Shown: positions 1 to 64,000 of the stretch, in pieces
Layout: every line of letters begins with the position of its first letter
Numbering within the stretch: the first letter of the stretch is position 1
NCBI GenBank assembly: GCA_036172245.1
Contig: JAYWIR010000098.1
Span: 1-64,000 of the forward strand
Length of the DNA stretch: 64,000 nucleotides
Direction: 5' to 3'
Origin: Raillietiella orientalis
Taxonomy: Eukaryota
Notes under the pieces: model-generated
Told to the model about the DNA's origin: nothing
The model's database searches: none
Seen by the model: the letters and a program-made list of their open reading frames with translations, nothing else
Program-made: the position numbers and the translations under genes

Positions 1-1660
1 TGTGGCGAACTGCAAGTCACAAGCCGATCGATCACGTCCTGCACAGCACCGAACTAGATTATCGCATTTAGGCTTTCCGAGACACATTGATTTCTCTGTC
101 CGTTCACCCGTTGGTGCGATTTTCTTTAAGAACAAGGCCAAGAATTTAGGAGTCTACATTGGCGACGACTCCGCGTCGAAACTATTGTGCACCGAGATCC
201 TAGGGAAAACGGCCAAGGAAGCAGCCAAGTACACCCGAACGGACCTTGGGATGAAGCGAAAGGCTAACATATGGAACCGAGTACACCTTATAAAAGTGCA
301 CTTCGGGGCGGCCTTCGCGAGGATGAACAATGACACCACGAGGGAGTTCGACAAGCTGAAGAGAAAAACACTGTGGGGCCACTATTGCCCAAGAGTCTGT
401 CTAAAACCCCTGTGTGGTCCCAGGGAAGAAGGCGGTCCCGGGATGAAGTCGCCTGCACACTCCATAGAAATCATCGATACGCGAAACATCCTGGACATTG
501 CCACTCACTGGGGTTACTGGCCGTATGCGGCGCACAGGGCCTGCGCGTTGTTGTTGAACAACTCGAAACCCCTGATGACTGCGCTGCTAGGCCGAGCATG
601 CGAATGGAAAAAAATCGACCCAACCTGGACGAGGGAGCAACGGCTGGTGCAAAAGCACAAAATCAAGATCGCGCTAAGCAGTAGGGAACTCTGGCAGGAC
701 GAGTCCATCCTGGTGATCCCTTGGATGCTTCCTGTCCCGCCGGACACGAGAAACTGGATCCACCAGAGGTCCAGAGTTACCATTCAACGAATTCAGGTGT
801 GGAAACGAGGAGGGTACCTACATCACGCTCGTATACTGAGGTATATAGAGATCATGTTAGGGAGGTTTACCCACATTACTCGCGGAGTGTGGTTCAATCA
901 CAACGACTTTGCGTGGTCCAGGGTAACCAAAACATACCTTTGAAGACTAATTCAAGAAGAAAACAGTGATACTAGTTCCCTCCAGGAAGCCGCCGATCGC
1001 TACGGGAGTGACCGGATCAACCTGTTTGCGATTAACACGACGCTCTGGAGGAGTGACCTTCCGCCAAGCAACCAGGATGACCTCCTGATGTTTTATCATG
1101 GAGGAATCCAGAGTGGGTCATGATTGCAGCACTACACCGGAAGAATAGAAGATCGAGACTGCTCAGCATGTGGAGACGTCGACACGAGACTTCACGTCTT
1201 GACGTATCCTACATTGCTACATGACTGGCTGATCCTCAAAAGGATCATCGGACTCACCACCAGGTCCGTAATGGAGATCCTCGCCGCGATGTTTCAGGGG
1301 GATGGTAATGTTCCCTGTTACAATCCCATGGTGAGGACGACCATCGCCCTCTTCATCACCGCCATACTTGTGCTGTGTGGAAAATGAGAAAAGCCAGAAA
1401 AGGCGCACCATCGACGGACATCCCTCAAGGGCTCCTGAAGAGGGAAATCGGCATTAGAAACTGTGGGAAAATTTAAGCCTGGACGTACCGATTAATCCTG
1501 AAGAGGATAGAATACGACGCTCGGGACCAAACAGCAGGAAACCCACCATGAGTGCAGAACTTGTGAGATCCCAAGGACTTCATAGTAGTAAAAAAAGTGC
1601 TGATGGTATGGATGAGATTGTAGTGTGAATGTTTTAAAAGAAAAATTTTAGAAAAAAAAA
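1..1660 (+). mobile_element. Family B L1/Tx1-like element, 3' part: end of APE, ~1.44 kb internal deletion, post-RT region, CCHC finger, A-rich tail
   Basis: 1-118 nearly identical to 62003-62120, then jumps to match ~63566 onward (YLGVCIGNDS-like). CSACGDVDTRLHV finger at ~1160-1200. A-rich tail 1636-1660. Confidence 0.85.
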
Positions 1661-3052
1661 TTTACCCCACCCCTCGTGGGACTTGGGGAAAACTGCCGAG
1701 TCGGCGATGGAGCGACTGCATACAGCGTGCTTTTGCTCGTCGCGACGCTGCTTTTTACGGCTTTCGTAGCCTTTGCCGAGGGTCTTGCGCTGCAGTGGGG
1801 CTGTCCGGAACTCGGAAGGGACAACGGAACGGGGCAAGAAGTCTTCGCACTGTTGCGATCTTCCTGTTTTCCTACCTTTCTCTCCAGGGTGTTACGAAGA
1901 TTTCCTGGTTCCTGGCTCGGAGAGGTGCCTGCGACTTCGGCAGAGAGGGAAGGCACGGCACGCGTCAAACCCTCGCGCCCCTTTTTAATTGGCTTCCCCG
2001 CCGTGACTTTCCCCTTTTGGGGCGTAGCGGGCGGGGATGCTTTCTTTTCATCCGGGGATCGCTCGTGGTTTTTTGCGAGTTTTTGCGGAAGACGTTTTTT
2101 ATTTGCCACTGCGGCTTTTCGTGCAGTGGTTTCTTGAATACGAAGAATTTCCGCTCCGGCTCTTTTTCTAGCAAGTACCGGGCACTTTTTGATTTCGTGC
2201 CCGGAATCTTTGCAATAGAGGCATCTTGGAGAGGGGCACTCTTCAATTCGGTGCCCATCCTTGCCGCACTGCTTGCACGTGCGAGTCTGGCCTATGAACC
2301 ACAGGTAAACGACCGTGCCGTTCACTTGCAGCTGCTCAGGCACAACACGCCTGTTCGTGCCGGTGATCCGCGCGGAGGCTTGTCCAATGTGGACAGAGGG
2401 GAAATCCTTTGGAGGATTTGACCTCCTCCACAGAGCCTGCACGGTGGCGAACTTCGGCAGCACACTTACGACATCGCGGTCGGAGATTTCCGATTCGATG
2501 TCGCATAATTGAACGACAAAAGAGTCGTCCATCGCGGTAGGTAGGACTTCCTTGCCATTCATGGTCAACGGTGTACGGAGAAGGCGCTGCACAAGTGCTG
2601 CGTTGTTGCACCGAATCTTTGTATATTCCATCCTGCCAGCAGGCATTATGACAAGGAGTTCCTCCTCGCGAACGCCGATCCGGACGAGCTCATCATTGAG
2701 CTCACGACCGATTCTCCCGTTGAGGGGCCCACTGACCTTACAACGGAGTGCAGGCATGTATCCTGATGACACATATTCCTGGAACTCCGCATCTCAGGGT
2801 CCTGGTCTTTGGGAGGTAACGGCGGCGTAACTCCTCACCGGGGGCGAGGAAACCATTACGGAAAATGAGGCCACTTCATGTGCAGCTGAAGTGCATCCAG
2901 TGGCTTGCTCCTCCACACTATCCTGTGTACTGGCCATGTTGCCCTATGTGACTTGGCAGATTGCACAGAAACACACAAGTGCGAGCGTAAACGCAGGCAC
3001 AAAGTTGCCCGATCGTTGGCGCGAATAGACGCGGAAACACTTCTGCACTGTA
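1661..3052 (-). mobile_element. Family A element, 5' part: 5' UTR plus ORF1 (ATG ~2856, one stop), cut off by the family B insertion
   Basis: ORF 1648-2772 has CKQCGKDGHRIEEC and CLYCKDSGHEIKKC knuckles and is homologous to ORF1 at 21435-23057. Degenerate 5' motif CAGTGCAGAAGTGTTTCC at ~3033-3050. Confidence 0.85.
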
Positions 3053-5020
3053 CGAGCGCAGCAGATCGAGCGTGTCTCGGGTGGACGGCTGCTGTGGCGT
3101 TGCGGCACCGTTAAATCTTGCGGTGTCGCGTTCCTGCTTTGTCCAGCTGTCGAGGCTGCGGCGAAGGGCGTACGGTTCGATAGTGCCGGTCGCGTAGGGC
3201 AGTTGACCATTAAGTTGTCCGACTCCAACGATCTAATCATTACCAGCGTGTAGTCCCCAAGCTGCAGCGACGCGCTAAGGTCAAAGGCAAGGAGAGATTC
3301 CTACCTTACCCTGAGGCGCGAATATCTGGACGAAGCGGAAGTGCGCAAAGTGCACCTAATCGCAGGTGACTTTAACCTGCGCCTGCTGTCAGGTGCGTCC
3401 GACACACTTCGGGACCGCGTGAACGAGCTGTGCGCAGAGATGCACACGCGCAACTCGTTCGTGGGAGATCCGGAAATGGCCGACAGCGTAAATCACGTAT
3501 TTTTTCAGCCGCACCTATGCTCACGCGTAAGCAGGCGCGGCAAGTTACCGTCGGAACTGTCGGACCATGACCGGATCGTACTCCAGGTGAGCCCACACGA
3601 TAGGGGTCCGCCGTCATTTGCGTGGCGCTTACCGGGGGACTGGCTGAAACTTACAGAAGCCGCGGAGCATTTACAATTATTCATACGAGGTTGCAGCTTT
3701 TAGACGCTTCAGGACTGGGACCGCTTCAAGCGCTCTGTCCGGAATTTTTGCGACGAGTTCCCTATGAACCTCCTGCCTCCCGGGTTTGGTGAATGCTTGC
3801 GTAACGAGAGATGTTATTTACAATCTCGATGTCGCGACACTAGACGTACGCAGGCTAGACGAATACCGTGCGGGAGCCAAAAGGCAGGCGTGGCAATCCG
3901 TGTCGGTTAGCTTACTGGACGACCAGGGTTCGGAGCACTCAGCCGCGCCCACGTAAAATGCTTATTAAGAAAATTCTAATCCTCCCTGTACGCGCGCGCT
4001 TCACTGGAACGAATGTCTCGCGACTTCTTCTTCCGGAAGGCGCTTCGGCGTTCAGGGAGGAAGATAGAAAGACCCTCGACGAGCCTTTCACGATGGGCGA
4101 GATCATCTCGGTCATCTGAAAGCTCAAGAGGCGGAAGGCTGCAGGGTAGGACGACTTACCAGCGGAATTTTTCCAATGTTTCGCGGCAGAGTTCACTCCC
4201 CTGGTGAAGAAACTCACCTTGCTTATCCGCGAAACGGGCGACGTCCCCGCCTCGTTTCGTTCGGCAAAGGTGCGTCCCTTCCCTAAGGGAGGAGACCTTC
4301 GGAGCATGAGCAACTGGCGGCCGATTACCGTGATAAACGCGGACGCCAAGTTGCTGAAGAAATTGTGGGCTGAACGCCTAAGGCGGTTAGCGGAAAGCTT
4401 CATTAGCCCGGAGCAGACATTTGCTGTTCCCGGGCGGAGCATGGATGCCAACCTGTTCCTCGCCAGCATTTTTTTCGTGCTTTAACAGGAAAGGGTCAGG
4501 ATGGGCAACCGGACTTTCGGAATTTCTGCCGCTAGGAAACGGGATGTTTGGAGAAGGGGAGGGAGCCCTTGCAGTCGCAGTCAATTTGCATAAAGCATTC
4601 TACTGTGTCGACCAGAGGCTCCTCCTGGAGCTGCTGGAACGCTTGGGCTTCCCGGTATCTTTGTCGACCTACCTGCGATCCTGCTGGCGCGACGGTTTCA
4701 TCCAGATCTTTTTCAGTGGACACACCGTGCACGGCGTACCAATGCGACGCGGCATACGGCAGGGCGACCGTGACGGCCCCACAGCAGACTGTGATCCCTT
4801 CCCGTGCCCTTCAGATCTTGATTTTATATATTTCTTGTTTTTTGTTTTATTTTTTTGTTTTGTCCTTGGCCCCTCTGCTGTCGTGGTGGACCGAGCCGGA
4901 ATAGGAACCAGTGACCCGGCAGGCTTTATTTTGTATCCCAGTGAGTGGCCGGACCACCTGGTCAGACACCAACGTTTGATTTATTCCAAAGAATGAACGC
5001 CCCGGCGCAACCGGTTGAAA
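3053..5020 (+). mobile_element. Family A element, 3' part: APE remainder, RT N-half, ~1.7 kb deletion at ~4768, 3' UTR and terminal hairpin
   Basis: GDFN, SDH, NWRPIT and GIRQGD motifs. Inverted close copy of 46095-49740. Ends AATGAACGCCCCGGCGCAACCGGTTGAAAA. Confidence 0.85.
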
Positions 5021-5558
5021 ATCGAGTTCACGGATGGCGAAGCCCGGAGATTTTGGCGAGGATGCTCCGCCTCCTCCGAATTGCTAAGTTAGTCGGCCGG
5101 CAGCCTTCAGACCTTCCTCGGAGGCCCTTTGTTAGGCGGGAGGAGCTGAAACTCCAGTCTCGGATGATCCGAAATCGCGGACATCAGCCGCCCTCTCCTA
5201 CCTACTCGTGAGAGCAGGTGTTCATCCAGGAACGCATGGTCCGACGATCTCTCCATCCCGGGCTCACCAGCAAGCAAGTTTTGTACGCGCACGGGCGCGC
5301 ATACCTCGCTCACCAGTTGCTTCTCCCTCAAGCGGCATCTCTCCTCTGTTAACAGGTGGACGTTGAAGTGTCCTGCAAGGAGGTGTGACACGTTAGGGCC
5401 GGAGTCAGCGAACCAGCGGATGCGCAGGCCATTCAGGAATGCAAGTCGCTGGGCGTAATGCCGTCCGCCGTTCGGCGCGTAGATGTTCGTAGCGACCAGG
5501 TAGATCAAATCGGACCACTTGAGGACAAGTTGGCCTACTCTAGCTTCCTCGTCGAACT
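5021..5558 (-). pseudogene. APE endonuclease fragment (target of neighbouring insertions)
   Basis: NIYAP, AGHFN, SDH motifs; inverted copy of 45555-46094. Confidence 0.85.
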
Positions 5559-5559
5559 A

Positions 5560-7100
5560 TACAGACGTGTTTCTCCTGCACTCCTACAGCTTCAGTCAGA
5601 GAAGTCTTCTTAATTTCTTTTCGTGTGATAAAGTGTGTGGCGCATCGTCGGTGTCCCATGGCAGAAATGTCAGCGGACCCCGCAATGGAGATTGGAGTAG
5701 GAGAGGCTAGTTCCTCTCCCCAGCCCAAGCATGGTGAAGTCGATTGCCCTCACGGAGGCGAGGGCATCGGTTCAATTGAAAAAGGGTGCAAGCGTGTCCT
5801 CGGAGCCAATTTCGCCAACGAAGAGGACTTGGAGCCCCGTGGCTGCAGCACCATGCGCTGATGCCATGGCCGAACAAACAGCATATAAGGAACAAGGGTA
5901 CAAGCCGTCCCTCATCTCTAAGGTAGGCAATACTTTGTTGGAAATACCGCTCGCAACTTTGACAGGGAGTTGCAGCGGCTTAATGTGAAAGAAGAAGAGT
6001 TGGAAGGTCTTTCAGTGTAACGCGGTGGTCAGCGGGTGCAGTTGACTTGTGAGGATGCAAGCCTGGCTGAACGCCTGCTGAACACTTCCATTTCGCTGGA
6101 AGCCAGAAAGCTCTTCCCTCTAACTTTGGACCGCTCGGTAGTGACGCACCTCACGGGAGTTACCCTCCGCATGTCGACGAAGCGCGTGCAGGAGGAACTC
6201 AGCAAGTTCGGCACGGTTCACGCGCTTTGGAGCAAGCCCAACGTCTTACAGTCCTATGGAAGGCTGTTTAGTGGCATGGCCGCAGCGCGTGTAACCGTGC
6301 ATGAGAACGGTGGGTTACCTCACAAGTTAGACGTCGTCAAAAAAGAGGTCGATATCTGGTACGTGGGGAAACAAAAGTTCTGCGGACACTGCGATGCAAC
6401 AGGGCACCTGAAAAAACGGTGCCCCCACATCGAGTGTTTCTTGTGCGCAGAAAAGGGCCACCTCCAGAAAATGTGCCTAAAGCGGGAGACTTTGGCACGT
6501 CCCACTACGAAAAAAGCTCAGGGGCACGCGCATACATAACTTTGAAGCCCAAGGAGGCTACAGCAAGGCGTAGCCAGAAGACAGAATTTGAAACCTCTCA
6601 GCAAACGCCGGTGCTCACATCGGGACGGAGGTCTTAGCGTACTGACGATGCAGTTAATGGAAACACAGCTGCGATGGCGAACCCTCGCCATCGCAGCGAA
6701 GATGTGGAGCACCGCTTGGTGCATTCCGGCCCGCCTTCTGGCCAGGTGTGTGTCCCGCTGCGAAGGACTCGCATCGTGTATTTTGTGCCCTGGCCGGAAG
6801 ATTCGCACATGCAGTCTACTGCTCGGGCGCATGGCAACCCTGGCAAATGAGAACCACTGGAGGGTTTGTGGCCCTGCCAACTCCTCCGCTTGGCTGGAAG
6901 AGACTGCTGGCACCTGGGTTAAGCAGAACCAAAGGTGCGGAGACCCGATGAACTGTTTGCGAGTCGGCTTTTACTCTCGCCGAACTCTCCGTGAAATTCT
7001 TGAATTTCCACCGCGTTGCACGTGGGCGGAAGGCACACTTCTTGTTTCGGCAATGCCCTTCTTCCAAAGAGCGGTACACGAAAGCCGGGTGCGGGTGAAC
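5560..7100 (+). mobile_element. Family A element: 5' UTR, ORF1 (ATG 5658, to ~6590) fused by deletion to a post-RT ORF2 segment
   Basis: 5' motif AGACGTGTTTC; knuckles CGHCDATGHLKKRC and CFLCAEKGHLQKMC; RDGGLSV motif from ~6620. Confidence 0.8.
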
Positions 7101-9229
7101 GCTTTAGGCTGCGGCGTCTGCCAGTTTCCTCATTGTCCACACGCTTAGATCCTTCTGCTTGCCCGCTATCCGGCAGGAGACTTGCATTGTCGGCTTCCGG
7201 ATGTTTTGAAGTCCCCTTCGTAAAAAGAACTCCGCCGTGGCAAGTGGGGTCGTCTCCGTCCAAGTGCTCCTGACGGGACACACGATCATGTTTCGCAACG
7301 TGCAGCGGGTGTACATGCCGGTGCGCAGGCGGTTACAGGATTCCCGACTGATGTGTTTCAACTTTACCCACGTTCCAACTGTTTCTCTCAGCCATACTCT
7401 GAAGTTGGCGGGGCTGCAGGCCATCCACCCGTTCTCCTGTGCCAGGGTGGCCATGCGTCCCAGGAGAAGTCCGCATCTTCTTATTTTCCGGCCGGGGCAC
7501 AGAAGGAAATACGCGAGTCCTTCAGTCCCGGACACACGTCTGGCAAGAAGACGGGCTGGAACGCACCAAGGGGTGCTCCACATTTTCGCTACGATGGCTA
7601 GAGTGCGCCACCGCAGCTGTGTTACCATTAACTGCATCGTCAGGACGCTAAGACCTCCGTCCCGACGTGGAGCGCACAAATCTTTCAATGGCAAACGAGG
7701 CCTCGCGCCGCCCCACAGTGCGATGCGTAGGAGGTCCTTTGTTCTTTCTTTCAGTTCACGGGGTATAAGGCAAACAAAATGCAGAGGGCGAAGGAGGAAG
7801 GCCACGAACGCGTTCCACACCGCGGCCCGTTCCGGCAAATGAAGCATCCCTTCCAGGAACGGGCCGATCGCTGACTCCACTTTGTGGAGACGAGCTGACC
7901 AGGCTTCTGACTAGCAGAACTCCCCCAACGGAAAGCCGAGGTACTCTAAGTACCTCTCCGTGAAGATCCCCAAGCGGATCCAGTCAGGCCGTCCGACCCA
8001 CGTCGCACCAACCGCTACCACCGATGACTTCGCCTTATTTAGCCGTAGTCCAGTACCGCGGCTTAGGAGATCGAAGAAATCCTCGACTGCGGCTGCCGGG
8101 GCGGACATGGGCAAAAGTAGCAGAAGATCATCGGCGTGAGCCGCTACGGCCGGCGTACCTGCACACGAGCTTGGCAGGGCAGCCAATGTCACCCTGTATG
8201 CTCTCAGCACCAGTTCGAAATAAGTGCTAAAGAGCAGGGGACTCAGGCGGTCGCCTCGCCGGATGCCGCGCCTCATCGGCACGCCGAACACGTGCTATCC
8301 TCTGAAAAACAAGTTGATGATCGCATTGCGCCAGCAGGCGCGCAGGTAGACCGTCAACATGTCCGCGAATCCCTTGAGATCCAGGAGCTACAAAAGGAAT
8401 TCCTGGTCCACGCAATCGAACGCTTTGTGCAGATCGACTGCGATCGCTACAGCCCCCTTTTCTTTCCGGTGGTCCCTACTTGCTGCGCTGGCGCCCTCAA
8501 ATCAGGTTTCTCGACATTCCGTTCTTTTTCCTTTTTTTCCTCGCGTTTCACATGGAACCATGTGCTGGCGAGGACCAGGTTCGCTTCCATGCTTCGCCCG
8601 GAAAAAGAGTACGTCTGTTCCAAGCTGACGAAGCTGTCAGCTACCAGCACCAGTCCCGCAGCCCACAGCAACTTTTCGTCCGTGTTCACAGTCGTGATTG
8701 GACGCCAGTTGCATAATTTTCTGAGGTCTTTTCCCTTAGGAAGGAGCCTCACCCTGGCTGACCGACACGAGGCGGGAACATCGTCTTAGTTTCGGATCAG
8801 CCGTGTCAATTGGAGCACCAGGAAGGTCAGCTCTGCCGCAAAGCTCTGAAAGAACTCTGCCGGCAGGCCATCCTCCCCTAGCGCCTTATGCCTCATGAGC
8901 CTTTTAATCGCGGTTATGATTTCACCGGCCGTAAAAGGCTCGTGGAGGCTTTCTTTCTCCTCCTCTTCTATGGCCGGGGCTCCATCTGGGAGCAAGCGCC
9001 GCGAGACGTTTCACTGCGTAGGTACCCTGGCGTAAAGGGAAAAGTAAAATCCACGCACGAGGCGACGTATCGATGCCGGGTCCGAGTATTTCTGGTCCAG
9101 GTCGTTTAGCACGATGGGCGGACCGGTTTGCTAGGCTTGAAGCTCGGCCCCGGCTTTGTACTCGGCCAAGCGACGGATGTCAGGGATCCTCGCGGAAAGA
9201 GAGACGTGCAAATACGCCCTTTCGTTACG
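7101..9229 (-). pseudogene. ORF2 linker/RT/post-RT fragment; 3' part of the element interrupted by 9230-14849
   Basis: EPFTAGEI, NWRPIT, AAHADD, DGGL motifs; same subfamily as 42251-45151. Confidence 0.85.
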
Positions 9230-12200
9230 GAAGGACGTGTTTTACCGTTGCTCCGTCAACAAGTACCGGAAAGCGGTTTCTTCTTGGACAGTGTGTGTTG
9301 TTTCACATCGTTGGTGTCCGATGGCATCGCTGCCAGAGGACGCCACTATGAAGGTAGGCGTGGAGGAGGCTAGTCCCCCCGCACGGCCCACTGGATCAGG
9401 TGCATTCGCCCCGGAATCATCCCCGGCAACGCCGAAGACGTGGAGCGCTATAGTGCCCGCGCCGAGCGTGAAAACCTCGGCGGAGCAAGCGGCTTACAGG
9501 GCCTCAGGATATAAACCATCTTTGGTTTATAAAGTAGGACCCCTGTTTGATGGTCGCACCGCCCGGGCCTTCAGTAAGGCACTACAGGACTTTCCTGTAA
9601 GAGAAGAGGTTCTTGACGGCCTCTCCGTACTCAGAGGGGGGCAGCGCTTGGAGGTCGTCTGCAAAGACGTAGCCTTAGCTCAGCGCCTGATAAACACTTT
9701 GTTGAATGTGGATGGCCGGAAAATCCTACTGGATAGCATGGACCGCTCCGTAGTGGTCCATCTAACTTGAATCAGAAATCGGATGACGCGCTCGGCGCTC
9801 AATTCCGAGTTGATGAAATACGGCGAGGTACACGCGTTGTGGCCAAAGCCCACCATCTTCGAAGTATTTAATAGCCATTTCGCAGGCCAGGCTGCAGCGC
9901 GTGTCACTGTCAATAAGGGTGCTGGGTTGCACCACAAACTGGAGGTCGCGAAATAATCCATCGACCTCTGGTACGTGGGAAAACCCCGCTATTGTGGCTA
10001 CTGCAATGCAGTAGGGCGCTTGCGCAAGCGGTGCCCTAACATTGAGTGCCACTAGTGGGGGTTAAGTGACACGTGCGTCGTGTGTGCCCTAAACGCCCCA
10101 CCCCGGTGCCAGCTGCTGCCAAAAAGGGGCAGGCCAAAAAAATTAACAAGGTCAAAAGACCTAAGCGAGAAACTGGCCGGCCCCAGCCGCCATCTCCTCT
10201 TCCTCTCACCCATGCGTCGGAGGATAAAATCGCGGAAGACGCGGGAGTGGAGGAGGGATGGCAACTAATAATGGCCAGCAAGGAGCAACAAGTGGTGAAA
10301 GAGCCACTGAAGAAAACGGAGAAAAAGAACACGGCCGGCAAAAAGAATAAAGCCGCGTCGCTTTCAAAAAAATCCGCGAGTGCTCGGTAGCACTGCATCA
10401 CGTGATGGTTCCTGAGGCTGCCACCAGGGGCGACGAGCCTCCCCTCGCCGATTCCGCGGCGCCCGAGGTTCGCGACGACGAACCCTCTGTTTACACAGAG
10501 AGTGAGCCGCCCGACGCGCGCGCCGACGGCGTGGTAGCCGCCTTCGCGTAGGCGGCGGAGGAGCTCGCGGTCACGCTGCCAGAGCGTTAGAATCCCTCAC
10601 GCAAGGCCGTGCGCAGGCCGGTCTGCCGAAGAAGGCCCCCGGAGGTGAGTGCGACCTGGGGGCCGTAAGTGCATCCTCCTCGTCGGAGGTATCCCCCCGG
10701 AAGACGGGACGCAAGTCCCAAAAGCCGAGGAGGCGCCTCCCCTCCACGAGGGAGGAGGAGAAGCAGGAAGCCAATGCCAGCGTGGGAAACCCGGAGGTGG
10801 AATTCCCACTCACGAAAGGCGTCGTGCAGGCTACCCCCATGGAGGAGGGTGAACAGGTAAGCGAAGTCCTCCCGCTAGTCGCAGAACCTGAACAGCACGC
10901 CTCCATGGAGAAGTGGGAACAGGGAGGCGCGCCTACAACTCAGGGTGAACCTGCCGACGCGCCGTTACCCATGGAGGAGGGGAACAAGGTGCCTTCCGCC
11001 CCTGACCCCTCCCCTCCACCTACCGTGTCGCCTTAACAGGTGTTGGACGACGCGGAGCCAATTTCCCAGGAATAACACCTGGGCTCGACTGTCGCCGTCG
11101 GATCCGCGTGGCCAGTTGGAACGTCAACGGACTGCGCGACGACGGCAACAGACGAGATACAGCCGACACCCTGCGTGACTTCGACCTGGCCCTGCTGCAG
11201 GAGATCCACGTGATCACCGCGAAAGACTTCCAGGAGATCGAAACGATCGCGGAAGTTCGGCTGTATTTGCGATGGGGCGCCCGCAACACCTGTGGGGTCG
11301 CGTTTTTCTTGAAGCCGGCCATCGACGCTGCCGTGAAGGGCGTGCGCTTCGATGACAACGGTCGGGTTGGTCAGCTGAATCTCAGCTGGTCCGATTCGAT
11401 CGACCTGATTGTCACGAATGTGTACGCCCCGAGCGGAAAAAATGGGTACAGCGACCGTACCAGGCTGCTGGAAACCTTAAGCGCGAATGGTTGGCCGATA
11501 CGAACGTGCGGAAGGCACACCTGATAGCTGGATACTTTAATCTTCCTCTGCTGTTAGGTGAGCCCGAAGCACAAGAACGCACGGCCAAGGAGTTGTGCGC
11601 TGCCGTGCGCACGCGCAACTTGCTGGCACAGGTGGAGGGAATGGACCGCAGCATAGACTACGTCTTCCTGAATGCCTACCTGTGCTTGCGGGTCGGCAAA
11701 CGGGGAGACTTGCGTCGACAGTGTCGGACCATTCCCGGTTAATCGCAGAAGTATGCCCGCGCGACAAGGGATCCCGTCCAGGGCGTAACGGCTGCCTGGG
11801 GACTGGACGCGGCTCACAGGTGCGAAGGAACACCTTCGCCAATTCCTGAGAAGAATCACCCTGCGAAATCTCGCTGACTTGGACCTCTTTGTGGAATCGG
11901 TCCGCGAGTTCTGCGAGGAGTTCATCTTGCACCTCCTGCCCACCGGATTTGGGGAAGGAGCTCGCAACCATACGGCCTATTTACAGGTCCGTCGGTAAGA
12001 GAGAAACCCCAACGTCCGTCGCCTAGCAAATTACCGAGCCGGGGCCGAACGCCAAGCCTGGCAATCCGGGTCCGGAAACGCTCGGCCCCACCCGCGATCA
12101 GGCACCTCGTGCGACGGTTCTACTCCTCCCTTAACGCCATGGCACCTTCAGAGCGTGATGCCTCGCGGCTCCTGCTTCCGGACGGAGCTTTGGCAATAGG

Positions 12201-14849
12201 GGAGGAAGAGACAATTAGCCTCGACGAGCCTTTTACCACCGGCGAAATTCTCGCCGGTATTAAAAGGCTCAAGAGGAGGAAAGCACCAGGAAAGGACGGC
12301 CTGCCCGCGGAGTGTTTCCAATGCTTCGCGACAGAGTTGGCAGCCCTAATGCTTCAGTTGACCAGGCTGATCCGAGACGAAGTTGATGTTTCCGCCTTGT
12401 TTCGGTTAGCCAGAGTGAGACTCCTCCCTAAGGGTGGAGACCTGAGAACATTGAACAATTGGCGTCATGTCACAATTGTGAACACGGATGCCAAGCTGAT
12501 TGCTGGACTGTGAGCTTCGCGTCTAGGACAGGTGGCAGACTCCATACTTACCTTGAAGCAGACATACGCTGTTCCCGGGCGAAGTATGGATGCCAACCTG
12601 TTCTTCGCGAGCACATGGTTCCATATGCAAAAATGTTACCATGAATCAGCGACAAGGATTGGCACCCGCACTTTGGGGCCGCAAGCAAGGCAAAAAACGA
12701 ACACCGGGGCAGGGAAGGGGGCCCTAGCGATCGCAGTCGATCTCCCCAAGGCGTTCGATCGCGTTGAGCAGGAGCTACTGTTGGAGATTCTAAGTCTCAT
12801 GGGCATTCCACCCTCTCTTCTCACCTACCTGCGCTCTTGCTGGCGGAATGCGCTAATCAATGTCTCCTTCAGCGGACAAACAACGTACGACTTGCCGGTG
12901 CGGCGAGGCATACGGCAGGGCGATAGCCTCAATCCCCTGCTCTTCAGCACCTACTTTGATTTGGTGCTGAGAGCGTACAGGGTGACTTTGGCTTCCTTGC
13001 CTAGCTCGTGCCCCGGCACGCCCGCAGTAGCTGCGTACGCCGACGATCTTCTGCTGATGTTGCTTATGTCCGCCCTGGCAGCCGCAGTCGAGGATTTCTT
13101 CGATCCGCTGTGCCGTGGGACTGGATTGCAGGTTAACAAGGCGAAGTCGTCGGTGGTACCGGTGGGTGCGACGTGGGATGGACGACTTGACTGGTTACGC
13201 ATGGGGATCCCCACGTTTAGGTACCTAAAGTACCTGCGTGTCCCTTTTGTGAAATTCTGCGTTGCAGAAGCCTGATCAGCTCGTCTCCAAAAGGTAGAGT
13301 TGGCAATCGGCCCGTTCCTGGAAGGCAAGTTCCTTCTGCCGGAACGGGCCGCGGTGTGTAACGCGTTCGCGGCTCTTATCCTCCGACGCATGCTGTTTGT
13401 GTGCCCCGTCCTCCGTGACCTAAAGAAGACGACTAAAGACCTTCTCCGCATCGCCCTCCGGGGCAGCGGGAGGCCTCGACCACCTCTTAAGGACATATGC
13501 GTTCCGCGTCGGGACGGTGGTCTTGGCCTCCTGACGCTGGAGCGCATGGAAATACAGCTGCGATGGCGCACCCTAGCCATCGCAGCAAAGACGTAAAACA
13601 CCCCCTGGTGCGTCCCGGCTCACATCCTCGCCAGCCATGTATCGAGGACGCAAGGACTCGCGTCTTTCCTTCTGTGCCCTGGTCGGAAGGTCAGGAGATG
13701 CGGCCTTCTCCTTGGGCGCATGGAATCCCTGGTGAGAGAAAACGTCTGGGCGGTATGCAGCCCCGCCAACTCCTCCGCTTGGCTGAAGGAATCCGTTGGG
13801 ACGTGATCCAATTTGAACTTCCAGACTGGACGTGAATGGAACCGCCTGCGACTCGGTCCCAACGCCTGCTGCACTCCATGGACCACTCTGGAGTGTCTCC
13901 CTAGGAGCACGTGGGCAGAAACCACTCGTTTGGCTTCGACGCTGCCCTTTCTGCAAAGGGCTCTAACCAGCGGCCGGACGCCGAAGTGGCACGTCTCCTG
14001 CCGTATCGCAGGCAGGAAAAAGAAATTGAGCGGTTGAACCATAGGTGAACTGGCAGATGCCACGACCCCGAGTGTCCTTCCGCGTGGACTTGTTAGATGC
14101 GGCAAGCTGCTCGGCATCCCGACGGATTACCTGAAGTGGCCCCCGGTATTAATCATATCAGGCTTCTTTTGCTAAAGTGGCAAGAGTCCAAACTGCTTCT
14201 TTTGCACTGGGGTTTACCCTGCAACGCGCGCCGGTTCCACTGGACGTGAGGAAGTGTAAGCCCTGAGTGTGCCAGGTGTGGGGAGCGGGAATTGCTCCTC
14301 TACCTTCTAGTTGACTGTGCTGCCATCCAACCCCTGTGGAATCGGTTCGGGACGACCCTCGGGCTCCCAATGGGCAGCGCGCCTAGAGACGTTCTTCGGC
14401 CCTTCTTCGTGCAGGACGTCCTGCAGCCCGCCGCATCCCTTGCAGCCCTCTGCTGCATCCGAGGCATCGTGGCGGCCTGGAGCGACATTTGCGACGAAGG
14501 AGTGGATGCCAACGAGTGGAAAATCATCCCGTATGCTGTGAGCTTCATGCGAAGAGCTGCGAAATGGCCCCATATGGGACGAACGCAGAAGGACCTAGAG
14601 GGCATCCTGCGAAGGATGGGACCTCTGCCTAGTGGATAGTGATCTCAACCCCTTCCTCCAAACTCCTTTTGTTTTTCTTTATTTTATTTCTTTTGTTTTC
14701 TCCCAAACTCCCCTCCACTGCCGAAGGGCGTCACGTTGGACTGCGTCCCGGCGTCCCGGCAGGTCGGGTGTTGTGCGTCCGTTAGTGGGACCTCATACCA
14801 CGTTTTTGTAGAGTTTCAATAAACGCCGAGGGCGTTCCCGGGAGGCAAC
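9230..14849 (+). mobile_element. Near full-length family A element (ORF1 9321-11075, ORF2 ~11075-14639, both disrupted)
   Basis: 5' GGACGTGTTTT at 9234, SWNVNG, YADD (~13035), C-terminal finger, AATAAA at 14818. Confidence 0.9.
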
Positions 14850-16480
14850 ACGAAATCCCCGGGGCAGGCGGTGCACAGGGAACTCGCAGTGCTCGCGAAC
14901 CAAGGCCTTCATGCGGTCCCAGTCTTGGAGATAACGGAGGATGACGCCTCCCAGTACTTGGCGGAGATGTTGCGCCGAACCTGAGATGCGCGTCCAGTTC
15001 CCGGGCAGGTGCCACGCCCTCGATGGTGGTTTTTTGTCGCGAGGCATAACCTCGAGTATCAACCGGAAATGGTCCCATAGCGTCGAAGGAAGTTTCCCTC
15101 GTCTGCCGACACTTGGGCACACGTCGGCGTCAAAAAAGACGTGGTCTACGCTTTGGACCATTTCCGGTAGGTCCCCCAACAAATTGCACGTGCGCATAGC
15201 AGCGCACAGCTCGTTGGCTGCGTCTTTTTGCCCGCAAGGTACACCTGAGAGAAGGTGGATGTTGAAATCCCCATCGATGAGATGCACTTTGCGTACGTTT
15301 GTATCCACCAGCCAGTCGCGCTTCAGGGTTTCGAGAAACTGGGAACGCTCCCCGTACCCGCATCCTCCGCTCAGAGCGTACACATTGGTCACGACAAGGT
15401 CGATCAATTCACCTAAGGATGAGCTGGACAACCGGACTGTCGTTGTCGAAGCGTACGTCCTTGACGAAGGCGGCGACTGCTGGCTTCATAAAAAAGGCGA
15501 CGCCACAGGTGCTGCAAGCACCGCATTGCTAAAACAGACGACCCCCTGCAATCCTCTCGATCTCCTGAGCGTTCTCCACGGTGATCACGTGGATCTCCTG
15601 CAGGAGCGCAAGGTCGAAGTCGCGCAGGGTGTCGGCCGTATCCCGCCTGTTGCCGTCGTCGCGCAGCCCGTTGACGTTCCAGCAGGCTACGCGGATCCTA
15701 CGGCGACAGGCGAGCCCAGGTGTAAATCCTGGGAAAGTGGCAATGGGTCTCCCGCCACCTGGTCGGGCGGGACGCTGTTAGGAGGGGATGCGTCGCGCAT
15801 TGCTTCTCCCTCCTCAATGGGGGCCTTGTCTTCGTCAGGGCCGTGCAGAGGAAGGGGGGTTTCACCCACCTGTACTTCCTCCTCCATGGGGATCGCCAGC
15901 TGCACGGTGTCGAGAAATAAGAGATTCTCACCCTCGCCTCCCACGCTGCTGGCTTTCCCTTCGGGTGCCAGTTGATCCTCCTCCTTCTTGATCCGTATGC
16001 GCCTCCTGGGATTCTAGGACTTGCGTCCCGTCTTCTTTGGTGACGCCTCCGTTGTGTAGGACGCACTTTTGGCATCCGGTTCGGTCTCATCTGCATCCGG
16101 AGACTTCCTTGCAGCCGGCCTTTGTAAGTTTTTTCGGGAGTTCTTCTCACGGCCTTGCAGTTCTGCCTCGAGGTCTTCCGCCGCCTGCAGGGAGGCGGCC
16201 TCCTCGATCGCGTCGAGCGCGGCGCGCGGTTCCCCCTCGGTTCCCCCGGAAGGGAAATTTCTGTCGCAGCTTCGGCGGACGCGAGGGGAAGATTGCAACC
16301 CCGGTGTCGACATCGAGTGCCACCACACGCTCTAATTTTACAGAATAAGCGCGAAAGTTTTCGCGCCACGGTTTTTCGCGCTGCGTTTTTGTTTTCACCG
16401 CGTTTTGCTCGGGACTATCGGGCTTTCTCCTGGCCTGTACCGTCTGCCAGCCATTTAGGCAGTCGGCCTTAACAACACGA
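14850..16480 (-). pseudogene. ORF1 C-terminus plus APE; 5' part of the element continuing at 9229-7101
   Basis: PMEE repeats, CWNVNG, NVYA, GDFN; reading stops at PRGF and resumes as RNERAY at ~9229. Confidence 0.8.
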
Positions 16481-16489
16481 GCACCAGGG

Positions 16490-17323
16490 TGGCCAGCGCT
16501 TCCGCGAAGCACTGAAAGAACTCCGCGGGCAAGCCGTCCTCCCCTGCGCCATACGCCTCTTGAGCCTTTTGATACCGGCGAGAATTTCGCCGGTAGTAAA
16601 AGGCTCGTCGCGGCTTACCGACTCCTCTTCCCCTATTGCCGGGGCACCATCCAGGAGCTAGCGCCGAAAGGCAAATTGGTCCGGAGGCGTCCTGGCGTAG
16701 CGGCATGAATAAAATCTCCGCACGAGATGCCGTACCGACGCCGGGGACGAACATTCCCGGCCCTGGTAGTCCAGCAGTCCGGCCGATTCGGATTGCCAGG
16801 CTTGGCGTTCGGCCCCAGCGGGGTACTGGGCCAGGCGACAAACATTAGGGGTTCTCTAGTAAAGACGGATCTGTAAATAAGCTTGATGGTTGCGAGGACC
16901 CTCGCGAAATCGAGGAAGCAAACGATCCAGGGGGAACTGCTCGCAGAACTCGCGTACTGATTCCCTAATAGTTCCATGTCCTCAAGATTCCAGAGCGTGA
17001 CGCTTCCCAGGTATTCGCGAAGGTGTACCTTTGCACTTGAGAGTCGCGTCCAGTCACAAGGGAGACGCCAGTCCCTGGATGGCGGTCCCTTGTCGTGAGG
17101 CCGCATCTCGAAAATTAGCCCGGAATGGTCCGAAAGCGTCGAGGCAATCTTCCCCCATTTGCCGACCCGTGAATACAGCTCAGCGTCGAGGAAGACGTGG
17201 TCGAGGCTGCGGACTATTCATCTCTCACACGCGAACAAGTTGCGCGCACGCATAGCGGCGTACAACTCGTTCCTCGCGTTCTCTTGTATTTCTGGCTCAC
17301 CTGTTAGAAGGCGAAAAATAAAA
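16490..17323 (-). pseudogene. APE C-half, linker and RT start; continuation of element 23233-25365
   Basis: Begins RLLTGEPE, the sequence that follows GDFN; GEDGLPAEFFQC at ~16510-16545. Confidence 0.75.
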
Positions 17324-20300
17324 TTTATCACCCGGTCACGCCGGAACGTTTATTAATAATAATAAACTGGTCAGGGACAATGTCCTTAACCAACAGAAAG
17401 ACAGAGAACATAGAAAAATTACCGGCACGCAGGCCTGGTAAACAAACCGCTCGCAGCGTGGGAGGAATCAGGGGAAAAAAACAAAAATCAAAAACTGGAG
17501 GGAAGGGTAACGGGTTTTTGGTTAGGCTCCGTACTCACGGGGATTTAAACGATGAGCACCTGAAATGTTCCGAAGCCTATGGGGACGCGGGTGTTAAAAG
17601 AAAATACAAATTTAGTTTATGGAGGGTAGGGCAATGATCACCGGGTTGGCCGCTGCTGAGGATGTGTAAACGGGCGGTGTATTGCGGCGAGATTCCTTTT
17701 TGTCTCCTCTGTCAAATGAGGCCATCCAGCGGATGCTCCTATGTTGAAGGATGCTTTGCTGATTACCTCTTGGTGCTGTCCGTTGATTACCAACGCCTGG
17801 CGGACGCAAACTATCGCGCGTATGCAACTGATGGTTGCAATCCTTTGGCTTAGTGACAGCCCGCTCGGCGTGAAGAATCGTCGCAGCAAGTCTCTTGCGG
17901 TGTCCACGGGATGCATTAGTGCTGTTGCCAGCCTACGCCACAGTCCTTGTAGGACACCGCAGTCCAGAAGTAGGTGCGGAATCGACTCCGTCGATCCGCA
18001 TTAAACGCAGTTCGCAGGCGCAAGTCCCCCGGAGTCACAATGCCAACGCTCGTTGCACTGAAAACCCCAGTGAACGAGAAGCAGCACGGCTTGTTTCCAA
18101 GCAAGGGGGAGCAGGGAACTGTCAATACACTGTGGAGGGACTACAAGTTCTTCGGGGGTGACAGCAAGTTCTTCTGCCCACCGGAGGACTCCCTTTGCAG
18201 TAACAGGAGGAGTGGCGCCATCCGCCAACTCACTTGTCTTCCAGGTGCCAAGGAGTTTGGTTTTTCCCGCTATCGTGCAGAAGACCTCCCACCTCGCCGG
18301 TTGGAAACTGTCGTTTCTTGCCCTGAGGGCAGACAGCGCTGCGGCAAGAGGCGTGGCAGCCAGGGTAGAAAACTTCACCTCGTCCTGCAGTACTTCTTCC
18401 AAGGATCGTGGAAAAAGTCTGCGCAAGGGGCGAAGATCTTCAGGGCGTATTCCTTGGAACGCCGCCCAGGATTCAACAGACTCCTGCCGCCAAACTTCAA
18501 AGTTCATTGGGCGGCAGGAGATCCACGAGTGTGCTTCCAGAAGTGCGGTCAACTGCCGCAATGGAAACCCGAAACCCCGCTTCCTGTATTGAGTGCCCGG
18601 CAAAAGCGAGAGAAATCCTCCGCTGCCGGCGCATCTTCGCAGGAGAATGCGGGCTGGCACACACAGGGGGGGATGTCCATAGCTGGGCACACAGTGCCAG
18701 CAGTCGGAACTGCACCTGCAGTCCGATTCGCTCCATTGTCAGGATACCCAAACCAGCATCCCGACGCGGAGCTGACAAATCTTTAAGGCGGATCCTGGAT
18801 CTCGCCGGACCCTTGAGAGCGTTCCTAAGCAGGCGCTTAGCCCGCTGTTTCGCCGCAAAGGGGGGGTCCGAAGCAAAACACAGGGGACGGAGGAGGGGGG
18901 CCACAAAGGTGTTCCAAATAGTCGCCCGTTCCTGCAAGGTAAACTTGCCGTTAAAGAACGGGCTGATGGCCAACTCTACTTTCTGAAGACAGTCCGCCCA
19001 CGCTTCGGCTGCGCCGAAAGCGCCCAACGGAACGCCAAGGTACTTAAAGTACCCGTCCGTGGGGATCCCCAGGCGGATCCAGTCGGACTGCTTCTCCCAC
19101 GACGTACCTAAAGGAACGACCACGCTCTTCTCTCTGTTCAGGCTCACGCCCGCTCCTTGACAAATCAGGTCGAAGTAATCCTCGACACTGGACGCCGGGG
19201 TGGACATGGGGAGCAGAGGAAGCAGGTCATCAGCGTAGGCGGCCACGGCAGGCGTTCCCGGGCAGGAGCTTGGCAAGTGCGACAGCGTCTGCCTGTATGC
19301 TCTTAGCATGAACTCAAAGAAGATGCTGAAGAGCAACGGGCTTGAGCTGTCGCCCTGTCGGATGCACCTACGAACGGGAATACCATACACGCGGCAGCCG
19401 CTGAAAGTAATGCAGGTTAGCGCGTGGCGTCAGCACGCGCGCAAATACAGCAGGAGTTGCGCTGGTAACCCAAGGCGTTCCATAAGCTCCAAAAGCAGCT
19501 TCTGGTTTACGCAGTCGAACACCTTGCGGAGATCGACCGCGACCGCCAAGGCACCTGGCGTTCCCTCCTGCCGTCGGCGCCTGTTCTTCTTGCCTGCGGC
19601 AGTGACTTTCACAGCAGCCTGGCTTTGCTGCGCCACAACCTCCTGCAGCTGCATCCATGTACGCGCGAAAAGGATGTTCGCCTCCATGGATCGTCCCGGA
19701 ACCGCGTAGGTTTGTTCCGGGCTCAGCACAGATTCCGCGATACTTCCTTACCGCGCGAACCACAGCTTGGAATACAAGTTGACGTCCGAGTTCAGCAAGG
19801 TGATCGGACGCCAGTTGTTAAGTTGACGCAAGTCTCCGCCTTTCGGCAGGAGACGCACCTTCGCTGAGCGGAAGGAATCCGGGACATTCCCGGATTCACC
19901 CATCACTGTAGCTAGTCTCAGCATCAAGAGAATGAGCTCCACTTCAAAGCACTGATAAAACTCTGCAGGGAGCCCATCCTCGAATGGCGCCTTCCGTCTC
20001 TTCAGCACAGCAATGGCCGACGAAAATTCATCCGCCGTTAAGGGCTCGTTGAGACCATCGCGTTCCTTCTCGCCGACAACACGATCATCCTGACACAGTT
20101 GTATCTCAGAGAGAATATTCTCCGTTGGAGATTCCGCGTACAGCGAGGAGTAGTAGCGTCTCACAATGCGGCGTACTTCAGCTGAAGCCGAACATTCCTT
20201 GCCCTTGTCGTCCAGCAGGCATGCTGCTCCGGCCTGCCAGACCTGGCGCTCGGCCCTCGCCTTGTACTCCGCGAGACGCCCGACATCCGCGCGTCTCGAA

Positions 20301-23232
20301 AACGTGCGGGCCTGCAGAAAGTCTCTACCGTTGGCCACGCCCTCTCCAAAACCGGTGGAAGCCGGTGGAAGGGGAATTGGCAGCCGTGCTCGCGGACAGA
20401 TCTTTTGAGATCGTCCCAGTCAGCAAGTTCTTGAATAGCAAAGCCTCGGAGCTATCCACATAGATGCTCCGCAGCCTCCGGTTTGCTAAGTCAATCTGCC
20501 TGCATCCTCCAGTTTTGCAACAAAGGCCCCCTGCTTCACGTAACGATCTCAAACTCCAACCTGTGGTGGTCAGAGTGCCTAGTCAACAATCTTCCTGTCC
20601 TACCCACACGCGAATGCAGGTTTTCATCGAGGAAAACGTGATCTAGCCTTCTTTCCATTTCAGGTTTGCTGACCATCAAGTTGGCGGCGTGCACGAACGC
20701 GCACATCTCCATGAGCTGCGCGTGCTCCCTCGGGCGGCTCCAATCGTCGGAAAGCAGGCGGACGTTGAAGTCCCCAGCAACGAGGTGCGCCACTTGGAAG
20801 CCGGAGTTGTTGGAGCAGTGACTCTGCACCTCACCAAAGAAAGCTACTATTTCTTCGAGGTAGCGAGAGCCACTCGGCGCGTAGACGTTCGTAACGACGA
20901 GATCGATGGACTCGGACCACTTGATGACAAGCTGGCCTATCCGTCCGTCCTCATCGAAACGAAGATTACGCACCGCTTCCGCCATTTTTCCTCTTACGAG
21001 GAACGCGACGCCGCACGTGTGTGCGCCGCCGCACCGCCAATGTAGCGTTCCGCCTGCGCGCCCCTCGATTTCGGCTGCCTGCTCGTCGGAGATTACGTGA
21101 ATCTCCTGCAGCAGCGCGAGGTCGAAGGGGCGCAGGTCGTTGGCTACTAATCGCCTCTTCTCGTCGTTCTGTACTCCGTTCACGTTCCAACACGTTACGG
21201 ACAGACGACGAGAAGACAAGATTCCATGCATTACTGCTGAGAAGGTTGCGGCTTTTTGCTCGCTTTATCCGGCGAGCAGACGGCGAGCAGCACGACTGGC
21301 TGGAGGGGACGGTCGCCACCGTCCTCTGTCGTGCTGCATGCATGTAATGCCTCCACGCCAGGCTTAACCCCGTCGGGTTTCGTGGAGACTTCGCGTGGCT
21401 CCGCGGCTAGGGTTGCCTGGCTGCCTACTTTTGATCAGCGCGCACACGCTTTCGAACGAGTTATCCTCGTCTCGGTGATCGGAACGGCATCCATTTCGGA
21501 GTCCGACCGGCGCATGTTCGATCGGGTTTCGGCCTTCTGCGAAGTAGTGACAGGTTCTGCTGGATTGACAGCTGTCCTGTTATCTTTTTTCGTCTCCAGA
21601 ATATAGCTTTTGGTGACGGCTGCTTTCCCGGCGCGCGCGTTTTCAGCGTGCTCATGCGCAGTTGTACGAGGGACCTTTGCTAAAGGCTTCTTTACTTCAT
21701 TACGGTTCCTTGCTTCGCGTGGTGCCGTAAATGGAGATTGTGCTCCATTGCCATCTTTGTAGCCATCCGCGTCTTTAAACGGAAGCACTTTCGATGGCTC
21801 CGACACGCTCGTCATGGACGCTGCCTTCGGAAGAACCTTAATACCCTTCGTTGGCATGGCATCCGCGCAAGTCGAGAGCTTGCTCTCCGACTGCGACGGC
21901 GTGAGATTTTTCTCCGCTTTCGCGGTGTTGGATCGCGACGCGGATTTTTTTTTGCCGACTTTCGAAGTCGACACGGCACAACCCTTCTTACCCGATTTGG
22001 GCTTCTCAGCCACTGCAGGAGGTAAATGAATGGATCTGACGGTACTGGAAGTGTCGTTACCGCCGTTGTCCATTGGCGTCCCCGCCGGTTGCCCGAACTC
22101 CAAGAGAGCCGGGCGTGCTTGGGAAAGACAGCTATTGAGCCTAGGGGGACTTATTCTTGCCCCGGATTCCCCGCACGCTTTCTTTTGCGGCTCATCTGCC
22201 TCGAGAGGGGGTGCGCAGGGTTTCGCGTGCGAGGTTCCCTGTTGGTTTCGGGCGACATTCCGCCTGGCGTTTTTACCGAATTTCTGCCGTGGGGTCTCCA
22301 GGTTTTTCGCAGATTTTTTCTTTTTATCCGCGCTTTGTTTTCTACGATGGAGCTCTACGGCTGCCTTTTTTCGCAAAAGATCCGGGCAGTTTTTCAATTG
22401 GTGCCCGGATAGTTTGCAATAACGGCATTTTTCAGAGGGGCATTTATCCAAACAATTCCCCTCCTTCCCGCATTGCTCGCACGTTCTTACTTTGCCCACG
22501 AACCACAGGTGGACGACCGTGTCTTTCACCTGATGTTTGGTGGGCAGCAGACGGCGGTCCGGCATTGAGAGCCGGACTCCAGCGACTGCGCTGTGTATGG
22601 ACGGGAAGTCCTTGAGGTTGCTACGCACCCTCCACAGCGCATGGACCGTGGCGAATTTCGCCAACGCGTTCCGAATATCAGTATCGGAGATTTCCGTCTC
22701 GATGTCGAAAATCTCCGCCACAAATGAGTCGTCCATGGCGGCCGGGAAGACCTTCTGGCCACGGATCGACAACGGGGTGCGCAACAAGCGTTGCACAAGT
22801 GCAGCGTCTTTGCAACGCACCTTCAAATAGCAAATGTCTTTTACGGGCATAATGGCGAGAAGGTCCTCCTCCCGCACGCCAACACGGGTCAGTTCATCGT
22901 TGAACTGATTCTTGTCGTGCGCAAAAAGACAACCACTCACCTTATATCGGAGAGCATGTCTATAGCGTTCTGCTACGTATGCCCGCAACTCCGACTCGTC
23001 GAGTGGTTTCCTTTTGACGGCTGCTGTGGCAGCAACGTCAGCAAAACTCCTCTTCATTGGCGAGAAAGACGAAGTGGAGGCGGCCGTCGGTTCTGCGATT
23101 GCAGATCCGGATGCTGTTCCTTCAACTTCAGTAGCTTAAAGTTGGGTCGACATCGTCGTCAAAAAGTAGGACGCCAAGATGAAACGGATGAAAGCACGGA
23201 GACGAGAGCGAAGAAAAACACGTCCGCACTCG
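17324..23232 (-). mobile_element. Full-length family A element (ORF2 ~21231-17638, disrupted) inserted in sense orientation at the GDFN codons of another element
   Basis: 5' GAGTGCGGACGTGTTTTT, CWNVNG, GDFN, SDH, YADD (~19230), AATAAA plus hairpin at 17324-17354. Confidence 0.9.
21435..23057 (-). CDS. ORF1 gag-like nucleic-acid-binding protein (540 aa open; true ORF probably extends on both sides)
   Basis: SFADV N-terminal motif, probable RRM-like region, CEQCGKEGNCLDKC and CRYCKLSGHQLKNC, basic disordered tail. Confidence 0.75.
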   Translation of the reverse strand: MKRSFADVAATAAVKRKPLDESELRAYVAERYRHALRYKVSGCLFAHDKNQFNDELTRVGVREEDLLAIMPVKDICYLKVRCKDAALVQRLLRTPLSIRGQKVFPAAMDDSFVAEIFDIETEISDTDIRNALAKFATVHALWRVRSNLKDFPSIHSAVAGVRLSMPDRRLLPTKHQVKDTVVHLWFVGKVRTCEQCGKEGNCLDKCPSEKCRYCKLSGHQLKNCPDLLRKKAAVELHRRKQSADKKKKSAKNLETPRQKFGKNARRNVARNQQGTSHAKPCAPPLEADEPQKKACGESGARISPPRLNSCLSQARPALLEFGQPAGTPMDNGGNDTSSTVRSIHLPPAVAEKPKSGKKGCAVSTSKVGKKKSASRSNTAKAEKNLTPSQSESKLSTCADAMPTKGIKVLPKAASMTSVSEPSKVLPFKDADGYKDGNGAQSPFTAPREARNRNEVKKPLAKVPRTTAHEHAENARAGKAAVTKSYILETKKDNRTAVNPAEPVTTSQKAETRSNMRRSDSEMDAVPITETRITRSKACAR

Positions 23233-25365
23233 ATTGAAATCTCCCGCTATCAGGTGAGCCTTTCGCACATCGGTATCCGCCAGCCAGTCGCGTTTCAGGG
23301 TTTCCAGCAGCCTGGTGCGGTCGCGGTACCCCTGTTTGCCGCTGGGGCCATACACGTTTGTGACGATTAGGTCGATCGAGTCGCACCAGCTGAGAGTCAG
23401 CTGACCGATCCGACCGTCGTCATCAAACCGCACGCCCTTTACGGCAGCGTCGATGGCCGGCTTCACGAAGAACGCGCCCCGCAGGTGTTTCGAAGGCCGC
23501 ATCGATAATACAACCGACCCCCCGCGATCGTCTCGATCTCCTGGGCGTCTGCCGCGGTGATCACGTGGATCTCCTGCAGCAGCGCCAGGTCGAGCTCACA
23601 CAGGGTGTCGGCCGTATCTCGCCTGTTGCCGTCGTCGCGCAGCCCGTTGACGTTCCAAGAGGCCGCGCAAATCCGACAGCGACTGGCGAGGCCAGGTGTT
23701 AGTCCTGGGAAAACAAGGATGCGGCGTCCGCCACCTGCTTGGGCAGGACGCTAGGTGGAGGGGGAGGGCGCACAGGTACTGAAGGCATCTGTTCCTCCTC
23801 CTCCATCGGTGCCGGCGCGTCGGGCCGATCACCCTCAGGTGGAGTCGCGCCTACCTGTTCGCCCTCCTCCATGGGTTCGGGCTGCTCAGGTTTCCCGAGT
23901 GGATGGAGGACTTCACCCCCCTGCTCACCCTCTTCCATGGGGGTGGCCGACTCGACGGCTTCCGGGCGTGGGTGTTCCCCTCCGGGATTCCCACGCTGCC
24001 GCTTCCTTCCGGCTTCTCCTCCTCGATGGTGGAGGGGAGGCGCCTCCTGGGTTTCTGGGACTTGCGTCCCGACTTCCTGGCGGGTGCCTCCTAGAAGAAG
24101 GATCCGCTTCCGGCCCCCAGGTCGCACTCATTTGCGGGGGCCTTCTTCGTCGGAGCCGACCTGCGTACTCCCTTGCGCGACGGGGTTTCGTGCTCGGCGA
24201 GCGTTGCTGCGAGGTCCTCCGGCGCTTTCTCGAAGGCCGCGTCTTCGCCAGCGGCGACCGTTGCCGCAGGCTGCTCCGCGACCTTATCGAGCGCGGCGTC
24301 ATCGCTGACGGCGAACGTTGCCGGGGGCTCCTCCGCGACTTTATCGAGCGCGGCGTCCTGGCTGTCGGCGCGCGAGTCTCGCGTCTCACCCTCTAAACGT
24401 AAAATGGGCTGGTCCACGCGAGCATTCATCGCGTCCGTATCAGCTGTTTGCTGAACATTGCCGCGGGCGGCCTCGGCAGGAACGGCTAAGCGTTCCAGTG
24501 CCACCGGGCATTCGCGGAGTTGTTTTTTTTTTGAAAGTGGCGCGGCTTTTTTCTTTTTGACGGCAGTTTTCTTCTCCGACTTTTCTTCTAACAACACTTC
24601 CTTTTTTTTTTCTTTTCTGGCCTGAATTAGCTGCCAACCCTTCTTTATTTCCGCGTTCACGGGAGCGCTTTCCCAAGACGCCTGTACGGGAGGAAGGGAG
24701 GCTGGCAGTCGGGAACGGCCATTTTCGCGAGCTGGTCTTACTACCAGCTTTTCACGTTTTCCCTGCGCCTTTTTGGCGGCAGGAGGAACCGGGGTGAGGC
24801 GCTTGTGGCACACGCGCCGAACGTAACCCTTTTCGCCGCATAGGTGGCACACAAGGTGCAGGCACCTTTTTCGTAGATGCCCTACTGCATTGCAGTAGCA
24901 ACAAAATTGGCGTTTCCCCACGTACCAGAGGTCCACCGCTTCTTGGCAGACCTCCAGCTCGTAGGGAAGCGCACCACCCTCTTTTACTGTGATACGCGCC
25001 GCAGCTTGACCTCCGAAAAGGCTATTGTAGCCTTGGAAAATCGTGGACTGCGGCCACAACGCGAGCACTTCTCCGTTCTTTTGTAGCTGTTCTCGAACCG
25101 CTGACCTCGTCATGCGACTGCAGATCCCAGTGAGATGGACCACCACCGAGCGGTCCATCGTTATCGGCAAGATCTTCCCACCATCAACGATCAGCGGGTC
25201 GGTGATCATGCGTCGGGCCAAGGTGATATCTTTGCATACCACCTCTACCCACTGGCAACGCTGCCATCGGACACCGACGATGTGCACGCCAAACCACTTA
25301 GCAAGAAACCACTCGCCTTGCCACGCAAACGGAGCGCAGGAAAAGCACGTCCTCTCTCTACAGAG
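23233..25365 (-). mobile_element. Family A element, 5' part: 5' UTR, ORF1 with ~320 bp deletion at ~25250, APE up to GDFN
   Basis: Close direct copy of 40059-42250; two knuckles; SWNVNG. Confidence 0.85.
24220..24362 (-). repeat. 57-bp coding tandem repeat (~2.5-3 copies, DAALDKVAE...), also at ~40790-40938
   Basis: TTATCGAGCGCGGCGTC at 24284 and 24341. Confidence 0.85.
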
Positions 25366-25545
25366 GGGATTTGGAGAAGGTGTCAGGAACGAGCGAACCT
25401 ACCTTCAGGCCCGCCGGTATTCCAGACGTCCTGACGTTCGTCGCCTGGCGGAATTCAAAGCTGAGGCGGAGAGGCAGGCCTGGCAGTCAGGCTTGGCCTG
25501 CTTCCTGGACCATCAGGGCCAAGAACGCTCCAGCCCAGCTCAGGT

Positions 25546-27764
25546 TTTTCACCCGGGTAAGCCGGTGCTTTTATTACTAAAATTTTGATATTACAAAATT
25601 TTGTGATGCGAACAAGTGCCTGCAAATGTTTTTGAAGTCGGCGTCAACGGCACGCTTTCTCCAAGGAGATCGCTGCCCAGTGGATGGCATTCCGGCTGGT
25701 CCTTCCTCTCCTAGACGTGGTCCACTTCTCCAAGATACCGCGCATGCAGCAGAGTACTGCTACGCTTCCGGAGGCTGGCAAGCCGTTTCGTGGAAGGCAA
25801 CACACTCCAGAATCAAGTGGGAAAAGGTCTCCCTTCTCCCGCACTCTGCACAACTAGCATCCACATTCCTAAATGTCCAGCGAGACAGGCGTGCTCTGCT
25901 TAAAAGTCCCCAGTGGAGCAGAAGCAACGCCGTCTCCTGCCACTGCAGGGGAAGGGTGCCGTTGTCCCAAGACGCTGGGGGCCACTTCACCTCCTCCGGA
26001 GGTATACCGAGCAGCGCGCCCCAGCGTAAAAGTCCGTTCGGCGGGACACTCGGGGTACTAGCGTCCGCTAGTTTCCTCGGCGTTCACGCCTTTAATGATT
26101 TTTTCCTGCCTCCGATGAGGCAGGACACTTCTCACGATGCCTGTTGGTGGCTGTCCGGAACTTTCCTGAGGAAGGGCAGCACTGGGGCAAGGGGGGTGAA
26201 GGAAGCCCACAGAAGTTTCCGTGGGTTGGTAACGATCTCCTGGAGTGGCTGACAAGCGTGCCTCCCTCTGCGGAGGCAGGAGAAGTCCTCATCGCTGGTG
26301 CCGTTGATCTTCGCCCATGCGGAAACGGACTCCTGAAGCCAGGTAGTCCAGTCCGCTGGGATGCAGGAGATCCAAGGGTTGTCTCTCATCAGAGCAACCA
26401 AATCCTGCAGCTGATAACCACAATGGTTCAGGCTGCCTTCGTTGGCTACCAGGATTGAAATCAATCCGGAGCAGCCGGTTGCCCTGTGAGCAAGGAGTCT
26501 TGATGGTGCACACCAGGGTGCTGTCCAAAACTTTGCCACAAGGGCAAGTTTTCTGAATTGGAGCTGTCGCTCCATGCGCTCCAGCGTCAGGATACCAAGT
26601 CCACCGTCCCTGCGTGGAGCGCACAAGTCTTTGAGTCCGACGCGGGGCCTCCGGTTGCCCCAGAGGGCTTTTCGTATAAGGCCCCTAGTCCGTGTCCTGA
26701 TTTGATATGGGGTAGGGCACACAAAAAGTAGGGGGCGAAGGAGGGAAGCCGCGAAAGCGTTCCATACCGTGGCCCGTTCCTGCAAGTGGAACTTGCCTTC
26801 CCGGAACGGGCCGATCGCCAGCTCCACCTTTTGTAGACGGTCGGACCAGGCTTCTGCAGAGCAGAAGTCCCACAACGGAACGCCAAGGTACTTGATGTAC
26901 CTGCCCGTGGGGATCCCCAAGCGGATCCAGTCCGACCGTCCGTCCCTCGTCGAGTCGGTGAAAAGCAACGACGATTTCGTCCTGTTTACCTGGAGGCCTG
27001 TCCCACGGTATAGCAACTCGAAGAAATCCTCAAGCGCCGATGCCGGGGTGGACCCGGGAAGCAGAAGCAGAAGATCATCGGCATAGGCCGACACGGCAGG
27101 CGTGCCGGGACACGAGCTCGGCAGGGTTGCCAAAGTCTCCCTGTATGCTCTCAGCACCAACTCAAAGTAGATGCTGAAGAGCAGGGGGCTGAGGCTGTCA
27201 CCCTGCCGGATGCCACGACGAACCGGCATGCCGAACACGTGCCGGCCGCTGAAATTAATATTGATGTACGCGAAGCGGTAGCAGGAGCGCAGGTAGGCCA
27301 GGAAGACGGCCGGAAATCCCAAGCGTTCCAGGAGCTCCAGAAGGAGCTCCTGGTCGACGCAGTCGAAAGCTTTACGCAAATCGACTGCGACCGCAAGGGC
27401 TTCAGGCTCCGCATCTTCTTCCCGGCTTCCCTCCTCCCTGTCAATGGAGAGTCCAGGACTTTCCCGACGTAGCTGCGCCTCGCGTTGTTGCAACTGCCAG
27501 AATGTGCTGGCGAGGAACAGGTTGGCCTCCATGGTTCGTCCGGGAACAGCGTATGTCTGTTCCGGACTGACCACGGAGTCCGCTACCCGTCCCACGCGCT
27601 CAGCTCACAGTTTGGCGAGCAACTTTGCGTCCGCATTCACTACAGTGATGGGTCGCCAGTTGCCAACGTTGCGCAAGTCTCCTCCCTTAGGAAGGAGACG
27701 TACTCTAGCTGACCGGAACGAGTTGGGGACATCCCCACGTTCACGGATAAGCATACATAGTTTT
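25546..27764 (-). mobile_element. 5'-truncated family A element with a perfect 14-bp TSD
   Basis: AGCCCAGCTCAGGT at 25532-25545 and 27765-27778; 3' hairpin at 25546-25575. Confidence 0.92.
26132..27595 (-). CDS. Reverse transcriptase core, 487-aa open frame
   Basis: QTYAVPGR, DLRKAFD, GIRQGDSLSPLLF, YADD, KYLG, DGGLG. Confidence 0.85.
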   Translation of the reverse strand: MGRVADSVVSPEQTYAVPGRTMEANLFLASTFWQLQQREAQLRRESPGLSIDREEGSREEDAEPEALAVAVDLRKAFDCVDQELLLELLERLGFPAVFLAYLRSCYRFAYININFSGRHVFGMPVRRGIRQGDSLSPLLFSIYFELVLRAYRETLATLPSSCPGTPAVSAYADDLLLLLPGSTPASALEDFFELLYRGTGLQVNRTKSSLLFTDSTRDGRSDWIRLGIPTGRYIKYLGVPLWDFCSAEAWSDRLQKVELAIGPFREGKFHLQERATVWNAFAASLLRPLLFVCPTPYQIRTRTRGLIRKALWGNRRPRVGLKDLCAPRRDGGLGILTLERMERQLQFRKLALVAKFWTAPWCAPSRLLAHRATGCSGLISILVANEGSLNHCGYQLQDLVALMRDNPWISCIPADWTTWLQESVSAWAKINGTSDEDFSCLRRGRHACQPLQEIVTNPRKLLWASFTPLAPVLPFLRKVPDSHQQAS

Positions 27765-30526
27765 AGCCCAGCTCAGGTAAGCCGCATCATGCAGGAGTTT
27801 TCTTCCCCCCTGTACGCGTCATTAACACCCGAGTGCCAATTCCCGCAGCGGTTGCTGCCGGATGGGGCTCCCGCGATCGGGGAGGAAGTTTGTTCCAGGT
27901 TGTCGGAACCATTTACGGTGACAGAGATTGTCTCCGCCATAAGTAAATTAAAGACAAGAAAGGCACCAGGGGAGGACGGCCTGCCCGCGGAGTTTTACAA
28001 ACACTTCGCGAAAGAGCTTGCACCCCTGGTGCTCAGGCTAAGTACGCTGATCCACGAACACGGCGAAGTTCCCGCCTCGTTCCGATCAGCAAAAGTACGT
28101 CTCCTGCCGAAGTGAGGAGACCTACGCAACATTAGCAACTGGCGTCATATCGCAGTGGTGAATGCGGACGCAAAGTTGTATGTCAAATTGTGGCCTGAGC
28201 GTTTAGGACCGGTGGCGGATTCCGTGATCAGCCCGGAGCAAACATACGCTGTTCCCGGGCAAACCATGGAATCCAACCTACTCCTCGCCAGCACATGGTA
28301 ACAGTTGCAACAGCGCGTTGCAGAGGACGGTCAAGGGAGCCTTGAGCACCCCTCTGACCAGAGAGACCCGGTTCAGGGTGAGGCGGAATCAGCGGGAGCC
28401 TTCGCCGTCGCTGTCGAATTGCGCAAAGCATTCGACTGCGTCGACCAGCATCTCCTTCTGGAGCTCCTGGAACGAACGGGATTCTTGTCCGTGCTTCAGT
28501 CGTACCGGCGCTCCTGCTGGCGCAACGCGTACATAAATATTGGTTTCAGCGGCCGGCACGTGTACGGCGTGCCAGTGCGCCGCGGCATCCGGCAGCCTGA
28601 ACCCCTTGCTCTGCAGCATCTACTTTGAGTTGGTGCTGAGTGCATACAGGGTAACTCTGGCAACCCTGCCTAACTCGTGTCCCGGCACGCCTGCCGTTTC
28701 GGCCTATGCAGACGATTTTCTGCTGCTGCTTCCCGGGTCCACCCCGGCGAGTGCGCTCGAGGATTTCTTCGAGCTGCTGCGTCGCGGGACGGGCCTGGAG
28801 GTGAACGGGGCGAAGTCGTCTATGGTCTTTGTCGGTACGGCGTGGGCTGGTCGGTCGGACTGGATCCGCTTGGGGAACCCCACGGGCAGGTGCTTCAAGT
28901 ACCTCGGCGTTCCGTTGGGGGACTTCTCCGCAGCAGAAGGCTGGTCCGACCGTCTCCGAAAGGCAGCGTTGGCGATCGGTCTGTTCCAAGAAAGCAAGTT
29001 TTACTTGCAGGAACTGGCCGCAGTGTGGAACGTTTTTGCGGCCCCCCTTCTACGCCCTTTACTTTTTGTGTGTCCCGTTCCTTATTTTGTCAGGAAAAGA
29101 GCAGCGGACCTCCTACGGCCAGTCCTTTTGGGCAAAGGGAGGTCCCGTTTGCGTCTTAAAGACTTGTGCGCTCCACGTAAGGACGGTGGACTTGGCCTTC
29201 TTAAGATGGAGCGTATGGAAGTACAATTTCAGTTCAGGGTTCTCGCCCTTGCATCGGAATTGTAGGACACGCCTTGGTGCAGTTCAGCACGACTTCTATC
29301 CCAGCGAGCCTCAGGATATGGCGGACTTTCTTCGTTTCTCTGGGCGCGCGACCACAGACAAGCACACTCCGGCTTTCATCTGCGGCGCATGGCCGCTGTG
29401 GTTCGGAAGAACACCTGGATCTCCTGCGTCCCAGGGAACTACTCGGCATGGTTGCACGAGTCAGTCTTCACTTGGGAAAAGTTTTACGTTCCGGCGGTCA
29501 CAAAAAACACTTGCCCGAAAAAGCACGCCCGCTGGACGCTACAGGAGATCGTGCAGTCCCACGATTAGCTTCTGTGGGCCCTGATAACCCCACTTGCTCC
29601 TGTGCTGCCCTTCCTACAAAACGCTAGAGACAACAGGGAGCAGTGGAAATGGACCGTGTCCTGCACCATCGGAAGTAGGACACAAAAGATTAAGGCGTCG
29701 ACATCTCGGCAGCTAGCGGACGCTGCGACGCCGAGTGTCTTGCCCAACGGATTCCGACGCTGGGGAGAGCTACTCGGACTATCTGCGGAGGAGATGAAGT
29801 GGCCCCCAGCATCTTGGGATAGTGACTTCCTTCCCCTGAAATGGCAGGAGGTGGCGCTGCTCGTGATACATTGGAATTTACCCTTCAAGGCACGCCTCTC
29901 TCACTCCACTCGGGGGGCTGTGGATTCCCAGTGGGACCGGTGCGGGGAGAAAGAGACATTCCCCCACCTCCTTATTGAGTGCATTGCTCTCCCCCCTCTC
30001 TGGGATCGTCTTGAAGCAATCCTGGACATTCGCGGAGGCGGCCCTAAAGACGTTTTTAGGCGACTCTTCTTGCGTGATGCCTTGTCCCCTCTTGCTTCTG
30101 TGGCAGTTCTTTGCTGCATTAGAGGGATCGTGTCGGCTTGGAACGCGACAACAAGAAGGCACCAAGCTTGCGGCAATGTTGTACATTAAACTCGCCTTTT
30201 GTGAGAAACATTTGCAGGTGGAGACACCTGGGTGCACAACGGACGCAGCTTGTGAAGATCCTGAACAGGATCTAGAGGACCTTTAAGCGTGCAATGTGAT
30301 TCCCTTCGCGCCCCTCCCTCCTTAAACATAAGTACCCTCTTCAACTTTAACATTTTTTTATTTGTTTCGTTTTTTTCTTCCCATTTCCGCGCGTTGGAAG
30401 GACCTCGCCGGTTTAGAACTGGCAAGAAGCAGGCTGCTTTGTGCTGAACCATCAGGTTCTTCACCCGGAGATTACATGTATTTTTATTTTTTTTAAAATA
30501 AATGCCCCGGCATATTTGGGTAAAAA

Positions 30527-33500
30527 CGCAGTGACGTCACCACCAGCTGGCGACAATGCCGCTCCGGCATTGCCAGCCAACGACGTCTGCGCGCCGATCG
30601 ATGAAGCCGCTTCCATTGCGCCTGCGCCGAGTGTCGGTGCGAAAAGCGAGGAGGTGGCGCGAATCGAAGACGCGACCTTCGAGCAGGCCGCGGAAGAGCT
30701 GGCAGCCATGTGACGGCAGCCTGCAAAAGTTGAAAAGAAGTCCTTGAGACGACCGGCAAGGGCGAAGGTCCCGGGAAATTCCGAGTCCGAAACCGAAGCC
30801 GGTTGCTCTTCTTCCGCAGCTGTGCCGAAGAGAAAGGCTGGCAAGTTGACCGGTTGCCCAAGACGGGTCGCCCCTTCGCATATGGAGAAGCCCATTTCCT
30901 CGGGCACGGAGGAGGAGGCAATGTGCGTCGCGCCACGCGAATCTTCTCCCGTCCGCGTCTCGGAAGCCAGCCCGATGGAAATCGCTGTCGACGACAAGCT
31001 CCCGTGTGAGCAGCCGACCGTCGTCACGGCCGACAACGAGCCGCATCCCGCAAGGGAGGACGCCGCCTCCACCCCACCATAAATACACCAACGCGTGGGC
31101 TTGCCTCCTGCCGCCGCTTGCGCATCACCTGTTGGAACGTCAACGGGTTGCGCGGCGACGGTAAGAGGCGAGATGTAGCCGACATACTGCGAGACTTCGA
31201 CCTGGTGCTCCTGCAAGAGACGCACGTTCTCAAAGCAGAAGAAGTTTAGGAAATCGAAAGAATCGCGGTAGGGCGGATACTGTAGAGGAACGGAAACGAC
31301 CGCTCCTGCGGAGTGGTCTTTATGCTTAAGCCAGCCGTCGAAAATACACTGCGCAGCGTGCGGTTCGACAAGGAAGGTCGAGTTTGGCAACTTGTTTTCA
31401 AGTGGTCCGAATCGATCGACCTCATAGTCACGAACCTGTACGCTCCAATGTGCAACCACAGGGCCGAGGAACGCACTGCGTTCTTCGAATCCCTGCGGCG
31501 AGACTGGTTGGCTGAAACAAGCGTACGACGGCCGCACCTCATCGCGGGCGACTTCAATCTCCGCCTGTTGGCAGGTGCGCCGTGCATTCGAGCACGACTG
31601 GTCAACGAGTTGTGTGCAGCCATCAATGCGCGCAACTTGTTGGCGGGTGATGCCGGGAGAGATCGGAACATCGATCACATGTTCCTCGACAACCACTTGT
31701 GCACGCGGGTGGGAACTCGAGGAACGCTCCCGGCACAGCTGTCCGAACATCCACGGCTCGTGCTCGAGATACATCCACGCGACAAGAACCCTCTTCTGAA
31801 AACGTGGCGCCTGCCGGGAGACTGGTTGCGCCTTGCAGGAGCGGCGAAACATCTGCGCTCCTTCCTGCGTGGATTCCATCTTGAGACGCTCGCGGACTGG
31901 GACGAAGTGAAGTGGTCAGCCCGCGAGTTTTGCGACCAGTTTCCCCTGGTACGTCTTCCGCCGGGCTTCGGCGAGGGAGTCAGGAACGAGCGGGAATACT
32001 TCATTCCCGCCGTTATTCCAGGCGTCCCGACGTCCGTCGCCTGACAGAACTCAAGACTGAGGCGAAGAGGCAGGCCTGGCAGTCAGGCTCGGCCTGCTTG
32101 CTGGACCATCAGGGCAAAGAACGCTCCAGCCCAGCTCAGGGAAACCGCATCGTGTGGGAGTTCTATTCCTCCTTGTACGCGCCACTAGCACCGGAGCGCC
32201 ATTTCGCGCAGCGCCTGCTACCGGATGGCGCTCCCGCGCTCAAGGAGGAGGACCGTTTCACGTTGGAAGAACCGTTCACGATGGTGGAGGACGTCTCCGC
32301 CATCAGCAGGCTGAAGTATAGGAAGGCACCTGGGGAGGACAACCTGCCCGCGGAGTTTTACAAACACTCCGCTCCAGAGCTGGCCCCCCTGGTGCTCAGG
32401 TTAAGTACGCTGATCCGCGAACACGACGAAGTTCCCGCCTCGTTTCGGTCAGCAAAAGTAAGTCTCCTGCCGAAATCAGAAGACTTAGGCAACATTGGCA
32501 ACTGGCGTCTCATCACAGTAGTGAATGCGGACGCAAAGTTGTATGCCAAGTTGTGGGTTGAGCACTTGGTGCAAGTTGTTGCTTCCGTGATCAGTCCGGA
32601 GCAGACCTATGCTGTTCCCGGACGAACCATGGAGGCCAACCTGCTCCTCGCCAGCTCATGGTGGAAGTTGCTACAACGCGTTGCTCAGGATGGTCAAGGG
32701 AGCCTCGCGCTCCCCTCTGACCAAGAAGATCATGCAGAAGAAAGGACGGACTCGGCGGGAGCCTTTGCCGTCGCGGTCGATTTGCAGAAAGCATTCGACT
32801 GCGTCGACCAGGATCTCCTTCTGGAGCTCCTAGAACGCTTAGGTTTCCCGTCCGTGCTCCGGTCTTACCTGCTCTCCTGCTAGGCAACGCGTATATCAAT
32901 ATTGGTTCCAGCGGCCGGCACTTGTACGGCGTGCCAGTGCTTCGCGGCAAACGGCAGGGTGACAGCCTGAGCTTCTTGCTCTTCAGCATCTATTTCGAGT
33001 TGGTGCTGAGGGCATACGGGGTATCTCTGGCAACTCTGCCGAGCTCGTGTGCCGTTACGCCTGCCGTGTCGGCCTATACAGACGATCCTCTGCTGCTGCT
33101 TCCCAGTTCCACCCCGGCGAGTGCGCTCCAGGAGTTCTTCGATTTGCTGCGCCGAGGGACGGGCCTGGAGGTGAACAAGGCGAAGTCGTCCATGGTCTTT
33201 GTCGGTTCGGCGTGGGCTGGACGGTCGGACTGGATATGCTTGGGGATCCTCACGGGCAGGTGCTTCAAGTACCTTGGCGTTCCGTTGAGGGACTTCTGCG
33301 CAGCAGACTCCTGCTCCGACCGTCTTCAAAAGGCAGCGTTGGCGATCGGTCCGTTCCAAGAAAGCAAGTTCTACTTGCAGGAATGGGCTGCGTTGTGGAA
33401 CGCGTTTGCGGCCCCCCTTTTTCGCCCCCTACTTTTTGTTTGCCCCGCCCCTTATTTCATTCGAAAACAAGCAGAGGGCCTTCTGAGGACAGTCCTTTTT

Positions 33501-34898
33501 GGCAAAAAGAGGTCCCGTGTGAGGCTCAAATTTTTCACGGTCCACGTAAAGACGGTGGACTTGGCGTACTTACGCTGGAGCGCATGGAACTACAACTCCA
33601 ATTCAGGACTCTCGCACTCGCCGCCGAATTGTGGGACACGCTTTGGTGCGTTCCAACACGCCTCCTGGCACAACAAGCCTGTGGATCCGGCACACTTTTG
33701 TCGTTTCTGTCTGCGCGCGTCTGCAGAAAAGCACATTGTGACTCTATGCTGCGACGCATCTTCGTTGTGATTCGGGAGAACGGCTGGATCTCCTGCCTCC
33801 CAGGGAACTACTCTGCCTGGTTGCACGAGTCAGTCTCCACCTGGGAAAAGATCCACGTTCAGGCGGTCACGAGGAACACTTGCCGGAAAAGGCACGCCCG
33901 CTGGACGCTGCAGTAGTTCGTGCAGTCCCACGACAAACTTCTGTGGGCGTTAATAACCTCCCTCGCCACAGTGCTGCCCTTCCTTGTGAATGCCAGGAAC
34001 AGTAGCGAGCAGGGGAAATGGACCGTGTCCTGCAATATAATCGTCAGGACACAATCGATAATGACGTGGACATCTCGGCAGCTAGCTGACGCTGCGACGC
34101 CGATTGTCCCGCCTAACGGAATTCGACGCTGGGGCGAGCTACTCGGACTATCTCCGTAGATAAAGTGGCCCCAAGCGTCCTGGAACAGTGCATTCCTCTT
34201 CCTGAAATGGCAGTATGTGGCGTTGCTTGTGGTACTCTGAGGATTACCATTCAAAACACGCCTGCAACACACCACCCGCGGGGCTGTGGATCCTAATTGT
34301 GACCGGTGTGGGGAAAAAGAAACATTCTCCCATCTTCTTTTTGAGTGCAGCGCCCTCCGCCCTTTGTGAGATCGTCTCGCGGCGATCCTGGACTTGCGCG
34401 TATGCGGCCTAGAGGACGTTTTCAGGCGCCTCTTCTGTAGTGATGCCTTTTCCCCCCCCGCTTCCGTAGCAATCCTCTGCTGCATTCGAGGGATCGTGGC
34501 GGCTTGGAACGCCCCAAGAAGAATGCTTCAGCCAACCGGCAACGCCTTACACTGGACTCGCCTTTTCGCGCGCAGTGTCTGCAAGTGGCGCCACTCAGGT
34601 GCTGAAAGGACTCAGCTTGTTCGGATGCTGAACAGGATCTAGGGGATCTGTCCACGCGCACCGTGATCCATTCCCCTACCTCCCATCTCTACAACATTTG
34701 TTCACCCCCCACATTTGAGCTTTTTGTTTTTTTTGTTTTTCTTTATTTTTCATCCCCGCGCATCGGAAGGACCTCTTTGGCATGGAGCCGGTAACCAGCA
34801 GGTTGTTTTGGAGTGGTGAACCTTCGGGTTCGCCACGCGACAATTTTTCTGTTATTTTATTTCTATGAAATAAATGCCCCGGCACATCCGGGTGTGAA
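30527..34898 (+). mobile_element. Family A element: ORF1 C-terminus (to 31082), disrupted ORF2 (~31080-34666), 3' UTR
   Basis: CWNVNG, NLYAP, GDFN, YTDD, CDRC...H...C, AATAAA 34869. Confidence 0.88.
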
Positions 34899-37800
34899 TC
34901 GCGAAGGCGCGCGTAACCATGGACGACCGGAGGCTCATGCCTTTGCAGATTCTGCTCGGTGACGTTGTCGTCTATCTCCGGTTTCCCGGGCAAACAACCG
35001 CTTGCAGCAACTGCGGGAAGGAGGGCCATCGTACGGGGAAGTGCCCAACACGCAGTTGCCGATACTGTAAGCTGCTCGGTGACTCGATGAACGAGTGCGC
35101 CGAGCTAAAACGAAAGAGGAGGGCGAGAAACCTTTTCGCAACATCGCCGTCCGCGCCGACACCATCCGCCCCGTCGTCGGGGAAAAAATCCGGCGCCAAG
35201 GAGAATTCGCAGCGGAGAAGTGAAAAGTCCGCTTGCGCGGGCGATTCTCGGAGCAACGCTCCACAAAAACCCGCGCGAAAGGACAAGAAGCTTCTCCAAG
35301 CTGCCTCAGTAAAGTCCCGAGCGACCCAGTCCGATGATAACATCGGGCAGGCTGCAAAACAGCCGCTTCCGTCCGCTCTCGCTCCGAAGCAAAAAAGCGG
35401 TGGCACGCACGGGAAGACCACCGGAGCGTCGAAAAATGGGGTCGCGCGCCCCTTTGCCCGCGTCAAAGAAGCCGGCTAAGGCGGGCCGAACGCCAGCAAA
35501 CGCTAAAAAGCCTCGCGCGACCCCCAAGAATCCCGCGACTCTGCTCGCATCTTCCGGTAAGGAGGTGCAGAAGGCAAACGTGACCAAGGAGACACTGGCC
35601 TCCATCGCCGTATCCGAGGCCTTGGGAAGGATGCGAAGCACCCTGGAAGCCCCCTTGCCCAACCGAGGCAAACAGGAAGGCGGCGAGGATGGCTGGAACT
35701 TCGTCGGGGGAAAGAAGAAGCGCAAACTGCGCGATCCTTACCACTTCCCGATCAAAAAGGTAGGCGGGGTGAAGATACAACCCCGCGCGCCCAGAAAGGC
35801 GCAAGGAAAAGCCTCTGTTGCCGCCGCGCGCGCTTCCGCAAACACCCGCGGCGAGAGGAAATCCGCCGAAGCCGAGATCCCGAAAGGGGGATCGGCGACG
35901 AAGGCACCCTCTGAGAGTGCTGGACCAGCTCCGGGCTGCCAGCAAAAAAAGAGGCAGGCTAAACGCCCGCCGCGCACGCGCAATTCGGACTCTGAGGTGG
36001 AGTCCGAGGGCAGCGCTCAGGCTCACCAAGCGCCGGTCAAGGCCAGGGCTGCGAGCAAGCCAAAACTTGCCAGGCAAGCGCCTGATGCCGGGAACGGTTC
36101 CGGATGCTCCTCGGAGCCCGAGGCAATGGTCCTCGACTCCACCGAGCCAGCCGCGAGCGGCGCGGCGGGGACAGAAAGAGCTTTTACTACCTCATCCGCC
36201 GTGCTCCTGGCTGATGCCTCGCCGGACGGGGCGAGAAACGCACCTCCATGTCCGCAGCAGCAATGCGCGGTCTCGCTTCTTCCCGGCGCGTCCGAGTGGC
36301 CTGTTGGAACGTCAACGGGCTCTAGGACAGCGAGAAGAGGCGATTAGTTGCCAACGTCTAGCGCGACTTCGATCTGGCCCTGCTGCAAGAGATTCAGGCA
36401 CTCTCCGAGCAACAAGCGGCCGATCTGCAAGTTCGCGCAGGCGGGACGCTCCATTGGAGGTCAGGCTCCCAGAATACCTGCGGAGTCGCATTCTTTGTCC
36501 GGGGCAGGGTGGCGGGAGCGATGCGGAGCGTTTGTTTCGACGAGGAAGTTCGTGTGGGCGAACTTGTTCTCAAGTGGTCCAAATCGATCAACCTTGTCGT
36601 CATGAACGTGTGCGCGCCGAGAGGCTCCGCGCGTCACGCCGAGAAACTGGAGTTTTTCGAGAGACTGCGCGACCGCTGGCTCAGCAACTCCGGCCCCGAC
36701 GTGGCTCACCTCGTAGCCGGGGACTTTAACGTCCACGCGCTATCGGAGGAGTCTCACCGTCGCCGGGAGAAACGGCTGGTCAACGAGGTGTGCGCGTCGG
36801 TGCACGCCTCGAATTTGCTGACCGAGGAACCCGAAATGCGTGCTTTGTTTGACCATGTGTTCCTCGACGATCACCTGCATTGCCGGGTGGGTCGAAGAGG
36901 TCCCGTGCCGTCCGAGCTTTCCGACCACTACAATCTGGAGTTTGAGCTACTCCCGGCAGGCAAGGGCCCTCCGACGCACGTCTGGAGTAGCCGACCGAAT
37001 GGCTGAGAAATCCGGTGGCTGCGGAGCACCTCCGCCAGGATCTCCGGACCTTTGCCGTTCGAGAACTCGTTTACTGGGACGATCTGTAAGATCGGTCCGC
37101 GAGTTCTGCAGCCGGTTTGCCTTGCGCCTGCTTCCCCGTGGCTTCGGGGGAGGCGTTGCCAACAGCAGAGATTATCTGCAGGCCCGCCAATTCTTCCGAT
37201 GCGCGGACGTCCGGTACCTTGCGGAGTACAAGGCCAGGGCTGAGCGCCAGGGCTGGCAGTCAGGAGCAGCTTGTCCGGTTGACGACCAGGGCCTGAAGTG
37301 CTCGTGCGCGGACGAAGTTTGCCGCATCCTAAAGCGCTACTACTTTTCGTTGTATGCTAGGGAGCCGACGAAACCCAGTCTCTCGGAGCTGCTTCTCCCG
37401 GCAAATTAACTTGCGGTCGACGAGGAGGAACGCGCCACTCTGGACTTTCCTTTCACGGCGGCAGAAGTGTCTTCCGCTATAGCGGGCCGCAAGTAGCCCA
37501 AGGTGCAAGGTGAGGATGGTATGCCTACGGAATTCTTCCAGTTCTTCGAGGCGGAACTCATCCCCCTGGTGCTGAGGCTTTCTGCGCTGGTGCGAGAGAC
37601 GGGCAATGCACCGTCTTCGTTTCGCTCAGCAAGGCTGCGCCCCTTGCCGAAAGGCGGAGACATGCCCCATTTAAGCAACTGGCATCCCATCACCCTGGTG
37701 AATGCGGACGTCAAGTTGTTGTCCATGCTCTGGGTCGCGCGCCTAGGCAGGATCGCTGGATCCGTGGTAAGTCCGGAGCAGTCTCACGCTGTTCCCGGGC

Positions 37801-40058
37801 GGTCCATAGAGGCGAACCTGTTCTTCGCGCGCACGTGGCTCGAGCTGCAACGTCGCGTAGCGCATGACAGCCAGGCAACCGCATCTGCGGCTGCCAGGGC
37901 TAGGCGTCGCTGCATTCGGCCTGAGGAAGCGCCGGGTGGCTTGCGGTCGCGGTCGATCTCCGCAAGGCGTTCGTTTGCGTAAATCAGGATCTCCTGATGG
38001 AGCTCCTTGAACGCCTCGGTCTCCTGGTGACCTCGTGGCGTATTTGCGCGTTTGCTGGCGCCACGCGCTCATTTCTATCTCTTTCAGCGGCTGTTACGTG
38101 TACGGCGTGCCGGTGCGGCGGGTCATCAGGCAGAGCGACAGTTTAAGCCCGTTGCTCTTCAGCATCTTCTTTGAGTTGGTACTGAGGGCGTACATGCTGA
38201 TGCTGGCCAACCTGCTGAGCCTTTGTCCAGGAACGCCGTCCGTGGCGGCCTATGCTGACCACCTGCTTCTCCTCTTACCCATGACCACTCCGGCGTCCAG
38301 ACTCGAGGATTTCTTTGAGCTGATCCGCCGAAGAGCGGGCATGAGCGTAAACAGGAGCAAGAGCGTGGTCGTACCCATAGGTGCGGCGTGGGAGGGGCAG
38401 TCCGAGTGGATCCGCCTGGGGATCCCGACCGCTTCGTCCACCCAATATCTGGGCGTTCCGCTGGGAAACATCAGTCCAGTGGAAGTGTGGTCGGACTGCC
38501 TTCGGAAGGCTTCGAATGCCCTGAGCCCGTTCCAGAATGGCAGGTTCCTCCTGTCGGGGCGGGCCGCGATATGTAACACCTTCGTTGCCCTCCTCTTGCG
38601 GGCTTCTGTTTCTCGTTTGCCCGCCCCCCTACTCGGCGAAGCTCCAGGCCCACAGCCTGTTAAGGAACGCTCTGTGGGGTCCTGCGAGGTCCAGGATCTG
38701 CCTGAAAGACTTGGCGGCTCCTCGTCGGGATGCTGGCTTAGGCATCCTGACGCTGGAGAGAATCGAGCTGCAGGTGCAGCTTCGAATGTTGGCCCTGTGC
38801 GCCAACCTTTCGTCCACTCCGAGGTGCGTTCCTGAGCGCCTGCTCCTGCGGCGCTGCACCAGCAGCGACGGACTTCTGTCGCTGCGTCCACTCACGGAGC
38901 GCCTCACGACAAGTTTCGGTTTTTGTTTCAAAGCGCTCTACTGGCTATTAACAGCTTAGGAATGGATCTCCTGGCTCTTAACTAAGTTTAAATACTGGCG
39001 GGAGGAACCGTTGTATGGCTGGGCAAAGCACCAGGATGTTTCTTTCCTTGAACTCCGTTGCGTTCAACTCTCCCCGTACTGCACGGTGGATAAGGTCTGC
39101 AGCAGCCAGGAGAAGTGGACCGGCCTGGCCCTCACCCCCCTTGCCGACGCACTGTCAGCCCTCAGGGCAACAGATGACAGCTGCCAATGGGGCGTCGGCG
39201 AGGATGATGGGAGGTCGCCTTCACCATTGCAAGAACAACACGACCTATTGGCGGCTGGAGGACTTGCGAGCTGGCAGACGCCGCCACGCCTCGCCACATC
39301 TCGAAGGGTCTCCTTTGGTGTAGTGAACACTTGAGTGTGCCCCCCGAAGAACTTGTGGTCCCTCCCTTCTGTTTGAACACTTCTGTGTTCCCTATTCCGT
39401 ATAAGCAGGACAGGTGCAGGTTGCACTGGGGTTTTCACTCCAACCAGCGGATGAACCCGGTTTTCCGGGATAGTTGTCTCCCCAAACTGTAAGCGGTGCG
39501 GTGAAGAGGAAACGCTCCCTCACTCGCTTTTGGACTGCGGTGCCCTCCAAGGACTTTGGCGGAGGCTGGCCTCAGCTCTCCTGCACCAGTGGGACGCCGC
39601 GAGGCACTTGATGCGCAGCTTCTTCACGCCAGGCGGCCTGTCTTTGGGTGCTGTCGTTGGAATCGTGTGTTCCACTGTGCCATCGACAAGGCCCACCGAG
39701 AGTTGGAGAAGCTGGCCAGCGTTCGTCAGCCCAGCAGATTAGCCATCGCAAGCATGTCGTTGGCTGCCGAGTGGGCCCATCTTCCACAGGACGTAAGGAG
39801 AGAGATCGCCGGCATCCATCGTCGGTTTTGAATGGAAGGAACGGACTCACCAAAGACCCCTGTCCCTTGCCCTCCATATTTCTATTTTTATTTTTTATAG
39901 TAGTGTATTTGTGGTCCCTTCCCTCTTGTTCCGCACTTTCAGCATACCGACCTGCTTGTCGGGGATCCGACCCCCTTCGTATCTTGTTTTTCCCTTTGTC
40001 CGAAAACTCTGTTCCCGGATAGTTAGTAATAAACGCCCCGGCGCACCCGGGTGGCAAA
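34899..40058 (+). mobile_element. Family A element: ORF1 (5' lost, to 36347), disrupted ORF2 (36248 to ~39830), 3' UTR
   Basis: CSNCGKEGHRTGKC, GDFN, SDH, YADH, AATAAA 40028 plus hairpin. Confidence 0.88.
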
Positions 40059-42250
40059 CAGCCGACCCCCCGCGATGGTTTCGATTTTCTGGACATCCGC
40101 CGCAGAGATCACGTGGGTCTCCTGCAGCAGCGCCACGTCGAGCTCACGCAGGGTGTCGGCCGTATCTTGCCTGTTGGCGACATCGCGCAGCCCTTTGAAA
40201 TTCCAACAGGCCGCGCGATTCCGACGGCGACTGGCGAGCCCAGGTGTTAGTCCTGGGAAAACGGCGATGCAGCTTCCAGTCCTGGGAAAACGGCGTTGCG
40301 ACGTCCGCCACCTGCTGAGGCAGGACGCTAGGTGAAGGGGGAGGGGGGACAGGTACTGAAGGCACCTGTCCCTCCTCCTAAATCGGTGCCGGCGCGTCGG
40401 CCGGATCACCCGCAGGTGGAGTCGCGCCTACCTATTCGCCCTCCTCCATGGGTTCGGGCTGCTCAGGTTTCGCGACTGCAGGGAGGACTTCACCCCCCTG
40501 CTCACTTTCCTTCATGGGGGTGGCCGACTCGACGGCTTCCGGGCGTGGGTGTTCCCCCTCCGGGATTCCCAAGCTGCCTCTTCCTTCCGGCTTCTCCTCC
40601 TCGCTGGTGGAGGGGAGGCGCCTCCTGGGTTTCTGGGACTTGCGTCCCGACTTCCTAAGGAGTGCCTCCGAGGAGAAGGATCCGCTTCCGGCCCCCAGGT
40701 TGCACTCACCTGCGGGGACCTTCTTCGTCGGAGCCGACCTGCGTACTCCCTTGCGCGACGGGGTTTCGCGCTCCGCGAGCGTTGCTGCGAGCTCCTCCGC
40801 CGCTTTCTCGAAGGCCGCGTCTTCGCCAGCGGCGACCGTTGCCGCAGGCTGCTCCGCGACCTTATCGAGCGCGGCGTCATCGCTGACGGCGAACGTTGCC
40901 GGGGGATCCTCCGCGACTTTATCGAGCGCGGCGTCCTGGCTGTCGGCGCGCGAGTCTCGCGTCTCACCCTCTAAACGTAGAATGGGCTCGTCCACGCGAG
41001 AATTGATCGCGTCCGTATCAGCTGTTTGATGAACATTGCCGCGGGCGGCCTCGGCAGGAACGGCTAAGCGTTCCAGTGCCACCGAGCATTCGCGGAGTTG
41101 TTTTTTTTTTGAAAGTGGCGCGGCTTTTTTCTTTTTGGCGGCAGTTTTCTTCTCCGACTTTTCTTCTGGCAACACTTTCTTTTTTTTTTCTTTTCTGGTC
41201 TCAACCAGCTGCCAACCCTCCTCCATTTCCGCGTTCACGGGAGCTCTTTCCTCCAACGCCTGTACGGGAGGAAGGGAGGCTGCCAGTCGGGAACGGCCAT
41301 TTTCGCGAGCTGGTCTTTCTACCAGCTTTGCACGTTTTCCCTGCGCCTTTTTGGCGGCAGGAGGAACCGGGGTGGGGCGCTTGGTGGCACACGCGCCGAA
41401 CGTGACCCTTTTCGCCGCATAGGTGGCACACAAGGTTCGGGCACCTTTTTCGAAGATGCGCTACTGCATTGCAGTAGCCACAAAATTGGCGTTTCCCCAC
41501 GTACCAGAGTTCCACCGCTTCTTGGCAGACCTCCAGCTTGTGGGGAAGCGCACCTTCCTCTTTTACGGTGATACGCGCCGCAGCTTGACCTCCGAAAAGG
41601 CTATTGTAGCCTTTGAAAATCGTGGATTTCGGCCACAACGCGTGCACTTCTGCCTGCTTTTGCAACCGTTTGCGAACCGCTGACCTAGTCATGCGACTGG
41701 AGATCCCAGTGAGATGGACCACCACCGAGCGGTCCATCGTCACCGGCAAGATCTTCCGACCATCAATGATCAGCGGGTCGGTGATCAGGCGTCGGGCCAA
41801 GGTGATATCCTTGCATACCACCTCGACCCGCTGCCCGCCGCTGAGGACGCAGAGGCCGTCGAGATCTTTTTCAAAAATATTGGCGTCCTGCAGCGCATTC
41901 GTAAAGGCGCGTGCAGTTCGTCCATCGAAAAGGTTGCCTACCTTGTAGACTAGCGAGGGTTTATTACCCGCTTTCTTGTAGGCTTCCATCTCGGCCATGG
42001 CTTCCACGCTAGGCGCGGCCTCCATGGCGCTCCAGGACCTCGGCGTCGCCGGGGACGATTCCGGGGCGGATGCCCCTGATCCAGTAGGCTGTGGGGACGA
42101 ACAAGCCTCCATCACGCCTACTTCCATCGCGGTGTCCTCTGGCAACGCTGCCATCGGACACCGACGATGTGCACGCACAAACCACTTGGAAAAAACCACT
42201 CGCCTTGCCACGCAGGCGGAGCGCAGGAAAAGCACGTCCTCTCTCCACAG
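40059..42250 (-). mobile_element. Family A element, 5' part: 5' UTR, ORF1 (ATG ~42154, frameshifted), start of APE
   Basis: MAALPED start, two knuckles, LLQETH; GGACGTG at 42233-42239. Confidence 0.88.
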
Positions 42251-45151
42251 AGGGAATTTGGTGAAGGGGCACGCAATAAACAAGCGTATTAGCACGCCCG
42301 TCGTTTCGCGAGGACCACTGAAGTCCGTCGCTTGGCGGAATACAAAGCCGGGGCCGAGCGTCAAGCATGGCAAAGCGGTCTGCCCAGCGTGCTGGATGAT
42401 TTGAACCAGGAACACTCGGAGCCGGCTTCGATACGTCGCCTCGTGCGCAAATTTTACTCCTCTCTTCACGCAAGGGCACCTGCGGAGTGGGACGCGGCCA
42501 TAGATGAGGAGGAGATAGAAAGCTTCGACGAGCCTTTTACGACCGGGGAAATCATCACCGTGTTTAATAGGCTCAAAAGACGTAAGTCGCCAGGGGAGGA
42601 CGGCCTGCCTGCGGAGTTCTTTTAGTGCTTCTTTGCAGAGCTGACTTCTCTGGTGCTCAAATTGACATCGCTGATCCGAGACCAAGGCGAGGTTCCTTCC
42701 TTGTTTCGGTCAGCCAGGGTGAGGCTCCTCTCTAAGGGTGCAGACCTCAGGAAATTAAGCAACTGGCGTCCGATCAGGATAGTGAACATGGACGCCAAGT
42801 TGCTATCCGGACTGTAGGCTGCGCGACTGGGACAGGTAGCTAACAGCTTCGTCAGCCCGGAACAGACGTACGCTGTTCCCGGGCGAAGCATGGAAGCGAA
42901 CCTGTTCTTCGCCAGCACATGGTTCAGTCTACAATACGAAGAAAAAGAGAAGAAAAAAGAACAAAATGACGACAAACTTAATTCGGGAACGCCAGCGCGG
43001 CAAACAAGGGACTGCCGGGAAGGAAAGAAAGCTTTAGCGATCGCAGTCGATCTGCACAAAGCGTTCGATTGCGTGGACCAGGAACTCTTTCTGGAACTCC
43101 TGGATCGCATGGGCTTTCCGGGCACTTTATTGGCTTACCTGCGCGCCTGCTGGCGCAATGCGATCATTAACTCATATCTCAGAGGACAGCATGTGTTCGG
43201 CGTACCGGTGAGGCGCAGCATCCGGCAGGGCGACAGCCTGAGTCCCCTACTGTTCAGCACCTATTTCGAACTGGTGCTGAGAGCATACAGGGTGACATTA
43301 ACTGCTTTGCCAAGCTTGTATCCAGGTACGCCGGCTGTGTCGGCGTACGCTGACGATCTTTTGCTCCTGCTGCCCATGTCGGCCCCGGCTTCCGCATTAG
43401 AAGATTTCTTCGACTTGTTGAGCCGTAAAACAGGACTACAGGTGAACAGGACGAAGTCATTGCTGGTTGCTGTTGGTGCTACGTGAGCAGGACGACCTGA
43501 TTGAATCCGCCTGGGGATTTCTACGCACAGGTACTTAAAGTAGCTCGGGGTTCCGTTGGGGGACTTTTGTCAGTCAGAAGCCTGGTCAGGTCGTCTTCAA
43601 AATGTGGAGTCAGCGATCGGCCCGTTCCTGGAAGGCAAGCTTCACTTGCCGGAACGGGAAGCGGTGTTGAACGCGTTCGCGGCCCCCCTTCTTCGCCTCC
43701 TGCTTTTTGTTTCCCCGTACCCCGTGAATCAAGAAAAAGAACGAAGGACCTCCTACGTATCGCCCTGTGGGGCGGCGGGAGGTTTCGTGTGCCTTTAAAA
43801 AAATTGTGCGCTCCACGTCGGGGCGAAGGTCTCAGCGTAGTGACGATGAAGCGGATGGAAACACAGCTGCGATGGCGTACTCTAGCCATCGCAGCGGAAA
43901 TGTGGAACACTCCGTGGTGCGTACCGGCCCGCCTTCTCGCCAGACGTGTGTCCGGGACTGAAGGACTCGCGTCTTTTTTTCTGTGCCTTAACCGGAAAAA
44001 AAGATGCGGACTTCTTCTGGGACGCATGGCCACCTTGGCAAAGGAGAACGCGTGGATGACCTGCAGCCCCGCCATCTCCAGCGCATATCTGGAAGAAAAA
44101 GTTGGAAGGTGGGCAAACATAAACAATATCAGTGAAGAATCCTGCAACGGCCTCCGTACCGGCATCTACACCCGCTGCACGCTGCGGAACATGATCGTGT
44201 GTCTCGCCAGAAGCACATGTGCGGAGACGACCCCACTGGCCACGGCGCTACCCTTCCTACGGAGGGCGCTCCAAAATATTCGGAAGCCGAGATGGCAAGT
44301 CTCCTGCCGGATAGCAGCAAAGAGAAGGATCTCACTGGGTGGATCATGAGGGAACTGGCTGACGCCGCGACCCCAAGAGTTCACCTGCATGGACTACGGA
44401 GATGGGGCTAGCTGCTTGGTATCCCCACAGATGACCTAGATTGGCCTTCGTCGTTCATTGATTCATCAATCCTCCCTCTAATGTGGCAGGAAACGGCGCT
44501 GTTGTTGTTGCACTGGGGTCTTCCCTGCAACGCGCATTGTCACCACTGGACGTTGGGGAATGTTAAACAGAACTGTGCAGTGTGAGGGAAGAAGCAATGC
44601 CTTCCCCATCTGTTAGTGGACTGCGCTGCCCTCCGGCCATTGTAGGAACGTTTTGCTACGAACCTTTCAATGCTGGCAGGCTGCACCCCCAGATACGTTA
44701 TAAGACTCCTCTTCGTGCGACACGCCCTGACACCAGCCTCAGCCCTGGCTCCACTTTGCTGCCTCCGAGGGATTGTGGCCGCGTGGAGCGCAGCCAACAG
44801 AGGAAGCAGCGACAGGGATCCCATCGTACACGCTGGTCGATACCTGCGAATCGCGATCTGCTGGTTCCATCTGGAGACAATGGATAGGGACCTCAAGGGC
44901 ATCCTCGAAAGGATGGTCTCTTCCTCCAGCGGGCTGTGATCCCTTACCGGAGCTCCAATTAGTTTCTTTTCGTTTATTTCTTTTATTTTTTTTTTCGTTT
45001 TAACCCCCTACCCCCTTTGCTGCCGAGGAGAGTCGAGCCGGCCTGCGAGCCGGCTTCCCGGCAGGTTCAAAGGACTATTGGCCGTAGCGGGGCTTCGTAC
45101 CGCAGAAAAAAAGTGTTTAGGAATAAACGTCCAGGAGTGACCAGGTGAAAA
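42251..45151 (+). mobile_element. Family A ORF2 from linker to 3' end
   Basis: DLHKAFD, YADD (~43345), AATAAA 45122 plus hairpin. Confidence 0.88.
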
Positions 45152-45547
45152 CTTTTCCGTGTCCAGTGATGACAGCGTGAATTGCAGGGCAGTCTTCAGT
45201 GCAACAGCATCAGCGCCGAATCCTGCCATTTTAAAGGAAGGATCCTGATTCCAGTTATTACTGGGGACCACTTCAGGTCATCAATCGTCATGCCGAGCAG
45301 CTCGCCCTATTCTTTTGTCCTTGCGAAAGGAAGCTGTGGGTTGTGGCGTCCGCTAGCTGTCCCATTGTCCAACCGCTCAACAGTTTTTCGCTGCCTGCGA
45401 TTCGGCAAGAGACTTGCAACCTTGGGGTCCGGCTGCTGACGATTGCCCTACGTAGGAAGAGTAGCACCGTCGCCAGGCAAGTCGCCTCTGCCCACGTGCT
45501 TCTGGCTGCACACTACACGATATCGCGTAGAGTGCAGCGGGCGTATC
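45152..45547 (-). pseudogene. Post-RT ORF2 fragment
   Basis: Homologous to the LPLKWQE/LHWGLPCN region of other copies. Confidence 0.7.
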
Positions 45548-46094
45548 GGCCGCCTTTGTTTCGAAGAGAAAGGTCGTGTTGGCCAACTTGTCCTCAAGTG
45601 GTCCGAATCGATCGACCTGGTCGTTGCGAACATCTACGCGCCGAGCGGTGGCCAACATTACCCTTAGCGACTCGCATTCTTGGGTGGCCTGCGTATCCGC
45701 TGGCTTGCCGACACCGGCCCTAACGTGGCGCACCTCCTTGCAGGAGACTTTAACGTCCACCTGCTAACAGAGGAGAGATGCCGCTTGAGTGAGAAGCAAC
45801 TGGTGAGCGAGGAATGCGCGTCCGTGCGCGTGCAAAACTTGCTTGCTGGTGAGCCCGCGATGGAGAGATCGCCGGACCATGCGTTCCTTGATGAACACAT
45901 GCTCTCACGAGTAGGTAGGAGAGGGTGGCTGATGTCCGCGATTTCGGATCATCCGAGACTGGAGTTTCAGCTCCTCCCGCCTAACAAAGGGCCTCCGAGG
46001 AAGGTCTGAAGGCTGCCGGCCGACTAACTTAGCAATTCGGAGGAGGCGGAGCATCCTCGCCAAAATCTCCGGGCTTCGCCATCCGTGAACTCGA
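45548..46094 (+). pseudogene. APE fragment, continuing at 51632-51885
   Basis: NIYAP, GDFN, SDH; ends AIREL and resumes LEVWDDLKRSVREF. Confidence 0.85.
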
Positions 46095-49000
46095 TTTTCA
46101 ACCGGTTGCGCCGGTTCGTTTATTCTTTAGAATAAAACAAACGTTGGTGGCTGACCAGGTGGTCCGGCCACGCACTGGTATACAAAATTAAGCCTACCGG
46201 GTCAGCGGTTTGTATTCCGGCACGGTCCACCGCCACAGGAGAGGGTCCCAGGACAAAACAAAAAATAAAGCAAAAAAAAGAAATATATAAATTTAAGATC
46301 TGGGAGGCACGGGAAGGGATCACAGTCTGCTGTGGGGCCGTTACATCCGTTGCAGGATGCCAGCAAGCTGTTTTTGGATGTTTAAATCCAGATGGATCCA
46401 TCCTGTCGCCGTCCGCATAAATTCGGCTGCGCACTGGACGGCACCCTTATCGCGAGGTTCTCTCGTTGCTTTGCTCCACGCAGCGACGATCCCGCGAAAG
46501 CAGCACAGTGCTGCTAAAGCGGCTGAGGTCCAAAGGGCGTCGCAAACGAAGAGGGATCTGATTGCGTTTCTGGGGTTGCCACAGGGGTTACCGATTGTGG
46601 CGACAAAACGGTTCCAAAGGGGCTGAAGAGGCACACAATCCAACAGAAGGTGAGTGAGGGACTTCCGTTCTCTTCACCTCGCACAATTAGGGCTCAACGC
46701 TCCCCAGGTCCAATGGTGTCATCGTTCGTTGCAGGGGACTCCCCAATGCAGCAACAATACCGCCCACTCCTGCCATTTTAAGGGGAGGGAGGAGATGTTC
46801 ATCAGCACAGGGGGCCACTTTAATTGTTCCCGCGGAACATTTAGCACCTCGATCCAGCGCAAAAGTCTAACAGAAGTGGTAGTTTGGGCCCCGATATCGC
46901 AGAGAATTCCCGTTTTCCATTCCCCGATCTTTTTCTCCGTACCAGAGATTGTGACGTAAACATCCCATTTCGCAGCAGTGTTGCTGTTTAAATGTTCCGC
47001 AAGCGAAAACAGCATTGAAGCGAGGGGAGTTTTTCTTGCCCACGCTCGTTTTGGGGGGTTCTCCAGGACCTCTGGGAGCGTCAGGCGGTCATTACGGGCG
47101 AAAAATTGTCTCTGCCCTTCTTGAATGCGTTGCTGGTTCTCCTTGCCCACGTCTGAACCGTTTCCTGCAGCCATGCAGGTCCGTTAACGGGGCGACAGCA
47201 GAGCCATTCTGCGTTCTTCCTCATCAGGTCAGTCACTCTCCGTAGCTGCAGCCCGCAGTGACCGTCTTGGCGGCGCCGACGGAGCGCAAGGAAGGATGAC
47301 AGTCCCACCTTGCCTGTAGCCTGCTCGACGAGGAGACGTACGGGCTCGCACCAACTACTATTCCAATATTTCGCTACTAGGACGAGTAACCGAAACTGGA
47401 GCTGGAGCTCCAGCCGCTCTAGCGTCAGGAGGCCGACACCGCCGTCCCGACGCGGAGCGCTCAAGTCCGCAAGCCGGACTCCGGCCCTCCCATTACCCCA
47501 TAGGTCAATCCTTAGGTGGTCCTTCGTCCGCTTTTTAGTCTCTGTGGGGGGGGACAACCGAAAAGCAGGGAACGGAGGAGGGGCGCCGCGAATGCGTTCC
47601 ACACCGCGGCCCGTTCCCTGGAAAAACCTGCGGCCTTGGAACAGGCCGATCGCCTTCTCCACCTTTTGAAGGCAGCTCGACCACGCATCCGAAGGGAGAT
47701 AATCGCCCATCGATACACCGAGGTACTTGAAGTCCCGTACCGTGGGGATCCCCAAACGGACCCATTCCGGCTGCCTTGCCCACGCCGAACCGATTGGCAT
47801 GACGGACAACTTCGCCCTGTTCACCTCAAGCCCGGTTCCCCGACTTAGCAGGTCGAAGAACTCTTCTACCGCCTATGCCGGGGTGGACATAGGGAGCAGC
47901 AGCAGTAGGTCGTTTGCATATTCTGACATTGCGGGCGTACCGGAATAGTCGCGCGGCAGGTGCGCTGGAGTTTTTCTGTACGCCCTCAGTACCAAATCGA
48001 AGTCGGTACTGAAGAGCAAGGGACTCAGGCTGTCTCCCTAACTTATGCCGCGTCGCACTGGTACGCCGTGCACGGTGTGTCCACTGTAAAAGATCTGTAT
48101 GAGCGCGTCGCGCCAGCAGGATCGCAGGTAGTTCAGCAAGGAGACCGGGAAGCCCAAGCGTTCCAGGAGCTCCAGGAGGAGCCTCTGGTCGACACAGTCG
48201 AATGCTTTCTGGAAATCGACTGCGACTGCGAGGGCTCCCTCCCCCCCCCAACAATACCGTTTCCTAGCGGCGGACATTCCGGAAGTCCGGTTGCCCATCC
48301 TGACCCTTTCCTGTTGGAGCGCGAAAAAGGTGCTGGCGAGGAAGAGGTTGGCATCCATGCTACGCCCGGGAACAGCATATGTCTGCTCCGGGCTAATGAA
48401 GTTTTTCGCTAACCGCCACAGGCGTTGAGCCCACAATTTAGCCAGCAACTTGGCGTCTGCGTTTATCACGGTAATCGGTCGCCAGCTGCTCATGCTCCGA
48501 AGGTCTCCTCCCTTAGAGAGGAGACGCACCTTTGCCGAACGAAACGGGGCGGGGACGTCGCCCGTTTCGCGGATCAGCAAGGTGAGTTTATTCACCAGAA
48601 AAGTGAGCTCTGCCGAGAAACATTGAAAAAATTCCGCTGGCAGGCCATCCTCCCCAGGAGCCTTTCGCCTCTTGAGCTTTCCGATGGCCGAGATAATCTC
48701 GCCCATCGTAAAAGGCTCGTCGAGGGTCTTTCTACCTTCCTCCCTGAACGCCGGAGCGCCTTCCGGAAGAAGAAGTCGCGAGACATCCCGTTCCGGTGAA
48801 GCGCGCGCGTACAGGGAGAAGTAGAATTTTTTTAATAAGGATTTTACGTGGGCGGAACCGAGTGCTCCGAACCCTGGTCGTCCAGTAAGCTGGCCGACCC
48901 GGATTGTCACGCCTGCCTTTTGGCTCCCGCACGGTGTTCGGCTAGCCTGCGTACGTCTGGTGTTCGCGTGTAACATCGAGATTGTAAATACCATCTTTCG

Positions 49001-51631
49001 TTACGCACGCTTTCACCAAACCCGGCAGGCAGGAGGTTCATAGGGAACTCGTCGCAAAAATTCCGCACCCAGCGCTTGAAGCGGTCCCAGTCCTGAAGCG
49101 TCTGCAAGCTGAAACCTCGTACGAATCCGCGGAGATGCTCCGCGGCTTCCGAGAGTTTCAGCCAGTTCCCCGGTAGGCGCCACGCAGATGACGGCGGACC
49201 CCTATCGCGTGGGCGTACCTCGACTACCAACCGGTCATGGTCCGACAGTTCGGACGGTAAATTTCCGCGTCTGCCCACGCTTGAGCATAGGTGCTGCTCA
49301 AGAAACACTTGATCTATCCTGTTGGCCATTTCCGGATCTCCTGCGAACAAGTTGCAAGTGTGGACCTCTGCGCACAGCTCGTTCACGCGGTCCCGAAGTG
49401 TGTCGCACGCACCTGACAGCAGGCGCAGGTTACAGTCACCTGCGATTAGGTGCGCTTTGCGCAGTTCCGCTTACGTGCAGATATTCGCGCCTCAGGGTAA
49501 GGAAGAAATTTCTCCTTGCCTTTGCCCTTAGCGCGTCGCTGCTGCTTGGGGCGTACACGTTGGAAATGACCAGATCGATGGAGTCGGACCACCTGATGAT
49601 CAACTCCCTGAAGGGATGGGCACTATCGACCGTACGCCCTTTGTTGCAGCCTCAACAGCTGGACGAAGCAGGAACGCGACGCCGCAAGATTTAACGGTGC
49701 CGCAACGCCACAGCAGCCGTCCACCCGAGATACGCTTGATCTCCGTTGCTTGATTTGCAAAGATTACGTGGATCTCTTGCTGCAGCACCAGGTCGAACGA
49801 TGCCAGGGAGGAGGGAACGTCTCGTCTCTTGCCGTGGTCGCTTGGCCCGTTGACGTTCCAACAGGCAATTCGCAGACGGCGGCAAAAGGCGATTCCTATC
49901 AGTAAGGCTGGGAACGTGGCGTTGCAGCACCTGTCAACGGACAGGTGGGAGGGACGAGTAAGGGGATTGCGGTCATCTCAGGCACTTGAAGCACCTGGGA
50001 CACAGACTCTACTTTTTCCCTCCCTCCGGGGTCGCAGCGTGAGGTTACCTCTCGAAAAGAGTCCCCGAAGTTCCCCACTTTATTAGCACGCTCGCTGTCC
50101 TCAATTATTTCTACCTTTTCCACGGAAGGGATAATTTTGCGGGTAGGCTTCTTCGTGCGATTGGCTTTCGAGCGGGAGGCCGCGATGCCGCAGGCAGTGT
50201 TTTCCGCCTCTGCGTCAGAGTTCGGAATCTTCGACCTCTTGATCGAGGTCGGACGCCTTAAGGCCTTTTTCGCGGATTCAACGGGACGCTGCAAGGACAC
50301 AGCGAGCTCCTCCGCCGCTCGCTGCAAGGCTACGTCGTCGAGCATACGTTCGACGACGGAAGCCACCGCCGGGTCGATAGCTTCCGGCATGAATTTGCCG
50401 TTGGGCTGAAAGTCGACAGCGACGCGTGCATTTTTGCCGCTCTGTTCGACCGCAGGAATGCGCTTGCTGATGACACAGCAGCGTTTGACATTTTCGCAAC
50501 GCGGCAAATTCTCGCTGCGTTTCGCGACATTTTTCTTTGGTTTCTTGAGGATTTTCTGCCTCTTGGATTTTACTACCTGCCATCCAGGTTCCTGGCCGTT
50601 CCCCTCGACCTTGTCCGACTTTTCCAAGATCTCGGAGCTGACCTCCTCCTGGGGCACGATAGTTGTTTTTCGAGCGGCGGCTCTCTCTCGGGCTGCCGGA
50701 ACTCGTCTTTTTCTCGCCACGCGCTTCTTTGCATTCCATGGGGACGCAACGCGGACTTCATTTTGCGGGCACACTGGAAGAGTGTGTCCGGGTTGCTTGC
50801 ATTGCTTGCACTGAAAGTGGAAGCACCTTTTTTTCAGGTTACCTGAAGTGCTGCAATGCCCGCAGAAATGCGGCTTACCGACATACCAGATATCAACGGG
50901 TTCGCCGTTGACCTCAAGCTTGTTTGGTAGGGAGCAACCCTCGCAGACCGTGATGCGCGCGGAAGCCATACCGCAATTCAGAAGATCGTACTCCCAAAAC
51001 GGAGTCGGCCTTTTCCACAACGCGTGGACAGTTCCAAATTTAACTAGTTCCTTTCGGACAGCCTATTCGGCCATCCGGAAGGTGATTCCGAGGAGGTGGA
51101 TCACGACAGATCTATTCTCCGTGATGGGAAGGAGCCGGCGATCCCCTAAGGGAGCAGGTGTACGCAGCAGACGCTAAGCAACACTTGCTTTTTGCAAATC
51201 ACCTCAACGTTCTGTCCACCACTCCTGATGGTTATCGCCAAGAGCTCCTCCTCTGGTACTTTGAGGGAGTGCATCGCTTTCGAGAAAACGCGTGCACTCT
51301 CAAAGAAGTAAAGGTTGCCTACCTTGTAAAGTAGAGTAGGATTGTACCCCTCCTCCATGAAGGCTTTTAACTCAGCCGCAGTCGCTTGCGTTGGCGCCGC
51401 AGCTACGGAACTCCAGCTTTTCCCTAGCGAGGGAGTCGCTTCTTTGGTGGTGGTTGCCCCCACATCCATTGATTCAGGAGGCGACATAGACGTCGCTTCC
51501 TCCTTAACATTGGTGGTTGTCCTCGGCATTGCTGCCTAGACACCATTGAATTCACTGGCACACCAAGAAAAAAAATAAAAAAAATAAAACCACAAACTAT
51601 CAAGAGCGAAACAAAAACCCGTTCGCTCTTG
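46095..51631 (-). mobile_element. Full-length family A element (ORF1 from 51529, ORF2 ~49900-46320, disrupted) with probable CTCGA TSD
   Basis: Both termini present; CTCGA at 46090-46094 and 51632-51636; knuckles, CWNVNG, YAND. Confidence 0.88.
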
Positions 51632-51885
51632 CTCGAGGTCTGGGACGATCTGAAAAGATCGGTCCGCGAGTTCTGATGCCGGTTCCCCTTGCACCTGCTT
51701 CCATGCGGCTGCACGGAGGGTGTCGGGAACAGCAGAACCTTTCTGCAGGTGCGTACGTTTCCCCAATTCCCGAACGTCCGGCGTCTCGAGGAGTGCAAGG
51801 CCAGGGCCGAGCGCCAAGTTTGGCAGTCTAGAGCGGCTTGTCTGCTCCATGACGCTGGCCAATAATGCTCGGCTGCAGCCGACGT
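51632..51885 (+). pseudogene. ORF2 linker fragment
   Basis: WDDLKRSVREF...ARAERQVWQS...CSAAADV. Confidence 0.75.
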
Positions 51886-54050
51886 TTGTCAACCGGATAT
51901 GCCGGGGAATTTATTATTCTAATTAATATGAAATTAGTTAGTGATGTCTATTGATATGAGTTTGTAATAAAAATTCTTGGTTTTCCTACGCTGGCATCCG
52001 TGTCGAATGGCGGTGCCGAGACCGGTTCGGTCCATTTCCAAGGCGCGTGTAAAGGGAAAACTCAAACAAAAAGAAACAAAAAGAGAGATAACGGGGAGGG
52101 AAACAGTTATATGGGGAGAGGGGGGAGCAGGGCAGGGATTACTGGGCGCCTGGGTCGGTCCTCCGCATCCTGTTAAGGATGCAGTCAAGTTCGGTTTTTA
52201 TAGTGAAAGGTAGACGCCACCTTGTCGCCGTCTCTAAAGAGATCGTCGTCCAGTAAATGGCGTCCCTGCATCTTGGACCTCTACTTCTGGCGTGCCACCA
52301 TCGCACGATGCCGCGCACGCAGGAGAGAACTGCTAGAGATGCTGCGGGGCGCAGGCCGTCACGCAGAAAGAGGCGACGGTAAATGTCTTTAGGGTCGCCT
52401 ACTGGAAGATGGAGGATTGGGCGATTTGTCTCCAGACTCCAACCAGGGCGACACGCTCGAGAGCGAGATGCGAAAAGGCTTCTCTTTTACCGCACTCGAC
52501 ACAGCGGGCATCCATATTCCCCAGTGTCCAGTGAGACAGGCGTGCTGTGCTTAACAGTCCCAAGTGCAGAAATAGCAACGCCGTCTCCTGCCACTTCAAC
52601 GGAAGTTTGCCGCAATCCCAACACGCTGAAGGCCACTTTACCTCCTCCGGAGGTATTGCGAGCAGCTCTACCCAGCGCGCAAATCCGTGAGGCAGGACGC
52701 TCGTTGTGGCAGCGTCCGTTAGCTCTCCAGTCGTCCATGCCTTTAAAGGTTTTTTCCTGCCTCGGATGAGGCAGGACAATTCCCACGATGCCCGCTCGTT
52801 GCTGCTTCTAATGTTTTTCAGAAAGGACAGAACGGGGGCAAGGTGGGTAAAACAAGCCCACAGAAACTTCCGAGGCGTGTTGATAATCTCCTGCAGCGGC
52901 TGTCGAGCGTACGGTCTTCGACGTAACCTGTTGTGTTCCGCCTCTCTCGTGCCGTTGATCTCCGCCCTCGCGGAGGTTGACTCCTCACGCCAGGCAGTGC
53001 AATTCGCGGGTAGGTAGGAGATCCATGTATTCTCTTTAATAAGTGAGACCATCCGACGCAAATGGAAGCCAGACTTGTTGCAGGGGCTGCGCTGGTAAGC
53101 CACGAGGAGCGAGGGCAATCCCTCGCAGCCGGTCGCTCTTCTGGCATGGAGACGAGTCGGTACGCATCATGGCGTCATCCATTAGTTAGCCGCTAGGACT
53201 AGCTTCCGTATTGTTGTTTGTAGTTGGATGCGCTCCAACGTAAGGTGGCCCAAGCCATCATCCCTGCATGGAGCGCACAAGTCTTTCAATCGGACTCGCA
53301 ACCTCGCTGTGCCTCAAAGGGCTTTCTACAAGAGATCTTTCTTCCGTGTCTGTATGATGGGAGGTATGGAGCATACAAAAAGTAGAAGGCGGAGAAGAAG
53401 AGCCGCAAAAGCTTTCCACACCGCGGCCCGTTCCTGCAAGTAAAACTTGCCGTCCCGGACCGGGCCGATCGAAAACTCCACCTTTTGGATACGGTCGGAC
53501 CAGGCTTCGGCAACATAGAAGTTTCCCAACGAAACGCCAAAGTACTTCAAGCACCTCCTCTTGATGATCCTGGAGCGGATCCAGTCCGGCCGTCCAATTT
53601 AACGCCGTATTTTCAAAAAGCAGTGGTGATGTCGAAAGAATCAAGGATTTCTCTCTGTTTACTTCGAGGACCGTCCTGCGGCGCAGCAACTCAAAGAAAC
53701 CTTCGAACGCCGACGCCAAGGTGGACCCTAGGAGCAGGAGCAGATGGTCGTAGGCGTAGGCCGACACGGCAGTCGTGCCGGGACAAAAGGTTGGCACGGT
53801 TGCCAGAGTCTCCCTGTGTGCCCTCAGCACTCGCAGCAAGTGAATGCTGAAGAGCAAGGCGCTCAGACTGTCACTCTGGGGGATGCCACGCCGAACCGGC
53901 ACGCCGTACACGTGCCGGCCGCTAAAAGTGATGTTTATCACAACGAAGCGCCAGTAGGAGCGCAAGTCAGCCCGTAAGACGGCCGGAAATTCCAAGCGTT
54001 CCAGGTGCTCCAGGAGGAGTTCTTGGTCGACGCAGTCGAACTATTTACGC
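51886..54050 (-). mobile_element. Family A ORF2 3' half plus 3' UTR, related to 25546-27764
   Basis: FDCVDQ, PPEEVKWP, CVEC...H; AATAAA 51910-51915 plus hairpin. Confidence 0.85.
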
Positions 54051-54054
54051 CGGT

Positions 54055-55977
54055 TACAGAGGACGTGTTTCATCGCTGGTCCTTATGTCGGGATTGTCCC
54101 TAGGTGTAGACTTCGTGTGTGGTGGTGGTCGATCAGACAGCAATGCCTGACCTGTACCACCAGTGCGTGTCAGGGGACGGTGGCAACGTCGCCTCTAGAG
54201 AAGTTGGAGTGCAAGAAGGCGGCGGCAACGTCGCCTTTAGTGGCGAAGGAGGTAGTGGCGTCCGTCCCCACACAACTGATCCCCACTGCAGCGCGGACGT
54301 AAAGCGCCGTCGTCTCGGAGCCATCGCCTGCAGCAGCGGCGGAATTATCCGCCTATGTGGAAGAGGGGTACAACCCATCGCTTTTCTACAAGGTAGGAAA
54401 TTTGTATTCTTCTGAGAGTGCGCGCACCTTTTCGAAGATGTGCGCTCTTGATGTAAAAGAGGAGGAGCTCTGCGCTATGACCATTCGTAGCGGGGGGCAG
54501 TACGTAGAGGTGATCTGCAAACATGCAGATCTGGCCCAACATCTGCTCAAAACCCCCGTGGTGACGGAGACACGCAGGCTTCTTCCCATTACGGCGGACC
54601 ACAGTATGGTGATCCACCTTTTAGGAGTTACCGCGCGGATGCGGAAAGAACAGTTACCCTCCGCGTTGGGAAAAGAAAGCACGGTGCATGCGGTATGGAC
54701 CAAGCCTAGTACTTCCAAGGAGTATACCATAGTTCAGTGCGGCCTCCGTGCTTCCCGTAAAACCGTTCGGTAGGGCTCTACCCATCCTTACAAACTGGTG
54801 GTCGGCGGAGAAAGCGTCGACCTCTGGTACATAGGGAAGCCCAAATACTGTGGCTTCTGCAACACGTCGGGACACCTCAGAAGCAGGAGCCCTAACGTAC
54901 AGTGTTAGGTATGCGAGACAATGGGCCAAACGAAGGAAGTGTGTCCGCAATCCGCTGTGCGCGTGGTTTCCGCGAGGAACCTAAAAGAACCCGCGGGGCT
55001 GCTACAGAAAAGGCTGGCGGAGAAGGCTGCCGCTCAAGCTGTGCCACCCACACCCGTGATCCAGGCAGCAGCCGACACCTTGGCAACGAATGCTGAAAAG
55101 ATCGACAGAAGCGGTCAGGTGTCGGAGTGGCAAGAAGCCACAGCGAAAAAGCAAAAGTAGAAGATAGAACGACGAATTGAAAAAAAGCTCGCCTACCAAA
55201 ATAACAAACAGCAGGTTAGCGAGAATTTAAAAGAATGCAGCGTCGTCTTGGAACGCGTTTTCGCCGAACGCTCCAAGGTAGAAATCGATGCAACCTACGA
55301 GCAACTCACTGTTGAAAATGTCAACAGCGTGGGGAGCGAACCGGCGGAAGCTTCCGTCATCAAGACCGTCAGCAATGACGCCGCCTTCGAGCGTGCGGCG
55401 GAGGAACTGGCTGCATCGTTGCAGCCAGACCCCTCCAAGGCTAGCAAAAAGGCAGTGAGGCGTCCGGCCTCCACCGAGGAGTCGGTAACTTCCGACTCCG
55501 AAGCGCAGGCCGGAAACGGAGTTTCCATCTCCGCGGCACCCCGCCGGAAGGCTGGAAAGAAGTCCAGCAAACCTCGGAAAGCCCCTCTCCAGGCCGAAGG
55601 CGTGGAGATGACTTCCGACTGCGAGGCTGCCATGAGCGTGGGAGAATCCCGGGACTCGTCACCCAAAAGACCACTACGCACAGAGACGGAGGAGATGAAG
55701 GAAGTTGAAGCCGGAATGGTACTTGAGGTGCCTGAGAAGGGCGAAACCATAATAATCATCTCACTTGCCTCTTCCGAGGCGTATTCTTCTACACCGTCAT
55801 CTTCCCGGCAGCAATGTTTGGAATGTCCTCCCGCCGTCGTCTGTGTATCTTTGTAAGGAACGTAAACGGCATGACAGAAGCAGGCTGGAGACGAGACATG
55901 GCCGCCATTCTAGGAACGTTCGACCTTGTGCTGCTGCAGGAGATGCATGTGATCTCTGCAGAACAAGCGCAGGAGAT
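54055..55977 (+). mobile_element. Family A element, 5' part: 5' UTR, ORF1 (to 55856), start of APE
   Basis: AGAGGACGTGTTTC; EEGYNPSLFYKVGN (same subfamily as the ORF1 at 51529); LLQEMH. Confidence 0.85.
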
Positions 55978-58900
55978 TTTTCACCCGGTCACGCCTGGGC
56001 GTTTATTTCATATAAATACAGCATAAATAAATATATAAAATAAACCAGTTGCGGACCATGCCTTCAACCAACGACGGCACAAGTATCAAGAGAACATTCC
56101 CACAAACCGTTCAGTGTAATTCTGGATCGCTGGCCAGAATTACACAGAACGGTTTGTGGGAAACGGGAAAACATACAAACAAAAACAAAAGAAAAAGAAA
56201 TCAACGGGGGACGCAGGGACAAGGGTCTTTGGAATCGCTCTGGTTCTCTCCGGCATAATAGTGATGGCACCGGTATTTTAGCAGAGCGAGCGGGGAAGGG
56301 GTATGACTGGGCTTGAGGACGTAGTTCTCACCGGATTAAGCCGTTTCTAAAAGTCTGTAAATCGGCGGTGGATGACGGCGATGTCCTGTTTGACGTCGTC
56401 ACGAAGATTTCCATGGATTCTGCTGCAAACCGGTGAGCCTCCCTTCGCTGCGCTGACAACTCCAGGGCGTAGCGGGCCTTCACGATGGCGCGAATGCAAA
56501 ACATGGTTGCGAAAATCGCGCCTACCGAAAATCGATTTCTGCTGAAGAAGCGCTGCAGCAAATCAATGGCAGTGCCTCCGTGCGGCAGGATGGCTGAAAT
56601 AGGCCTTGGCCACAGTTCACAAAGGTTATTGCAGTACATCAAGAGGTGCGGAAAAGACTCGATCTCACCGCACCTCTAACAGTTTGGCGCAGCAGCTCCC
56701 CCGGAAACGATGCTTCCCTGCCGATTACAGTGGAAACTCCAGTGTGAAAAGAGCAGCACATCTTGTTCCCACTTTTAGAAGAACACAAAGCTGTCCAAAC
56801 AAACGGAAGGAACCACTATCTCTTCGCGGGCTACAATTAAATATTCACTACACCGAAGCAGACCCTTCACCCGATTACGAGAAGTGGCAGTTTCCACCAG
56901 CTCCTTTGTCGTCCAGCAGCCGAGAAACATACTGACTCCCGCTATAAAGCAGGAGAACTCCCATTTCGCCGGGAAGCAACTGTCCTTGCTTGCCCTGAGT
57001 GCAGACAGCGCTGCAGCGAGCAATGAGGCGGCCAGACGATTCGACATCTTCTTGTCCTGCATGACTTCGTCCATTGGATGACTGAGGAGAAGTCGCAGGC
57101 ACCGAAGATCTTCCGGGCGCGTTCCTTCGGAAGCTGCCCACGATGAAAAAGATTCCTTTCGCCATGCATCAATGTTCATAAGGCGGCAGGAGATCCAACA
57201 TTGGGCTTCCAGCAGTGAGGAAAAATGCCTCAGCGGGAAGCCAAACCCTATTCTGGTGGGCCGAAAGTGGGGTAGCAACGATAGCAGTCCCTCGCTTCCC
57301 GTGCAGCGCCTCAGTATAATTCGTGCGGGTAAGCACCACGGCGTACACCACAGCTTGCCACAGAGCAGCAGCATTCGAAACTCCACCTGCAGCTCAATGC
57401 TTTTCAATTTTAGGATGCCCATGCCTGCATCCTGACGCGGCGCCACCAAGTCTTTAAGTCTTACGCGGGATCTTGCAGCGCATTACAACGTTTTCCGTAG
57501 AAGGCGCTGAGCCCAGACTTTGACTTCCTGGAAGTGTGCACAAACAAAAAACAGAGGGCGGAGAAGGGGGGCAACGAAGTTGTTCCAGAAGCTGGCCCGT
57601 TCCGGCAAGACTAACTCGCCTAGTGAGAACGGGCCAAGTGCACGCTCTGCCTTCCTAAGGCAGTCCGACCAGGCTCCTGAGATGCAGAAATCGTCCAACA
57701 GCACGCCAAGGTAACTTACGTACCTGCTCTTGGGGATCCTTAGGCGGATTCAGTCGGACTGCCCCTCCCACGTCGCTCCAACTGGAACAATTATGCTCTT
57801 GCTCCTGTTGACGCTCATGCCCGCACCGCGACGAATCAACTCAAAGAAGTTTTCAGGCGATGTCGCCGGGGTGCACTTGGGCAACAGGAGAAGCAGGTCG
57901 TCGGCATAGGCTGCCACGGCCGGAGTACCAGGACAGTAGCTCGGCAGGTTGGCTAGCGTCAGCCTGTAAGCTTCCAGCACCATTTCAAAATAGATGCTAA
58001 AGAGCAGCGGAATTAAGCTATCGTCCTGCCTAATTCCTCGCCTAACCGGCAAGCCGTACACGTGACAGCCACCGAAAACAATAGATGTAATCGCGTGGCG
58101 CCAGCAGGAGCAAAAGTACGCCAACAGGGATGCCGGGAGGTCTAGACGTTCCAAGACATCAAGAAGAAGCTTTTGGTTCACGCAATCGAAAGCTTTGTGC
58201 AAATCGACTGCTATCGCCATGGCTCCCGGGGTTTGTCTTTGCGACCCGCGCCTCCGTCGGTGAGAGTTCGAAGGCGTCGCTTCCGCACGACGATCCATTG
58301 CCACGCGATGCTGGAATTGCAGCCATGTTCGGATGAATAAGAGGTTCGCGTCCATGGACTGCCCAGGAACAGCGTAGGTCTGCTCCGACTTACCGAAGAC
58401 TCCGCGATCCTCCCCATCCGCGCCACCCAGAGTTTCGAGAACAACTTGACGTCCGAATTCACTTAAGTGATCGGACGCCAATTGTTCAGTTGCCGCAAAT
58501 CTCCTCCTTCCGGCAGGAGACGCACCTTCTCTGAGCGAAACCAGGCGGGGACATCGCCCGGTGGCTCGCATCAGCGACGAGAGTTGAAGCACCAGGGGGA
58601 TGAGCTCCGCCGCAAAGCACTTGGAAATTCTGCAGGGAGTCCATTTTCGCCTGGCGCTTTTCGTCTCTTGAGCCGCGAGATAGCCGAAGAAATTTCCTCT
58701 GCCGTGAATGGCTCATCGAGACGCGCGCGTTGCTCCTTGTCTACAACACGTCCATCAGTCCGCAGAAGCAGCTTAAAGAAAATGCGTTCCGTTGGTGCCT
58801 TTGCATAAAGAGAAGATTTATAGCTTCTGATTATCCGTCGCACGTCAACTGGAGCCGAGCATTCCCGGTCCTGGTCGTCGAGCAGAATTGTCGCTCCAGA

Positions 58901-59935
58901 CTGTCAGACCTGGCGCTCAGGCTTGGCCTTGTACTCGGATAATCGACCAGCGTCCGCGCGCCTTGTGTAAGAGCGGGCCTGCAGAAAATGTCTGCTGTTG
59001 GCTACACCATCTATGAAGCCGCGCGGAAGCTCGTGCAAGGGAAACCGGCAGCAAAACTCGCGGACCGATCTTTTCAGATCGTTCCAGTCAGCAAGCTCAC
59101 TTATGGCGAAGCCGCAAAGGTACTGGCAAAGATGCTTCGCCGCCTCCGAGTGATCTAGTCTGTCTGCCGGCTTCCTGCTAGCACAGTTTGGAGGTTCCTT
59201 GCCAGGCGGGAGCAACTCGAACTCGAGCCTGTTGTGGTCTGAATGTACGGACGGCATGGGACCTCTCCGACCCACTCGAGAGAGCAAGTGTTCATCGAGG
59301 AATACATGGTCCGGTGATGTCGCCATGACAGGGTCGTTGGCGAACAAGTTGCATGCGTGCACGGATGAGTACATCTCTTCCACTAGCAACTTTTCTCTTT
59401 TGTGTGCGCTTTCTCGGAAGCAGGTGCACGTTAAAGTCCTCCGCAATGAGATGCGCCACAGTAGGGTGAGAACGAGTTAGCTACTGGCTCTGCACGATAC
59501 CGAAGAACTCAATCCTTTCGGCTAATCGTCCAGCACCGCTCCGCGCGTACACGTTCGTTACGATAAAGTCGATCGAGTCGGACCACTTGAGTACAACCTG
59601 TCCCACACGGCCTTCCGTGTCGAAACGAACGCCGCGCACCGCTCCTGCCAAAGTTCCTTGTACGAAGAAAGCGACGCCGCACGTACGTGTAACGCCGCAC
59701 CTATAAAGTAGCGTTCCGCACGCACGCCGTTCGATTTCGCAGCCTGGTCATCCGAGATGCTGTGAACCTCCTGCAGGAGCGTCAAGTCGAAAGCGCGCAG
59801 AGCGTTAGCTACTAGTCGCCTCTTCTCGTCTTGTTCGAGCTTGTTGACGCTCCAGCACGCCATGACTACACGACGAGAAGACGCGATTGCCCTGATGAGG
59901 GCTGGGAAAACGACGCCGTGGTGCTCACCTCACCC
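55978..59935 (-). mobile_element. Family A element, 3' part: ORF1 end, disrupted ORF2, 3' UTR
   Basis: CWSVN, SDH, YADD (~57900), AATAAA 56002-56007 plus hairpin. Confidence 0.88.
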
Positions 59936-59952
59936 GGCGAGCGGGCGGTAAG

Positions 59953-60068
59953 CGATGCCAAGGGTCGTGCCCGCGGCGGGGAAGGTCGCGCCTGCGGCGG
60001 CGATGCCGAGGGTGCCGCCCGCGGCGGCAACGGTGGCGACGTCGAGGGTTGCGCTCGCGGCGGCGGCG
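59953..60068 (+). repeat. Three degenerate MPRV.PAA coding repeats at the family B ORF1 N-terminus
   Basis: GATGCCAAGGGT, GATGCCGAGGGT, GACGTCGAGGGT, each followed by CGCGGCGG. Confidence 0.65.
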
Positions 60069-62277
60069 TCCCAGGCAGGACCCGCGGGCGCCCACGCGGT
60101 ACAGGGCGTGACGCCATCTTGTTCGGCTGCGGCGGCGCAGCCCTTTTCGTATGCGTCGGTGGCGGCTGGACAAGCGAGTGTCCACCCGATAAGGAAATTT
60201 GGAAAGCCGCTATGTATATTGTATCTGTCCCTTGATAAAACAGATATCAATTTTGATCGCATACAGGCGATTATACCAAGTAGCAACGGTTTCACAGTAT
60301 CTACAGACTGTGAAAACATAAGAGAGAGATTGATCCAGAAGGGGATCAATATTCAAGGAAGGATGGTTTGCGGTATTGGCGAGATGTCATACACCACCGT
60401 CTTCTTAAACGGCGTTTCCATCCTCACACCGCAGCTAACGGTGTGGAGCTTTTTGGAGCAGTTTGGGGAGGTTGTTGACCTTGAATTCCAGAACTTTTCT
60501 GGAAATATATCTTCCGGCGACATGATCCCCAAGATGAAGATGAAGGAGGGAGCTGTTATACCTGAGTTGGGATTCACTGACGAACAATCCGAGGGAGTGA
60601 ACGTGCGCTACCGGCAACAACCGGTATTCTGCACCGGGTGCAAGCAGTTCGGCCACGAACCGGCACTTGCCCTACATGCCGTTGCTCCCGCTGCGGCAAA
60701 ATAGAACATCAAGTCCGAAACTGCCCGCAACCGGAGGTGTGCTCCTTCTGCAGGAAACACGGATATGCTAAATGGAGCTGTACGGAATTCGCCAATTGCA
60801 GAAGGAATTGAAAAACTCACTCCCGTGAGAGAAAGAAACATCAAGGAGACCGAACAGCTTCAGAAGTTGTCAAAAAGGCCAAAGAAGGTGGAGGAAGCCG
60901 TCCAGGTATCGACGGACGGCTTCATTAAGGAAATAAAGAAAGGAAAGAGGAGGAAACTCGTAAAGGAGCAAGAAACCCTTGTTATCCTAGAAGGAGGAGC
61001 GCAGGAAGTCGAAAAGATGGAGGTAGCGCAGGAAGGCGTGAAACAAGGATACCAGGAAGCCACTCCAGTTTCGCAGGAGGCCCTGCAGTCAACGGAGGAG
61101 TTGGCAACACTAGCGGACGAAGTGATGGAGGCTCGAAGCGGACCTCAGCAAGAGAGAATCTTTCATAAGATCTGCAATGCACAGGAAAAGGTGAACCAGG
61201 TTGTGGAGGTCACCGAGCGCGAGACACTAGAAGAACAGCTTTTCGACGTAAAGGCGAACTTCTGCGCCAAGGTCGAGATAGAAGCGCTATCTCCCAAACT
61301 GATCGCGCGTGCCGAACACTCTACGGAGGAGGCGGAAGTAACCGACCTCACCGGAACGGAGAGTGACGCCGGCAGCGAGAAGCCCGCTGCTCCTTCATCG
61401 TCTGGAACAGCACGCCCTACCAGAGAGAAGAAGCTCAGGAAGGCCAACAAATAGGTCTTCCCCTTTTATGGCATCTTCCCTATGGACCGCCAGGAGGCTG
61501 TACATCGCCTCCTGGAATGTAAACAATGTGGTCGACCAGTGAAAAAAAAAAAGGATTGTGCGGACCACCGTACAACAAGAGATAGTGTGCCTACAGGAGA
61601 CCCACAAGATGGGTCTCGATATTAGTGAGCAAATGGAACGGCGATTCAACGAGCAGATGTTCGTCAGCGAGGGACAACGGAACACGCAGGGTGTGTTGGT
61701 TCTAATCAAGAACCACTTCGGCCCCACTATTCTGGAAGTGTGCTGTCCCCAACGCGGACGATTGATCGGCGTGCGACTGACCTGGTCCGCTACTGTTCAC
61801 CTCATCCTGGTCAACGTGTACGGGCCGCACAGGCTCAAACAGCGTTGTGCGGAGGCGCTGCATGCCGCACTTGGAGAAAAGGTCGCCCCCTGGGACGTCG
61901 TGATTGTTGCTGGCGATCTCAACATATTGGATGAGATCACTCATTCCCAAGAAGCCAGAGGAAGGACGGCGTATCGGCGGCCATCCGACGAGATCGGACT
62001 GGTGTGGCGAACTGCAAGTCACAAGCCGATCGATCACGTCCTGCACAGCACCGAACTAGATTATCGCATTTAGGCTTTCCGAGACACATTGATTTCTCTG
62101 TCCGATCACCCGTTGGTGCGGTTTTCCCTAAGAACGGAGAATCCTCGGCGGAGGCAAGGCACCAGAGCGGCGCTCATCAGCATACCCGCCTGCTTCGAAA
62201 CCCATCCCGGACATCAGGCTGTTTTGGAGACGATTTTGAAGTCAACAAGAATCCGAAGAGTCGCCGACTAGGACTAC

Positions 62278-63837
62278 TTGAAACACAGGACACACCTGTT
62301 TGCAAATATGCAATTCGGGGATAGGCGCTTGAGGCAGAAGGCGTTCCGGGAGCTGAACATCCAAGATCGCACGCTCTCAAAGTACTTCGATCAGTCAGAG
62401 AGTCGGTACGTCTTCAGCAACATAAAAGGGGAAGTCGGCGTGCAGCAGAAGAGAAATCTGGCAACAGATATCTTCTGCATCCAGTACGACGGTAAAGAGC
62501 GACAGTCGTCGGTAGATATCGTGGAAGCCTTTCACAGGCATTACACGAAACACTTCAGGCGTCACCATCTCTGTCGCTCTAGTCAACAAGCCTTTCTGAG
62601 CTATCTCGAGAAGAGGACCGTCGACTTCCAGCGGGACAGACTGGAGGAGGAATTCTCCGAAGTCGAGGTGAAGACTTCTTTTGGACAACTGCGCAAGGAT
62701 GTGGCGGCAGGCCCTGACAGTGTACCCATCACGCACTATCAGCGGTACCTGCATTCCTTCCTGCGTTTGTTCCATCAGTTGACCCTCTGCATCCGTGAAG
62801 AAGGCAGACTATCTGAGTCCTCCTACGAGAGTAGGATGAGATTGTTACCAAAAGGAGGCGTCCCAACCAAGATCGCTAAATGGAGGCCAATCTTAATACT
62901 GAACTCCGATGCCAAGTGTTTCGCGAAGATCTGGTTCAACAGCTTAGGCAGGGTCATGTCGAAGCTCATCTCTCCGGTCCAAACGTGTGCAGTCCCTCTA
63001 CGTCACATGTCGGACAATGTCAAGTGTGCAAAGGCCACCGTCGGGCTCAGCCGATACGTCGGCGAGAACCTAGTGATTGTGTTCACTGACATGGAGAAGG
63101 CTTTTAACTACATCGACCATGGGATGCTGCTGAAGGTTCTGGAGAAGCTAGGCCTTGCTGAGCACTTCAGAAACTTCGTAAGGGTTATACTTCAAAACCA
63201 GTACTGCCGAATCAAAATCAACGGCCAGGAGACGGCAGCAATCCGGATGGAACGGAGAGTCCGGCAGGGCGATTCGCTAAGTCCGATGCTGTTCATCATC
63301 TACATGAAGGCGTTGTCGTCCTTTATCGAGAAGAGTGGACGAATACAACGCATGACTATCGATGGCCAGCGTCTCACCCATCTGGCATACGCTGATGATC
63401 TACTCTTCTTTATCAAGGGAGAGAGAAATCAACGAGCGCTTCTGGATGTAGTAGACCAGATGGATCTAGGCCTGGGTCTAAAGATCAACGCCCAGAAAAG
63501 CCAGCTCTTGCCCGTTGGAATGCTTGATCTCTCCGCTCTAGCGGGGAGAAGATTCCGAACGGTAGACAAGGTCAAGTACCTGGGTGTCTGCATTGGCAAC
63601 GACTCCGCGTCGAAGCTATTGTGGCCGGAGTTCCTGAGAAAAACAACCAAGGAAGCAGCCAAGTACACCGGAACGGACCTTGGAATGAAGCGGAAGGCCA
63701 ACATATGGAACGGAGTACTCCTTTTAAAAGTGCTCTTCGGGGCGGCCTTTGCAAGGATGAACAAGAACACCACGGGGGAGTTCGAAAAGCTGCAGAGAAA
63801 AACACTGTGGGGCACTATCGCCCAGGAGTTCGACTAA
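62278..63837 (+). CDS. Family B reverse transcriptase, 519-aa open frame
   Basis: KWRPI, DMEKAFN, VRQGDSLSPMLF, YADD, KYLG. Confidence 0.88.
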   Translation: MKHRTHLFANMQFGDRRLRQKAFRELNIQDRTLSKYFDQSESRYVFSNIKGEVGVQQKRNLATDIFCIQYDGKERQSSVDIVEAFHRHYTKHFRRHHLCRSSQQAFLSYLEKRTVDFQRDRLEEEFSEVEVKTSFGQLRKDVAAGPDSVPITHYQRYLHSFLRLFHQLTLCIREEGRLSESSYESRMRLLPKGGVPTKIAKWRPILILNSDAKCFAKIWFNSLGRVMSKLISPVQTCAVPLRHMSDNVKCAKATVGLSRYVGENLVIVFTDMEKAFNYIDHGMLLKVLEKLGLAEHFRNFVRVILQNQYCRIKINGQETAAIRMERRVRQGDSLSPMLFIIYMKALSSFIEKSGRIQRMTIDGQRLTHLAYADDLLFFIKGERNQRALLDVVDQMDLGLGLKINAQKSQLLPVGMLDLSALAGRRFRTVDKVKYLGVCIGNDSASKLLWPEFLRKTTKEAAKYTGTDLGMKRKANIWNGVLLLKVLFGAAFARMNKNTTGEFEKLQRKTLWGTIAQEFD

Positions 63838-64000
63838 AACCCCTGCGTCGTCCCAAGGAAGAAGGCGGTTCCGGGATGAAGTCTCTTGCACACTCCATAG
63901 AAATCATGGATACGCGATACATCCTGCACATTGCCACTCACTGGGATGACTGGCCGTGTGCGGCGCACAGGGCCTACGCGCTTTTGTCGTACAACTTGAA

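Follow-up and report, generated by a model that had tools for sequence, protein, structure and literature searches.

How a LINE might recognise copies of its own kind is the question raised by the locus analysed here, a 64-kb stretch of DNA (64,000 nt; hereafter the window) in which LINEs lie within LINEs. LINEs of the Zepp type accumulate on themselves, and Zepp elements end in poly(A). Target specificity is known among APE-type LINEs of the Tx1 and R1 clades, whose targets include transposons (Tx1L is found in a DNA transposon) as well as microsatellites, telomeric repeats and the genes for rRNA and snRNA. A preliminary description of the window proposed that its LINE lineage uses relatives as a landing pad, and may thereby form a centromeric, subtelomeric or small-RNA locus; below we ask which features of the insertions bear on this idea.

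Results

Composition of the window

We resolved 26 segments, derived from about 22 L1-like LINE copies (Table 1). Homology detected by tblastn, tblastx and self-blastn covered 57,561 of the 64,000 nt. Gaps in this coverage numbered 20 (6,391 nt), and every one fell within element bounds, at the positions of the 5′UTR, the 3′UTR or the variable tail of ORF1. These results confirm the initial view that the 64 kb consist only of LINEs in LINEs. Each of the 25 adjacencies set LINE against LINE, as in Zepp-type insertion into pre-existing copies. No satellite was found in the 64-kb window, where tandem repeats amounted to only five small rows.

The copies combine an ORF1, in which a CCHC knuckle is probable, with an APE domain and an RT domain. 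Among 15 long ORFs, Pfam detected RVT_1 (PF00078) in four (best E = 9.5e-31) and Exo_endo_phos (PF03372) in two (best E = 4.4e-12); the APE of the PF03372 ORF, used as a tblastn query, gave 20 HSPs spread through the window. The APE is N-terminal in ORF2 with the RT downstream of it, both being hallmarks of the L1 superfamily, and A, N and H, which are full-length, show ORF1, APE and RT in collinear order. CX2CX4HX4C motifs were seen in the ORF1 translations, while the sole Pfam match to ORF1 modules in the 15 ORFs, zf-CCHC_2, was weak (18.1 bits; cut-off, 27); an RRM in ORF1 was not detected by Pfam in these ORFs. At least eight related L1-like families and one distant family (C) are present, and the nearest named proteins are L1-type ORF2s of plants, ticks and fish, with 24–30% identity.

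Table 1. Segments of the window. A-coordinates (A followed by a number) refer to element A, which is full-length (5,909 nt).
Segment	Position	Strand	Description
C1	1–1660	+	3′ part of distant C-family LINE; A9 run at 1660; antisense in G1; internal deletion of 1.43 kb relative to C2; 1–133 resembles 62003–62135 (97%), 132–567 resembles 63566–64000 (87%)
G1	1661–3052	−	5′UTR and ORF1 with probable CCHC knuckle, 5′ part of full-length G-type element; 5′ end (3052) adjoins H2 at site alpha
H2	3053–5020	+	H-family, APE position A2152 to 3′ end; internal deletion of ~1.7 kb; 88–89% identity to H
J2	5021–5556	−	APE-linker fragment A2275–2810, host of H2; 91% to J
R	5560–7073	+	Full 5′ end at 5560; ORF1 ~5940–6704; adjoins J2 antisense; after ORF1, jump to C-terminal ORF2 piece 6616–7073 (~A4470–4900)
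M	7090–9229	−	3′ half (A2901–5019) of host hit by N; own 3′ end lost at deletion breakpoint 7073/7090
N	9230–14849	+	Full-length N-family, separating M from Q; antisense at site beta
Q	14850–16472	−	5′ half (~A1250–2890) of M's host element; terminates ...GGGGATTTCGT, adjoining N 3′ end
P	16473–17323	−	N3 continuation (A2524–3320) downstream of A insertion; cut at 16473
A	17324–23232	−	Full-length, ORF1 open (566 aa); inserted sense in APE of N3 (GDFN codons); imperfect 6–7-bp TSD
N3	23233–25365	−	N-family 5′ part A1–2469; 91% to N2; 5′ end adjoins M3 at site beta
M3 fragment	25366–25545	+	A2880–3059, between N3 insertion (beta) and B insertion (gamma); last 14 nt (25532–25545) are TSD copy 1 of B
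B	25546–27764	−	5′-truncated B-family, A3312 to 3′ end, antisense at site gamma; exact 14-bp TSD AGCCCAGCTCAGGT at 25532 and 27765
M3 continuation (E1)	27765–30526	+	A3051 to 3′ end; opens with the second TSD copy of B (14 nt)
E2	30527–34898	+	5′-truncated, M3 clade (85% in RT); head-to-tail on M3/E1 3′ end
F	34899–40058	+	Truncated at A647; head-to-tail on E2; 3′ end adjoins N2 antisense, 24–28 nt downstream of site alpha
N2	40059–42250	−	N-family 5′ part A1–2190; 5′ end on M2 at site beta
M2	42251–45151	+	Host of N2, A2883 to own 3′ end; 82% to M, 63% to M3; 3′ end adjoins S antisense
S	45152–45500	−	C-terminal ORF2 fragment A4876–5193; boundary with J approximate
J	45501–46095	+	APE-linker part (~A2225–2810) of A/G2/F-clade host; ends at site delta, where H is inserted; 46090–46094 is the TSD, CTCGA
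H	46096–51631	−	Full-length H-family, antisense in J/M4; 5-bp TSD
M4	51632–51886	+	J continued, A2815–3059; starts with TSD CTCGA; ends where B2 is inserted (site gamma; alignment column shared with B in M3)
B2	51887–54052	−	B-family, ~A3700 to 3′ end, antisense at site gamma; 5′ side cut by K 5′ end
K	54057–55978	+	5′ end full; ORF1 followed by the initial 177 nt of APE; broken by G2 at site alpha
G2	55979–59950	−	G-type, A1945 to 3′ end, antisense in K at site alpha; 5′ side interrupted by C2
C2	59951–64000	+	C-family 5′ part, antisense in G2; ORF1, APE and RT (521-aa ORF); continues past window end

Element ends

We located the 3′ ends by a conserved AATAAAYG followed by a hairpin and a short A run. 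Eleven 3′ ends, at 5020, 14849, 30526, 34898, 40058 and 45151 on the plus strand and at 17324, 25546, 46096, 51887 and 55979 on the minus strand, share this motif, which folds as a hairpin of seven pairs; covariation is weak, both sides being changed in 2 of the 7 pairs. Only two to five A residues follow the hairpin in the main families, the C family having A9, which ends at 1660. So few terminal A residues, combined with the conserved 3′ end, mark the elements as stringent-type LINEs. Eight elements have a common 5′ start (3052, 5560, 9230, 23232, 25365, 42250, 51631 and ~54057). The TSDs range from 5 bp (H) to 14 bp (B). Every junction listed in the preliminary description was recovered, offset by only a few nt; new to the list are 27764/27765 (the partner of 25545), 7073/7090, 16473 and ~45500, and the junctions at 5020 and 46095 are one junction doubled within a duplicated block.

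Orientation and position of the breaks

The strand switches at 20 of the 25 adjacencies. We counted 13 antisense insertion events against three sense and one possible sense event (two-sided p of 0.021 or, with the latter, 0.049); the antisense excess put forward earlier (about 12 to 3) is thus real and statistically modest. A ratio near 50:50 after removal of duplicated junctions had been named as the opposing expectation. Counted by distinct site, the ratio of antisense to sense insertions was 9:1 to 9:4, with p between 0.02 and 0.27.

Break position is a stronger signal than orientation. The interval that runs from the boundary of ORF1 and APE as far as the APE-RT linker (A-coordinates 1900–3060) makes up 19.7% of the element and holds 12 of 14 host breaks (p = 2e-7), or 8 of 10 when each distinct site is counted once (p = 7e-5). 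Most breaks therefore do lie in the APE or the APE-RT linker, as had been noted at the outset. Head-to-tail joins numbered only two (30526 and 34898, running from M3/E1 to E2 to F).

Reuse of single-nucleotide sites by three families

Within this one window, each of three families has repeatedly entered hosts of differing clades at an identical nucleotide, always antisense. This is site-specific, one-orientation insertion into a repeated target, the behaviour of the Tx1 clade, and it lends the landing-pad idea support inside the window in a sharper form, that of three families at fixed nucleotide sites.

The N family (n = 3) uses site beta, GG(G/A)ATTT(G/C)G, which encodes GFGEG. The N2/M2 and N3/M3 junctions are identical, and the 3′ junction of N lies 11 nt downstream of them; as the 5′ junction alone is visible for N2 and N3, we infer for both a TSD of about 11 bp. 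The 5′ junction of N lies 20–24 nt from those of N2 and N3 on the host side. The N2 and N3 inserts are 90.9% identical, whereas their hosts M2 and M3 are only 63.1% identical, and identity across the junction falls from 87–99% to 66%; the hosts at this site were placed in different RT clades.

At site gamma, the B and B2 insertions (n = 2) end in one alignment column, directly after ...C(A/G)GT. One host, M3, shares 86% identity with E2, and the other, J/M4, belongs to the A/G2/F clade (65–74%). The 3′UTRs of B and B2 are 55–69% identical, about equal to their hosts (~60%), and the two insertions appear independent, judging from host clade and dN/dS (see below).

The G family (n = 2) uses site alpha, which immediately follows the APE codons for QE(T/I)H. 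G1 and G2 do not overlap, and we treat them as a single G family by assumption. The end of K and the start of H2, the two hosts, overlap by 15 nt. We considered K as the missing 5′ part of H2 and rejected it, since K is only 66.5% identical to H, while H2 and H are 88.4% identical.

No target motif common to all families was found among the insertion sites in the window. As judged from these sites, specificity would then have to be private to each family.

Independent insertion or duplication

Recurrent junctions could also be copies made by segmental duplication in a passive graveyard of gene-poor, low-recombination, LINE-saturated DNA. This explanation is rather unlikely, although it has real points in its favour: the entire window is LINE, so that nesting alone requires no targeting, and the orientation excess is modest. 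The block 3053–5556 (H2-J2) is an 89–91% copy of the reverse complement of 45560–49742, and its divergence is near neutral. H2 and J2 are thus probably a segmental duplicate of that region, and segmental duplication has also been active here. The order of family types, moreover, is alike on the left (H2-J2-R-M-N) and, reversed, on the right (H-J-S-M2-N2), which hints at an older duplication. Same-nucleotide insertions in hosts of different clades are against such an origin, as are the concentration of breaks described above, since 5′ truncation should favour 3′ regions as targets, and the incongruent identities of inserts and hosts. In-frame dN/dS was 0.39 for M-M2 (out-of-frame controls, 0.98 and 1.03), 0.30 for N-N2 (1.20 and 1.31) and 0.35 for B-B2 (0.88 and 1.39); the divergence of these pairs is hence that of active lineages and not of neutral duplicates. 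Taken together with the incongruent identities, the low in-frame ratios argue against segmental duplication, with the exception of the block 3053–5556.

Independent hits on one site could also be mimicked by composites mobilised in trans, such as N-type in M-type or G with C, or by gene conversion of inserts. The presence of a C-family element inside both G1 and G2 is explicable by a mobile G::C composite, and the N2-N3 pair is neutral (dN/dS 1.29), as recent copying or conversion would make it, though two recent insertions of one master would fit equally well. However, M3 extends a further 2.7 kb, as far as its own 3′ end, and resembles E2 (86%), not M2, indicating that no flank was transduced; the 5′ junction of N is displaced from those of N2 and N3, and the hosts K and H2 differ. 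We regard this explanation as improbable. Least credible of all are chimeric joins in a collapsed repeat region. Regions of this kind are hard to assemble, and the contigs of run X1 are all short, with 188 of 253 in the 90–95% identity band; yet an exact 14-bp TSD and a 5-bp TSD surround whole insertions, the halves of interrupted hosts line up contiguously in canonical coordinates, and the best internal pairs show 87–97% identity (97% over 133 nt only, and at most 91% over 700 nt or more), which gives no sign of collapse.

Discussion

We consider it fairly likely that the island arose by repeated target-primed reverse transcription, carried out by L1-like families that land at fixed sites in the ORF2 of their relatives. 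The APE endonuclease of each family would recognise a short sequence that purifying selection on the ORF2 of its relatives keeps unchanged. The sense strand of the host would be nicked at this site and cDNA primed from the resulting 3′-OH, giving an antisense insert, with a second nick presumably made 5–15 bp away. Because the target sites are conserved coding sequence, every relative would remain a target and the island would grow on itself. The head-to-tail joins, the one segmental duplication (3053–5556) and a few deletions contribute further to the pattern. The families are best read as stringent-type L1-like elements that combine a variant of Zepp-like nesting with Tx1-like site specificity.

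Zepp of Coccomyxa/Chlorella and ZeppL of Chlamydomonas are described as L1-type elements forming LINE-only clusters in which new copies enter old ones; Coccomyxa has one Zepp cluster per chromosome and the Chlamydomonas clusters bind CENH3, according to the portions of these reports cited here (PMC8226300, PMC3446292, bioRxiv 10.1101/2025.03.28.645958). The window is likewise a LINE-only cluster built by insertion into existing copies. Zepp clusters, in the cited part of one report, are tandem arrays of mostly 3′ ends (PMC8226300). Unlike such arrays of 5′-truncated 3′ ends, the window has 13 antisense events at internal sites, only two head-to-tail joins, eight elements with full 5′ ends, at least eight diverged families, and a 3′ hairpin followed by 2–5 A residues.

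The targets of site-specific LINEs include transposons, as stated in the section cited (PMC4640811). With the LINEs of the Tx1 and R1 clades, the elements described here share an encoded APE and a fixed nucleotide and orientation in a multicopy target. They differ in that the target is the conserved ORF2 coding sequence of related LINEs and that several sister families have a site each; the likeness is one of insertion behaviour. Like stringent-type L1s, they have a conserved 3′ end with a hairpin, presumably for template recognition by the RT. A conserved 3′ stem-loop is described, in the cited part of that work, for one monocot L1 lineage and L1-1_CR (PMC3472496), and the present hairpin differs from it in sequence and has weak covariation. 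No partner SINE was seen in the 64-kb window. Autoinsertion by some families of plant LTR retrotransposons is directed preferentially at earlier copies of the family itself and at particular regions of the element entered, as the excerpt cited reports (PMC6911290). Nesting is similarly non-random and concentrated in specific host regions here. In plants, however, it is, as far as that excerpt goes, integrase-based, regional and avoids coding regions, whereas here it is nucleotide-exact and coding sequence is the target.

A wider and more tentative reading, which we regard as possible, is that sister L1-like families form a guild engaged in LINE-on-LINE homing, both as a safe haven and as competition between lineages, and thereby build self-growing, gene-free islands. 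Each family would have a private recognition site in coding sequence that relatives could not alter without losing ORF2 function, GFGEG being an example. The coding strand would always be nicked, so that the newcomer comes to lie antisense and destroys the resident's ORF2. The result would be islands of inverted LINEs, which the host may use as centromeres or as a source of double-stranded RNA.

The window offers a concrete and testable answer to how a LINE recognises its own kind: fixed nick sites in conserved ORF2 codons of its relatives, private to each family and on the sense strand. If true genome-wide, this would explain mechanistically how LINE islands, candidates for centromeres, assemble themselves; it would also show retrotransposon lineages interfering directly with one another, and would supply a set of natural APE endonucleases whose distinct sequence specificities can be compared.

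LINE content of the window

Mapping with tblastn and tblastx resolved 26 segments from ~22 elements, and 57,561 of the 64,000 nt had direct LINE homology. The 20 uncovered gaps (6,391 nt) all lay within element bounds, at positions expected for UTRs or variable ORF1 tails, so that the preliminary description of the window as made only of LINEs holds. Its junction coordinates were all recovered within a few nucleotides, and its equation of 5020 with 46095 was correct, as both lie in a duplicated block. Among the 15 longest ORFs, Pfam searches identified RVT_1 in four, Exo_endo_phos in two and one weak match to a zinc knuckle; CX2CX4HX4C motifs were present in ORF1 translations. No ORF2 was intact and the longest RT-bearing ORF had 521 aa, indicating that the copies are old. 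Despite the age of the copies, which are 65–91% identical among themselves, the CpG observed/expected ratio was 1.01 (GpC, 1.08; GC content, 56.5%). Neither methylation-driven CpG decay nor a RIP-like bias was apparent from the dinucleotide ratios of the whole window, and a repeat search found no satellite arrays in it. Three stop-free frames of 346–502 aa, which run antisense to the LINE genes or in a different frame from them, had no Pfam match and probably reflect the GC-rich sequence and not true genes.

As the coordinate system, we used element A, the sole full-length copy with an open ORF1 (letters denote LINE copies or segments; A-coordinates are canonical positions along A). A tree of the RT core gave the clades (M, M2, N), (M3/E1, E2), (B, B2), H and (A, G2, F), with the C family distant (40–45% nucleotide identity). 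The closest named proteins were L1-type ORF2s from plants, one tick and one fish (24–30% identity), and one metagenome protein reached 60% identity. Eleven 3′ ends had in common AATAAAYG, a short hairpin (7 predicted pairs, 2 of them changed on both sides) and 2–5 terminal A residues, and fit the ‘stringent’ LINE type as described for some L1 lineages (PMC3472496). Five metagenome loci with the 3′-end motif were dismissed as chance matches, none having LINE homology by tblastn. A start motif around GACGTGTTT was common to the 5′ ends of eight elements (G1, R, N, A, N3, N2, H and K), and all of these 3′ and 5′ ends adjoin other LINE sequence.

Coordinates of the reference element, inserted elements and other features
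Feature	Window	A-coordinates	Remarks
A (minus strand)	23232–17324		5,909 nt; bounded by imperfect 6–7 bp duplication
A, ORF1		~98–1795	566 aa
A, APE		~1969–2694	
A, linker		to ~3100	
A, RT		to ~4600	
A, C-terminal part		to ~5450	
A, 3′UTR		from C-terminal part to element end	
B	25546–27764		exact 14-bp duplication at 25532 and 27765
H	46096–51631		bounded by duplication CTCGA
N	9230–14849		between halves Q and M of one host; canonical coordinates contiguous save small target deletion
Duplicated block	3053–5556		inverted copy of 45560–49742, 89–91% identical, with 1.7 kb deletion
C-family copy, left edge	1–567		compared with 62003–64000; lacks 1,430 nt of RT region; join at 132/133, flanked by identities of 97% and 87%
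Breakpoint, R next to M	7073–7090		element end on neither side
Breakpoint, P next to Q	16473		element end on neither side
57-bp tandem repeats	24194–24370 (N3); 40775–40948 (N2)		~3 copies, 78–85% matches; inside ORF1 C-terminal tail; encode repeated ‘AALDKVAE..PAAT’ peptides
Stop-free frames	30461–31915 (−); 14935–15975 (+); 41201–42709 (−)		
Weak tblastx match in E2 3′UTR	34628–34699	2814–2885	72 nt, 32 bits; exactly between site delta (H insertion) and site beta

The weak match in the E2 3′UTR may be fortuitous or the remnant of an old capture. The two breakpoints resemble sites of deletion or rearrangement, with loss of the M 3′ end and the N3 3′ part. The duplicated block is probably a segmental duplication with near-neutral divergence: dN/dS was 0.52 for H–H2 (out-of-frame controls, 0.70 and 1.32) and 0.47 for J–J2 (0.51 and 1.25).

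Only one public DNA run with window sequence was found (X1; share 0.12), and no RNA run was listed among the public sequencing runs. The 253 short contigs of X1, 188 of them 90–95% alike and only 18 at least 99% alike, gave no usable junction evidence. Contig word depth summed to 717 in the bin 34340–35006, as against 0–14 elsewhere in 23001–43000; some short sequence around the 3′ end of E2 or the beginning of the F ORF1 is either very high-copy in X1 or common to something abundant.

Orientation and position of insertions

The strand changes at 20 of the 25 adjacencies. Each insertion contributed a single count to the orientation tally, as did the duplicated H/J junction. Thirteen events were antisense: C into G, G1 into H2, G2 into K, H into J, R into J2, N into M/Q, N2 into M2, N3 into M3, B into M3, B2 into M4, F into N2, M2 into S and K into B2. 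Three were sense, namely A into N3 and the head-to-tail joins E1–E2 and E2–F, with the Q/P adjacency at 16473 a possible fourth. The antisense majority of the preliminary description thus persists at the event level. The excess is real, though not overwhelming (two-sided p = 0.021 or 0.049; distinct sites, 9:1 to 9:4).

Break position is the stronger signal. The host was broken between A-coordinates 1900 and 3060, a region making up 19.7% of the element, in 12 of 14 internal events (p = 2e-7) and at 8 of 10 distinct sites (p = 7e-5), in agreement with the earlier remark that most junctions fall in the APE or the APE–RT linker. This clustering persists despite 5′ truncation, which is expected to make 3′ regions the commoner target.

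Reuse of three sites in host ORF2

Alignments of the APE and linker revealed three reused sites, always entered antisense: alpha (G family), beta (N family) and gamma (B family). Site beta is GG(G/A)ATTT(G/C)G, in GFGEG codons. There, the N2/M2 and N3/M3 junctions are identical; the N 3′ junction lies 11 nt downstream of them, as expected for a ~11-bp TSD, and the N 5′ junction another 13 nt downstream, 20–24 nt past the N2/N3 junction, leaving a small target deletion. At gamma, B (in host M3) and B2 (in host M4) share the alignment column at which they end, ...C(A/G)GT|. At alpha, the K end and the H2 start overlap by 15 nt, directly after the QE(T/I)H codons of the APE. Occupancy, counted from the alignments within the window, was 2/11 for alpha, 3/12 for beta and 2/12 for gamma. 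Under random insertion, a second same-strand landing within 2 nt would have a probability of ~4e-4 per pair.

The reuse could reflect independent landings or the copying of one composite, and the identities of inserts and hosts bear on this. At beta these are incongruent: the inserts N2 and N3 are 90.9% identical and their hosts M2 and M3 63.1%, the pair M–M2 (82.0%) and N–N2 (72.2%) shows the reverse, identity drops from 87–99% to 66% across the junction, and M3 and M2 belong to different RT clades. At gamma, M3 is 86% identical to E2, and J/M4 is placed with A, G2 and F (65–74%). At alpha, K–H identity is 66.5%, and H2–H identity reaches 88.4% right at the junction. Both G copies carry a C element and could represent a mobile G::C composite; G1 and G2 have no overlap.

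The left (H2, J2, R, M, N) and reversed right (H, J, S, M2, N2) blocks have the same order of family types, which hints at an older duplication in spite of the selection signatures. In-frame dN/dS was 0.39 for M–M2, 0.30 for N–N2 and 0.35 for B–B2, as against 0.88–1.39 for the same columns out of frame, so that most of this divergence stems from active lineages and did not arise after neutral duplication. N2–N3 gave a neutral 1.29, the value to be expected if both were recently inserted copies of a single master. These results, from one window with few replicates, support the proposal that the elements use relatives as a landing pad, within the window, by recurrent same-site antisense insertion into hosts of different clades.

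Other origins of the junctions were rejected. Twin priming does not explain the head-to-head pairs, as their arms come from different families and overlap in canonical position, and both halves of the host are present around N. 5′ transduction of host flank was discarded because M3 extends as far as a 3′ end of its own and resembles E2 instead of M2. What looked like inverted microhomology beside A is the host's own sequence.

Proposed mechanism and comparison with known systems

The sequence demonstrates fixed landing sites, TPRT insertions flanked by TSDs, and an antisense orientation. For an antisense insert, the 3′-OH priming cDNA synthesis would belong to the host sense strand, which would place the first nick on the ORF2 coding strand of the resident element; the second nick would fall 5–15 bp away. 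In many different hosts, the host sense-strand sequence before most ends is predicted to read ...GGGGATTT(C/G)GT for the N family at beta and ...GAGATT for the G family at alpha. The head-to-tail run of three elements (M3/E1, E2, F) may have arisen by Zepp-like insertion at 3′ tails or by template jumps in one event.

Pairing of the element 3′ tail with the target was dropped as a determinant, since complementarity beat 300 shuffles at only one of 11 junctions (M2). At that junction, the last 40 nt of M2 resemble the downstream flank (45112–45190; local score 18, reached by 0/300 shuffles), which may be local microhomology at priming or chance. The junction sequences had no target motif common to all families. 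An R-loop model based on G-richness of the sense strand across the hot region was likewise not retained, as GC skew was weakly positive in A only and inconsistent in N, H and F. Given these three results, endonuclease specificity private to each family would be the most economical reading of the sequences.

Zepp/ZeppL clusters are described as growing by insertion into resident copies and marking centromeres (PMC8226300, PMC3446292, bioRxiv 10.1101/2025.03.28.645958). The window cluster has likewise grown by insertion into resident LINE copies, but it does not take the form of the tandem arrays, mostly of 3′ ends, reported for Zepp/ZeppL (PMC8226300). In the Tx1 and R1 clades, site-specific APE LINEs are reported to target multicopy sequences, transposons included (PMC4640811), and the ‘autoinsertion’ described for plant LTR elements is regional and non-coding (PMC6911290). 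Our literature search found no report of LINEs that target a conserved site in the ORF2 of their relatives, which is not proof of absence. As the sites lie in conserved codons, relatives would stay targets, including members of the N family's own superfamily (M, M2).

Follow-up and report, generated by a model that had tools for sequence, protein, structure and literature searches.

The window, i.e., the whole 64-kb stretch of DNA analyzed here, is a eukaryotic LINE graveyard composed mostly of plant/algal-type L1 elements. A Pfam scan covering 150 of the 227 ORFs of at least 110 aa gave RVT_1, Exo_endo_phos or zf-CCHC matches in 15 of those 150, an Rfam search of the window yielded 0 matches, tandem repeats were found in the window only in ORF1 tails, and the sequence contains no Ns. 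The elements placed in the L1 clade have an ORF1 with CCHC knuckles and an ORF2 in which APE is followed by RT, and they have relatives among plant L1s: the named L1 matches (among the 22 matches listed) are L1-type proteins of plants that carry zf-RVT or RNase H, and the best protein match of the L1 RT is 60%. A second type of element, LINE B, has RT relatives of at most 29% identity (protein search, 11 matches); it is unrelated to the L1s of the nest described below, yet forms part of it. Two further observations concern the region as a whole: (i) two different plus-strand L1 fragments each carry a minus-strand L1 in antisense, inserted at a homologous nucleotide that is the same in both (following 25544 and 51884, respectively), although the two inserted L1s are 5'-truncated at different points, and (ii) other locally copied patches of 2.5–4 kb are present.

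Three incomplete elements lie at the window start: LINE B, represented by its 3' part, a minus-strand L1 (X), by its 5' half, and another L1 (Z), by its 3' part. The window end carries the missing counterparts, i.e., the 5' part of Z, the 3' half of X and the 5' part of B:

1–1660, plus strand: LINE B copy 1, 3' part, from the end of APE to an A-rich tail (1652–1660); recognized by blastn to copy 2 and by alignment
1661–3052, minus strand: L1 X, 5' half, with a full-length 5' end (TACAG...GTGTTTCC), 5' UTR and ORF1
3053–3066, no strand: X target site duplication (TSD), copy adjoining the X 5' end, CGAGCGCAGCAGAT
3053–5021, plus strand: right part of L1 Z, with ORF2 starting at about codon 40 and the L1 3' terminus AATGAACGCC..CCGGTTGAAAA (4992–5021)
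5551–5560, no strand: GTCGAACTAT, right outer boundary of the composite, followed directly by the 5' end of L1 V (5560 onward)
51885–54051, minus strand: L1 W, left flank of the nest, 5'-truncated within RT; homology ends at 54040, possibly at 54051
54035–54044, no strand: GTCGAACTAT, left outer boundary, 10–11 nt before the Z 5' terminal TACAG
54055–55977, plus strand: left part of L1 Z, with 5' UTR, ORF1 and ORF2 up to about codon 40 (..FDLVLLQEMH..)
55964–55977, no strand: X TSD, copy adjoining the X 3' end, CAAGCGCAGGAGAT
55978–59949, minus strand: L1 X, 3' half, ORF1 end, ORF2, APE, RT, 3' UTR and the canonical terminus AATAAACGCC..CCGGGTGAAAAA
59950–64000, plus strand: LINE B copy 2, 5' part, ORF1, APE (61543–62070) and RT (62272–63834)

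The two window ends are complementary halves of one three-deep LINE nest, linked by three split junction pairs: X/Z, which is strong, B/X, in a revised register, and the outer pair. The TSD of X in Z is confirmed. The earlier note had paired the two X flanks at 12 of 14 positions; this match was reproduced and is unique in the window, and every string which that note had quoted was found where it had been placed. The copy at 3053–3066 abuts the X 5' TACAG, the copy at 55964–55977 abuts an A5 tail, and both align to the same 14 bases (49752–49739) of an uninterrupted L1 copy. The X site is uninterrupted in all 8 other L1 copies of the window that retain it, and an exact-pattern scan of metagenome contigs for the X/Z junction found 0 occurrences. 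When the Z halves are joined, ORF2 continues in frame (..AQEI/ERVSGG.., the slash marking the join, vs. ..ATEIKRISGG..). The same applies to X ORF1, which encodes two CCHC knuckles and reads through the B/X join for 22 codons to a stop (59868–59866) located 2 nt before the X ORF2 ATG (59863). The outer 10-mers are identical (10/10), and their only exact copies in the window are these two boundaries. Taken as a putative TSD of Z, the outer pair would have its left copy 10–11 nt away from the Z 5' end and its right copy beyond 530 bp of flank that does not belong to Z; the left 10-mer may lie wholly inside W. A relationship of V to the left part of Z as paralogs was considered and dropped (no blastn similarity).

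Internally, the right part of Z is missing 1,690 bp (deletion at 4768/4773). This part can be compared with a locus elsewhere in the window:

45545–51884, minus strand: reference locus, an uninterrupted L1 (46095–51630, minus strand) inside an older plus-strand L1 fragment
5022–5556, minus strand: flank outside Z, formed by an APE fragment of an older L1 in antisense and common to 46094–45560 beside the reference copy

At the reference locus, the two pieces of the older fragment (45545–46094 and 51640–51884) abut in the coordinates of a relative (2370/2375). Comparison of 3063–5556 with 49742–45560 revealed that the two share an L1 3' end together with the 530 bp of non-L1 flank, and a 188-bp exact tract (5002–5189) crosses the boundary between Z and this flank. 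It had previously been proposed that ORF1 at 54 kb and ORF2 at 3–5 kb both match the 46–51.6 kb subfamily. This is true of the ORF2 part (3063–4768, 89% identical to 49742–48032), whereas the ORF1 part at 54–56 kb is only collinear, with patches of 74–83% and 59% identity globally. The right part of Z is 89–91% identical to the 46–51.6 kb copy and the left part 59% (global), and an extra event is therefore needed to reconcile them. Judged by these sequence comparisons, Z is a chimera relative to the reference copy, which a "same subfamily" statement hides. Selection-shaped divergence between the right part of Z and the reference copy was considered and dropped (differences at codon positions 67/65/54), as was the reading that 4773–5556 forms a composite 3' UTR (the canonical L1 terminus is already reached at 4992–5021).

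For the insertion of B in X, the earlier note had paired 59924–59935 with 1661–1672. The match itself (9/12, all differences being transitions) was recovered, but not its register. Homology of X to a relative, Y, extends to 59948, so the 12-mer is not next to the B 5' end, and B starts near 59950; the previously set start was ~14 bp off, X homology continuing 13 bp beyond it. In that register no TSD features of B in X were found, the 12-mer lying 13–14 bp inside X. A 12-mer match as good as 9/12 occurs at 25–42 other window positions (4–7e-4 per position), and the probability of such a match is 0.015 when the 3' side alone is anchored and any of 45 registers is allowed. The following pair was proposed instead:

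1661–1708, no strand: proposed B TSD, 3' copy (1661–1672 and 1695–1708, with a 22-bp insert at 1673–1694)
59924–59949, no strand: proposed 26-bp B TSD, 5' copy, of which the previous 12-mer is the distal half

With one 22-bp gap, this pair matches at 19/26, a score reached by 0 of 4000 composition-matched shuffles and by 5 of 4000 random window pairs, all 5 of which scored at least 23 and are true repeats. A 26-bp duplication plus a 22-bp indel is the better-fitting candidate for the B TSD, its two copies being only 73% identical and requiring that indel. The B/X join exists outside this assembly, since one contig of a public sequencing run (X1) carries X next to the B tail: 339 letters of X adjoin 12 letters of B tail and, after 134 unlike letters, 105 more of B follow. 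Identity of this contig is 95% over its X portion but at most 87% over its B portion. Run X1 is the only public run with part of 1–6000, at a 0.06 share of words, and its contigs are mostly diverged family members (350/511 are under 90% alike to 1–6000).

The two copies of LINE B overlap, both in plus orientation, with 1–133 matching 62003–62135 and 132–567 matching 63566–64000. The offsets between them are 62,002 and 63,434, because copy 1 is without 1,430 bp of B (deletion junction at 133/134); apart from this difference the offset is constant, and the range of 62–63.4 kb given in the earlier note reflects the deletion. Two segments are of importance here:

1–102, plus strand: exact-identity tract of B, equal to 62003–62104, cut by the window start and containing TAG at 69–71
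62136–63565, plus strand: B segment of 1,430 bp absent from copy 1, including the RT domain; delimited by blastn, alignment and junction sequences

Copy 2 has an ORF1 starting with ATG at 59955 and interrupted by one in-frame stop, followed by TAG at 62071–62073, a further stop and one frameshift. The stop shared by the two copies (69–71 and 62071–62073) had been listed in the earlier note in favor of a nest present twice. The codon is a genuine nonsense codon, located immediately ahead of the SDH motif of APE, but it is not independent evidence, because it lies inside the tract identical in both copies. An exact-pattern scan of metagenome contigs for this tract found 0 occurrences. Divergence along the overlap (1–567 vs. 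62003–64000; 60 substitutions plus the 1,430-bp indel) is heterogeneous: 0/102, then 4/31, then 56/436 (~13%), with only 1 gap in the last 436 bp. The uniform divergence between B copies expected for a plain tandem segmental duplication was not observed, and a later conversion event is therefore needed. The substitution pattern looks neutral, with pN/pS 0.63 (p = 0.06) and 33 transitions against 23 transversions, and both selection-shaped divergence (pN/pS 0.63) and RIP-like mutation (33:23) were dropped. Given the 13% divergence and the 1,430-bp indel, the window ends are neither a circular molecule nor a simple end overlap; a haplotype false duplication was likewise dropped (divergence too high, copies 48 kb apart).

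We lean toward a direct duplication of the nest at the DNA level, later altered by deletions and conversion-like patches, which we consider the probable history. The best reading is that the window begins midway through the B of nest copy 1 and ends midway through that of nest copy 2. The previous claim that the same three-level nest exists twice in direct orientation stands as the most economical account of the three split junction pairs and the in-frame joins, once its register for B and the independence of the shared stop are given up. The term "tandem macro-unit", in turn, goes beyond the window data, as only 0.57–2 kb of B appears in two copies, the window is hardly longer than one ~62–63 kb unit, and the 48.5 kb between the nests is seen once. 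That the second halves lie outside the window is our inference, as are the tandem order of the copies and the involvement of conversion or repair.

In the proposed sequence of events, (i) L1 Z would have inserted between the L1 fragments W and V, (ii) L1 X antisense into the start of Z ORF2, and (iii) LINE B into the end of X ORF1, after which (iv) the nest would have been copied at the DNA level, giving two direct-orientation copies 62.0–63.4 kb apart. The simplest route would be tandem duplication of a ~62–63 kb unit through unequal recombination between direct L1 copies, or a replication-based event. The copies would then have diverged by roughly 10–13%, with losses in copy 1 of 1,430 bp from B and 1,690 bp from Z; gene conversion would have homogenized short stretches, and the neighboring inverted L1 locus would have supplied a replacement for the right part of the copy-1 Z, including 530 bp from the flank of that locus. 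DNA-level copying does operate in the region, because 3063–5556 and 49742–45560 have both an L1 3' end and non-L1 flank in common and exact tracts (188, 105, and 102 bp) occur inside pairs that are 87–91% identical. The high-identity tracts end 9–31 bp from large heterologies, which suggests homology-dependent conversion.

Among the alternatives, a non-tandem direct duplication or complex rearrangement is unlikely, but fares best. Here the ~15 kb nest with short flanks would have been placed ~48 kb away, or two partial nests would have been left by duplications and deletions, with the 48.5 kb between them single-copy. Homology in the window is confined to B, the flank common to both nests is limited to the 10 bp of the outer 10-mers, and the region has other copied patches of 2.5–4 kb, all of which would agree with such a history; a dispersed copy, however, would normally be bordered by new sequence, whereas both nests have the identical outer 10-mer, and spacing equal to the unit length follows from a tandem event without further assumptions. 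An assembly or polishing artefact is improbable. It would imply a chimeric or mis-joined B at the left end, or a false duplication, with the exact tracts as paralog-driven polishing patches and one nest or another arrangement in the genome. Bases 1–102 are identical to 62003–62104 before identity falls to 87%, the tracts of 102–188 bp are about short-read length, and position 1 of the window might be where a contig begins. Nevertheless, 13% substitution divergence with 1 gap in 436 bp and a private 1,430-bp deletion are not error-like, the window is free of Ns, the run X1 contig carries the B/X join, and a single nest on a linear molecule cannot give the observed order. Least probable of the three is that two nests were built independently, each layer inserting twice at the same site through a positional preference of LINEs within other LINEs: the antisense pair after 25544 and after 51884 (different truncation points), the differing relationships of Z-left and Z-right to the reference copy, and the targeting of existing copies reported for Zepp-type L1s (PMC8226300) are in line with it, but it requires three coincident sites, one of them an identical 10-mer whose surroundings are not homologous, and the TSDs of the different events (14, 13, 10, and ~5 bp) have no common motif, 8/8 other window L1 copies are uninterrupted at the X site, and the B1/B2 differences are close to neutral.

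If a DNA-level duplication is correct, an L1-rich block grows by duplication, deletion, and conversion besides new insertions, which bears on the expansion of retrotransposon-built heterochromatin or centromere-like regions. That the L1-only region evolves as a large (~62–63 kb) higher-order tandem repeat of entire LINE nests, a retrotransposon-built, centromere-like array held partly homogeneous by conversion tracts ending at indel heterologies, or that its nests were re-built by nucleotide-precise mutual targeting of LINEs, is also improbable. More generally, split TSDs at both window ends can expose a duplication larger than the window, comparison with an uninterrupted relative tells real TSD pairs from chance ones, and the exact 102-bp tract at the window edge flags a spot for an assembly check. 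The locus is ordinary repeat biology and does not overturn current understanding.

Nested retrotransposons, classically those of maize intergenic regions, are reconstructed from split TSDs. As in maize, younger elements lie inside older ones and the short direct repeat of each layer maps to one site of an intact relative; here, however, the linear order of the halves is wrong, the right ones standing at the window start and the left ones at its end, so a single nest does not suffice and a duplication has to be assumed as well. Repeat-rich chromatin is also known to undergo segmental or tandem duplication when dispersed repeats recombine unequally, and the window matches this process in direct orientation, tens-of-kb spacing, private deletions and patchy gene conversion. 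It differs in that the unit is seen here only in part, divergence of the overlap is heterogeneous, and no junction was identified within the window. L1 3' transduction offers a third comparison. Z carries the downstream but not the upstream flank of the reference copy (5022–5556 matches 46094–45560, whereas upstream W stands against the 51640–51884 fragment), and the stretch common to both ends at the outer repeat. In contrast to a transduction, the flank carried by Z is not followed by an A-tail (no A-run at 5545–5556), and the 5' half of Z is unlike the putative source (59%). With the switch located 9–22 bp from the X insertion, DNA-level repair or conversion fits better than 3' transduction. 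Finally, the Zepp and ZeppL L1 clusters of green algae (PMC8226300; bioRxiv 10.1101/2025.03.28.645958) resemble the window in three features: plant/algal-type L1 affinity, an L1-dense region and L1-in-L1 nesting. Compared with the arrays of 3' ends in those clusters, the elements here lie on both strands, several are full length, and the unrelated LINE B belongs to the nest.

Read along the window, the members of a nest of LINEs (B inserted in X, and X in Z) follow the linear order B 3' - X 5' - Z 3', then 48.5 kb, then Z 5' - X 3' - B 5'. A single nest could not have given this order, and where B overlaps itself the segments plainly belong to distinct copies. On the most economical reading, an ancestral nest underwent a DNA-level duplication in direct orientation with a period of 62.0-63.4 kb; a tandem duplication would be its simplest version. 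The earlier note had deduced a tandem macro-unit of ~62-63.4 kb from split TSD pairs, and was largely right in substance, but it misplaced one boundary, was over-specific in the word "tandem" and was silent on heterogeneity. The components are as follows:

1-1660, plus strand: 3' part of LINE B, copy 1
59950-64000, plus strand: 5' part of LINE B, copy 2; B is unrelated to the L1 family and encodes ORF1, an AP-endonuclease (APE; 61543-62070) and RT (62272-63834)
1661-3052 and 55978-59949, minus strand: 5' and 3' halves of X, the L1 holding B
3053-5021 (Z-right) and 54055-55977 (Z-left), plus strand: Z, the L1 holding X
46095-51630, minus strand: uninterrupted L1, the reference copy
17.5-23.3 kb, minus strand: Y, a near-complete L1 used as the tblastx mapping reference

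The window has a GC content of 52-62% and zero Ns. An Rfam search of its 64 kb gave no match, and no non-repeat gene was found in it. Both strands have stop-to-stop ORFs with RT, APE and CCHC domains: 227 ORFs reach 110 aa, 150 of them were scanned and 15 were positive, as were the ORFs of a separate search. With every piece mapped onto Y, tblastx distinguished ~30 L1-like fragments in both orientations. Among 22 hits of the L1 RT, the best named relatives are plant L1-type proteins; the closest match overall (60%) is unnamed. Elements of the family open with TACAG..GGACGTGTTT at the 5' end and close with AATAAACGCC..GGCG..CCGGGTG and 4-5 A at the 3' end; their ORF1 tail varies in length. Tandem repeats of 57 bp (~3 copies) occur in this tail in two L1 copies that are 91% identical (24194-24370 and 40775-40948), and a hairpin in the ORF1-ORF2 spacer (GCTCGC..loop..GCGAGC) is kept in three L1 lineages (59923-59942; 21270-21290, minus strand; ~36220-36240).

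Z-left ends at 55977 in ..CAAGCGCAGGAGAT, and Z-right starts at 3053 with CGAGCGCAGCAGAT.. The pairing of these X-flanking 14-mers (12/14), proposed in the earlier note, is solid: on the uninterrupted L1 at 46.1-51.6 kb the two fall on one and the same 14-base stretch (49752-49739), and a 12/14 match to either is found nowhere else in the window. X has the family TACAG at its 5' end (3052) and CCGGGTGAAAAA at the other (55978). When joined, the Z halves read ..HVISAEQAQEI/ERVSGGRLLW.., collinear with ..HVIFANQATEIKRISGGRLLW.. of the uninterrupted copy, and at all 3 TSD sites where Z-left and the reference copy differ, Z-right has the base of Z-left.

The 12-mers previously taken as flanks of B are present (9/12), but as registered they set the B boundary wrongly; matches of this grade occur at 25-42 other window positions, and with 45 free registers P = 0.015. 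The homology of X to Y, conserved inter-ORF hairpin included, reaches 59948, which places the start of B near 59950, six bases ahead of the ATG of its ORF1. Re-registered with one 22-bp gap (59924-59949 versus 1661-1708), the pair scores 19/26 with both junctions anchored, a value attained by 0/4000 composition-matched shuffles and by 5/4000 random window pairs, all five of which scored at least 23 and are true repeats. A 26-bp duplication flanking B in X is likely but not proven. ORF1 of X can be read across the join for 22 codons, to a stop 2 nt ahead of the ORF2 ATG; its tail is short compared with Y (the alignment ends at residue 246 of 381, as against 293 of 566).

The relatives of B are at most 29% identical. 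Its two copies match in blastn at 97.0% (1-133 versus 62003-62135) and 86.9% (132-567 versus 63566-64000), copy 1 being devoid of 62136-63565 (1,430 bp, whole RT domain included), with 2 bp of microhomology at the junction; this deletion explains the two offsets, 62,002 and 63,434, noticed earlier. Aligned base by base, 1-102 and 62003-62104 show 0 differences, 103-133 show 4, and the next 436 columns show 56 substitutions (33 transitions, 23 transversions) and one gap. By codon position the differences number 24/11/21, pN/pS is 0.63 (p = 0.06; out-of-frame controls 0.69 and 1.22), and the divergence is close to neutral. The identical tract ends 31 bp from the deletion. The shared TAG (69-71, 62071-62073) is a true nonsense codon that shortly precedes the SDH motif of the APE, but as part of this tract it adds no evidence to what the tract itself provides.

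Since only 0.57-2 kb is seen twice in the window, duplication of the nest only, not of the whole unit, is possible. Had the nest been rebuilt independently, three sites would have to coincide. One case of two L1s at a homologous nucleotide in separate targets does occur (after 25544 and after 51884):

25545-27764, minus strand: L1 inside a plus-strand L1, with a 13-bp TSD AGCCCAGCTCAGG (25532-25544 / 27765-27777)
51885-54051, minus strand: W, an L1 left of the nest, whose 3' end lies at the homologous nucleotide of a different plus-strand fragment (site at 51872-51884)

This coincidence reflects either site preference or very old paralogy. Two findings speak against a general site preference: TSDs from different events have no common motif, and the X site is uninterrupted in all 8 other L1 copies retaining it. 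An assembly artefact, for which the exact tract that opens the window is worth checking, is hard to reconcile with the substitution-type divergence of the B copies and the private 1,430-bp deletion in copy 1.

Z is chimeric relative to the 46-51.6 kb copy:

3063-4768 (Z-right) versus 49742-48032: 89%; 186 of 1,723 columns differ, evenly among the three codon positions (67/65/54)
4773-5556 versus 46341-45560: 91%
Z-left versus the 5' half of the reference copy: 59% in global alignment, with patches of 70-72 matches per 100 columns

Identity in Z-right jumps to the high level 9-22 bp to the right of where X is inserted. Past the L1 terminus, the 4773-5556 segment runs on into an APE fragment in antisense, which is truly the flank of the insertion that gave the 46-51.6 kb copy (its two pieces abut at 2370/2375 of a relative). 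That copy is a clean antisense insertion in the APE region of an older L1 (flanks 45545-46094 and 51640-51884), apparently with a short duplication of ~5 bp, TCGAG. We prefer a reading in which DNA-level repair or conversion would have copied the neighbouring inverted L1 locus into Z-right, the tract being bounded on one side by the X heterology and rejoined on the other at a TCGAA microhomology. L1 3' transduction, which accounts for the common downstream flank of Z-right and the reference copy, is less preferred, as it explains neither the unlike 5' half of Z nor the absent A-tail. Exact tracts of 188 bp (5002-5189 versus 45927-46114, within the 4773-5556 segment), 105 bp (24223-24327 versus 40801-40905) and 102 bp (1-102 versus 62003-62104), far above the expected length in paralog pairs otherwise 87-91% identical, suggest gene-conversion patches or paralog-driven polishing artefacts. 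A loose inverted collinearity of several elements (3063-11264 versus 49742-40058; 72%-91%, with a ~1.2-1.5 kb non-homologous middle) may be what is left of an earlier inverted duplication.

At its outer limits the composite carries GTCGAACTAT, unlisted in the earlier note and present in exactly two copies in the window (54035-54044 and 5551-5560). The left copy, 10-11 nt from the 5' TACAG of Z, may lie wholly inside W, whose homology to other L1s possibly extends to 54051; the right copy lies 530 bp beyond the 3' terminus of Z (5021), not directly after it.

In one public run (X1), a 595-letter contig matches 1649-1999 with 16 differences and, after 134 unlike letters, 1404-1508 with 14 differences; the B/X join is therefore present in independent data. 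A second contig extends over 2190-3053, stopping at the X/Z junction. The summed contig word depth of this run is 65-69 over B (1-1334), several-fold that over L1 pieces (2-42); B is perhaps the commoner family in this run, depth not being a copy number.

Both the LINE nest and its probable duplication are of familiar kinds, the latter being well known from repeat-rich DNA. In its L1-on-L1 nesting the locus is reminiscent of the green-algal Zepp/ZeppL clusters (PMC8226300; bioRxiv 10.1101/2025.03.28.645958).

Follow-up and report, generated by a model that had tools for sequence, protein, structure and literature searches.

Some LINEs are site-specific and insert into rRNA or snRNA genes, into microsatellites or into telomeres; others nest in their own copies and occur in the centromeres of algae. 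The Zepp and ZeppL elements, which are L1 LINEs of green algae, insert into copies of themselves and form nests and tandem arrays that consist mostly of 5'-truncated 3' parts (PMC8226300, PMC3446292). LINEs of the R1 and Tx1 clades, such as R1 and Keno, possess an APE-type endonuclease and are target-specific, that is, they use one sequence of a multicopy target; in target-specific APE LINEs the 3' boundaries are precise and the 5' boundaries are more variable (PMC4640811). In Drosophila, tail-to-internal tandems of LINEs arise from repeated insertion at one site (PMC5932611). The preference of the human L1 endonuclease is 5'-TTTTT/AA-3' (PMC8565326), and nested LTR retrotransposons of plants target specific regions of other elements (PMC6911290).

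We analyzed a stretch of 64,000 nucleotides from Raillietiella orientalis (contig JAYWIR010000098.1, positions 1 to 64,000), which we call the window. Almost the whole window is made up of copies of one LINE family, which lie on both strands and are nested in one another. The copies are L1-like, with an ORF1, an APE endonuclease and a reverse transcriptase (RT). Three elements of one ORF1 clade (clade Ia), named A, B and C here, are each inserted in antisense into another LINE copy, all three within a stretch of some 20 nt at the G-F-G-E-G codons. These codons (the GFG site) lie in the linker of ORF2, about 50 codons past the APE domain. We call the target copies T_A, T_B and T_C, respectively.

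The window resembles Zepp and ZeppL in the nesting of LINE in LINE and in tail-to-internal tandems (T_A with its remainder R, Q, and P). This likeness is one of insertion behaviour. The database proteins nearest to those of the window are L1-like and 21-34% identical. In contrast to what we see in the window, the accounts of insertion in PMC8226300 and PMC3446292 mention neither a nucleotide-level site nor an antisense rule nor a site specific to a clade. The elements are similar to the R1 and Tx1 clades in having an APE-type endonuclease and in apparently using one sequence of a multicopy target, which is again a likeness of behaviour. Here, however, the target is the coding sequence of a sibling LINE, entered in antisense, in place of the rRNA and snRNA genes, microsatellites and telomeres named above, and the specificity is read from three events only. 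With human L1 the elements share the APE and RT domains, target site duplications (TSDs) of about 13 nt, frequent 5' truncation, and a T-run primer end that would pair with the A tail. In contrast to human L1, the tails have only 3-5 A after AATAAAYG and a CCGG-N5-CCGG motif, and the supply of T runs fails to explain the reuse of the site. The plant LTR retrotransposons are alike in their regional preference within resident elements, as far as PMC6911290 describes it, but they belong to another class and use an integrase instead of target-primed reverse transcription (TPRT). In the full texts that we searched and the passages that we consulted, no LINE clade is described that targets certain codons of a sibling ORF2 in antisense, although one may have been described elsewhere.

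Materials and methods

Element C (9230-14852, plus strand) is the sole complete element of the window. It was used as the ruler, and the other copies were mapped by tblastn. The reference positions given below are window coordinates of element C. The region of the GFG site was aligned in 13 rows. The census of LINE-into-LINE insertions comprised 14 events within the window, each read from at least one junction. Chance clustering was estimated from 200,000 random draws, in which either 14 events were placed on a 5.6-kb element or 11 events were placed on a 1-kb hot zone. A public sequencing run, X1, which contained 0.10 of the sampled words, was also used, and its contigs were placed on positions 9000-28999 at 80% likeness.

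Results

The domains of the copies were examined with Pfam. PF00078 (RVT_1) matched three ORFs (E = 1.7e-17, 2e-07 and 9.5e-31), and PF03372, the apurinic-type endonuclease, matched the ORF of element C at 11006-11521 (E = 6.1e-07; 29.8 bits, cut-off 24.5). In these LINEs, the APE domain lies upstream of the RT. For the ORF1 region, zf-CCHC_2 matched one ORF1 at a score below the cut-off (E = 0.0024; 18.1 bits, cut-off 27), and the ORF1s of elements A, B and C had no Pfam match. The translations of ORF1 upstream contain Cys/His-rich stretches and are also Lys-rich. A protein database search with the RT ORF gave 36 matches, which were L1-like, 21-34% identical, and contained PF03372 and PF00078, often together with PF13966. 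The same kind of search with the ORF1 frame of element B gave no match. An atlas search returned broad eukaryotic RT clusters only. Metagenomes were scanned with the A/B junction pattern, giving 0 matches, and with the RT protein, giving 120 pattern matches of which 0 were confirmed.

The ends of the elements are conserved. The 5' end reads GGACGTG(T/C)TTT; besides A and B, element C carries it at 9233, X at 23225 on the minus strand, and K at 54061. The 3' ends consist of AATAAAYG, the CCGG-N5-CCGG motif, TG, and then 3-5 A. RNAalifold, applied to nine element 3' ends, one of which was badly placed in the alignment, gave a trivial structure of 3 pairs only. On inspection by eye, the 3' ends of the elements showed no complementarity to the target at the GFG codons other than that of the A/T run. 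TSDs, 5' truncation and A-rich 3' ends are all present in the window: the element W begins within the RT, ends in an A5 tail and is flanked by a 13-nt TSD, and the element P is 5'-truncated within ORF1. Segmental duplication also occurs here, as 3059-5556 repeats parts of 45560-49700 in inverted orientation (88-90% alike).

Element C is a full-length clade-Ia LINE with ORF1, APE and RT, which lies on the plus strand in antisense orientation at the GFG codons of T_C. The left half of T_C (14853-16187, minus strand), which is the APE region up to ...CCCCGGGGATTT, adjoins the 3' end of C. The right half (7143-9229, minus strand), which starts CGTAACGAAAGG and comprises the linker and the RT, adjoins the 5' end of C. 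In the sense of the target, therefore, the order is ...CTGCCCCGGGGATTT, then C, then CGTAACGAAAGG.... Element C has both target flanks, and these come from one clade-I element and are contiguous except for a loss of 12 nt. That is, the 12 nt located between TTT and CGT in the uninterrupted copies are absent from T_C at the insertion. The 5' end of C reads GAA followed by GGACGTGTTTT, and its 3' end reads AATAAACG...GGCAACACG; the AAA that comes next, up to 14855, is ambiguous. An earlier sequence-only reading of the window had described a diverged element of the same ORF1 type at 9230-14849 that splits its target with a few bases lost and no TSD. This description agrees with our mapping, in which the element ends at 14852 and 12 nt are missing.

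The 5' part of element A (23233-25365, minus strand) comprises the 5' UTR, an ORF1 with an internal deletion of about 300 nt, and the start of the APE. Its 5' end carries 15 extra nt, CCCTCTGTAGAGAGA, ahead of GGACGTGCTTT. It adjoins T_A (25366-25544, plus strand), a clade-II target fragment that extends from the GFGEG codons to a second insertion point, the Val site, and that is 88% like the uninterrupted copy Q past its first 17 nt. The 5' part of element B (40060-42252, minus strand) also comprises the 5' UTR, ORF1 and the start of the APE; it is 93-95% like A and has the same 15-nt extension. In the window the extension, CCCTCTGT[A/G]GAGAGA, was found only at A and B. Element B adjoins its target T_B (42253-45151, plus strand), a clade-Ib copy that extends from the E-F-G-E-G codons to its own 3' end and is 81-82% like T_C.

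On the A side, CACGTCC is located at 25346-25352 and the codons GGA TTT GGA GAA GGT at 25367-25381. On the B side, CACGTCC is located at 42233-42239 and the codons GAA TTT GGT GAA GGG at 42254-42268. The distance from start to start is 21 nt in both cases (25346 to 25367 and 42233 to 42254), exactly as the sequence-only reading had it, and the targets differ downstream in the way it gave, VRNERTYLQ on one side and ARNKQAY*H on the other. On the opposite strand CACGTCC reads as the conserved 5' end of the elements, GGACGTG(T/C)TTT, so that these junctions are places where the minus-strand 5' ends of A and B adjoin plus-strand LINE fragments that start at GFGEG.

The homology of T_A to the uninterrupted copy Q begins exactly at 25366. 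In the 13-row alignment the targets of A and B are broken at one and the same column, from which the two breaks of C are 8 and 20 nt away. Of the two junction positions proposed earlier, that of A, 25365, proved correct, whereas that of B, 42250, was off by 2-3 nt and is placed at 42252/42253 here. In the first 16 nt, which contain the GFGEG letters, T_A and T_B agree at 13/16, whereas T_A and its sister Q agree at only 12/17; beyond these letters T_A and Q agree at 142/161. The letters could thus belong to the insert lineage, in which case the break would lie up to 16 nt further to the right. The true break of A and B, if shifted in this way, could be close to the right break of C, and it falls at the GFG codons either way. 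A microhomology of CACGTCC with the target sequence GCACCGCC, about 20 nt upstream, was considered and rejected on account of its spacing, 14 nt as against 7-8 nt.

The junctions differ in their details. At C we found a 3-nt filler and the 12-nt target loss, while at A and B we found the 15-nt 5' extension, with the GFGEG codons retained. Elements A and B show 5' junctions only: their 3' halves and the left halves of their targets are absent from the window, where a search for a second clade-Ia 3' end found only that of C itself. Thus, only C shows the 3' junction, which is the one that defines a TPRT site. T_C cuts into element A at reference position 12346, and the nest is broken near 7130. 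Element B is interrupted by the 3' end of P, at reference position 11266.

Several fragments could be joined into single elements. A contig of run X1 joins 17307 to 23232, which means that the segment at 16487-17322 (minus strand) is the continuation of A beyond the nested element X. This continuation crosses A's own GFG site, which is unbroken, and it groups with C in the tree. Element W (25545-27764, minus strand) is a 5'-truncated LINE inserted in antisense at the Val site of T_A. It is bracketed by the 13-nt TSD AGCCCAGCTCAGG (25532-25544 and 27765-27777), while one contig of run X1 passes directly from 25531 to 27765, lacking W, and so represents an empty allele or a paralog. From these two facts it follows that T_A and the fragment R (27765-30525, plus strand), which comprises the RT to the 3' end, are one element. 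At 25365 there was no joint or loose end among those listed for run X1, which is uninformative on the GFG site.

We built separate trees for the insert side and the target side of the junctions, a check that the sequence-only reading had proposed. In the insert tree, based on ORF1, A and B are joined with support of 99/99, C is joined to them with 98/98, and the three stand apart from X, E1, U, K and M. In the target trees, based on the linker and on the RT, T_B is joined with T_C (100/98 and 100/99; 81-82% identity), T_A with R is joined with Q (100/100), and C and the continuation of A are sister to T_B and T_C. The insert tree, ((A,B),C), and the target tree, ((T_B,T_C),T_A), are therefore discordant, so that no single insertion followed by duplication yields both. 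The divergence across the A and B junctions is also lopsided. Elements A and B agree at 110/116 next to the junction and at 1610/1735 in the body, while T_A and T_B beyond the GFGEG codons agree at only 100/163, that is, they are 61% alike. Moreover, A lacks about 300 nt of ORF1 that are present in B and C. Judged from these comparisons, recurrent, independent insertion at the GFG codons is supported.

We then compared the GFG sites of hit and unhit copies. The sequence RATTTGG is present at this site in all three hit targets, which read GGGGATTT, GGGATTTGG and GGAATTTGG, and in only one of nine unhit copies. The unbroken sites are those of Q (31963-31979, plus strand, GGGCTTCGGCGAGGGAG), P, U, E2, V, G, X, the continuation of A, and C itself. 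The exception is C, whose own GGATTTGG site is unhit and which is the sole unbroken copy of the nine with GGATTTGG. Among the others, CTTC or CTGC stands in Q, P, V and G, GGTTTGG in U and E2, GGTTTTGG in X, and GATTTCG in the continuation of A. Copy Q, 88% like T_A further on, differs from T_A at exactly the RATTTGG letters. As substrates on which APE endonucleases could be compared, we name GGATTTGG against GGCTTCGG, as well as GGATTTGGAGAAGG, GGCTTCGGCGAGGG and the Val site.

The core ATTTGG occurs 13 times in the window; 3 of these are at GFG codons, and the other 10 are at no mapped target break. The shorter motif TTT[AG] occurs 14-49 times per strand per element, about equally on both strands. 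Given how common this motif is on both strands, neither the site nor the strand can be put down to a plain T-run rule.

The 14 events of the census are as follows. C, A and B lie at reference positions 11938-11958, antisense, at the GFG codons. W and Z lie at reference position 12120, antisense, at the Val site; Z (51926-54046, minus strand) is the second such insertion, and its target fragment is G (51637-51925). Antisense events were also found for U at 11870 (with a 5-nt duplication, CTCGA), V at 11243, P at 11266, E1 at 11222, M at 11348, K at 12748, and the 3' end of T_B's own element at about 14250. The two events in sense orientation are X into A at 11541 and T_C into A at 12346. Thus, the orientation was antisense in 12 of the 14 events (binomial p = 0.0065), and 11 of the 14 lay between reference positions 11222 and 12346, a hot zone formed by the APE domain and the linker.

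All three clade-Ia elements of the window are at the GFG site, and the other 11 mapped events all lie elsewhere. The Val site, 180 nt from the GFG site, was used twice, by W and Z, whose 3' junctions are at the same column. Clade-II elements are found at the Val site (W, Z) and also in tail-to-internal tandems (T_A with R, Q). The other clades are not cleanly site-bound, and clade II uses more than one kind of site.

Of the random draws of 14 points on 5.6 kb, 1.4% contained a triple within 20 nt, 0.3% contained at least two pairs no more than 2 nt apart, and 0.07% contained the triple as well as the pairs. When 11 points were placed on 1 kb, the corresponding values were 16%, 2.7% and 1.5%. 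The clustering is real at the level of the whole element. Inside the hot zone it is suggestive and not decisive.

Discussion

We think it probable, at roughly 60%, that A, B and C represent three independent insertions at a site preferred by clade Ia, made by target-primed reverse transcription; this reading is drawn from three events in one window. The mechanism can be considered as follows. The APE-type endonuclease would nick the target's sense strand, either at G(G/A)ATTT or immediately behind it. The freed 3' end, which ends in T, would pair with the short A tail of the element and prime the cDNA. Because the primer would then be the T end of the sense strand, the insert would come to lie antisense to the target. 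The second strand would break within about 15 nt of the first nick, and this break would lead to the 12-nt loss in C and to a right flank starting from GG(G/A)ATTT in A and B. The preference may be set by the local sequence RATTTGG-W-GAAGG and, as far as the window shows, would be a trait of clade Ia. The places and the orientation of the inserts, the two flanks of C, the separate origin of the events and the tie between the letters of the site and its being hit are shown by the sequences; we infer the exact nick, from C alone, as well as the part played by the endonuclease and what the 3' junctions of A and B, which lie outside the window, look like.

Another explanation is that there is no clade-specific site, and that a loose, L1-like nick preference shared by all clades acts within a regional hot zone, so that the triple at the GFG codons is a coincidence. 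The concentration of 11 of the 14 events in the hot zone fits this view, as do the 16% of 1-kb draws that contained such a triple, the scattered junctions of other clades (U, V, P, E1 and M) inside the zone, and the use of both the Val site and the tandem site by clade II. However, A and B share one nucleotide column and W and Z share another, for which the 1-kb draws gave 2.7% (at least two pairs) and 1.5% (together with the triple). In addition, RATTTGG occurs in every hit copy but in only one of the nine unhit ones, and all three clade-Ia elements chose one site. We therefore regard a coincidence within the hot zone as rather unlikely. It is also conceivable that the RNA of an incoming LINE pairs with a resident homolog to form an R-loop, and that the displaced sense strand is nicked and primes synthesis, with the endonuclease only fine-tuning the position. 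Such pairing would account for self-targeting and for the antisense orientation seen in 12 of 14 events, a choice of strand that motif supply leaves unexplained since TTT[AG] is equally frequent on both strands; the mapped targets, too, are always other LINE copies. But LINE targets are expected anyway in a window that is almost all LINE sequence, the linker of T_A is only about 60% like clade I and would be poor for RNA:DNA pairing, and pairing alone does not predict nucleotide-precise sites that are linked to a clade. We consider this explanation improbable.

The remaining explanations concern the history of the loci. The sequence-only reading had offered duplication plus gene conversion as its alternative, that is, one ancestral insertion was segmentally duplicated, and gene conversion then homogenized the inserts of A and B or replaced their targets. 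Segmental duplication does occur in the window (3059-5556 and 45560-49700), and the 15-nt extension is shared by A and B and found nowhere else in it. The discordant trees, however, leave no single duplication history that fits all three loci, and conversion would require a tract with its boundary at the junction, where flanks that are 61% alike offer little homology. Furthermore, C lacks the extension and has the 12-nt target loss, and the 300-nt deletion of A is not found in B. The lopsided divergence, the conflict between trees and the different junction of C together argue against this alternative, which we consider very improbable. To an equally small degree we credit the view that A with T_A and B with T_B are 5' inversions produced by twin priming, or that 5'-truncated T elements happen to lie beside the 5' ends of A and B. 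It is true that both pairs lie head-to-head and that the window lacks the left halves of T_A and T_B. Nevertheless, the body of A runs through its intact GFG site to reference position 12346 and so overlaps T_A, which is of another clade; twin priming is thereby excluded for A and T_A. It is unlikely for B and T_B, as T_B is only 68% like the continuation of A whereas B is 93% like A. Truncation would require two cuts at the same nucleotide beside the exact 5' end of the same clade, which amounts to two coincidences, and C is a plain insertion with both flanks.

Three independent insertions at a preferred site thus agree best with our results. As for the earlier proposal that this subfamily has its own site about 180 nt from the Val site, the part concerning recurrent, independent insertion at the GFG codons holds, while the specificity for the subfamily is only partly supported, because it is based on three events, one window and one 3' junction, that of C. 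A broader and more tentative idea, which we ourselves doubt, is that the window may house a guild of sibling L1-like LINE clades, each with its own nucleotide-precise antisense site in the APE-linker region of the others: the GFG codons would serve clade Ia, and the Val site would serve W and Z. The ORF2 of LINEs could then act as a safe multicopy target, and the strand rule might come from pairing of the incoming RNA with a resident copy.

If the subfamily site fails genome-wide, the window would be an ordinary LINE graveyard with a regional hot zone. If it is true, a clade that aims at a few codons of a sibling ORF2 would link the site-specific and the self-nesting LINEs. It would also provide a simple, sequence-level cause for the growth of LINE nests, possibly centromere-like, that spares genes. 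In that case, the APE endonucleases of the clades, related to one another but differing in their short targets, would form a natural series in which the evolution of LINE target choice could be studied.

Insertion sites

The Val site, which lies about 180 nt from the GFG codons, was hit twice, by the antisense LINEs W and Z (25532-25549, 27765-27778 and 51900-51930). Both W and Z meet their plus-strand targets (...CAGG| and ...GACG|) with the 3' end, and do so at one and the same alignment column. W is flanked by a 13-nt TSD, and it is absent from one contig of the public sequencing run X1.

In the whole window, the inserted element was antisense to its target in 12 of the 14 readable LINE-into-LINE events. 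Despite this excess, T-run motifs are about equal in number on either strand of the elements. At the 5' junctions of two other copies, M and K (5540-5575 and 54030-54075), the target picks up again at (ATAG)TTCGAC in both cases, and the two junctions occupy different places of the LINE, that is, reference positions 11348 and 12748 in the coordinates of the complete element C. The shared sequence may reflect a motif-level preference of the ORF1 group to which M and K belong.

Rearrangements and a second family

The segments 3059-5556 and 45560-49700 form an inverted segmental duplication, 88-90% alike, which contains the E2/U copies and a fragment, F, with the 3' end of U; approximately reference positions 12936-14660 are gone from the E2 copy. 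A tail-to-tail breakpoint was also observed at 7118-7143, between a plus-strand fragment (reference 13483-14007) and T_C, the target of C, on the minus strand (from reference 14031). Both partners end in the C-terminal region, the arms are only 78% complementary, and the 3' half of A, another clade-Ia LINE, cannot be traced past this point.

A distant second LINE family is present at 1-943 and 59950-64000. It shows 27-35% protein identity to C and has an open RT frame of 521 aa at 62272-63837; its upstream GC-rich region is without relatives within the window.

Structure of the elements

The order AATAAAYG, CCGG-N5-CCGG, TG and 3-5 A is conserved at the 3' ends at 17330, 25545, 30525, 34893, 40059, 45151, 46098 and 55983, and the 3' end of C is different from this type. 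U carries AACCGG...CCGGTT, whereas the others carry CACCGG...CCGGGTG, a change that could be compensatory; RNAalifold on a rough alignment did not recover a stem.

In A and in B, also of clade Ia, the C-terminal part of ORF1 contains three tandem 57-nt units (24187-24427 and 40765-41005, respectively), which encode AALDKVAE-type repeats. Compared with B (41833-42136) and C, A (25249) has an ORF1 that is shorter by about 300 nt in its N-terminal part.

Three plus-strand elements, namely T_A (the target of A) with its remainder R, Q and P, are arranged tail to internal at 27765-40059. The A5 tail of R leads directly to Q, which starts in the ORF1 tail; the 3' motif of Q leads directly to P, which starts within ORF1; and the 3' end of P adjoins B at reference position 11266. 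This arrangement looks like the repeated use of one nick site.

Follow-up and report, generated by a model that had tools for sequence, protein, structure and literature searches.

The question raised by this locus was whether two related retrotransposon inserts, B1 and B2, had independently entered the same site of two diverged targets and, if so, what might have directed them there. A preliminary description, prepared from the letters alone, had claimed such a reuse at positions 25545 and 51885, with homology or structure as the possible guide. All positions refer to the window, i.e. the whole 64-kb stretch of DNA that was analysed.

The window consists almost entirely of diverged L1-like non-LTR retrotransposons nested in one another. 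Fragments of these elements tile it, and each placed insertion lies inside another copy, a nested self-insertion of the kind known from Zepp/ZeppL. As in LINEs, an APE domain (PF03372, E=4.4e-12; copy D, 20536-21264) lies upstream of an RT domain (PF00078, E=1.7e-17; B1, 26132-27604). The closest named protein relatives of the RT were plant L1-type RT proteins (25-27% identity); no named algal relatives were found in protein searches, and a protein-atlas look-up returned generic RT clusters only. The plant-type L1 C-terminal zinc-binding domain (zf-RVT, PF13966) scored 20.2 bits, under the cut-off of 27.5, and for ORF1 a CX2CX4HX4C motif was visible in the translations, with no Pfam hit at E 0.01. 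Signs of TPRT were a 14-bp duplication around B1, a 5-bp duplication around C2 and variable 5' truncation (copies B1, A2, I, J and F). Duplications seen across the window measured 14, 5 and ~8 bp, and one deletion of ~5 bp was also recorded; when duplications of at least 10 nt were sought at nine motif-marked 3' ends, that of B1 alone was found.

All 11 of the 3' ends found consisted of AATAAA, 4 nt, a short stem-loop and a TGA(A)AA-like 6 nt, and the poly(A) tail typical of L1 proper was absent from each of them. A scan of the window for this 3'-terminus motif gave 10 matches vs 2.4 expected, nine of which mark element ends. The 3'-terminus pattern was also used for a metagenome scan, which returned 120 loci; because none of these matched the element proteins by tblastn, all 120 are chance matches. 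The features of the nest that are discussed below are specified in Table 1.

Table 1. Coordinates of targets, inserts and junction features in the window.
Feature	Positions	Strand	Description
A1L	25360-25545	+	Left part of target A1 (linker aa ~20-82); ends ...CAGGT
B1 duplication, left copy	25532-25545	.	14-bp target-site duplication AGCCCAGCTCAGGT
B1	25546-27764	-	Insert, 5'-truncated; linker aa ~167 to 3' end; PPEEVKWP type
B1 3' terminus	25546-25575	-	AATAAA, 4 nt, stem-loop CCGGCTTACCCGG, tail GTGAAAA; no poly(A)
B1 duplication, right copy	27765-27778	.	14/14 identical to left copy
A1R	27779-30526	+	Remainder of target A1, which picks up again here after the duplication: linker, RT, C-terminal zinc-finger region, 3'UTR, terminal stem-loop; sister of copy I
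A2a	45545-46094	+	Upstream part of target A2; APE aa 98 to ~2 codons before linker reference start
C2	46095-51631	-	Full-length antisense insert in A2, separating A2a from A2b; 5-bp duplication CTCGA (46090-46094 and 51632-51636)
A2L (A2b)	51632-51885	+	Target A2, linker to aa 82; in-frame stop; ends ...GACGT; groups with D, J, F
B2	51886-54056	-	Sister of B1; intact 3' terminus with stem-loop CCGGCATATCCGG and tail TTGACAA; 3'UTR ~345 nt
P	14849-15741	-	Upstream half of target split by H; ends ...GGATTTCGTG inside GFGEG motif; second recurrent site (HS1)
H	9232-14848	+	Full-length element, antisense in P target
c9226m	7089-9231	-	Other half of P target
L	42247-45151	+	Target; linker starts ~20 nt upstream of HS1 GFGEG column; adjoins canonical 5' end of antisense K
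K	40058-42246	-	Antisense element at L
E	54057-55977	+	Target cut at APE aa ~66 (...GCGCAGGAGAT) by F 3' end; third recurrent region (HS3)
F	55978-59926	-	Antisense element in E
K APE	40058-40265	-	Cut at aa ~74 (...GGTCGGCTGT) by 3' end of antisense J; 27 nt downstream of F site column
J	34899-40057	+	Antisense element in K APE
G	3052-5021	+	Starts 16 nt upstream of F nick column; adjoins canonical 5' end of antisense R
R	2056-3051	-	Antisense element beside G

PPEEVKWP is present in both inserts, and their 3' ends are alike (AATAAA, 4 nt, a CCGG...CCGG stem-loop and a TGAAAA or TGACAA tail). Both 3' ends are antisense, on the minus strand, each joined directly to the sense strand of a plus-strand APE-RT linker, and the two junctions lie in the linker Val codon exactly as had been claimed. 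In a MAFFT alignment of 13 linker rows, targets A1 and A2 (60% identical) end in one column with no gaps nearby, and the same column was found again in a repeat alignment with 11 linker rows. The intact homologues that had been quoted as ECSASAEVRR and KCSCADEVCR were copies D and J, respectively; these two, like the other uninterrupted copies, read through this column. One base is ambiguous, as the T could pair with the terminal A of the element; the ambiguity is equal at both junctions and leaves the column unchanged. The shared junction column of B1 and B2 is therefore confirmed as a real observation.

The RT frame of B1 is open over 490 aa, and no other fragment in the window exceeded a 72% match to the 3' part of B1. 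B2 stops on its 5' side at RT aa ~75-83, where the 5' end of element E cuts into it, with the boundary between 54044 and 54057. A second copy of the A2 flank was sought in the window (at most 3 mismatches): 12 matches were obtained vs 9.3 expected, the only exact one being the site itself. No verifiable duplication accompanies B2, and the A2 sequence downstream of the junction is missing from the window.

The two targets belong to different subfamilies, as the preliminary description had held: in the linker tree A1 grouped with I (100/98) and A2 with D, J and F (100/99), and a clade of A1 and A2 was rejected by the AU test (p=3e-11). No insertion interrupts the site in copy I, to which A1 is most closely related (87% over 164 columns). 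The inserts themselves share 70.8% nucleotide identity (29% diverged; dS 0.735, dN 0.267), with omega 0.36 (CI 0.27-0.47) and differences of 0.27/0.20/0.39 at the three codon positions. Their distance (0.42) exceeds that between A1 and I (0.14-0.23), and their true 3'UTRs (~110 nt in B1 vs ~345 nt in B2) can be aligned in the proximal part only. For comparison, the identical-by-descent control K vs C1 gave omega 0.89-1.09 with flat codon positions, and a segmental duplicate taken as neutral control, C2 vs G, came out at omega 0.56 (CI 0.35-0.87), so that dN/dS carries less weight here than the confidence interval for B1 vs B2 would imply. The argument against a simple duplication nevertheless held: by dN/dS, unlike 3'UTRs, distances and separate target clades, the two insertions are independent events.

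A single ancestral insertion could still have produced the pattern if the composite junction had later been copied and its flanks then replaced; the copying could have been a segmental duplication, a recombination in register, or a gene conversion that carried the insert to a paralogous copy. Two features of the window speak for such a history: G and its flank (3063-5556) repeat C2 and its A2a flank (49742-45560) in inverted orientation at 89-91% identity, the 3' junction being shared, and the A1 locus is a mosaic, L-like (93%) to ~25381 and I-like (87-95%) from ~25383. In-register recombination, which the preliminary description had set against its own claim, thus does occur at A1, ~150 nt upstream, but it does not explain the shared junction. 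The left flank of A1 is I-like up to the junction (57/60 in the last full bin) with the duplication intact, a common origin of both flanks was rejected by the AU test, and the insert distances, an omega that is not ~1 and the unequal 3'UTR lengths all stand against copying. This history was already disfavoured and we rate it as highly improbable; more generally, a single event spread by duplication, recombination or gene conversion is very unlikely because of the separate target clades, the uninterrupted copy I, the divergence of B1 from B2 and their unlike 3'UTR lengths.

Sites were reused elsewhere in the window. The 3' junction of H and the 5' junction of K lie within ~20 nt of each other at the GFGEG motif, and H and K represent sister lineages that inserted independently (dN/dS 0.23). 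The F 3', R 5' and J 3' junctions all fall in APE aa 61-74; these elements are kin, through a D/J/F clade in the RT tree and a D/R/J clade in the ORF1 tree. The inserts of both clusters (H, K, F, R and J) are all antisense, each of these additional clusters was used by one lineage, and a single 900-nt part of the element contains them both.

Two candidate connections between junctions were discarded. The shared 5' junctions of K, C1 and H had been considered as one duplicated composite, but each is a canonical full-length 5' end: identity by descent holds for K and C1, which have filler bases at the junction in common, and H is independent (omega 0.23). The R/G and E/F boundaries were ruled out as two sides of one insertion, since G is a 90% copy of C2 and the APE of E is only ~65% like that of C2 (a reading from the alignment).

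Among ten placed 3' junctions, an exact coincidence (within 1 nt, same orientation) had P=0.012 under uniform placement. In a simulation of the 13 placed events, a sample from one 64-kb window picked after the fact, at least four same-orientation pairs within 30 nt were obtained with P=0.0017-0.0028. The event list is non-exhaustive, ambiguous head-to-head and deletion junctions having been left out (e.g. M/A2 at 45545, c9226m/Q at 7089 and P/C1 at ~16506); three of the clustered events are 5' junctions, for which the nick position was deduced only to within the duplication length, and reference positions of the non-clustered events were taken from tblastn coordinates. Insertions in this window cluster non-randomly. 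Their positions depart from uniform, which makes them hot spots in the sense of Levy et al. (2010), for a small sample and with target availability only roughly even; strict site-specificity was not found, the 13 events occupying at least 9 distinct positions. The claim of position-specific integration was accordingly upheld in part, by the exact pair (P ~0.012) and the joint clustering (P ~0.002-0.003) in a small sample, and a true preference for the shared site is moderately supported.

It is possible, though on balance doubtful, that chance alone was at work, i.e. that two independent insertions with a weak generic endonuclease preference hit the same base and no hot spot exists. There is one exact pair only, its P value of 0.012 under uniform placement becomes ~0.03 if GT-A sites alone are usable (101 such sites per 5.9-kb element; coincidence among three such events), and it was singled out by a reader scanning for oddities. 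The site is marked by neither motif nor fold: no clear common nick motif was seen in the nick contexts, where the base before the nick was T in 5 of 10 placed 3' junctions. Chance accounts less well for the two further lineage-pure antisense clusters in the same 900-nt part (joint P ~0.002-0.003), or for the occupation of the shared site by both B-lineage copies present among the 11 copies of the RT tree.

We lean, somewhat, towards separate TPRT insertions of B1 and B2 and a shared column that reflects a preference of the lineage's integration machinery. B1 and B2 would come from two members of a single lineage of L1-like, poly(A)-less LINEs that encode an APE, and would differ in their time of insertion. 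The nick would have been made in the sense strand of an older, dead family copy, in both cases directly 3' of the (G)T in the shared linker Val codon, and reverse transcription would have begun from the freed 3'-OH at the extreme 3' terminus of the incoming RNA; with the target sense strand as primer and the cDNA begun at the RNA 3' end, the insert would be antisense. At B1, a second nick 14 nt off would have given the duplication. Reuse of the column in targets only 60% identical would most likely express a preference of the machinery (the endonuclease and whatever positions it), and different lineages of the nest would prefer different spots, in the APE N-terminus and the linker. We infer that the machinery rather than chance picks the site, and likewise what it might recognise.

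Neither of the guides suggested beforehand found support in the comparisons made. Simple homology priming is excluded because the inserts are antisense: the primer strand is the target sense strand, which is identical and not complementary to the incoming RNA. For structure, DNA folds around the site were compared in 10 copies and no common structure was found, neither a hairpin nor the place of the nick being shared; the local palindromes of D and A2 are centred differently, and J has none.

The incoming RNA might help to select the site in one of two other ways, through pairing of its 3' stem-loop with the strand to be nicked, or through an R-loop formed by the RNA body with the antisense strand of a homologous copy, which would expose the sense strand to nicking. 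The 3' tail of B1 and the bottom strand of the pre-insertion target share the 9-nt CGGCTTACC, which spans the nick (a match of at least 9 nt occurs in 0.7% of random 50-nt windows), and an R-loop predicts antisense inserts, as seen in 10 of the 13 events. This antisense bias is not significant, however (two-sided P=0.09), and in a 9 x 9 grid of tails vs 3' flanks (25 nt downstream of the junctions only) the longest match was 6 nt, with seven of the nine true pairs on the diagonal at 3-4 nt, J at 5 and L at 6. Furthermore, the B2 loop (CATAT) matches the known flank by one base only, priming began at the last base of the RNA and not at a paired stretch, and full-length inserts at other sites run past the homologous region. 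Selection by the RNA is therefore regarded as improbable.

A bolder version of machinery preference, which we put forward tentatively and consider rather unlikely, is that each lineage evolved its own nucleotide-precise antisense landing site in the APE/linker part of the ORF2 of rival copies: linker aa 82 for B, the GFGEG motif for H/K and APE aa 61-74 for D/J/F/R. The RNA of the 3' stem-loop may then take part in reading the site. If this were so, insertions would disable competitors and build the repeat nest, and such sequence-directed self-targeting could explain the growth of centromere-like LINE clusters.

In R1, TRAS/SART and the Tx1 group, the APE-type endonuclease has evolved to prefer one position of a repeated target; the target may differ between related lineages of such site-specific LINEs, and nearly all copies reside in one sequence. 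In contrast, the 13 events described here are spread over no fewer than 9 positions, and A1 and A2, the two targets with the common junction column, are 60% identical, i.e. the elements of the window show at most a preference and no strict specificity. The RHS genes of Trypanosoma brucei are a multi-copy family whose diverged members carry non-LTR inserts (ingi/RIME) at one relative position. The present locus resembles them in this; the RHS target is a host gene family and the elements belong to the ingi clade, whereas in the window elements enter copies of their own family.

Insertion hot spots in nested elements, and LINE clusters that arise by self-nesting, have both been described before. 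The account of human nested elements (Levy, Schwartz and Ast 2010, PMC2836564) covers ~300,000 events, with insertion into older elements that is position-specific to the single nucleotide and has preferred orientations; self-insertion of Alu into Alu at one position is included, some of the hot spots do not coincide with canonical endonuclease sites, and that of Alu is attributed to an L1 endonuclease site beside the A-rich linker. The present locus is alike in its position-specific, oriented insertion into older elements, self-insertion included, and differs in comprising 13 events of an autonomous LINE entering its own ORF2 at lineage-specific spots; unlike at the Alu hot spot, the inserts are antisense and no A/T-rich site accounts for them. 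Zepp/ZeppL of green algae are presented in two sources (PMC8226300, PMC3446292) as L1-type LINEs that cluster by insertion into existing copies, with frequent 5' truncation, clusters formed of tandem arrays of 3' ends, and a targeting of their own clusters that is left unexplained there. By these descriptions, both are L1-type and self-nesting with 5'-truncated copies, whereas most placed events of the window are antisense (10 of 13) and in the APE/linker region, and its elements end in a stem-loop without poly(A).

For the way in which self-nesting LINEs find their clusters, recognition of chromatin and recognition of sequence have both been proposed. Lineage-specific reuse of single positions in ~60% identical copies, if true, would indicate that the DNA of the element itself is recognised; should the coincidences be due to chance, this is just an ordinary LINE nest. 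Because the same nucleotide was hit in two landings and sites were reused by other lineages, a preference of these elements for certain spots within related copies is suggested.

Finally, a public run (X1, share of words 0.13) was compared with positions 36000-55999 at 80% likeness and yielded 531 contigs, of which 8 matched at 99% or more and 381 at less than 90%; the run contains many diverged relatives of the nest elements. These data bear on whether the junctions could be chimeric joins made in a repeat nest that is hard to assemble. The region is highly repetitive and X1 consists mostly of diverged relatives; of 404 loose ends and 28 joints, 6 and 15 were listed, respectively, with none of these at 51885 and no contig spanning 51885/51886 among them. 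An artefact is, even so, extremely improbable: the duplication of B1 is clean and its target resumes in register, a complete element terminus lies precisely at each of the two joins, and the 10-40% divergence among copies is high enough for unambiguous assembly. One X1 contig links 46073 to 51632, and thus represents an A2-type copy without C2.

Fragments of one non-LTR retrotransposon family tiled the window (GC ~57%) on both strands, as seen by six-frame mapping of one reference copy (D, minus strand, 17325-23232), and the copies diverged from each other by 10-40%. A complete element measures ~5.9 kb. Its 5' terminus is conserved (approximately C-R-A-G-W-G-C-G-R-A-C-G-K-G, then a T run), by which full-length 5' junctions can be distinguished from truncations, and some 100-130 nt of 5'UTR come next. 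A CCHC knuckle is present in ORF1. The domains of ORF2 are an APE endonuclease (PF03372, E=4e-12) and, after a ~220-aa linker, an RT (PF00078, E=2e-17), with a C-terminal zinc-finger region whose PF13966 score is under the cut-off. After a 3'UTR of 110-600 nt, every element ended with AATAAA, then 4 nt, then a short stem-loop of the CCGG...CCGG type and finally ~6 nt that read TGAAAA or a variant of it; poly(A) was absent. The loop (4-5 nt) changes fast; RNAalifold gave seven pairs for the stem-loop, two of them with compensatory changes, and this terminal signal is probably recognised by the RT. The 3'-terminal motif was matched ten times in the window (2.4 expected), nine times at element ends; a match at 57850 lies inside an RT and was rejected as an element end and taken as chance. 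The closest protein in a large collection (60% identity) came from a short metagenome contig, and the next-closest, plant L1-type proteins included, reached at most 27% identity.

Coordinates of element termini and of two inserted copies in the window
Feature	Position	Strand	Remarks
3' ends	5021+, 14848+, 17325-, 25546-, 30526+, 34898+, 40057+, 45151+, 46095-, 51886-, 55978-		terminal motif
5' ends	3051-, 9232+, 23232-, 25359-, 42246-, 51631-, 54057+		conserved 5' terminus of full-length copies
H insertion (second recurrent site, HS1)	9232-14848	+	full-length; splits a minus-strand target into P and c9226m
B1	25546-27764	-	RT frame open for 490 aa; 5' end at linker aa ~167

Two minus-strand inserts, B1 and B2, interrupt the older plus-strand copies A1 and A2, respectively. 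A perfect duplication of 14 bp (25532-25545 and 27765-27778) borders B1 on its two sides, and A1 (+) picks up in register at 27779 and reaches its own 3' terminus at 30526. The 3' terminus of B2 (51886) is complete and adjoins plus-strand linker sequence of A2 (A2L, 51632-51885), which is separated from the upstream part of A2 (45545-46094) by the full-length antisense element C2, inserted with a 5-bp duplication (CTCGA); the form without C2 was seen in one contig of the public sequencing run X1. The canonical 5' end of element E cuts the 5' side of B2 near 54044-54057, so the B2 duplication and the downstream half of A2 lie outside the window. In a 13-row linker alignment, repeated with 11 rows, A2L and the left part of A1 (A1L) terminated at the identical column; the GT with which they end belongs to a Val codon through which uninterrupted copies read. 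The two flanks were identical at 99/165 positions overall and at 19/30 beside the junction. The junctions show the anatomy of ordinary target-primed reverse transcription: the 3'-OH comes from the target's plus (sense) strand, cDNA synthesis begins at the final base of the RNA, and in B1 the two nicks are 14 nt apart.

The linker tree grouped A1L with copy I (support 100/98, 87% identity) and A2L with D, J and F (100/99); the site was uninterrupted in all four relatives, and an A1L+A2L clade was rejected by the AU test (p=3e-11). The inserts themselves were sisters (100/99) in an RT-to-3' tree of 11 copies, at 0.42 substitutions per site, the distance between the right part of A1 and I being 0.23. 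Both are dead 5'-truncated copies, so descent from one shared insertion would show as neutral divergence. Over 422 codons, dS was 0.735 and dN 0.267 (omega 0.36, CI 0.27-0.47), with changes highest at the third codon position (0.27/0.20/0.39). The pair K/C1, whose junction is common by descent, gave omega 0.89-1.09 and flat codon positions, although this control is imperfect, the segmental duplicate C2/G giving 0.56 (CI 0.35-0.87). ORF2 ends at ~25655 in B1 and ~52230 in B2, leaving 3'UTRs of ~110 and ~345 nt that are alignable in their proximal part only. Gene conversion of the insert into A1 is also unlikely, because A1 still resembles I on its left flank as far as the junction (57/60 and 5/6 in the final bins) and because B1 and B2 diverge more than A1 and I. 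The preliminary description, which proposed that one homologous site (25545 and 51885) was hit independently in targets of different subfamilies, is thus borne out by the shared column, the separate linker clades, and the omega and unlike 3'UTRs of the inserts.

Two further places were used recurrently. At HS1, P ends in ...GGATTTCGTG, in the GFGEG motif, with ~5 nt of target missing, and the 5' end of K adjoins its target L ~20 nt upstream of the H junction column. H and K are sister lineages (ORF1 tree, 98/95), and their dS of ~1 and omega of 0.23 indicate separate events. At the third place (HS3), E is cut by the 3' end of F after ...GCGCAGGAGAT (APE aa ~66), the 5' end of R adjoins G 16 nt upstream of the F column, and K is cut by the 3' end of J 27 nt downstream of it. 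D is joined by J and F in the RT tree and by R and J in the ORF1 tree (100/100). A fourth event of the D clade, D into C1, is in sense orientation at APE aa 183.

For the clustering statistics, 13 events were positioned along the reference, ten of them by a 3' junction and three by a 5' junction at which a canonical full-length 5' end adjoins target. Ambiguous joins (M/A2 at 45545, c9226m/Q at 7089, P/C1 near 16506) were excluded, and positions of non-clustered events were taken from tblastn coordinates. Ten of the 13 lay antisense in their targets (two-sided P=0.09). For two of the ten 3' junctions to coincide exactly, P was 0.012 under uniform placement, for one window and post hoc. Were GT sites alone usable (647 in D, counting both strands), the three events of that kind would coincide with P ~0.005; restriction to GT-A sites (101) would give ~0.03. 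Same-orientation pairs at most 30 nt apart numbered four (P=0.0017-0.0028; 13 events, one window). Three clusters, with a single lineage in each, accounted for seven of the ten antisense events. We lean towards a lineage-specific preference, by which the endonuclease or RNP would favour a small number of positions in ORF2 of its own family; chance is the less likely alternative, to be weighed with a sample of 13 events from one 64-kb window, selected post hoc. The proposed position-specific integration is plausible from the exact pair and the two further lineage-pure clusters in this small sample; strict site-specificity of the R1/Tx1 type did not hold, as the 13 events fill at least 9 positions. 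A stretch of ~900 nt in the element, between APE aa 61 and linker aa 82, contains eight of the ten antisense events.

T preceded the nick at five of the ten placed 3' junctions, and a longer nick consensus was not found among them. Priming by family homology was ruled out, since the RNA and the strand acting as primer are both in sense orientation, and folds of ten copies revealed no shared structure at the site. When the B1 tail (25546-25575, minus strand) was compared with its own pre-insertion target (25521-25545 / 27779-27803), 9 nt (CGGCTTACC) were common to the tail and the bottom strand across the nick, a length reached by 0.7% of random windows. When tails were compared, in a 9 x 9 grid, with the 25 nt that follow each junction, matches reached 6 nt at most; true pairs gave 3-6 nt (3-4 nt in 7/9). 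The loop is CATAT in B2 and A1, and B1 differs at two bases, each difference lengthening the match to the target. Of the suggested homology- or structure-guided integration, this B1 match survives as a lead; the common fold and homology priming do not.

Duplication and recombination, which the same description had named as processes that could undercut its reading, both occur in the window. G with its flank (3063-5556) and C2 with the upstream part of A2 (49742-45560) form an inverted segmental duplicate (89-91% identity) with a common 3' junction; no difference separates the two copies over the first 60 nt of flank, and a stretch matching 48032-46344 is deleted from the interior of the 3063 copy. 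Locus A1 (24700-25545) was compared with L (41280-42420) and I (31700-32141). Its left part (24700 to ~25381-25385), which takes in an antisense element's 5' end, the filler at the junction (ACAGAGGG) and the initial 20 nt of linker, is ~93% identical to L; from ~25383 on, identity is 87-95% to I and only 60-65% to L. The switch point, ~150 nt upstream of the B1 site within the conserved GFGEG motif, suggests that subfamilies exchanged sequence there by in-register recombination or template switching; it leaves the B1 junction and its duplication untouched. C1 is without ~300 nt encoding the ORF1 N-terminus that are present in K and H (25252-25260 vs 41834-42135), which is a deletion in C1.

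Human elements have documented nested-insertion hot spots at single-nucleotide resolution, with orientation bias and self-insertion included (PMC2836564). Zepp/ZeppL are described as L1-type LINE clusters that grow via insertion into their own copies, by a targeting mechanism left open (PMC8226300, PMC3446292, 10.1101/2025.03.28.645958). A limited, far from exhaustive literature search found no account of a LINE whose lineages each have antisense sites of their own inside the element's ORF2. Resembling the tandem pattern described for Zepp, 25360-40057 is a head-to-tail sense chain in which the 3' end of A1 (30526) adjoins I, truncated mid-ORF1, and that of I (34898) adjoins J, truncated at ORF1 aa ~184; either each element inserted into the next one's ORF1 or each landed at the previous one's 3' end. 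Run X1, compared over 36000-55999, contained hundreds of contigs of the family (8/531 at >=99% identity, 381/531 below 90%), which indicates a related genome or a sample rich in the same LINE family. At the window end, 61477-63813 (+) holds a far more distant LINE, with 25-30% protein identity to D in APE, linker and RT.

Follow-up and report, generated by a model that had tools for sequence, protein, structure and literature searches.

Whether the L1 reverse transcriptase chooses its template by poly(A) alone or by a structure at the 3′ end of the RNA is a matter of debate. A 64-kb stretch of DNA, analysed here as a whole and called the window below, raises this question for a family of LINEs whose copies all stop at the same short motif: what sets the 3′ end of these elements, and at which nucleotide would their reverse transcription begin? 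An initial annotation had listed eleven such ends, described as AATAAA, a hairpin and only two to five A's, downstream of untranslated regions (UTRs) that differ from copy to copy.

The window and its LINE copies

The window has a G+C content of 52–62% and consists almost wholly of nested, frameshifted copies of non-LTR retrotransposons. In a Pfam scan, RVT_1 was matched in 9 of 26 long open reading frames (ORFs), 7 of them above the gathering score. Of eight candidate ORFs located upstream of the reverse transcriptase (RT), five matched Exo_endo_phos, four of them above the Pfam cut-off. Two of the four C-terminal ORFs matched zf-RVT weakly; their scores of 20.2 and 18.5 bits fall short of the 27.5-bit cut-off. 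Upstream of the endonuclease (APE) lies a conserved, ORF1-like family of ORFs, the sole domain match of which is a weak one to zf-CCHC_2 (E = 0.031). When six ORF pieces were mapped back onto the window by tblastn, these parts followed one another in each copy in the order ORF1-like region, linker of ~300 aa, APE, middle region, RT and C-terminus. The longest stop-to-stop frame measures 566 aa, and hence no copy in the window is intact; since the copies are all old and broken, neutral decay and lineage differences are intermixed. Between copies, RT identity is 47–69% at the protein level and about 71–82% at the DNA level. A second family, family B, extends from 59952 to the end of the window and also from 2 to ~1659, and its RT is ~30% identical to that of the main family.

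A profile of five RT sequences, compared with the Protein Data Bank (PDB), matched human L1 ORF2p over 400 positions (6e-41) and R2 proteins over ~145 positions (3e-19 or weaker). The PDB contains no protein of the CR1, L2, RTE, I or Jockey clades with which to contrast these values. Among solved structures, the APE ORF matched L1 endonucleases at 2e-7 to 2e-6. In a set of 5.8 billion proteins, one protein is 60% identical and the others among the matches listed are at most 34% identical. Full-length relatives are ~1,100–1,300 aa long and combine Exo_endo_phos with RVT_1, often followed by zf-RVT; those with names include plant LINE-1-type proteins, a Closterium protein and a tick protein, with 21–30% identity for the stronger matches. 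Searches of a protein atlas with the RT ORF and with the linker ORF gave no usable lead, and a scan of metagenome proteins with the RT alignment found three loci, at only 23–24% identity, and no close relatives. The best matches and the domain order support an assignment of the main family as L1-like.

A conserved block at the 3′ end

The motif shared by the eleven ends is a block of 30 nt, which comprises AATAAA, a 20-nt GC-rich segment (two complementary CCGG arms and a variable 5-nt loop), TG, two variable bases and AA. It is present at all eleven positions of the initial annotation, as follows (copies c1 to c11, with the features that delimit c4):

4992..5021, plus strand: 3′ block of c1; hexamer variant AATGAA; same duplicated locus as c9, internally deleted
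14818..14848, plus strand: 3′ block of c2; 5′ arm degraded, one inserted nt, last bases GGCAA; 33.6 bits
17325..17354, minus strand: 3′ block of c3; found by motif and covariance model
25532..25544, no strand: 3′-side target-site duplication of c4; plus strand reads AGCCCAGCTCAGG; 14 bp counting the next T
25545..27764, minus strand: whole copy c4, 5′-truncated, 2,220 nt, inside c5; bounded by the target-site duplication
25546..25575, minus strand: 3′ block of c4; ends GGGTGAAAA(A)
27765..27777, no strand: 5′-side target-site duplication of c4; AGCCCAGCTCAGG on the plus strand
30497..30526, plus strand: 3′ block of c5; 3′ arm TTTGGG, pairs retained as G-U
34869..34898, plus strand: 3′ block of c6; adjoins the 5′-truncated ORF1 of c7
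40028..40057, plus strand: 3′ block of c7; AATAAA, CGCCCCGG-CGCAC-CCGGGTG, GCAA; 45.3 bits
45122..45151, plus strand: 3′ block of c8; CCAGG in both arms
46095..46124, minus strand: 3′ block of c9; AACCGG/CCGGTT, a perfect 6-bp stem
51886..51915, minus strand: 3′ block of c10; host homology up to 51885
55978..56007, minus strand: 3′ block of c11; 47.1 bits; homology to the host APE as far as 55978

A covariance model was made from these eleven ends and run with filters off. It recovered, by construction, the same eleven at 33.6–47.1 bits; the next best match scored 10.8 bits (E = 6.4), so that the window holds neither a twelfth copy nor a short element with the same tail. In simpler searches, the consensus proposed in the initial annotation had 4 matches in the window at up to three mismatches, against none in 100 shuffles, and a looser pattern had 9 matches, of which 7 are true ends (shuffle mean 1.12, maximum 5). 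A SINE that shares the end is absent from the window: all 11 model matches lie on LINE 3′ UTRs, a tRNA scan of the window gave no genes, and Rfam at gathering thresholds gave no matches there. Degenerate motif scans of prokaryotic contigs and of viral contigs gave no matches either.

Two of the ends are not independent of one another. The flanks of 4992 (plus strand) and 46124 (minus strand) are homologous on both sides (4773–5556 to 46341–45560, 91%), within an inverted segmental duplication that also relates 3063–4768 to 49742–48032 (89%). These two ends are one duplicated locus, and the number of independent ends is therefore ten rather than eleven. All eleven lie 218–603 nt downstream of the last homology to the ORF2 C-terminus, on the same strand, and the block is present in every independent copy that retains the ORF2 C-terminus (10/10). 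The block is thus almost certainly the 3′ terminus of one L1-like LINE family.

The sequence around the block is not conserved. Over 45 pairs of copies, with c1 omitted as a duplicate, mean pairwise identity is 0.736 for the block. In windows of the 300 nt before it and the 180 nt after it, the value falls to 0.43–0.52, at the level of shuffled sequence (0.49). The upstream UTRs thus differ as much as shuffled sequences do, in agreement with the initial annotation, and the block has been kept about as well as RT-coding DNA inside an otherwise randomised UTR. Column agreement among the ten independent copies is 100% for the hexamer (AATAAA is unchanged in 10/10), 90% and 92.5% for the core CCGG arms, 64% for the loop and 80% for the last four positions. 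The loops fall into the classes CGTNN, CGCAM and CAYAT/CTTAC. A tree of RT DNA groups c4 with c10 (support 90/94), c5 with c6 (91/99), and c2 with x8 and c8 (97/98), and most loop classes track these groups, as does a C-to-T change at position 7. Hence, most of the differences between blocks are differences between lineages rather than random decay.

The copies also share a layout of the 3′ UTR, which runs from a T-rich tract through a GC-rich part containing CCGG motifs and an AT-rich part to the block. In five of the eleven copies (four of the ten independent ones), the word TTTATT, which occurs across the window at 3.2e-4 per nt, starts 12–14 nt ahead of AATAAA; in minimum-energy folds it pairs with the hexamer beside the GC stem. 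Folds of the last 109 nt give z of at most −2.8 for four of ten copies; for the other six, z lies between −1.5 and +0.8.

Hairpin potential of the GC segment

The initial annotation described the GC segment as a hairpin. The complementarity and the conservation of the arms stand, but neither covariation nor folding energy rises above controls. Owing to the runs of C and G, two stem registers are possible. In the 5-bp register (CCCGG/CCGGG), 87.3% of cells are paired and there is one double change (C-G to A-U in c9), which 244 of 500 column shuffles equal. The structure favoured by RNAalifold is a stem of 7 bp with one C bulged out, in which the CG after the hexamer pairs with the UG before the tail; in the five outer pairs of this stem, 83.6% of cells are paired and there are two double changes, equalled by 52 of 500 shuffles (32 of 500 for the covariation score). 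Folded singly, the 30-mers have minimum free energies of −2.3 to −10.4 kcal/mol with z from +0.34 to −1.77, none of them significant against shuffles. In c8, the CCAGG present in both arms places A opposite A, and several other copies have one or two mismatches. Conserved arms and a variable loop fit a stem, which we describe as a potential hairpin only.

The fixed end, its junctions and its target sites

The last two positions of the block, 29 and 30, are AA in all eleven copies, whereas positions 27 and 28 vary (AA, GC, AC, AT or TG). Past position 30 the copies diverge, and the element ends at the same position of the motif in all of them. The two to five A's of the initial annotation are accordingly correct as a run length; stated more exactly, the end is a constant AA at 29–30 with divergence thereafter. 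No long or degenerate A-rich remnant was found at any of the ten independent ends.

Four junctions (c4, c7, c10 and c11) can be resolved by paralogues of the host sequence; in all four, the base that follows position 30 either comes from the host or is ambiguous. For c7, homology between the hosts H1 and H2 (91%) begins at 40058, at an A-rich host site. For c11, homology to the host APE extends to 55978, and for c10 host homology extends to 51885, the T there being that of the host. At c2, host homology starts by 14853. The clearest case is c4, which has a clean target-site duplication of 13–14 bp and a tail of 4–5 A's with no poly(A). The uninterrupted form of its site is found in the paralogue c6, at 32128–32140. 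The duplication and the empty site together identify c4 as a 2,220-nt, 5′-truncated insertion into c5. The first-strand nick of c4 lies at GCTCAGG/T and is not T-rich.

Target-site duplications were sought at all eleven ends (12-mers with at most one mismatch, 9 kb upstream), and only that of c4 is convincing. A 12–13-mer match for c10 at 55064–55076 was rejected as a duplication, since it falls within an uninterrupted host copy and chance alone would be expected to give such a match. The 3′ flanks of the ten independent copies have no sequence in common, and the insertion sites lie at different positions of the element, with an apparent preference for the antisense strand between APE and linker; a homologous site is common to c4 and c10 only. 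That these two are duplicates of one insertion was considered and rejected, as their hosts belong to different lineages. Similarly, twin priming does not account for the plus-strand piece of ORF1 beside c10, the segments of which are not contiguous in the element. The direct junction of c6 to c7 could be read as template jumping, a reading neither supported nor excluded.

The target sites also bear on the lineage, which the initial annotation had given as L1/Tx1-type. The L1-like part of that label is retained, with APE followed by RT and human L1 ORF2p as the best solved relative; the Tx1 part is unsupported, because the ten independent flanks share no target sequence.

A proposed mechanism and its alternatives

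We propose that the element carries its own poly(A) signal together with a GC-rich cis-element that sets a fixed start of reverse transcription. As a whole this proposal, which is based on ten independent old copies in one window, is in our view somewhat more probable than its negation. The AAUAAA would serve as the polyadenylation signal of the element itself, with cleavage of the RNA ~22–24 nt downstream, at the end of the element. The GC segment, either as a hairpin or as sequence, may be the cis-element by which ORF2p binds its template. Target-primed reverse transcription would then begin at a fixed nucleotide, position 30, which would be recognition of the stringent type, and at most two or three A's of the tail would be copied. 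Priming would take place without a T-rich target, as suggested by the c4 nick (GCTCAGG/T). Annealing to the target would not be needed. On the evidence of the sequences, it seems reasonable to infer that ORF2p recognizes the 3′ end stringently.

The main rival reading takes the block for a polyadenylation cassette only, with no recognition by ORF2p and with a short A run that results from priming where the tail begins. Such a cassette would need AAUAAA and a constrained spacer and cleavage site, given that no downstream element can be part of a LINE. The hexamer is indeed the most conserved part of the block (10/10), AU-rich and UGUA-like sequence is found upstream, and the structure is without covariation or energy support. 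The hexamer also lies 24 nt before the end, inside the canonical distance of 10–30 nt between AAUAAA and cleavage. AATAAA ends all vertebrate L1s (PMC5381506). However, a cassette leaves unexplained why the last nucleotide is the same in all ten independent copies, each with no more than 2–3 possible tail A's, since relaxed priming of the L1 type in a poly(A) tail would give long, variable tails. Also, spacers between hexamer and cleavage site are normally unconserved, yet here the arms are conserved at 90–93% as against 64% for the loop. We regard this reading as unlikely, though with a real chance of being correct.

The block may instead act as DNA or through a host factor, either with its CCGG sites as a target for protein binding or methylation, or by way of a snap-back hairpin of the first-strand cDNA that aids second-strand synthesis. 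It is consistent with this that the arms are conserved as sequence and not by compensation, and that the CCAGG in both arms of c8 keeps the direct repeat and breaks the pair; the variable loop and a location at the very 3′ end, tied to one strand, nevertheless suit an RNA or cDNA element better than a binding site in duplex DNA, and with no independent evidence in its favour we consider an action of this kind improbable. Finally, that the blocks are alike through recent common ancestry or exchange of 3′ ends (recombination or gene conversion), and not through selection, is very improbable: c1 and c9 are a true duplicate and there are only ten independent copies, but the UTR next to the block is no more alike in these copies than random sequence, the block variants track the RT phylogeny and the copies have diverged by about 18–30% in RT DNA.

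The proposal of a poly(A) signal joined to a GC cis-element can be carried further. A start fixed 24 nt after AAUAAA by a terminal GC element, without poly(A) or annealing between target and template, would amount to R2-like precision within the L1 clade, and at least one sub-lineage (c4 and c10) may re-use the same antisense site of older copies, which would give rise to self-nesting arrays; this extended version is speculative, and we think it rather doubtful. Priming without target–template annealing is known from R2.

Comparison with known systems

Stringent recognition has been proposed before in the L1 clade. In the monocot L1 group around LINE1-1_ZM, the last ~45 nt diverge by 0.144, compared with 0.570 overall (Ohshima 2012, PMC3472496), and the ends of these elements can form a hairpin, with compensatory changes reported, and are common to ZmSINE2/3 (PMC3472496). 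In Chlamydomonas, L1-1_CR and SINEX-3_CR are an L1/SINE pair with a specific 3′ end in common, and stringent recognition has been proposed as ancestral in the L1s of green plants (PMC3472496), a proposal repeated in a 2013 review (PMC3747384). Since stringent L1s have thus been proposed for monocots and Chlamydomonas (PMC3472496), the idea of a stringent L1 is a known one, which lessens the novelty of the present case. Also, 5 of 15 green-algal L1 families have no 3′ repeat (PMC3472496, Table 1), so that an L1 without poly(A) is not unprecedented. Vertebrate L1s have T-rich tracts in the 3′ UTR and an end in AATAAA and poly(A) (PMC5381506), and a 3′ stem-loop has been proposed for human L1 as well (PMC5135761).

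The family in the window resembles the monocot L1s in having a 3′ end far more conserved than the rest, a potential hairpin and a stringent reading within the L1 clade. However, in monocots the stem varies while the loop (UCU) and the 3′ flank (CGAG) are conserved, whereas here the arms are conserved and the loop varies. Monocot L1s moreover have compensatory changes, partner SINEs and poly(A) repeats. In the present family, by contrast, covariation is not significant, the 64 kb contain no partner SINE and a poly(A) repeat is lacking. The L1s of Chlamydomonas and other green algae, set beside ours by description only, are likewise L1-clade elements with a specific 3′ end, but L1-1_CR ends in poly(A), unlike the family in the window.

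Outside the L1 clade, the L2 LINEs UnaL2 of eel and ZfL2 of zebrafish have a short 3′ stem-loop near the end and a defined start of reverse transcription (PMC4176376; UnaL2 as cited in PMC3472496 and PMC3747384). For this stem-loop, both binding by ORF2p and a requirement in retrotransposition have been proposed or shown (PMC4176376, PMC3472496, PMC3747384). These elements differ from ours in belonging to the L2 clade, in having (TGTAA)n ends, short tandem repeats that arise by slippage, and in lacking an AAUAAA at 24 nt from the end. Experiments have tested the function of the L2 tails, whereas that of the block in the window is proposed from sequence. Vertebrate L1s share with the family in the window an ORF2 with APE and RT, a T-rich tract in the 3′ UTR and a terminal AATAAA, and the 13–14 bp duplication of c4 is in the L1 range; they differ in their long, variable poly(A) and T-rich nicks, in contrast to the fixed AA end and the resolved nick GCTCAGG/T found here. 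R2 and SART1 also begin reverse transcription at a defined nucleotide set by RNA elements of the 3′ UTR (PMC11194090; SART1 as cited in PMC3472496), but they belong to other clades, both are strictly site-specific and R2 has another type of endonuclease.

A literature search of limited scope found no description of a LINE end composed of AATAAA, a hairpin and a short A run. The family in the window stands out by three traits together: its hexamer is invariant and lies 24 nt from a fixed end, its arms are conserved around a loop that varies freely, and it has no poly(A).

Significance

For the choice of template by L1 elements, the family would add a third, independent case, after those of monocots and Chlamydomonas, in favour of an old stringent recognition in the L1 clade, and it would provide a compact element for mutational testing. 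In a repeat-dense region such as this one, the block is a precise annotation marker of the 3′ ends of the copies and of the order in which they are nested.

Sequence context of the 3' terminus

The block, the conserved 30-nt 3' terminus of the L1-like family A (AATAAA, a GC-rich segment with CCGG arms and TG-NN-AA), is associated in 5 of the 11 copies with an inverted repeat, TTTATT-N6-8-AATAAA, whose TTTATT half begins about 12–14 nt before the blocks at 4992, 17354, 30497, 34869 and 46124. Minimum-energy folds predict that pairing with TTTATT would place the poly(A) hexamer in an AU stem adjoining the GC stem. The first non-A base past the terminal A run is a pyrimidine in all 10 independent ends (6 C and 4 T), and G is found at this position in none of the 10. 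On the 5' side of copy c4, four additional A's (in element orientation) at 27761–27764 separate the 5' target-site duplication from the onset of c4 homology.

A second APE+RT LINE, family B, shares about 30% RT identity with family A.

59952–64000 and 2 to about 1659, plus strand: family B

Its sole visible 3' end, at about 1600–1659, lacks the 30-nt block and is A-rich (…AAAAGAAAAATTTTAGAAAAAAAAA), bearing out the remark in the initial annotation that the tail of this family is A-rich.

Organization of family A copies

Family A encodes a conserved stretch of about 300 aa, flanked on one side by the ORF1 zinc-knuckle region and on the other by the APE domain; this stretch has no Pfam matches at E up to 1 and a top score of only 0.77 in the protein atlas.

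40435–41460, minus strand: conserved coding stretch
23962–24930, minus strand: conserved coding stretch
10091–10919, plus strand: conserved coding stretch

Three copies, c5 to c7, are arranged head to tail on the same strand. Elsewhere, a copy on the minus strand is cut off in the C-terminal region by a local inverted duplication (80% identity, centred near 7080–7140).

27765–30526, plus strand: copy c5
30527–34898, plus strand: copy c6
34899–40057, plus strand: copy c7
6613–6882 and 7403–7673: arms of the inverted duplication

The tail of c6 directly joins the 5'-truncated ORF1 of c7, with zero host sequence between them at codon resolution; this junction may stem either from an insertion that hit c7 and was accompanied by loss of what lay upstream, or from template jumping.

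Insertion sites within older copies

The sister elements c4 and c10 (RT tree, support 90/94) inserted at a homologous host position, 0–1 nt apart in the host-site alignment.

25545: 3' junction of c4
51885/51886: 3' junction of c10

Both insertions are in the antisense strand of older copies, and their hosts belong to different lineages, of c5/c6 type for c4 versus c3/c7/c11 type for c10. By a rough estimate, the probability of such a coincidence arising by chance among 10 insertions is under 1%. Eight 3' flanks have a definite element position, seven of which (c1/c9, a single duplicated locus, c2, c3, c4, c7, c10 and c11) fall at reference-copy positions 2539–3425, an interval picked post hoc that takes in the C-terminal half of APE, runs up to the APE-RT linker and comprises about 14% of the element; six of these seven are in antisense orientation. 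The clustering of flanks within this post hoc interval may reflect a regional target preference.
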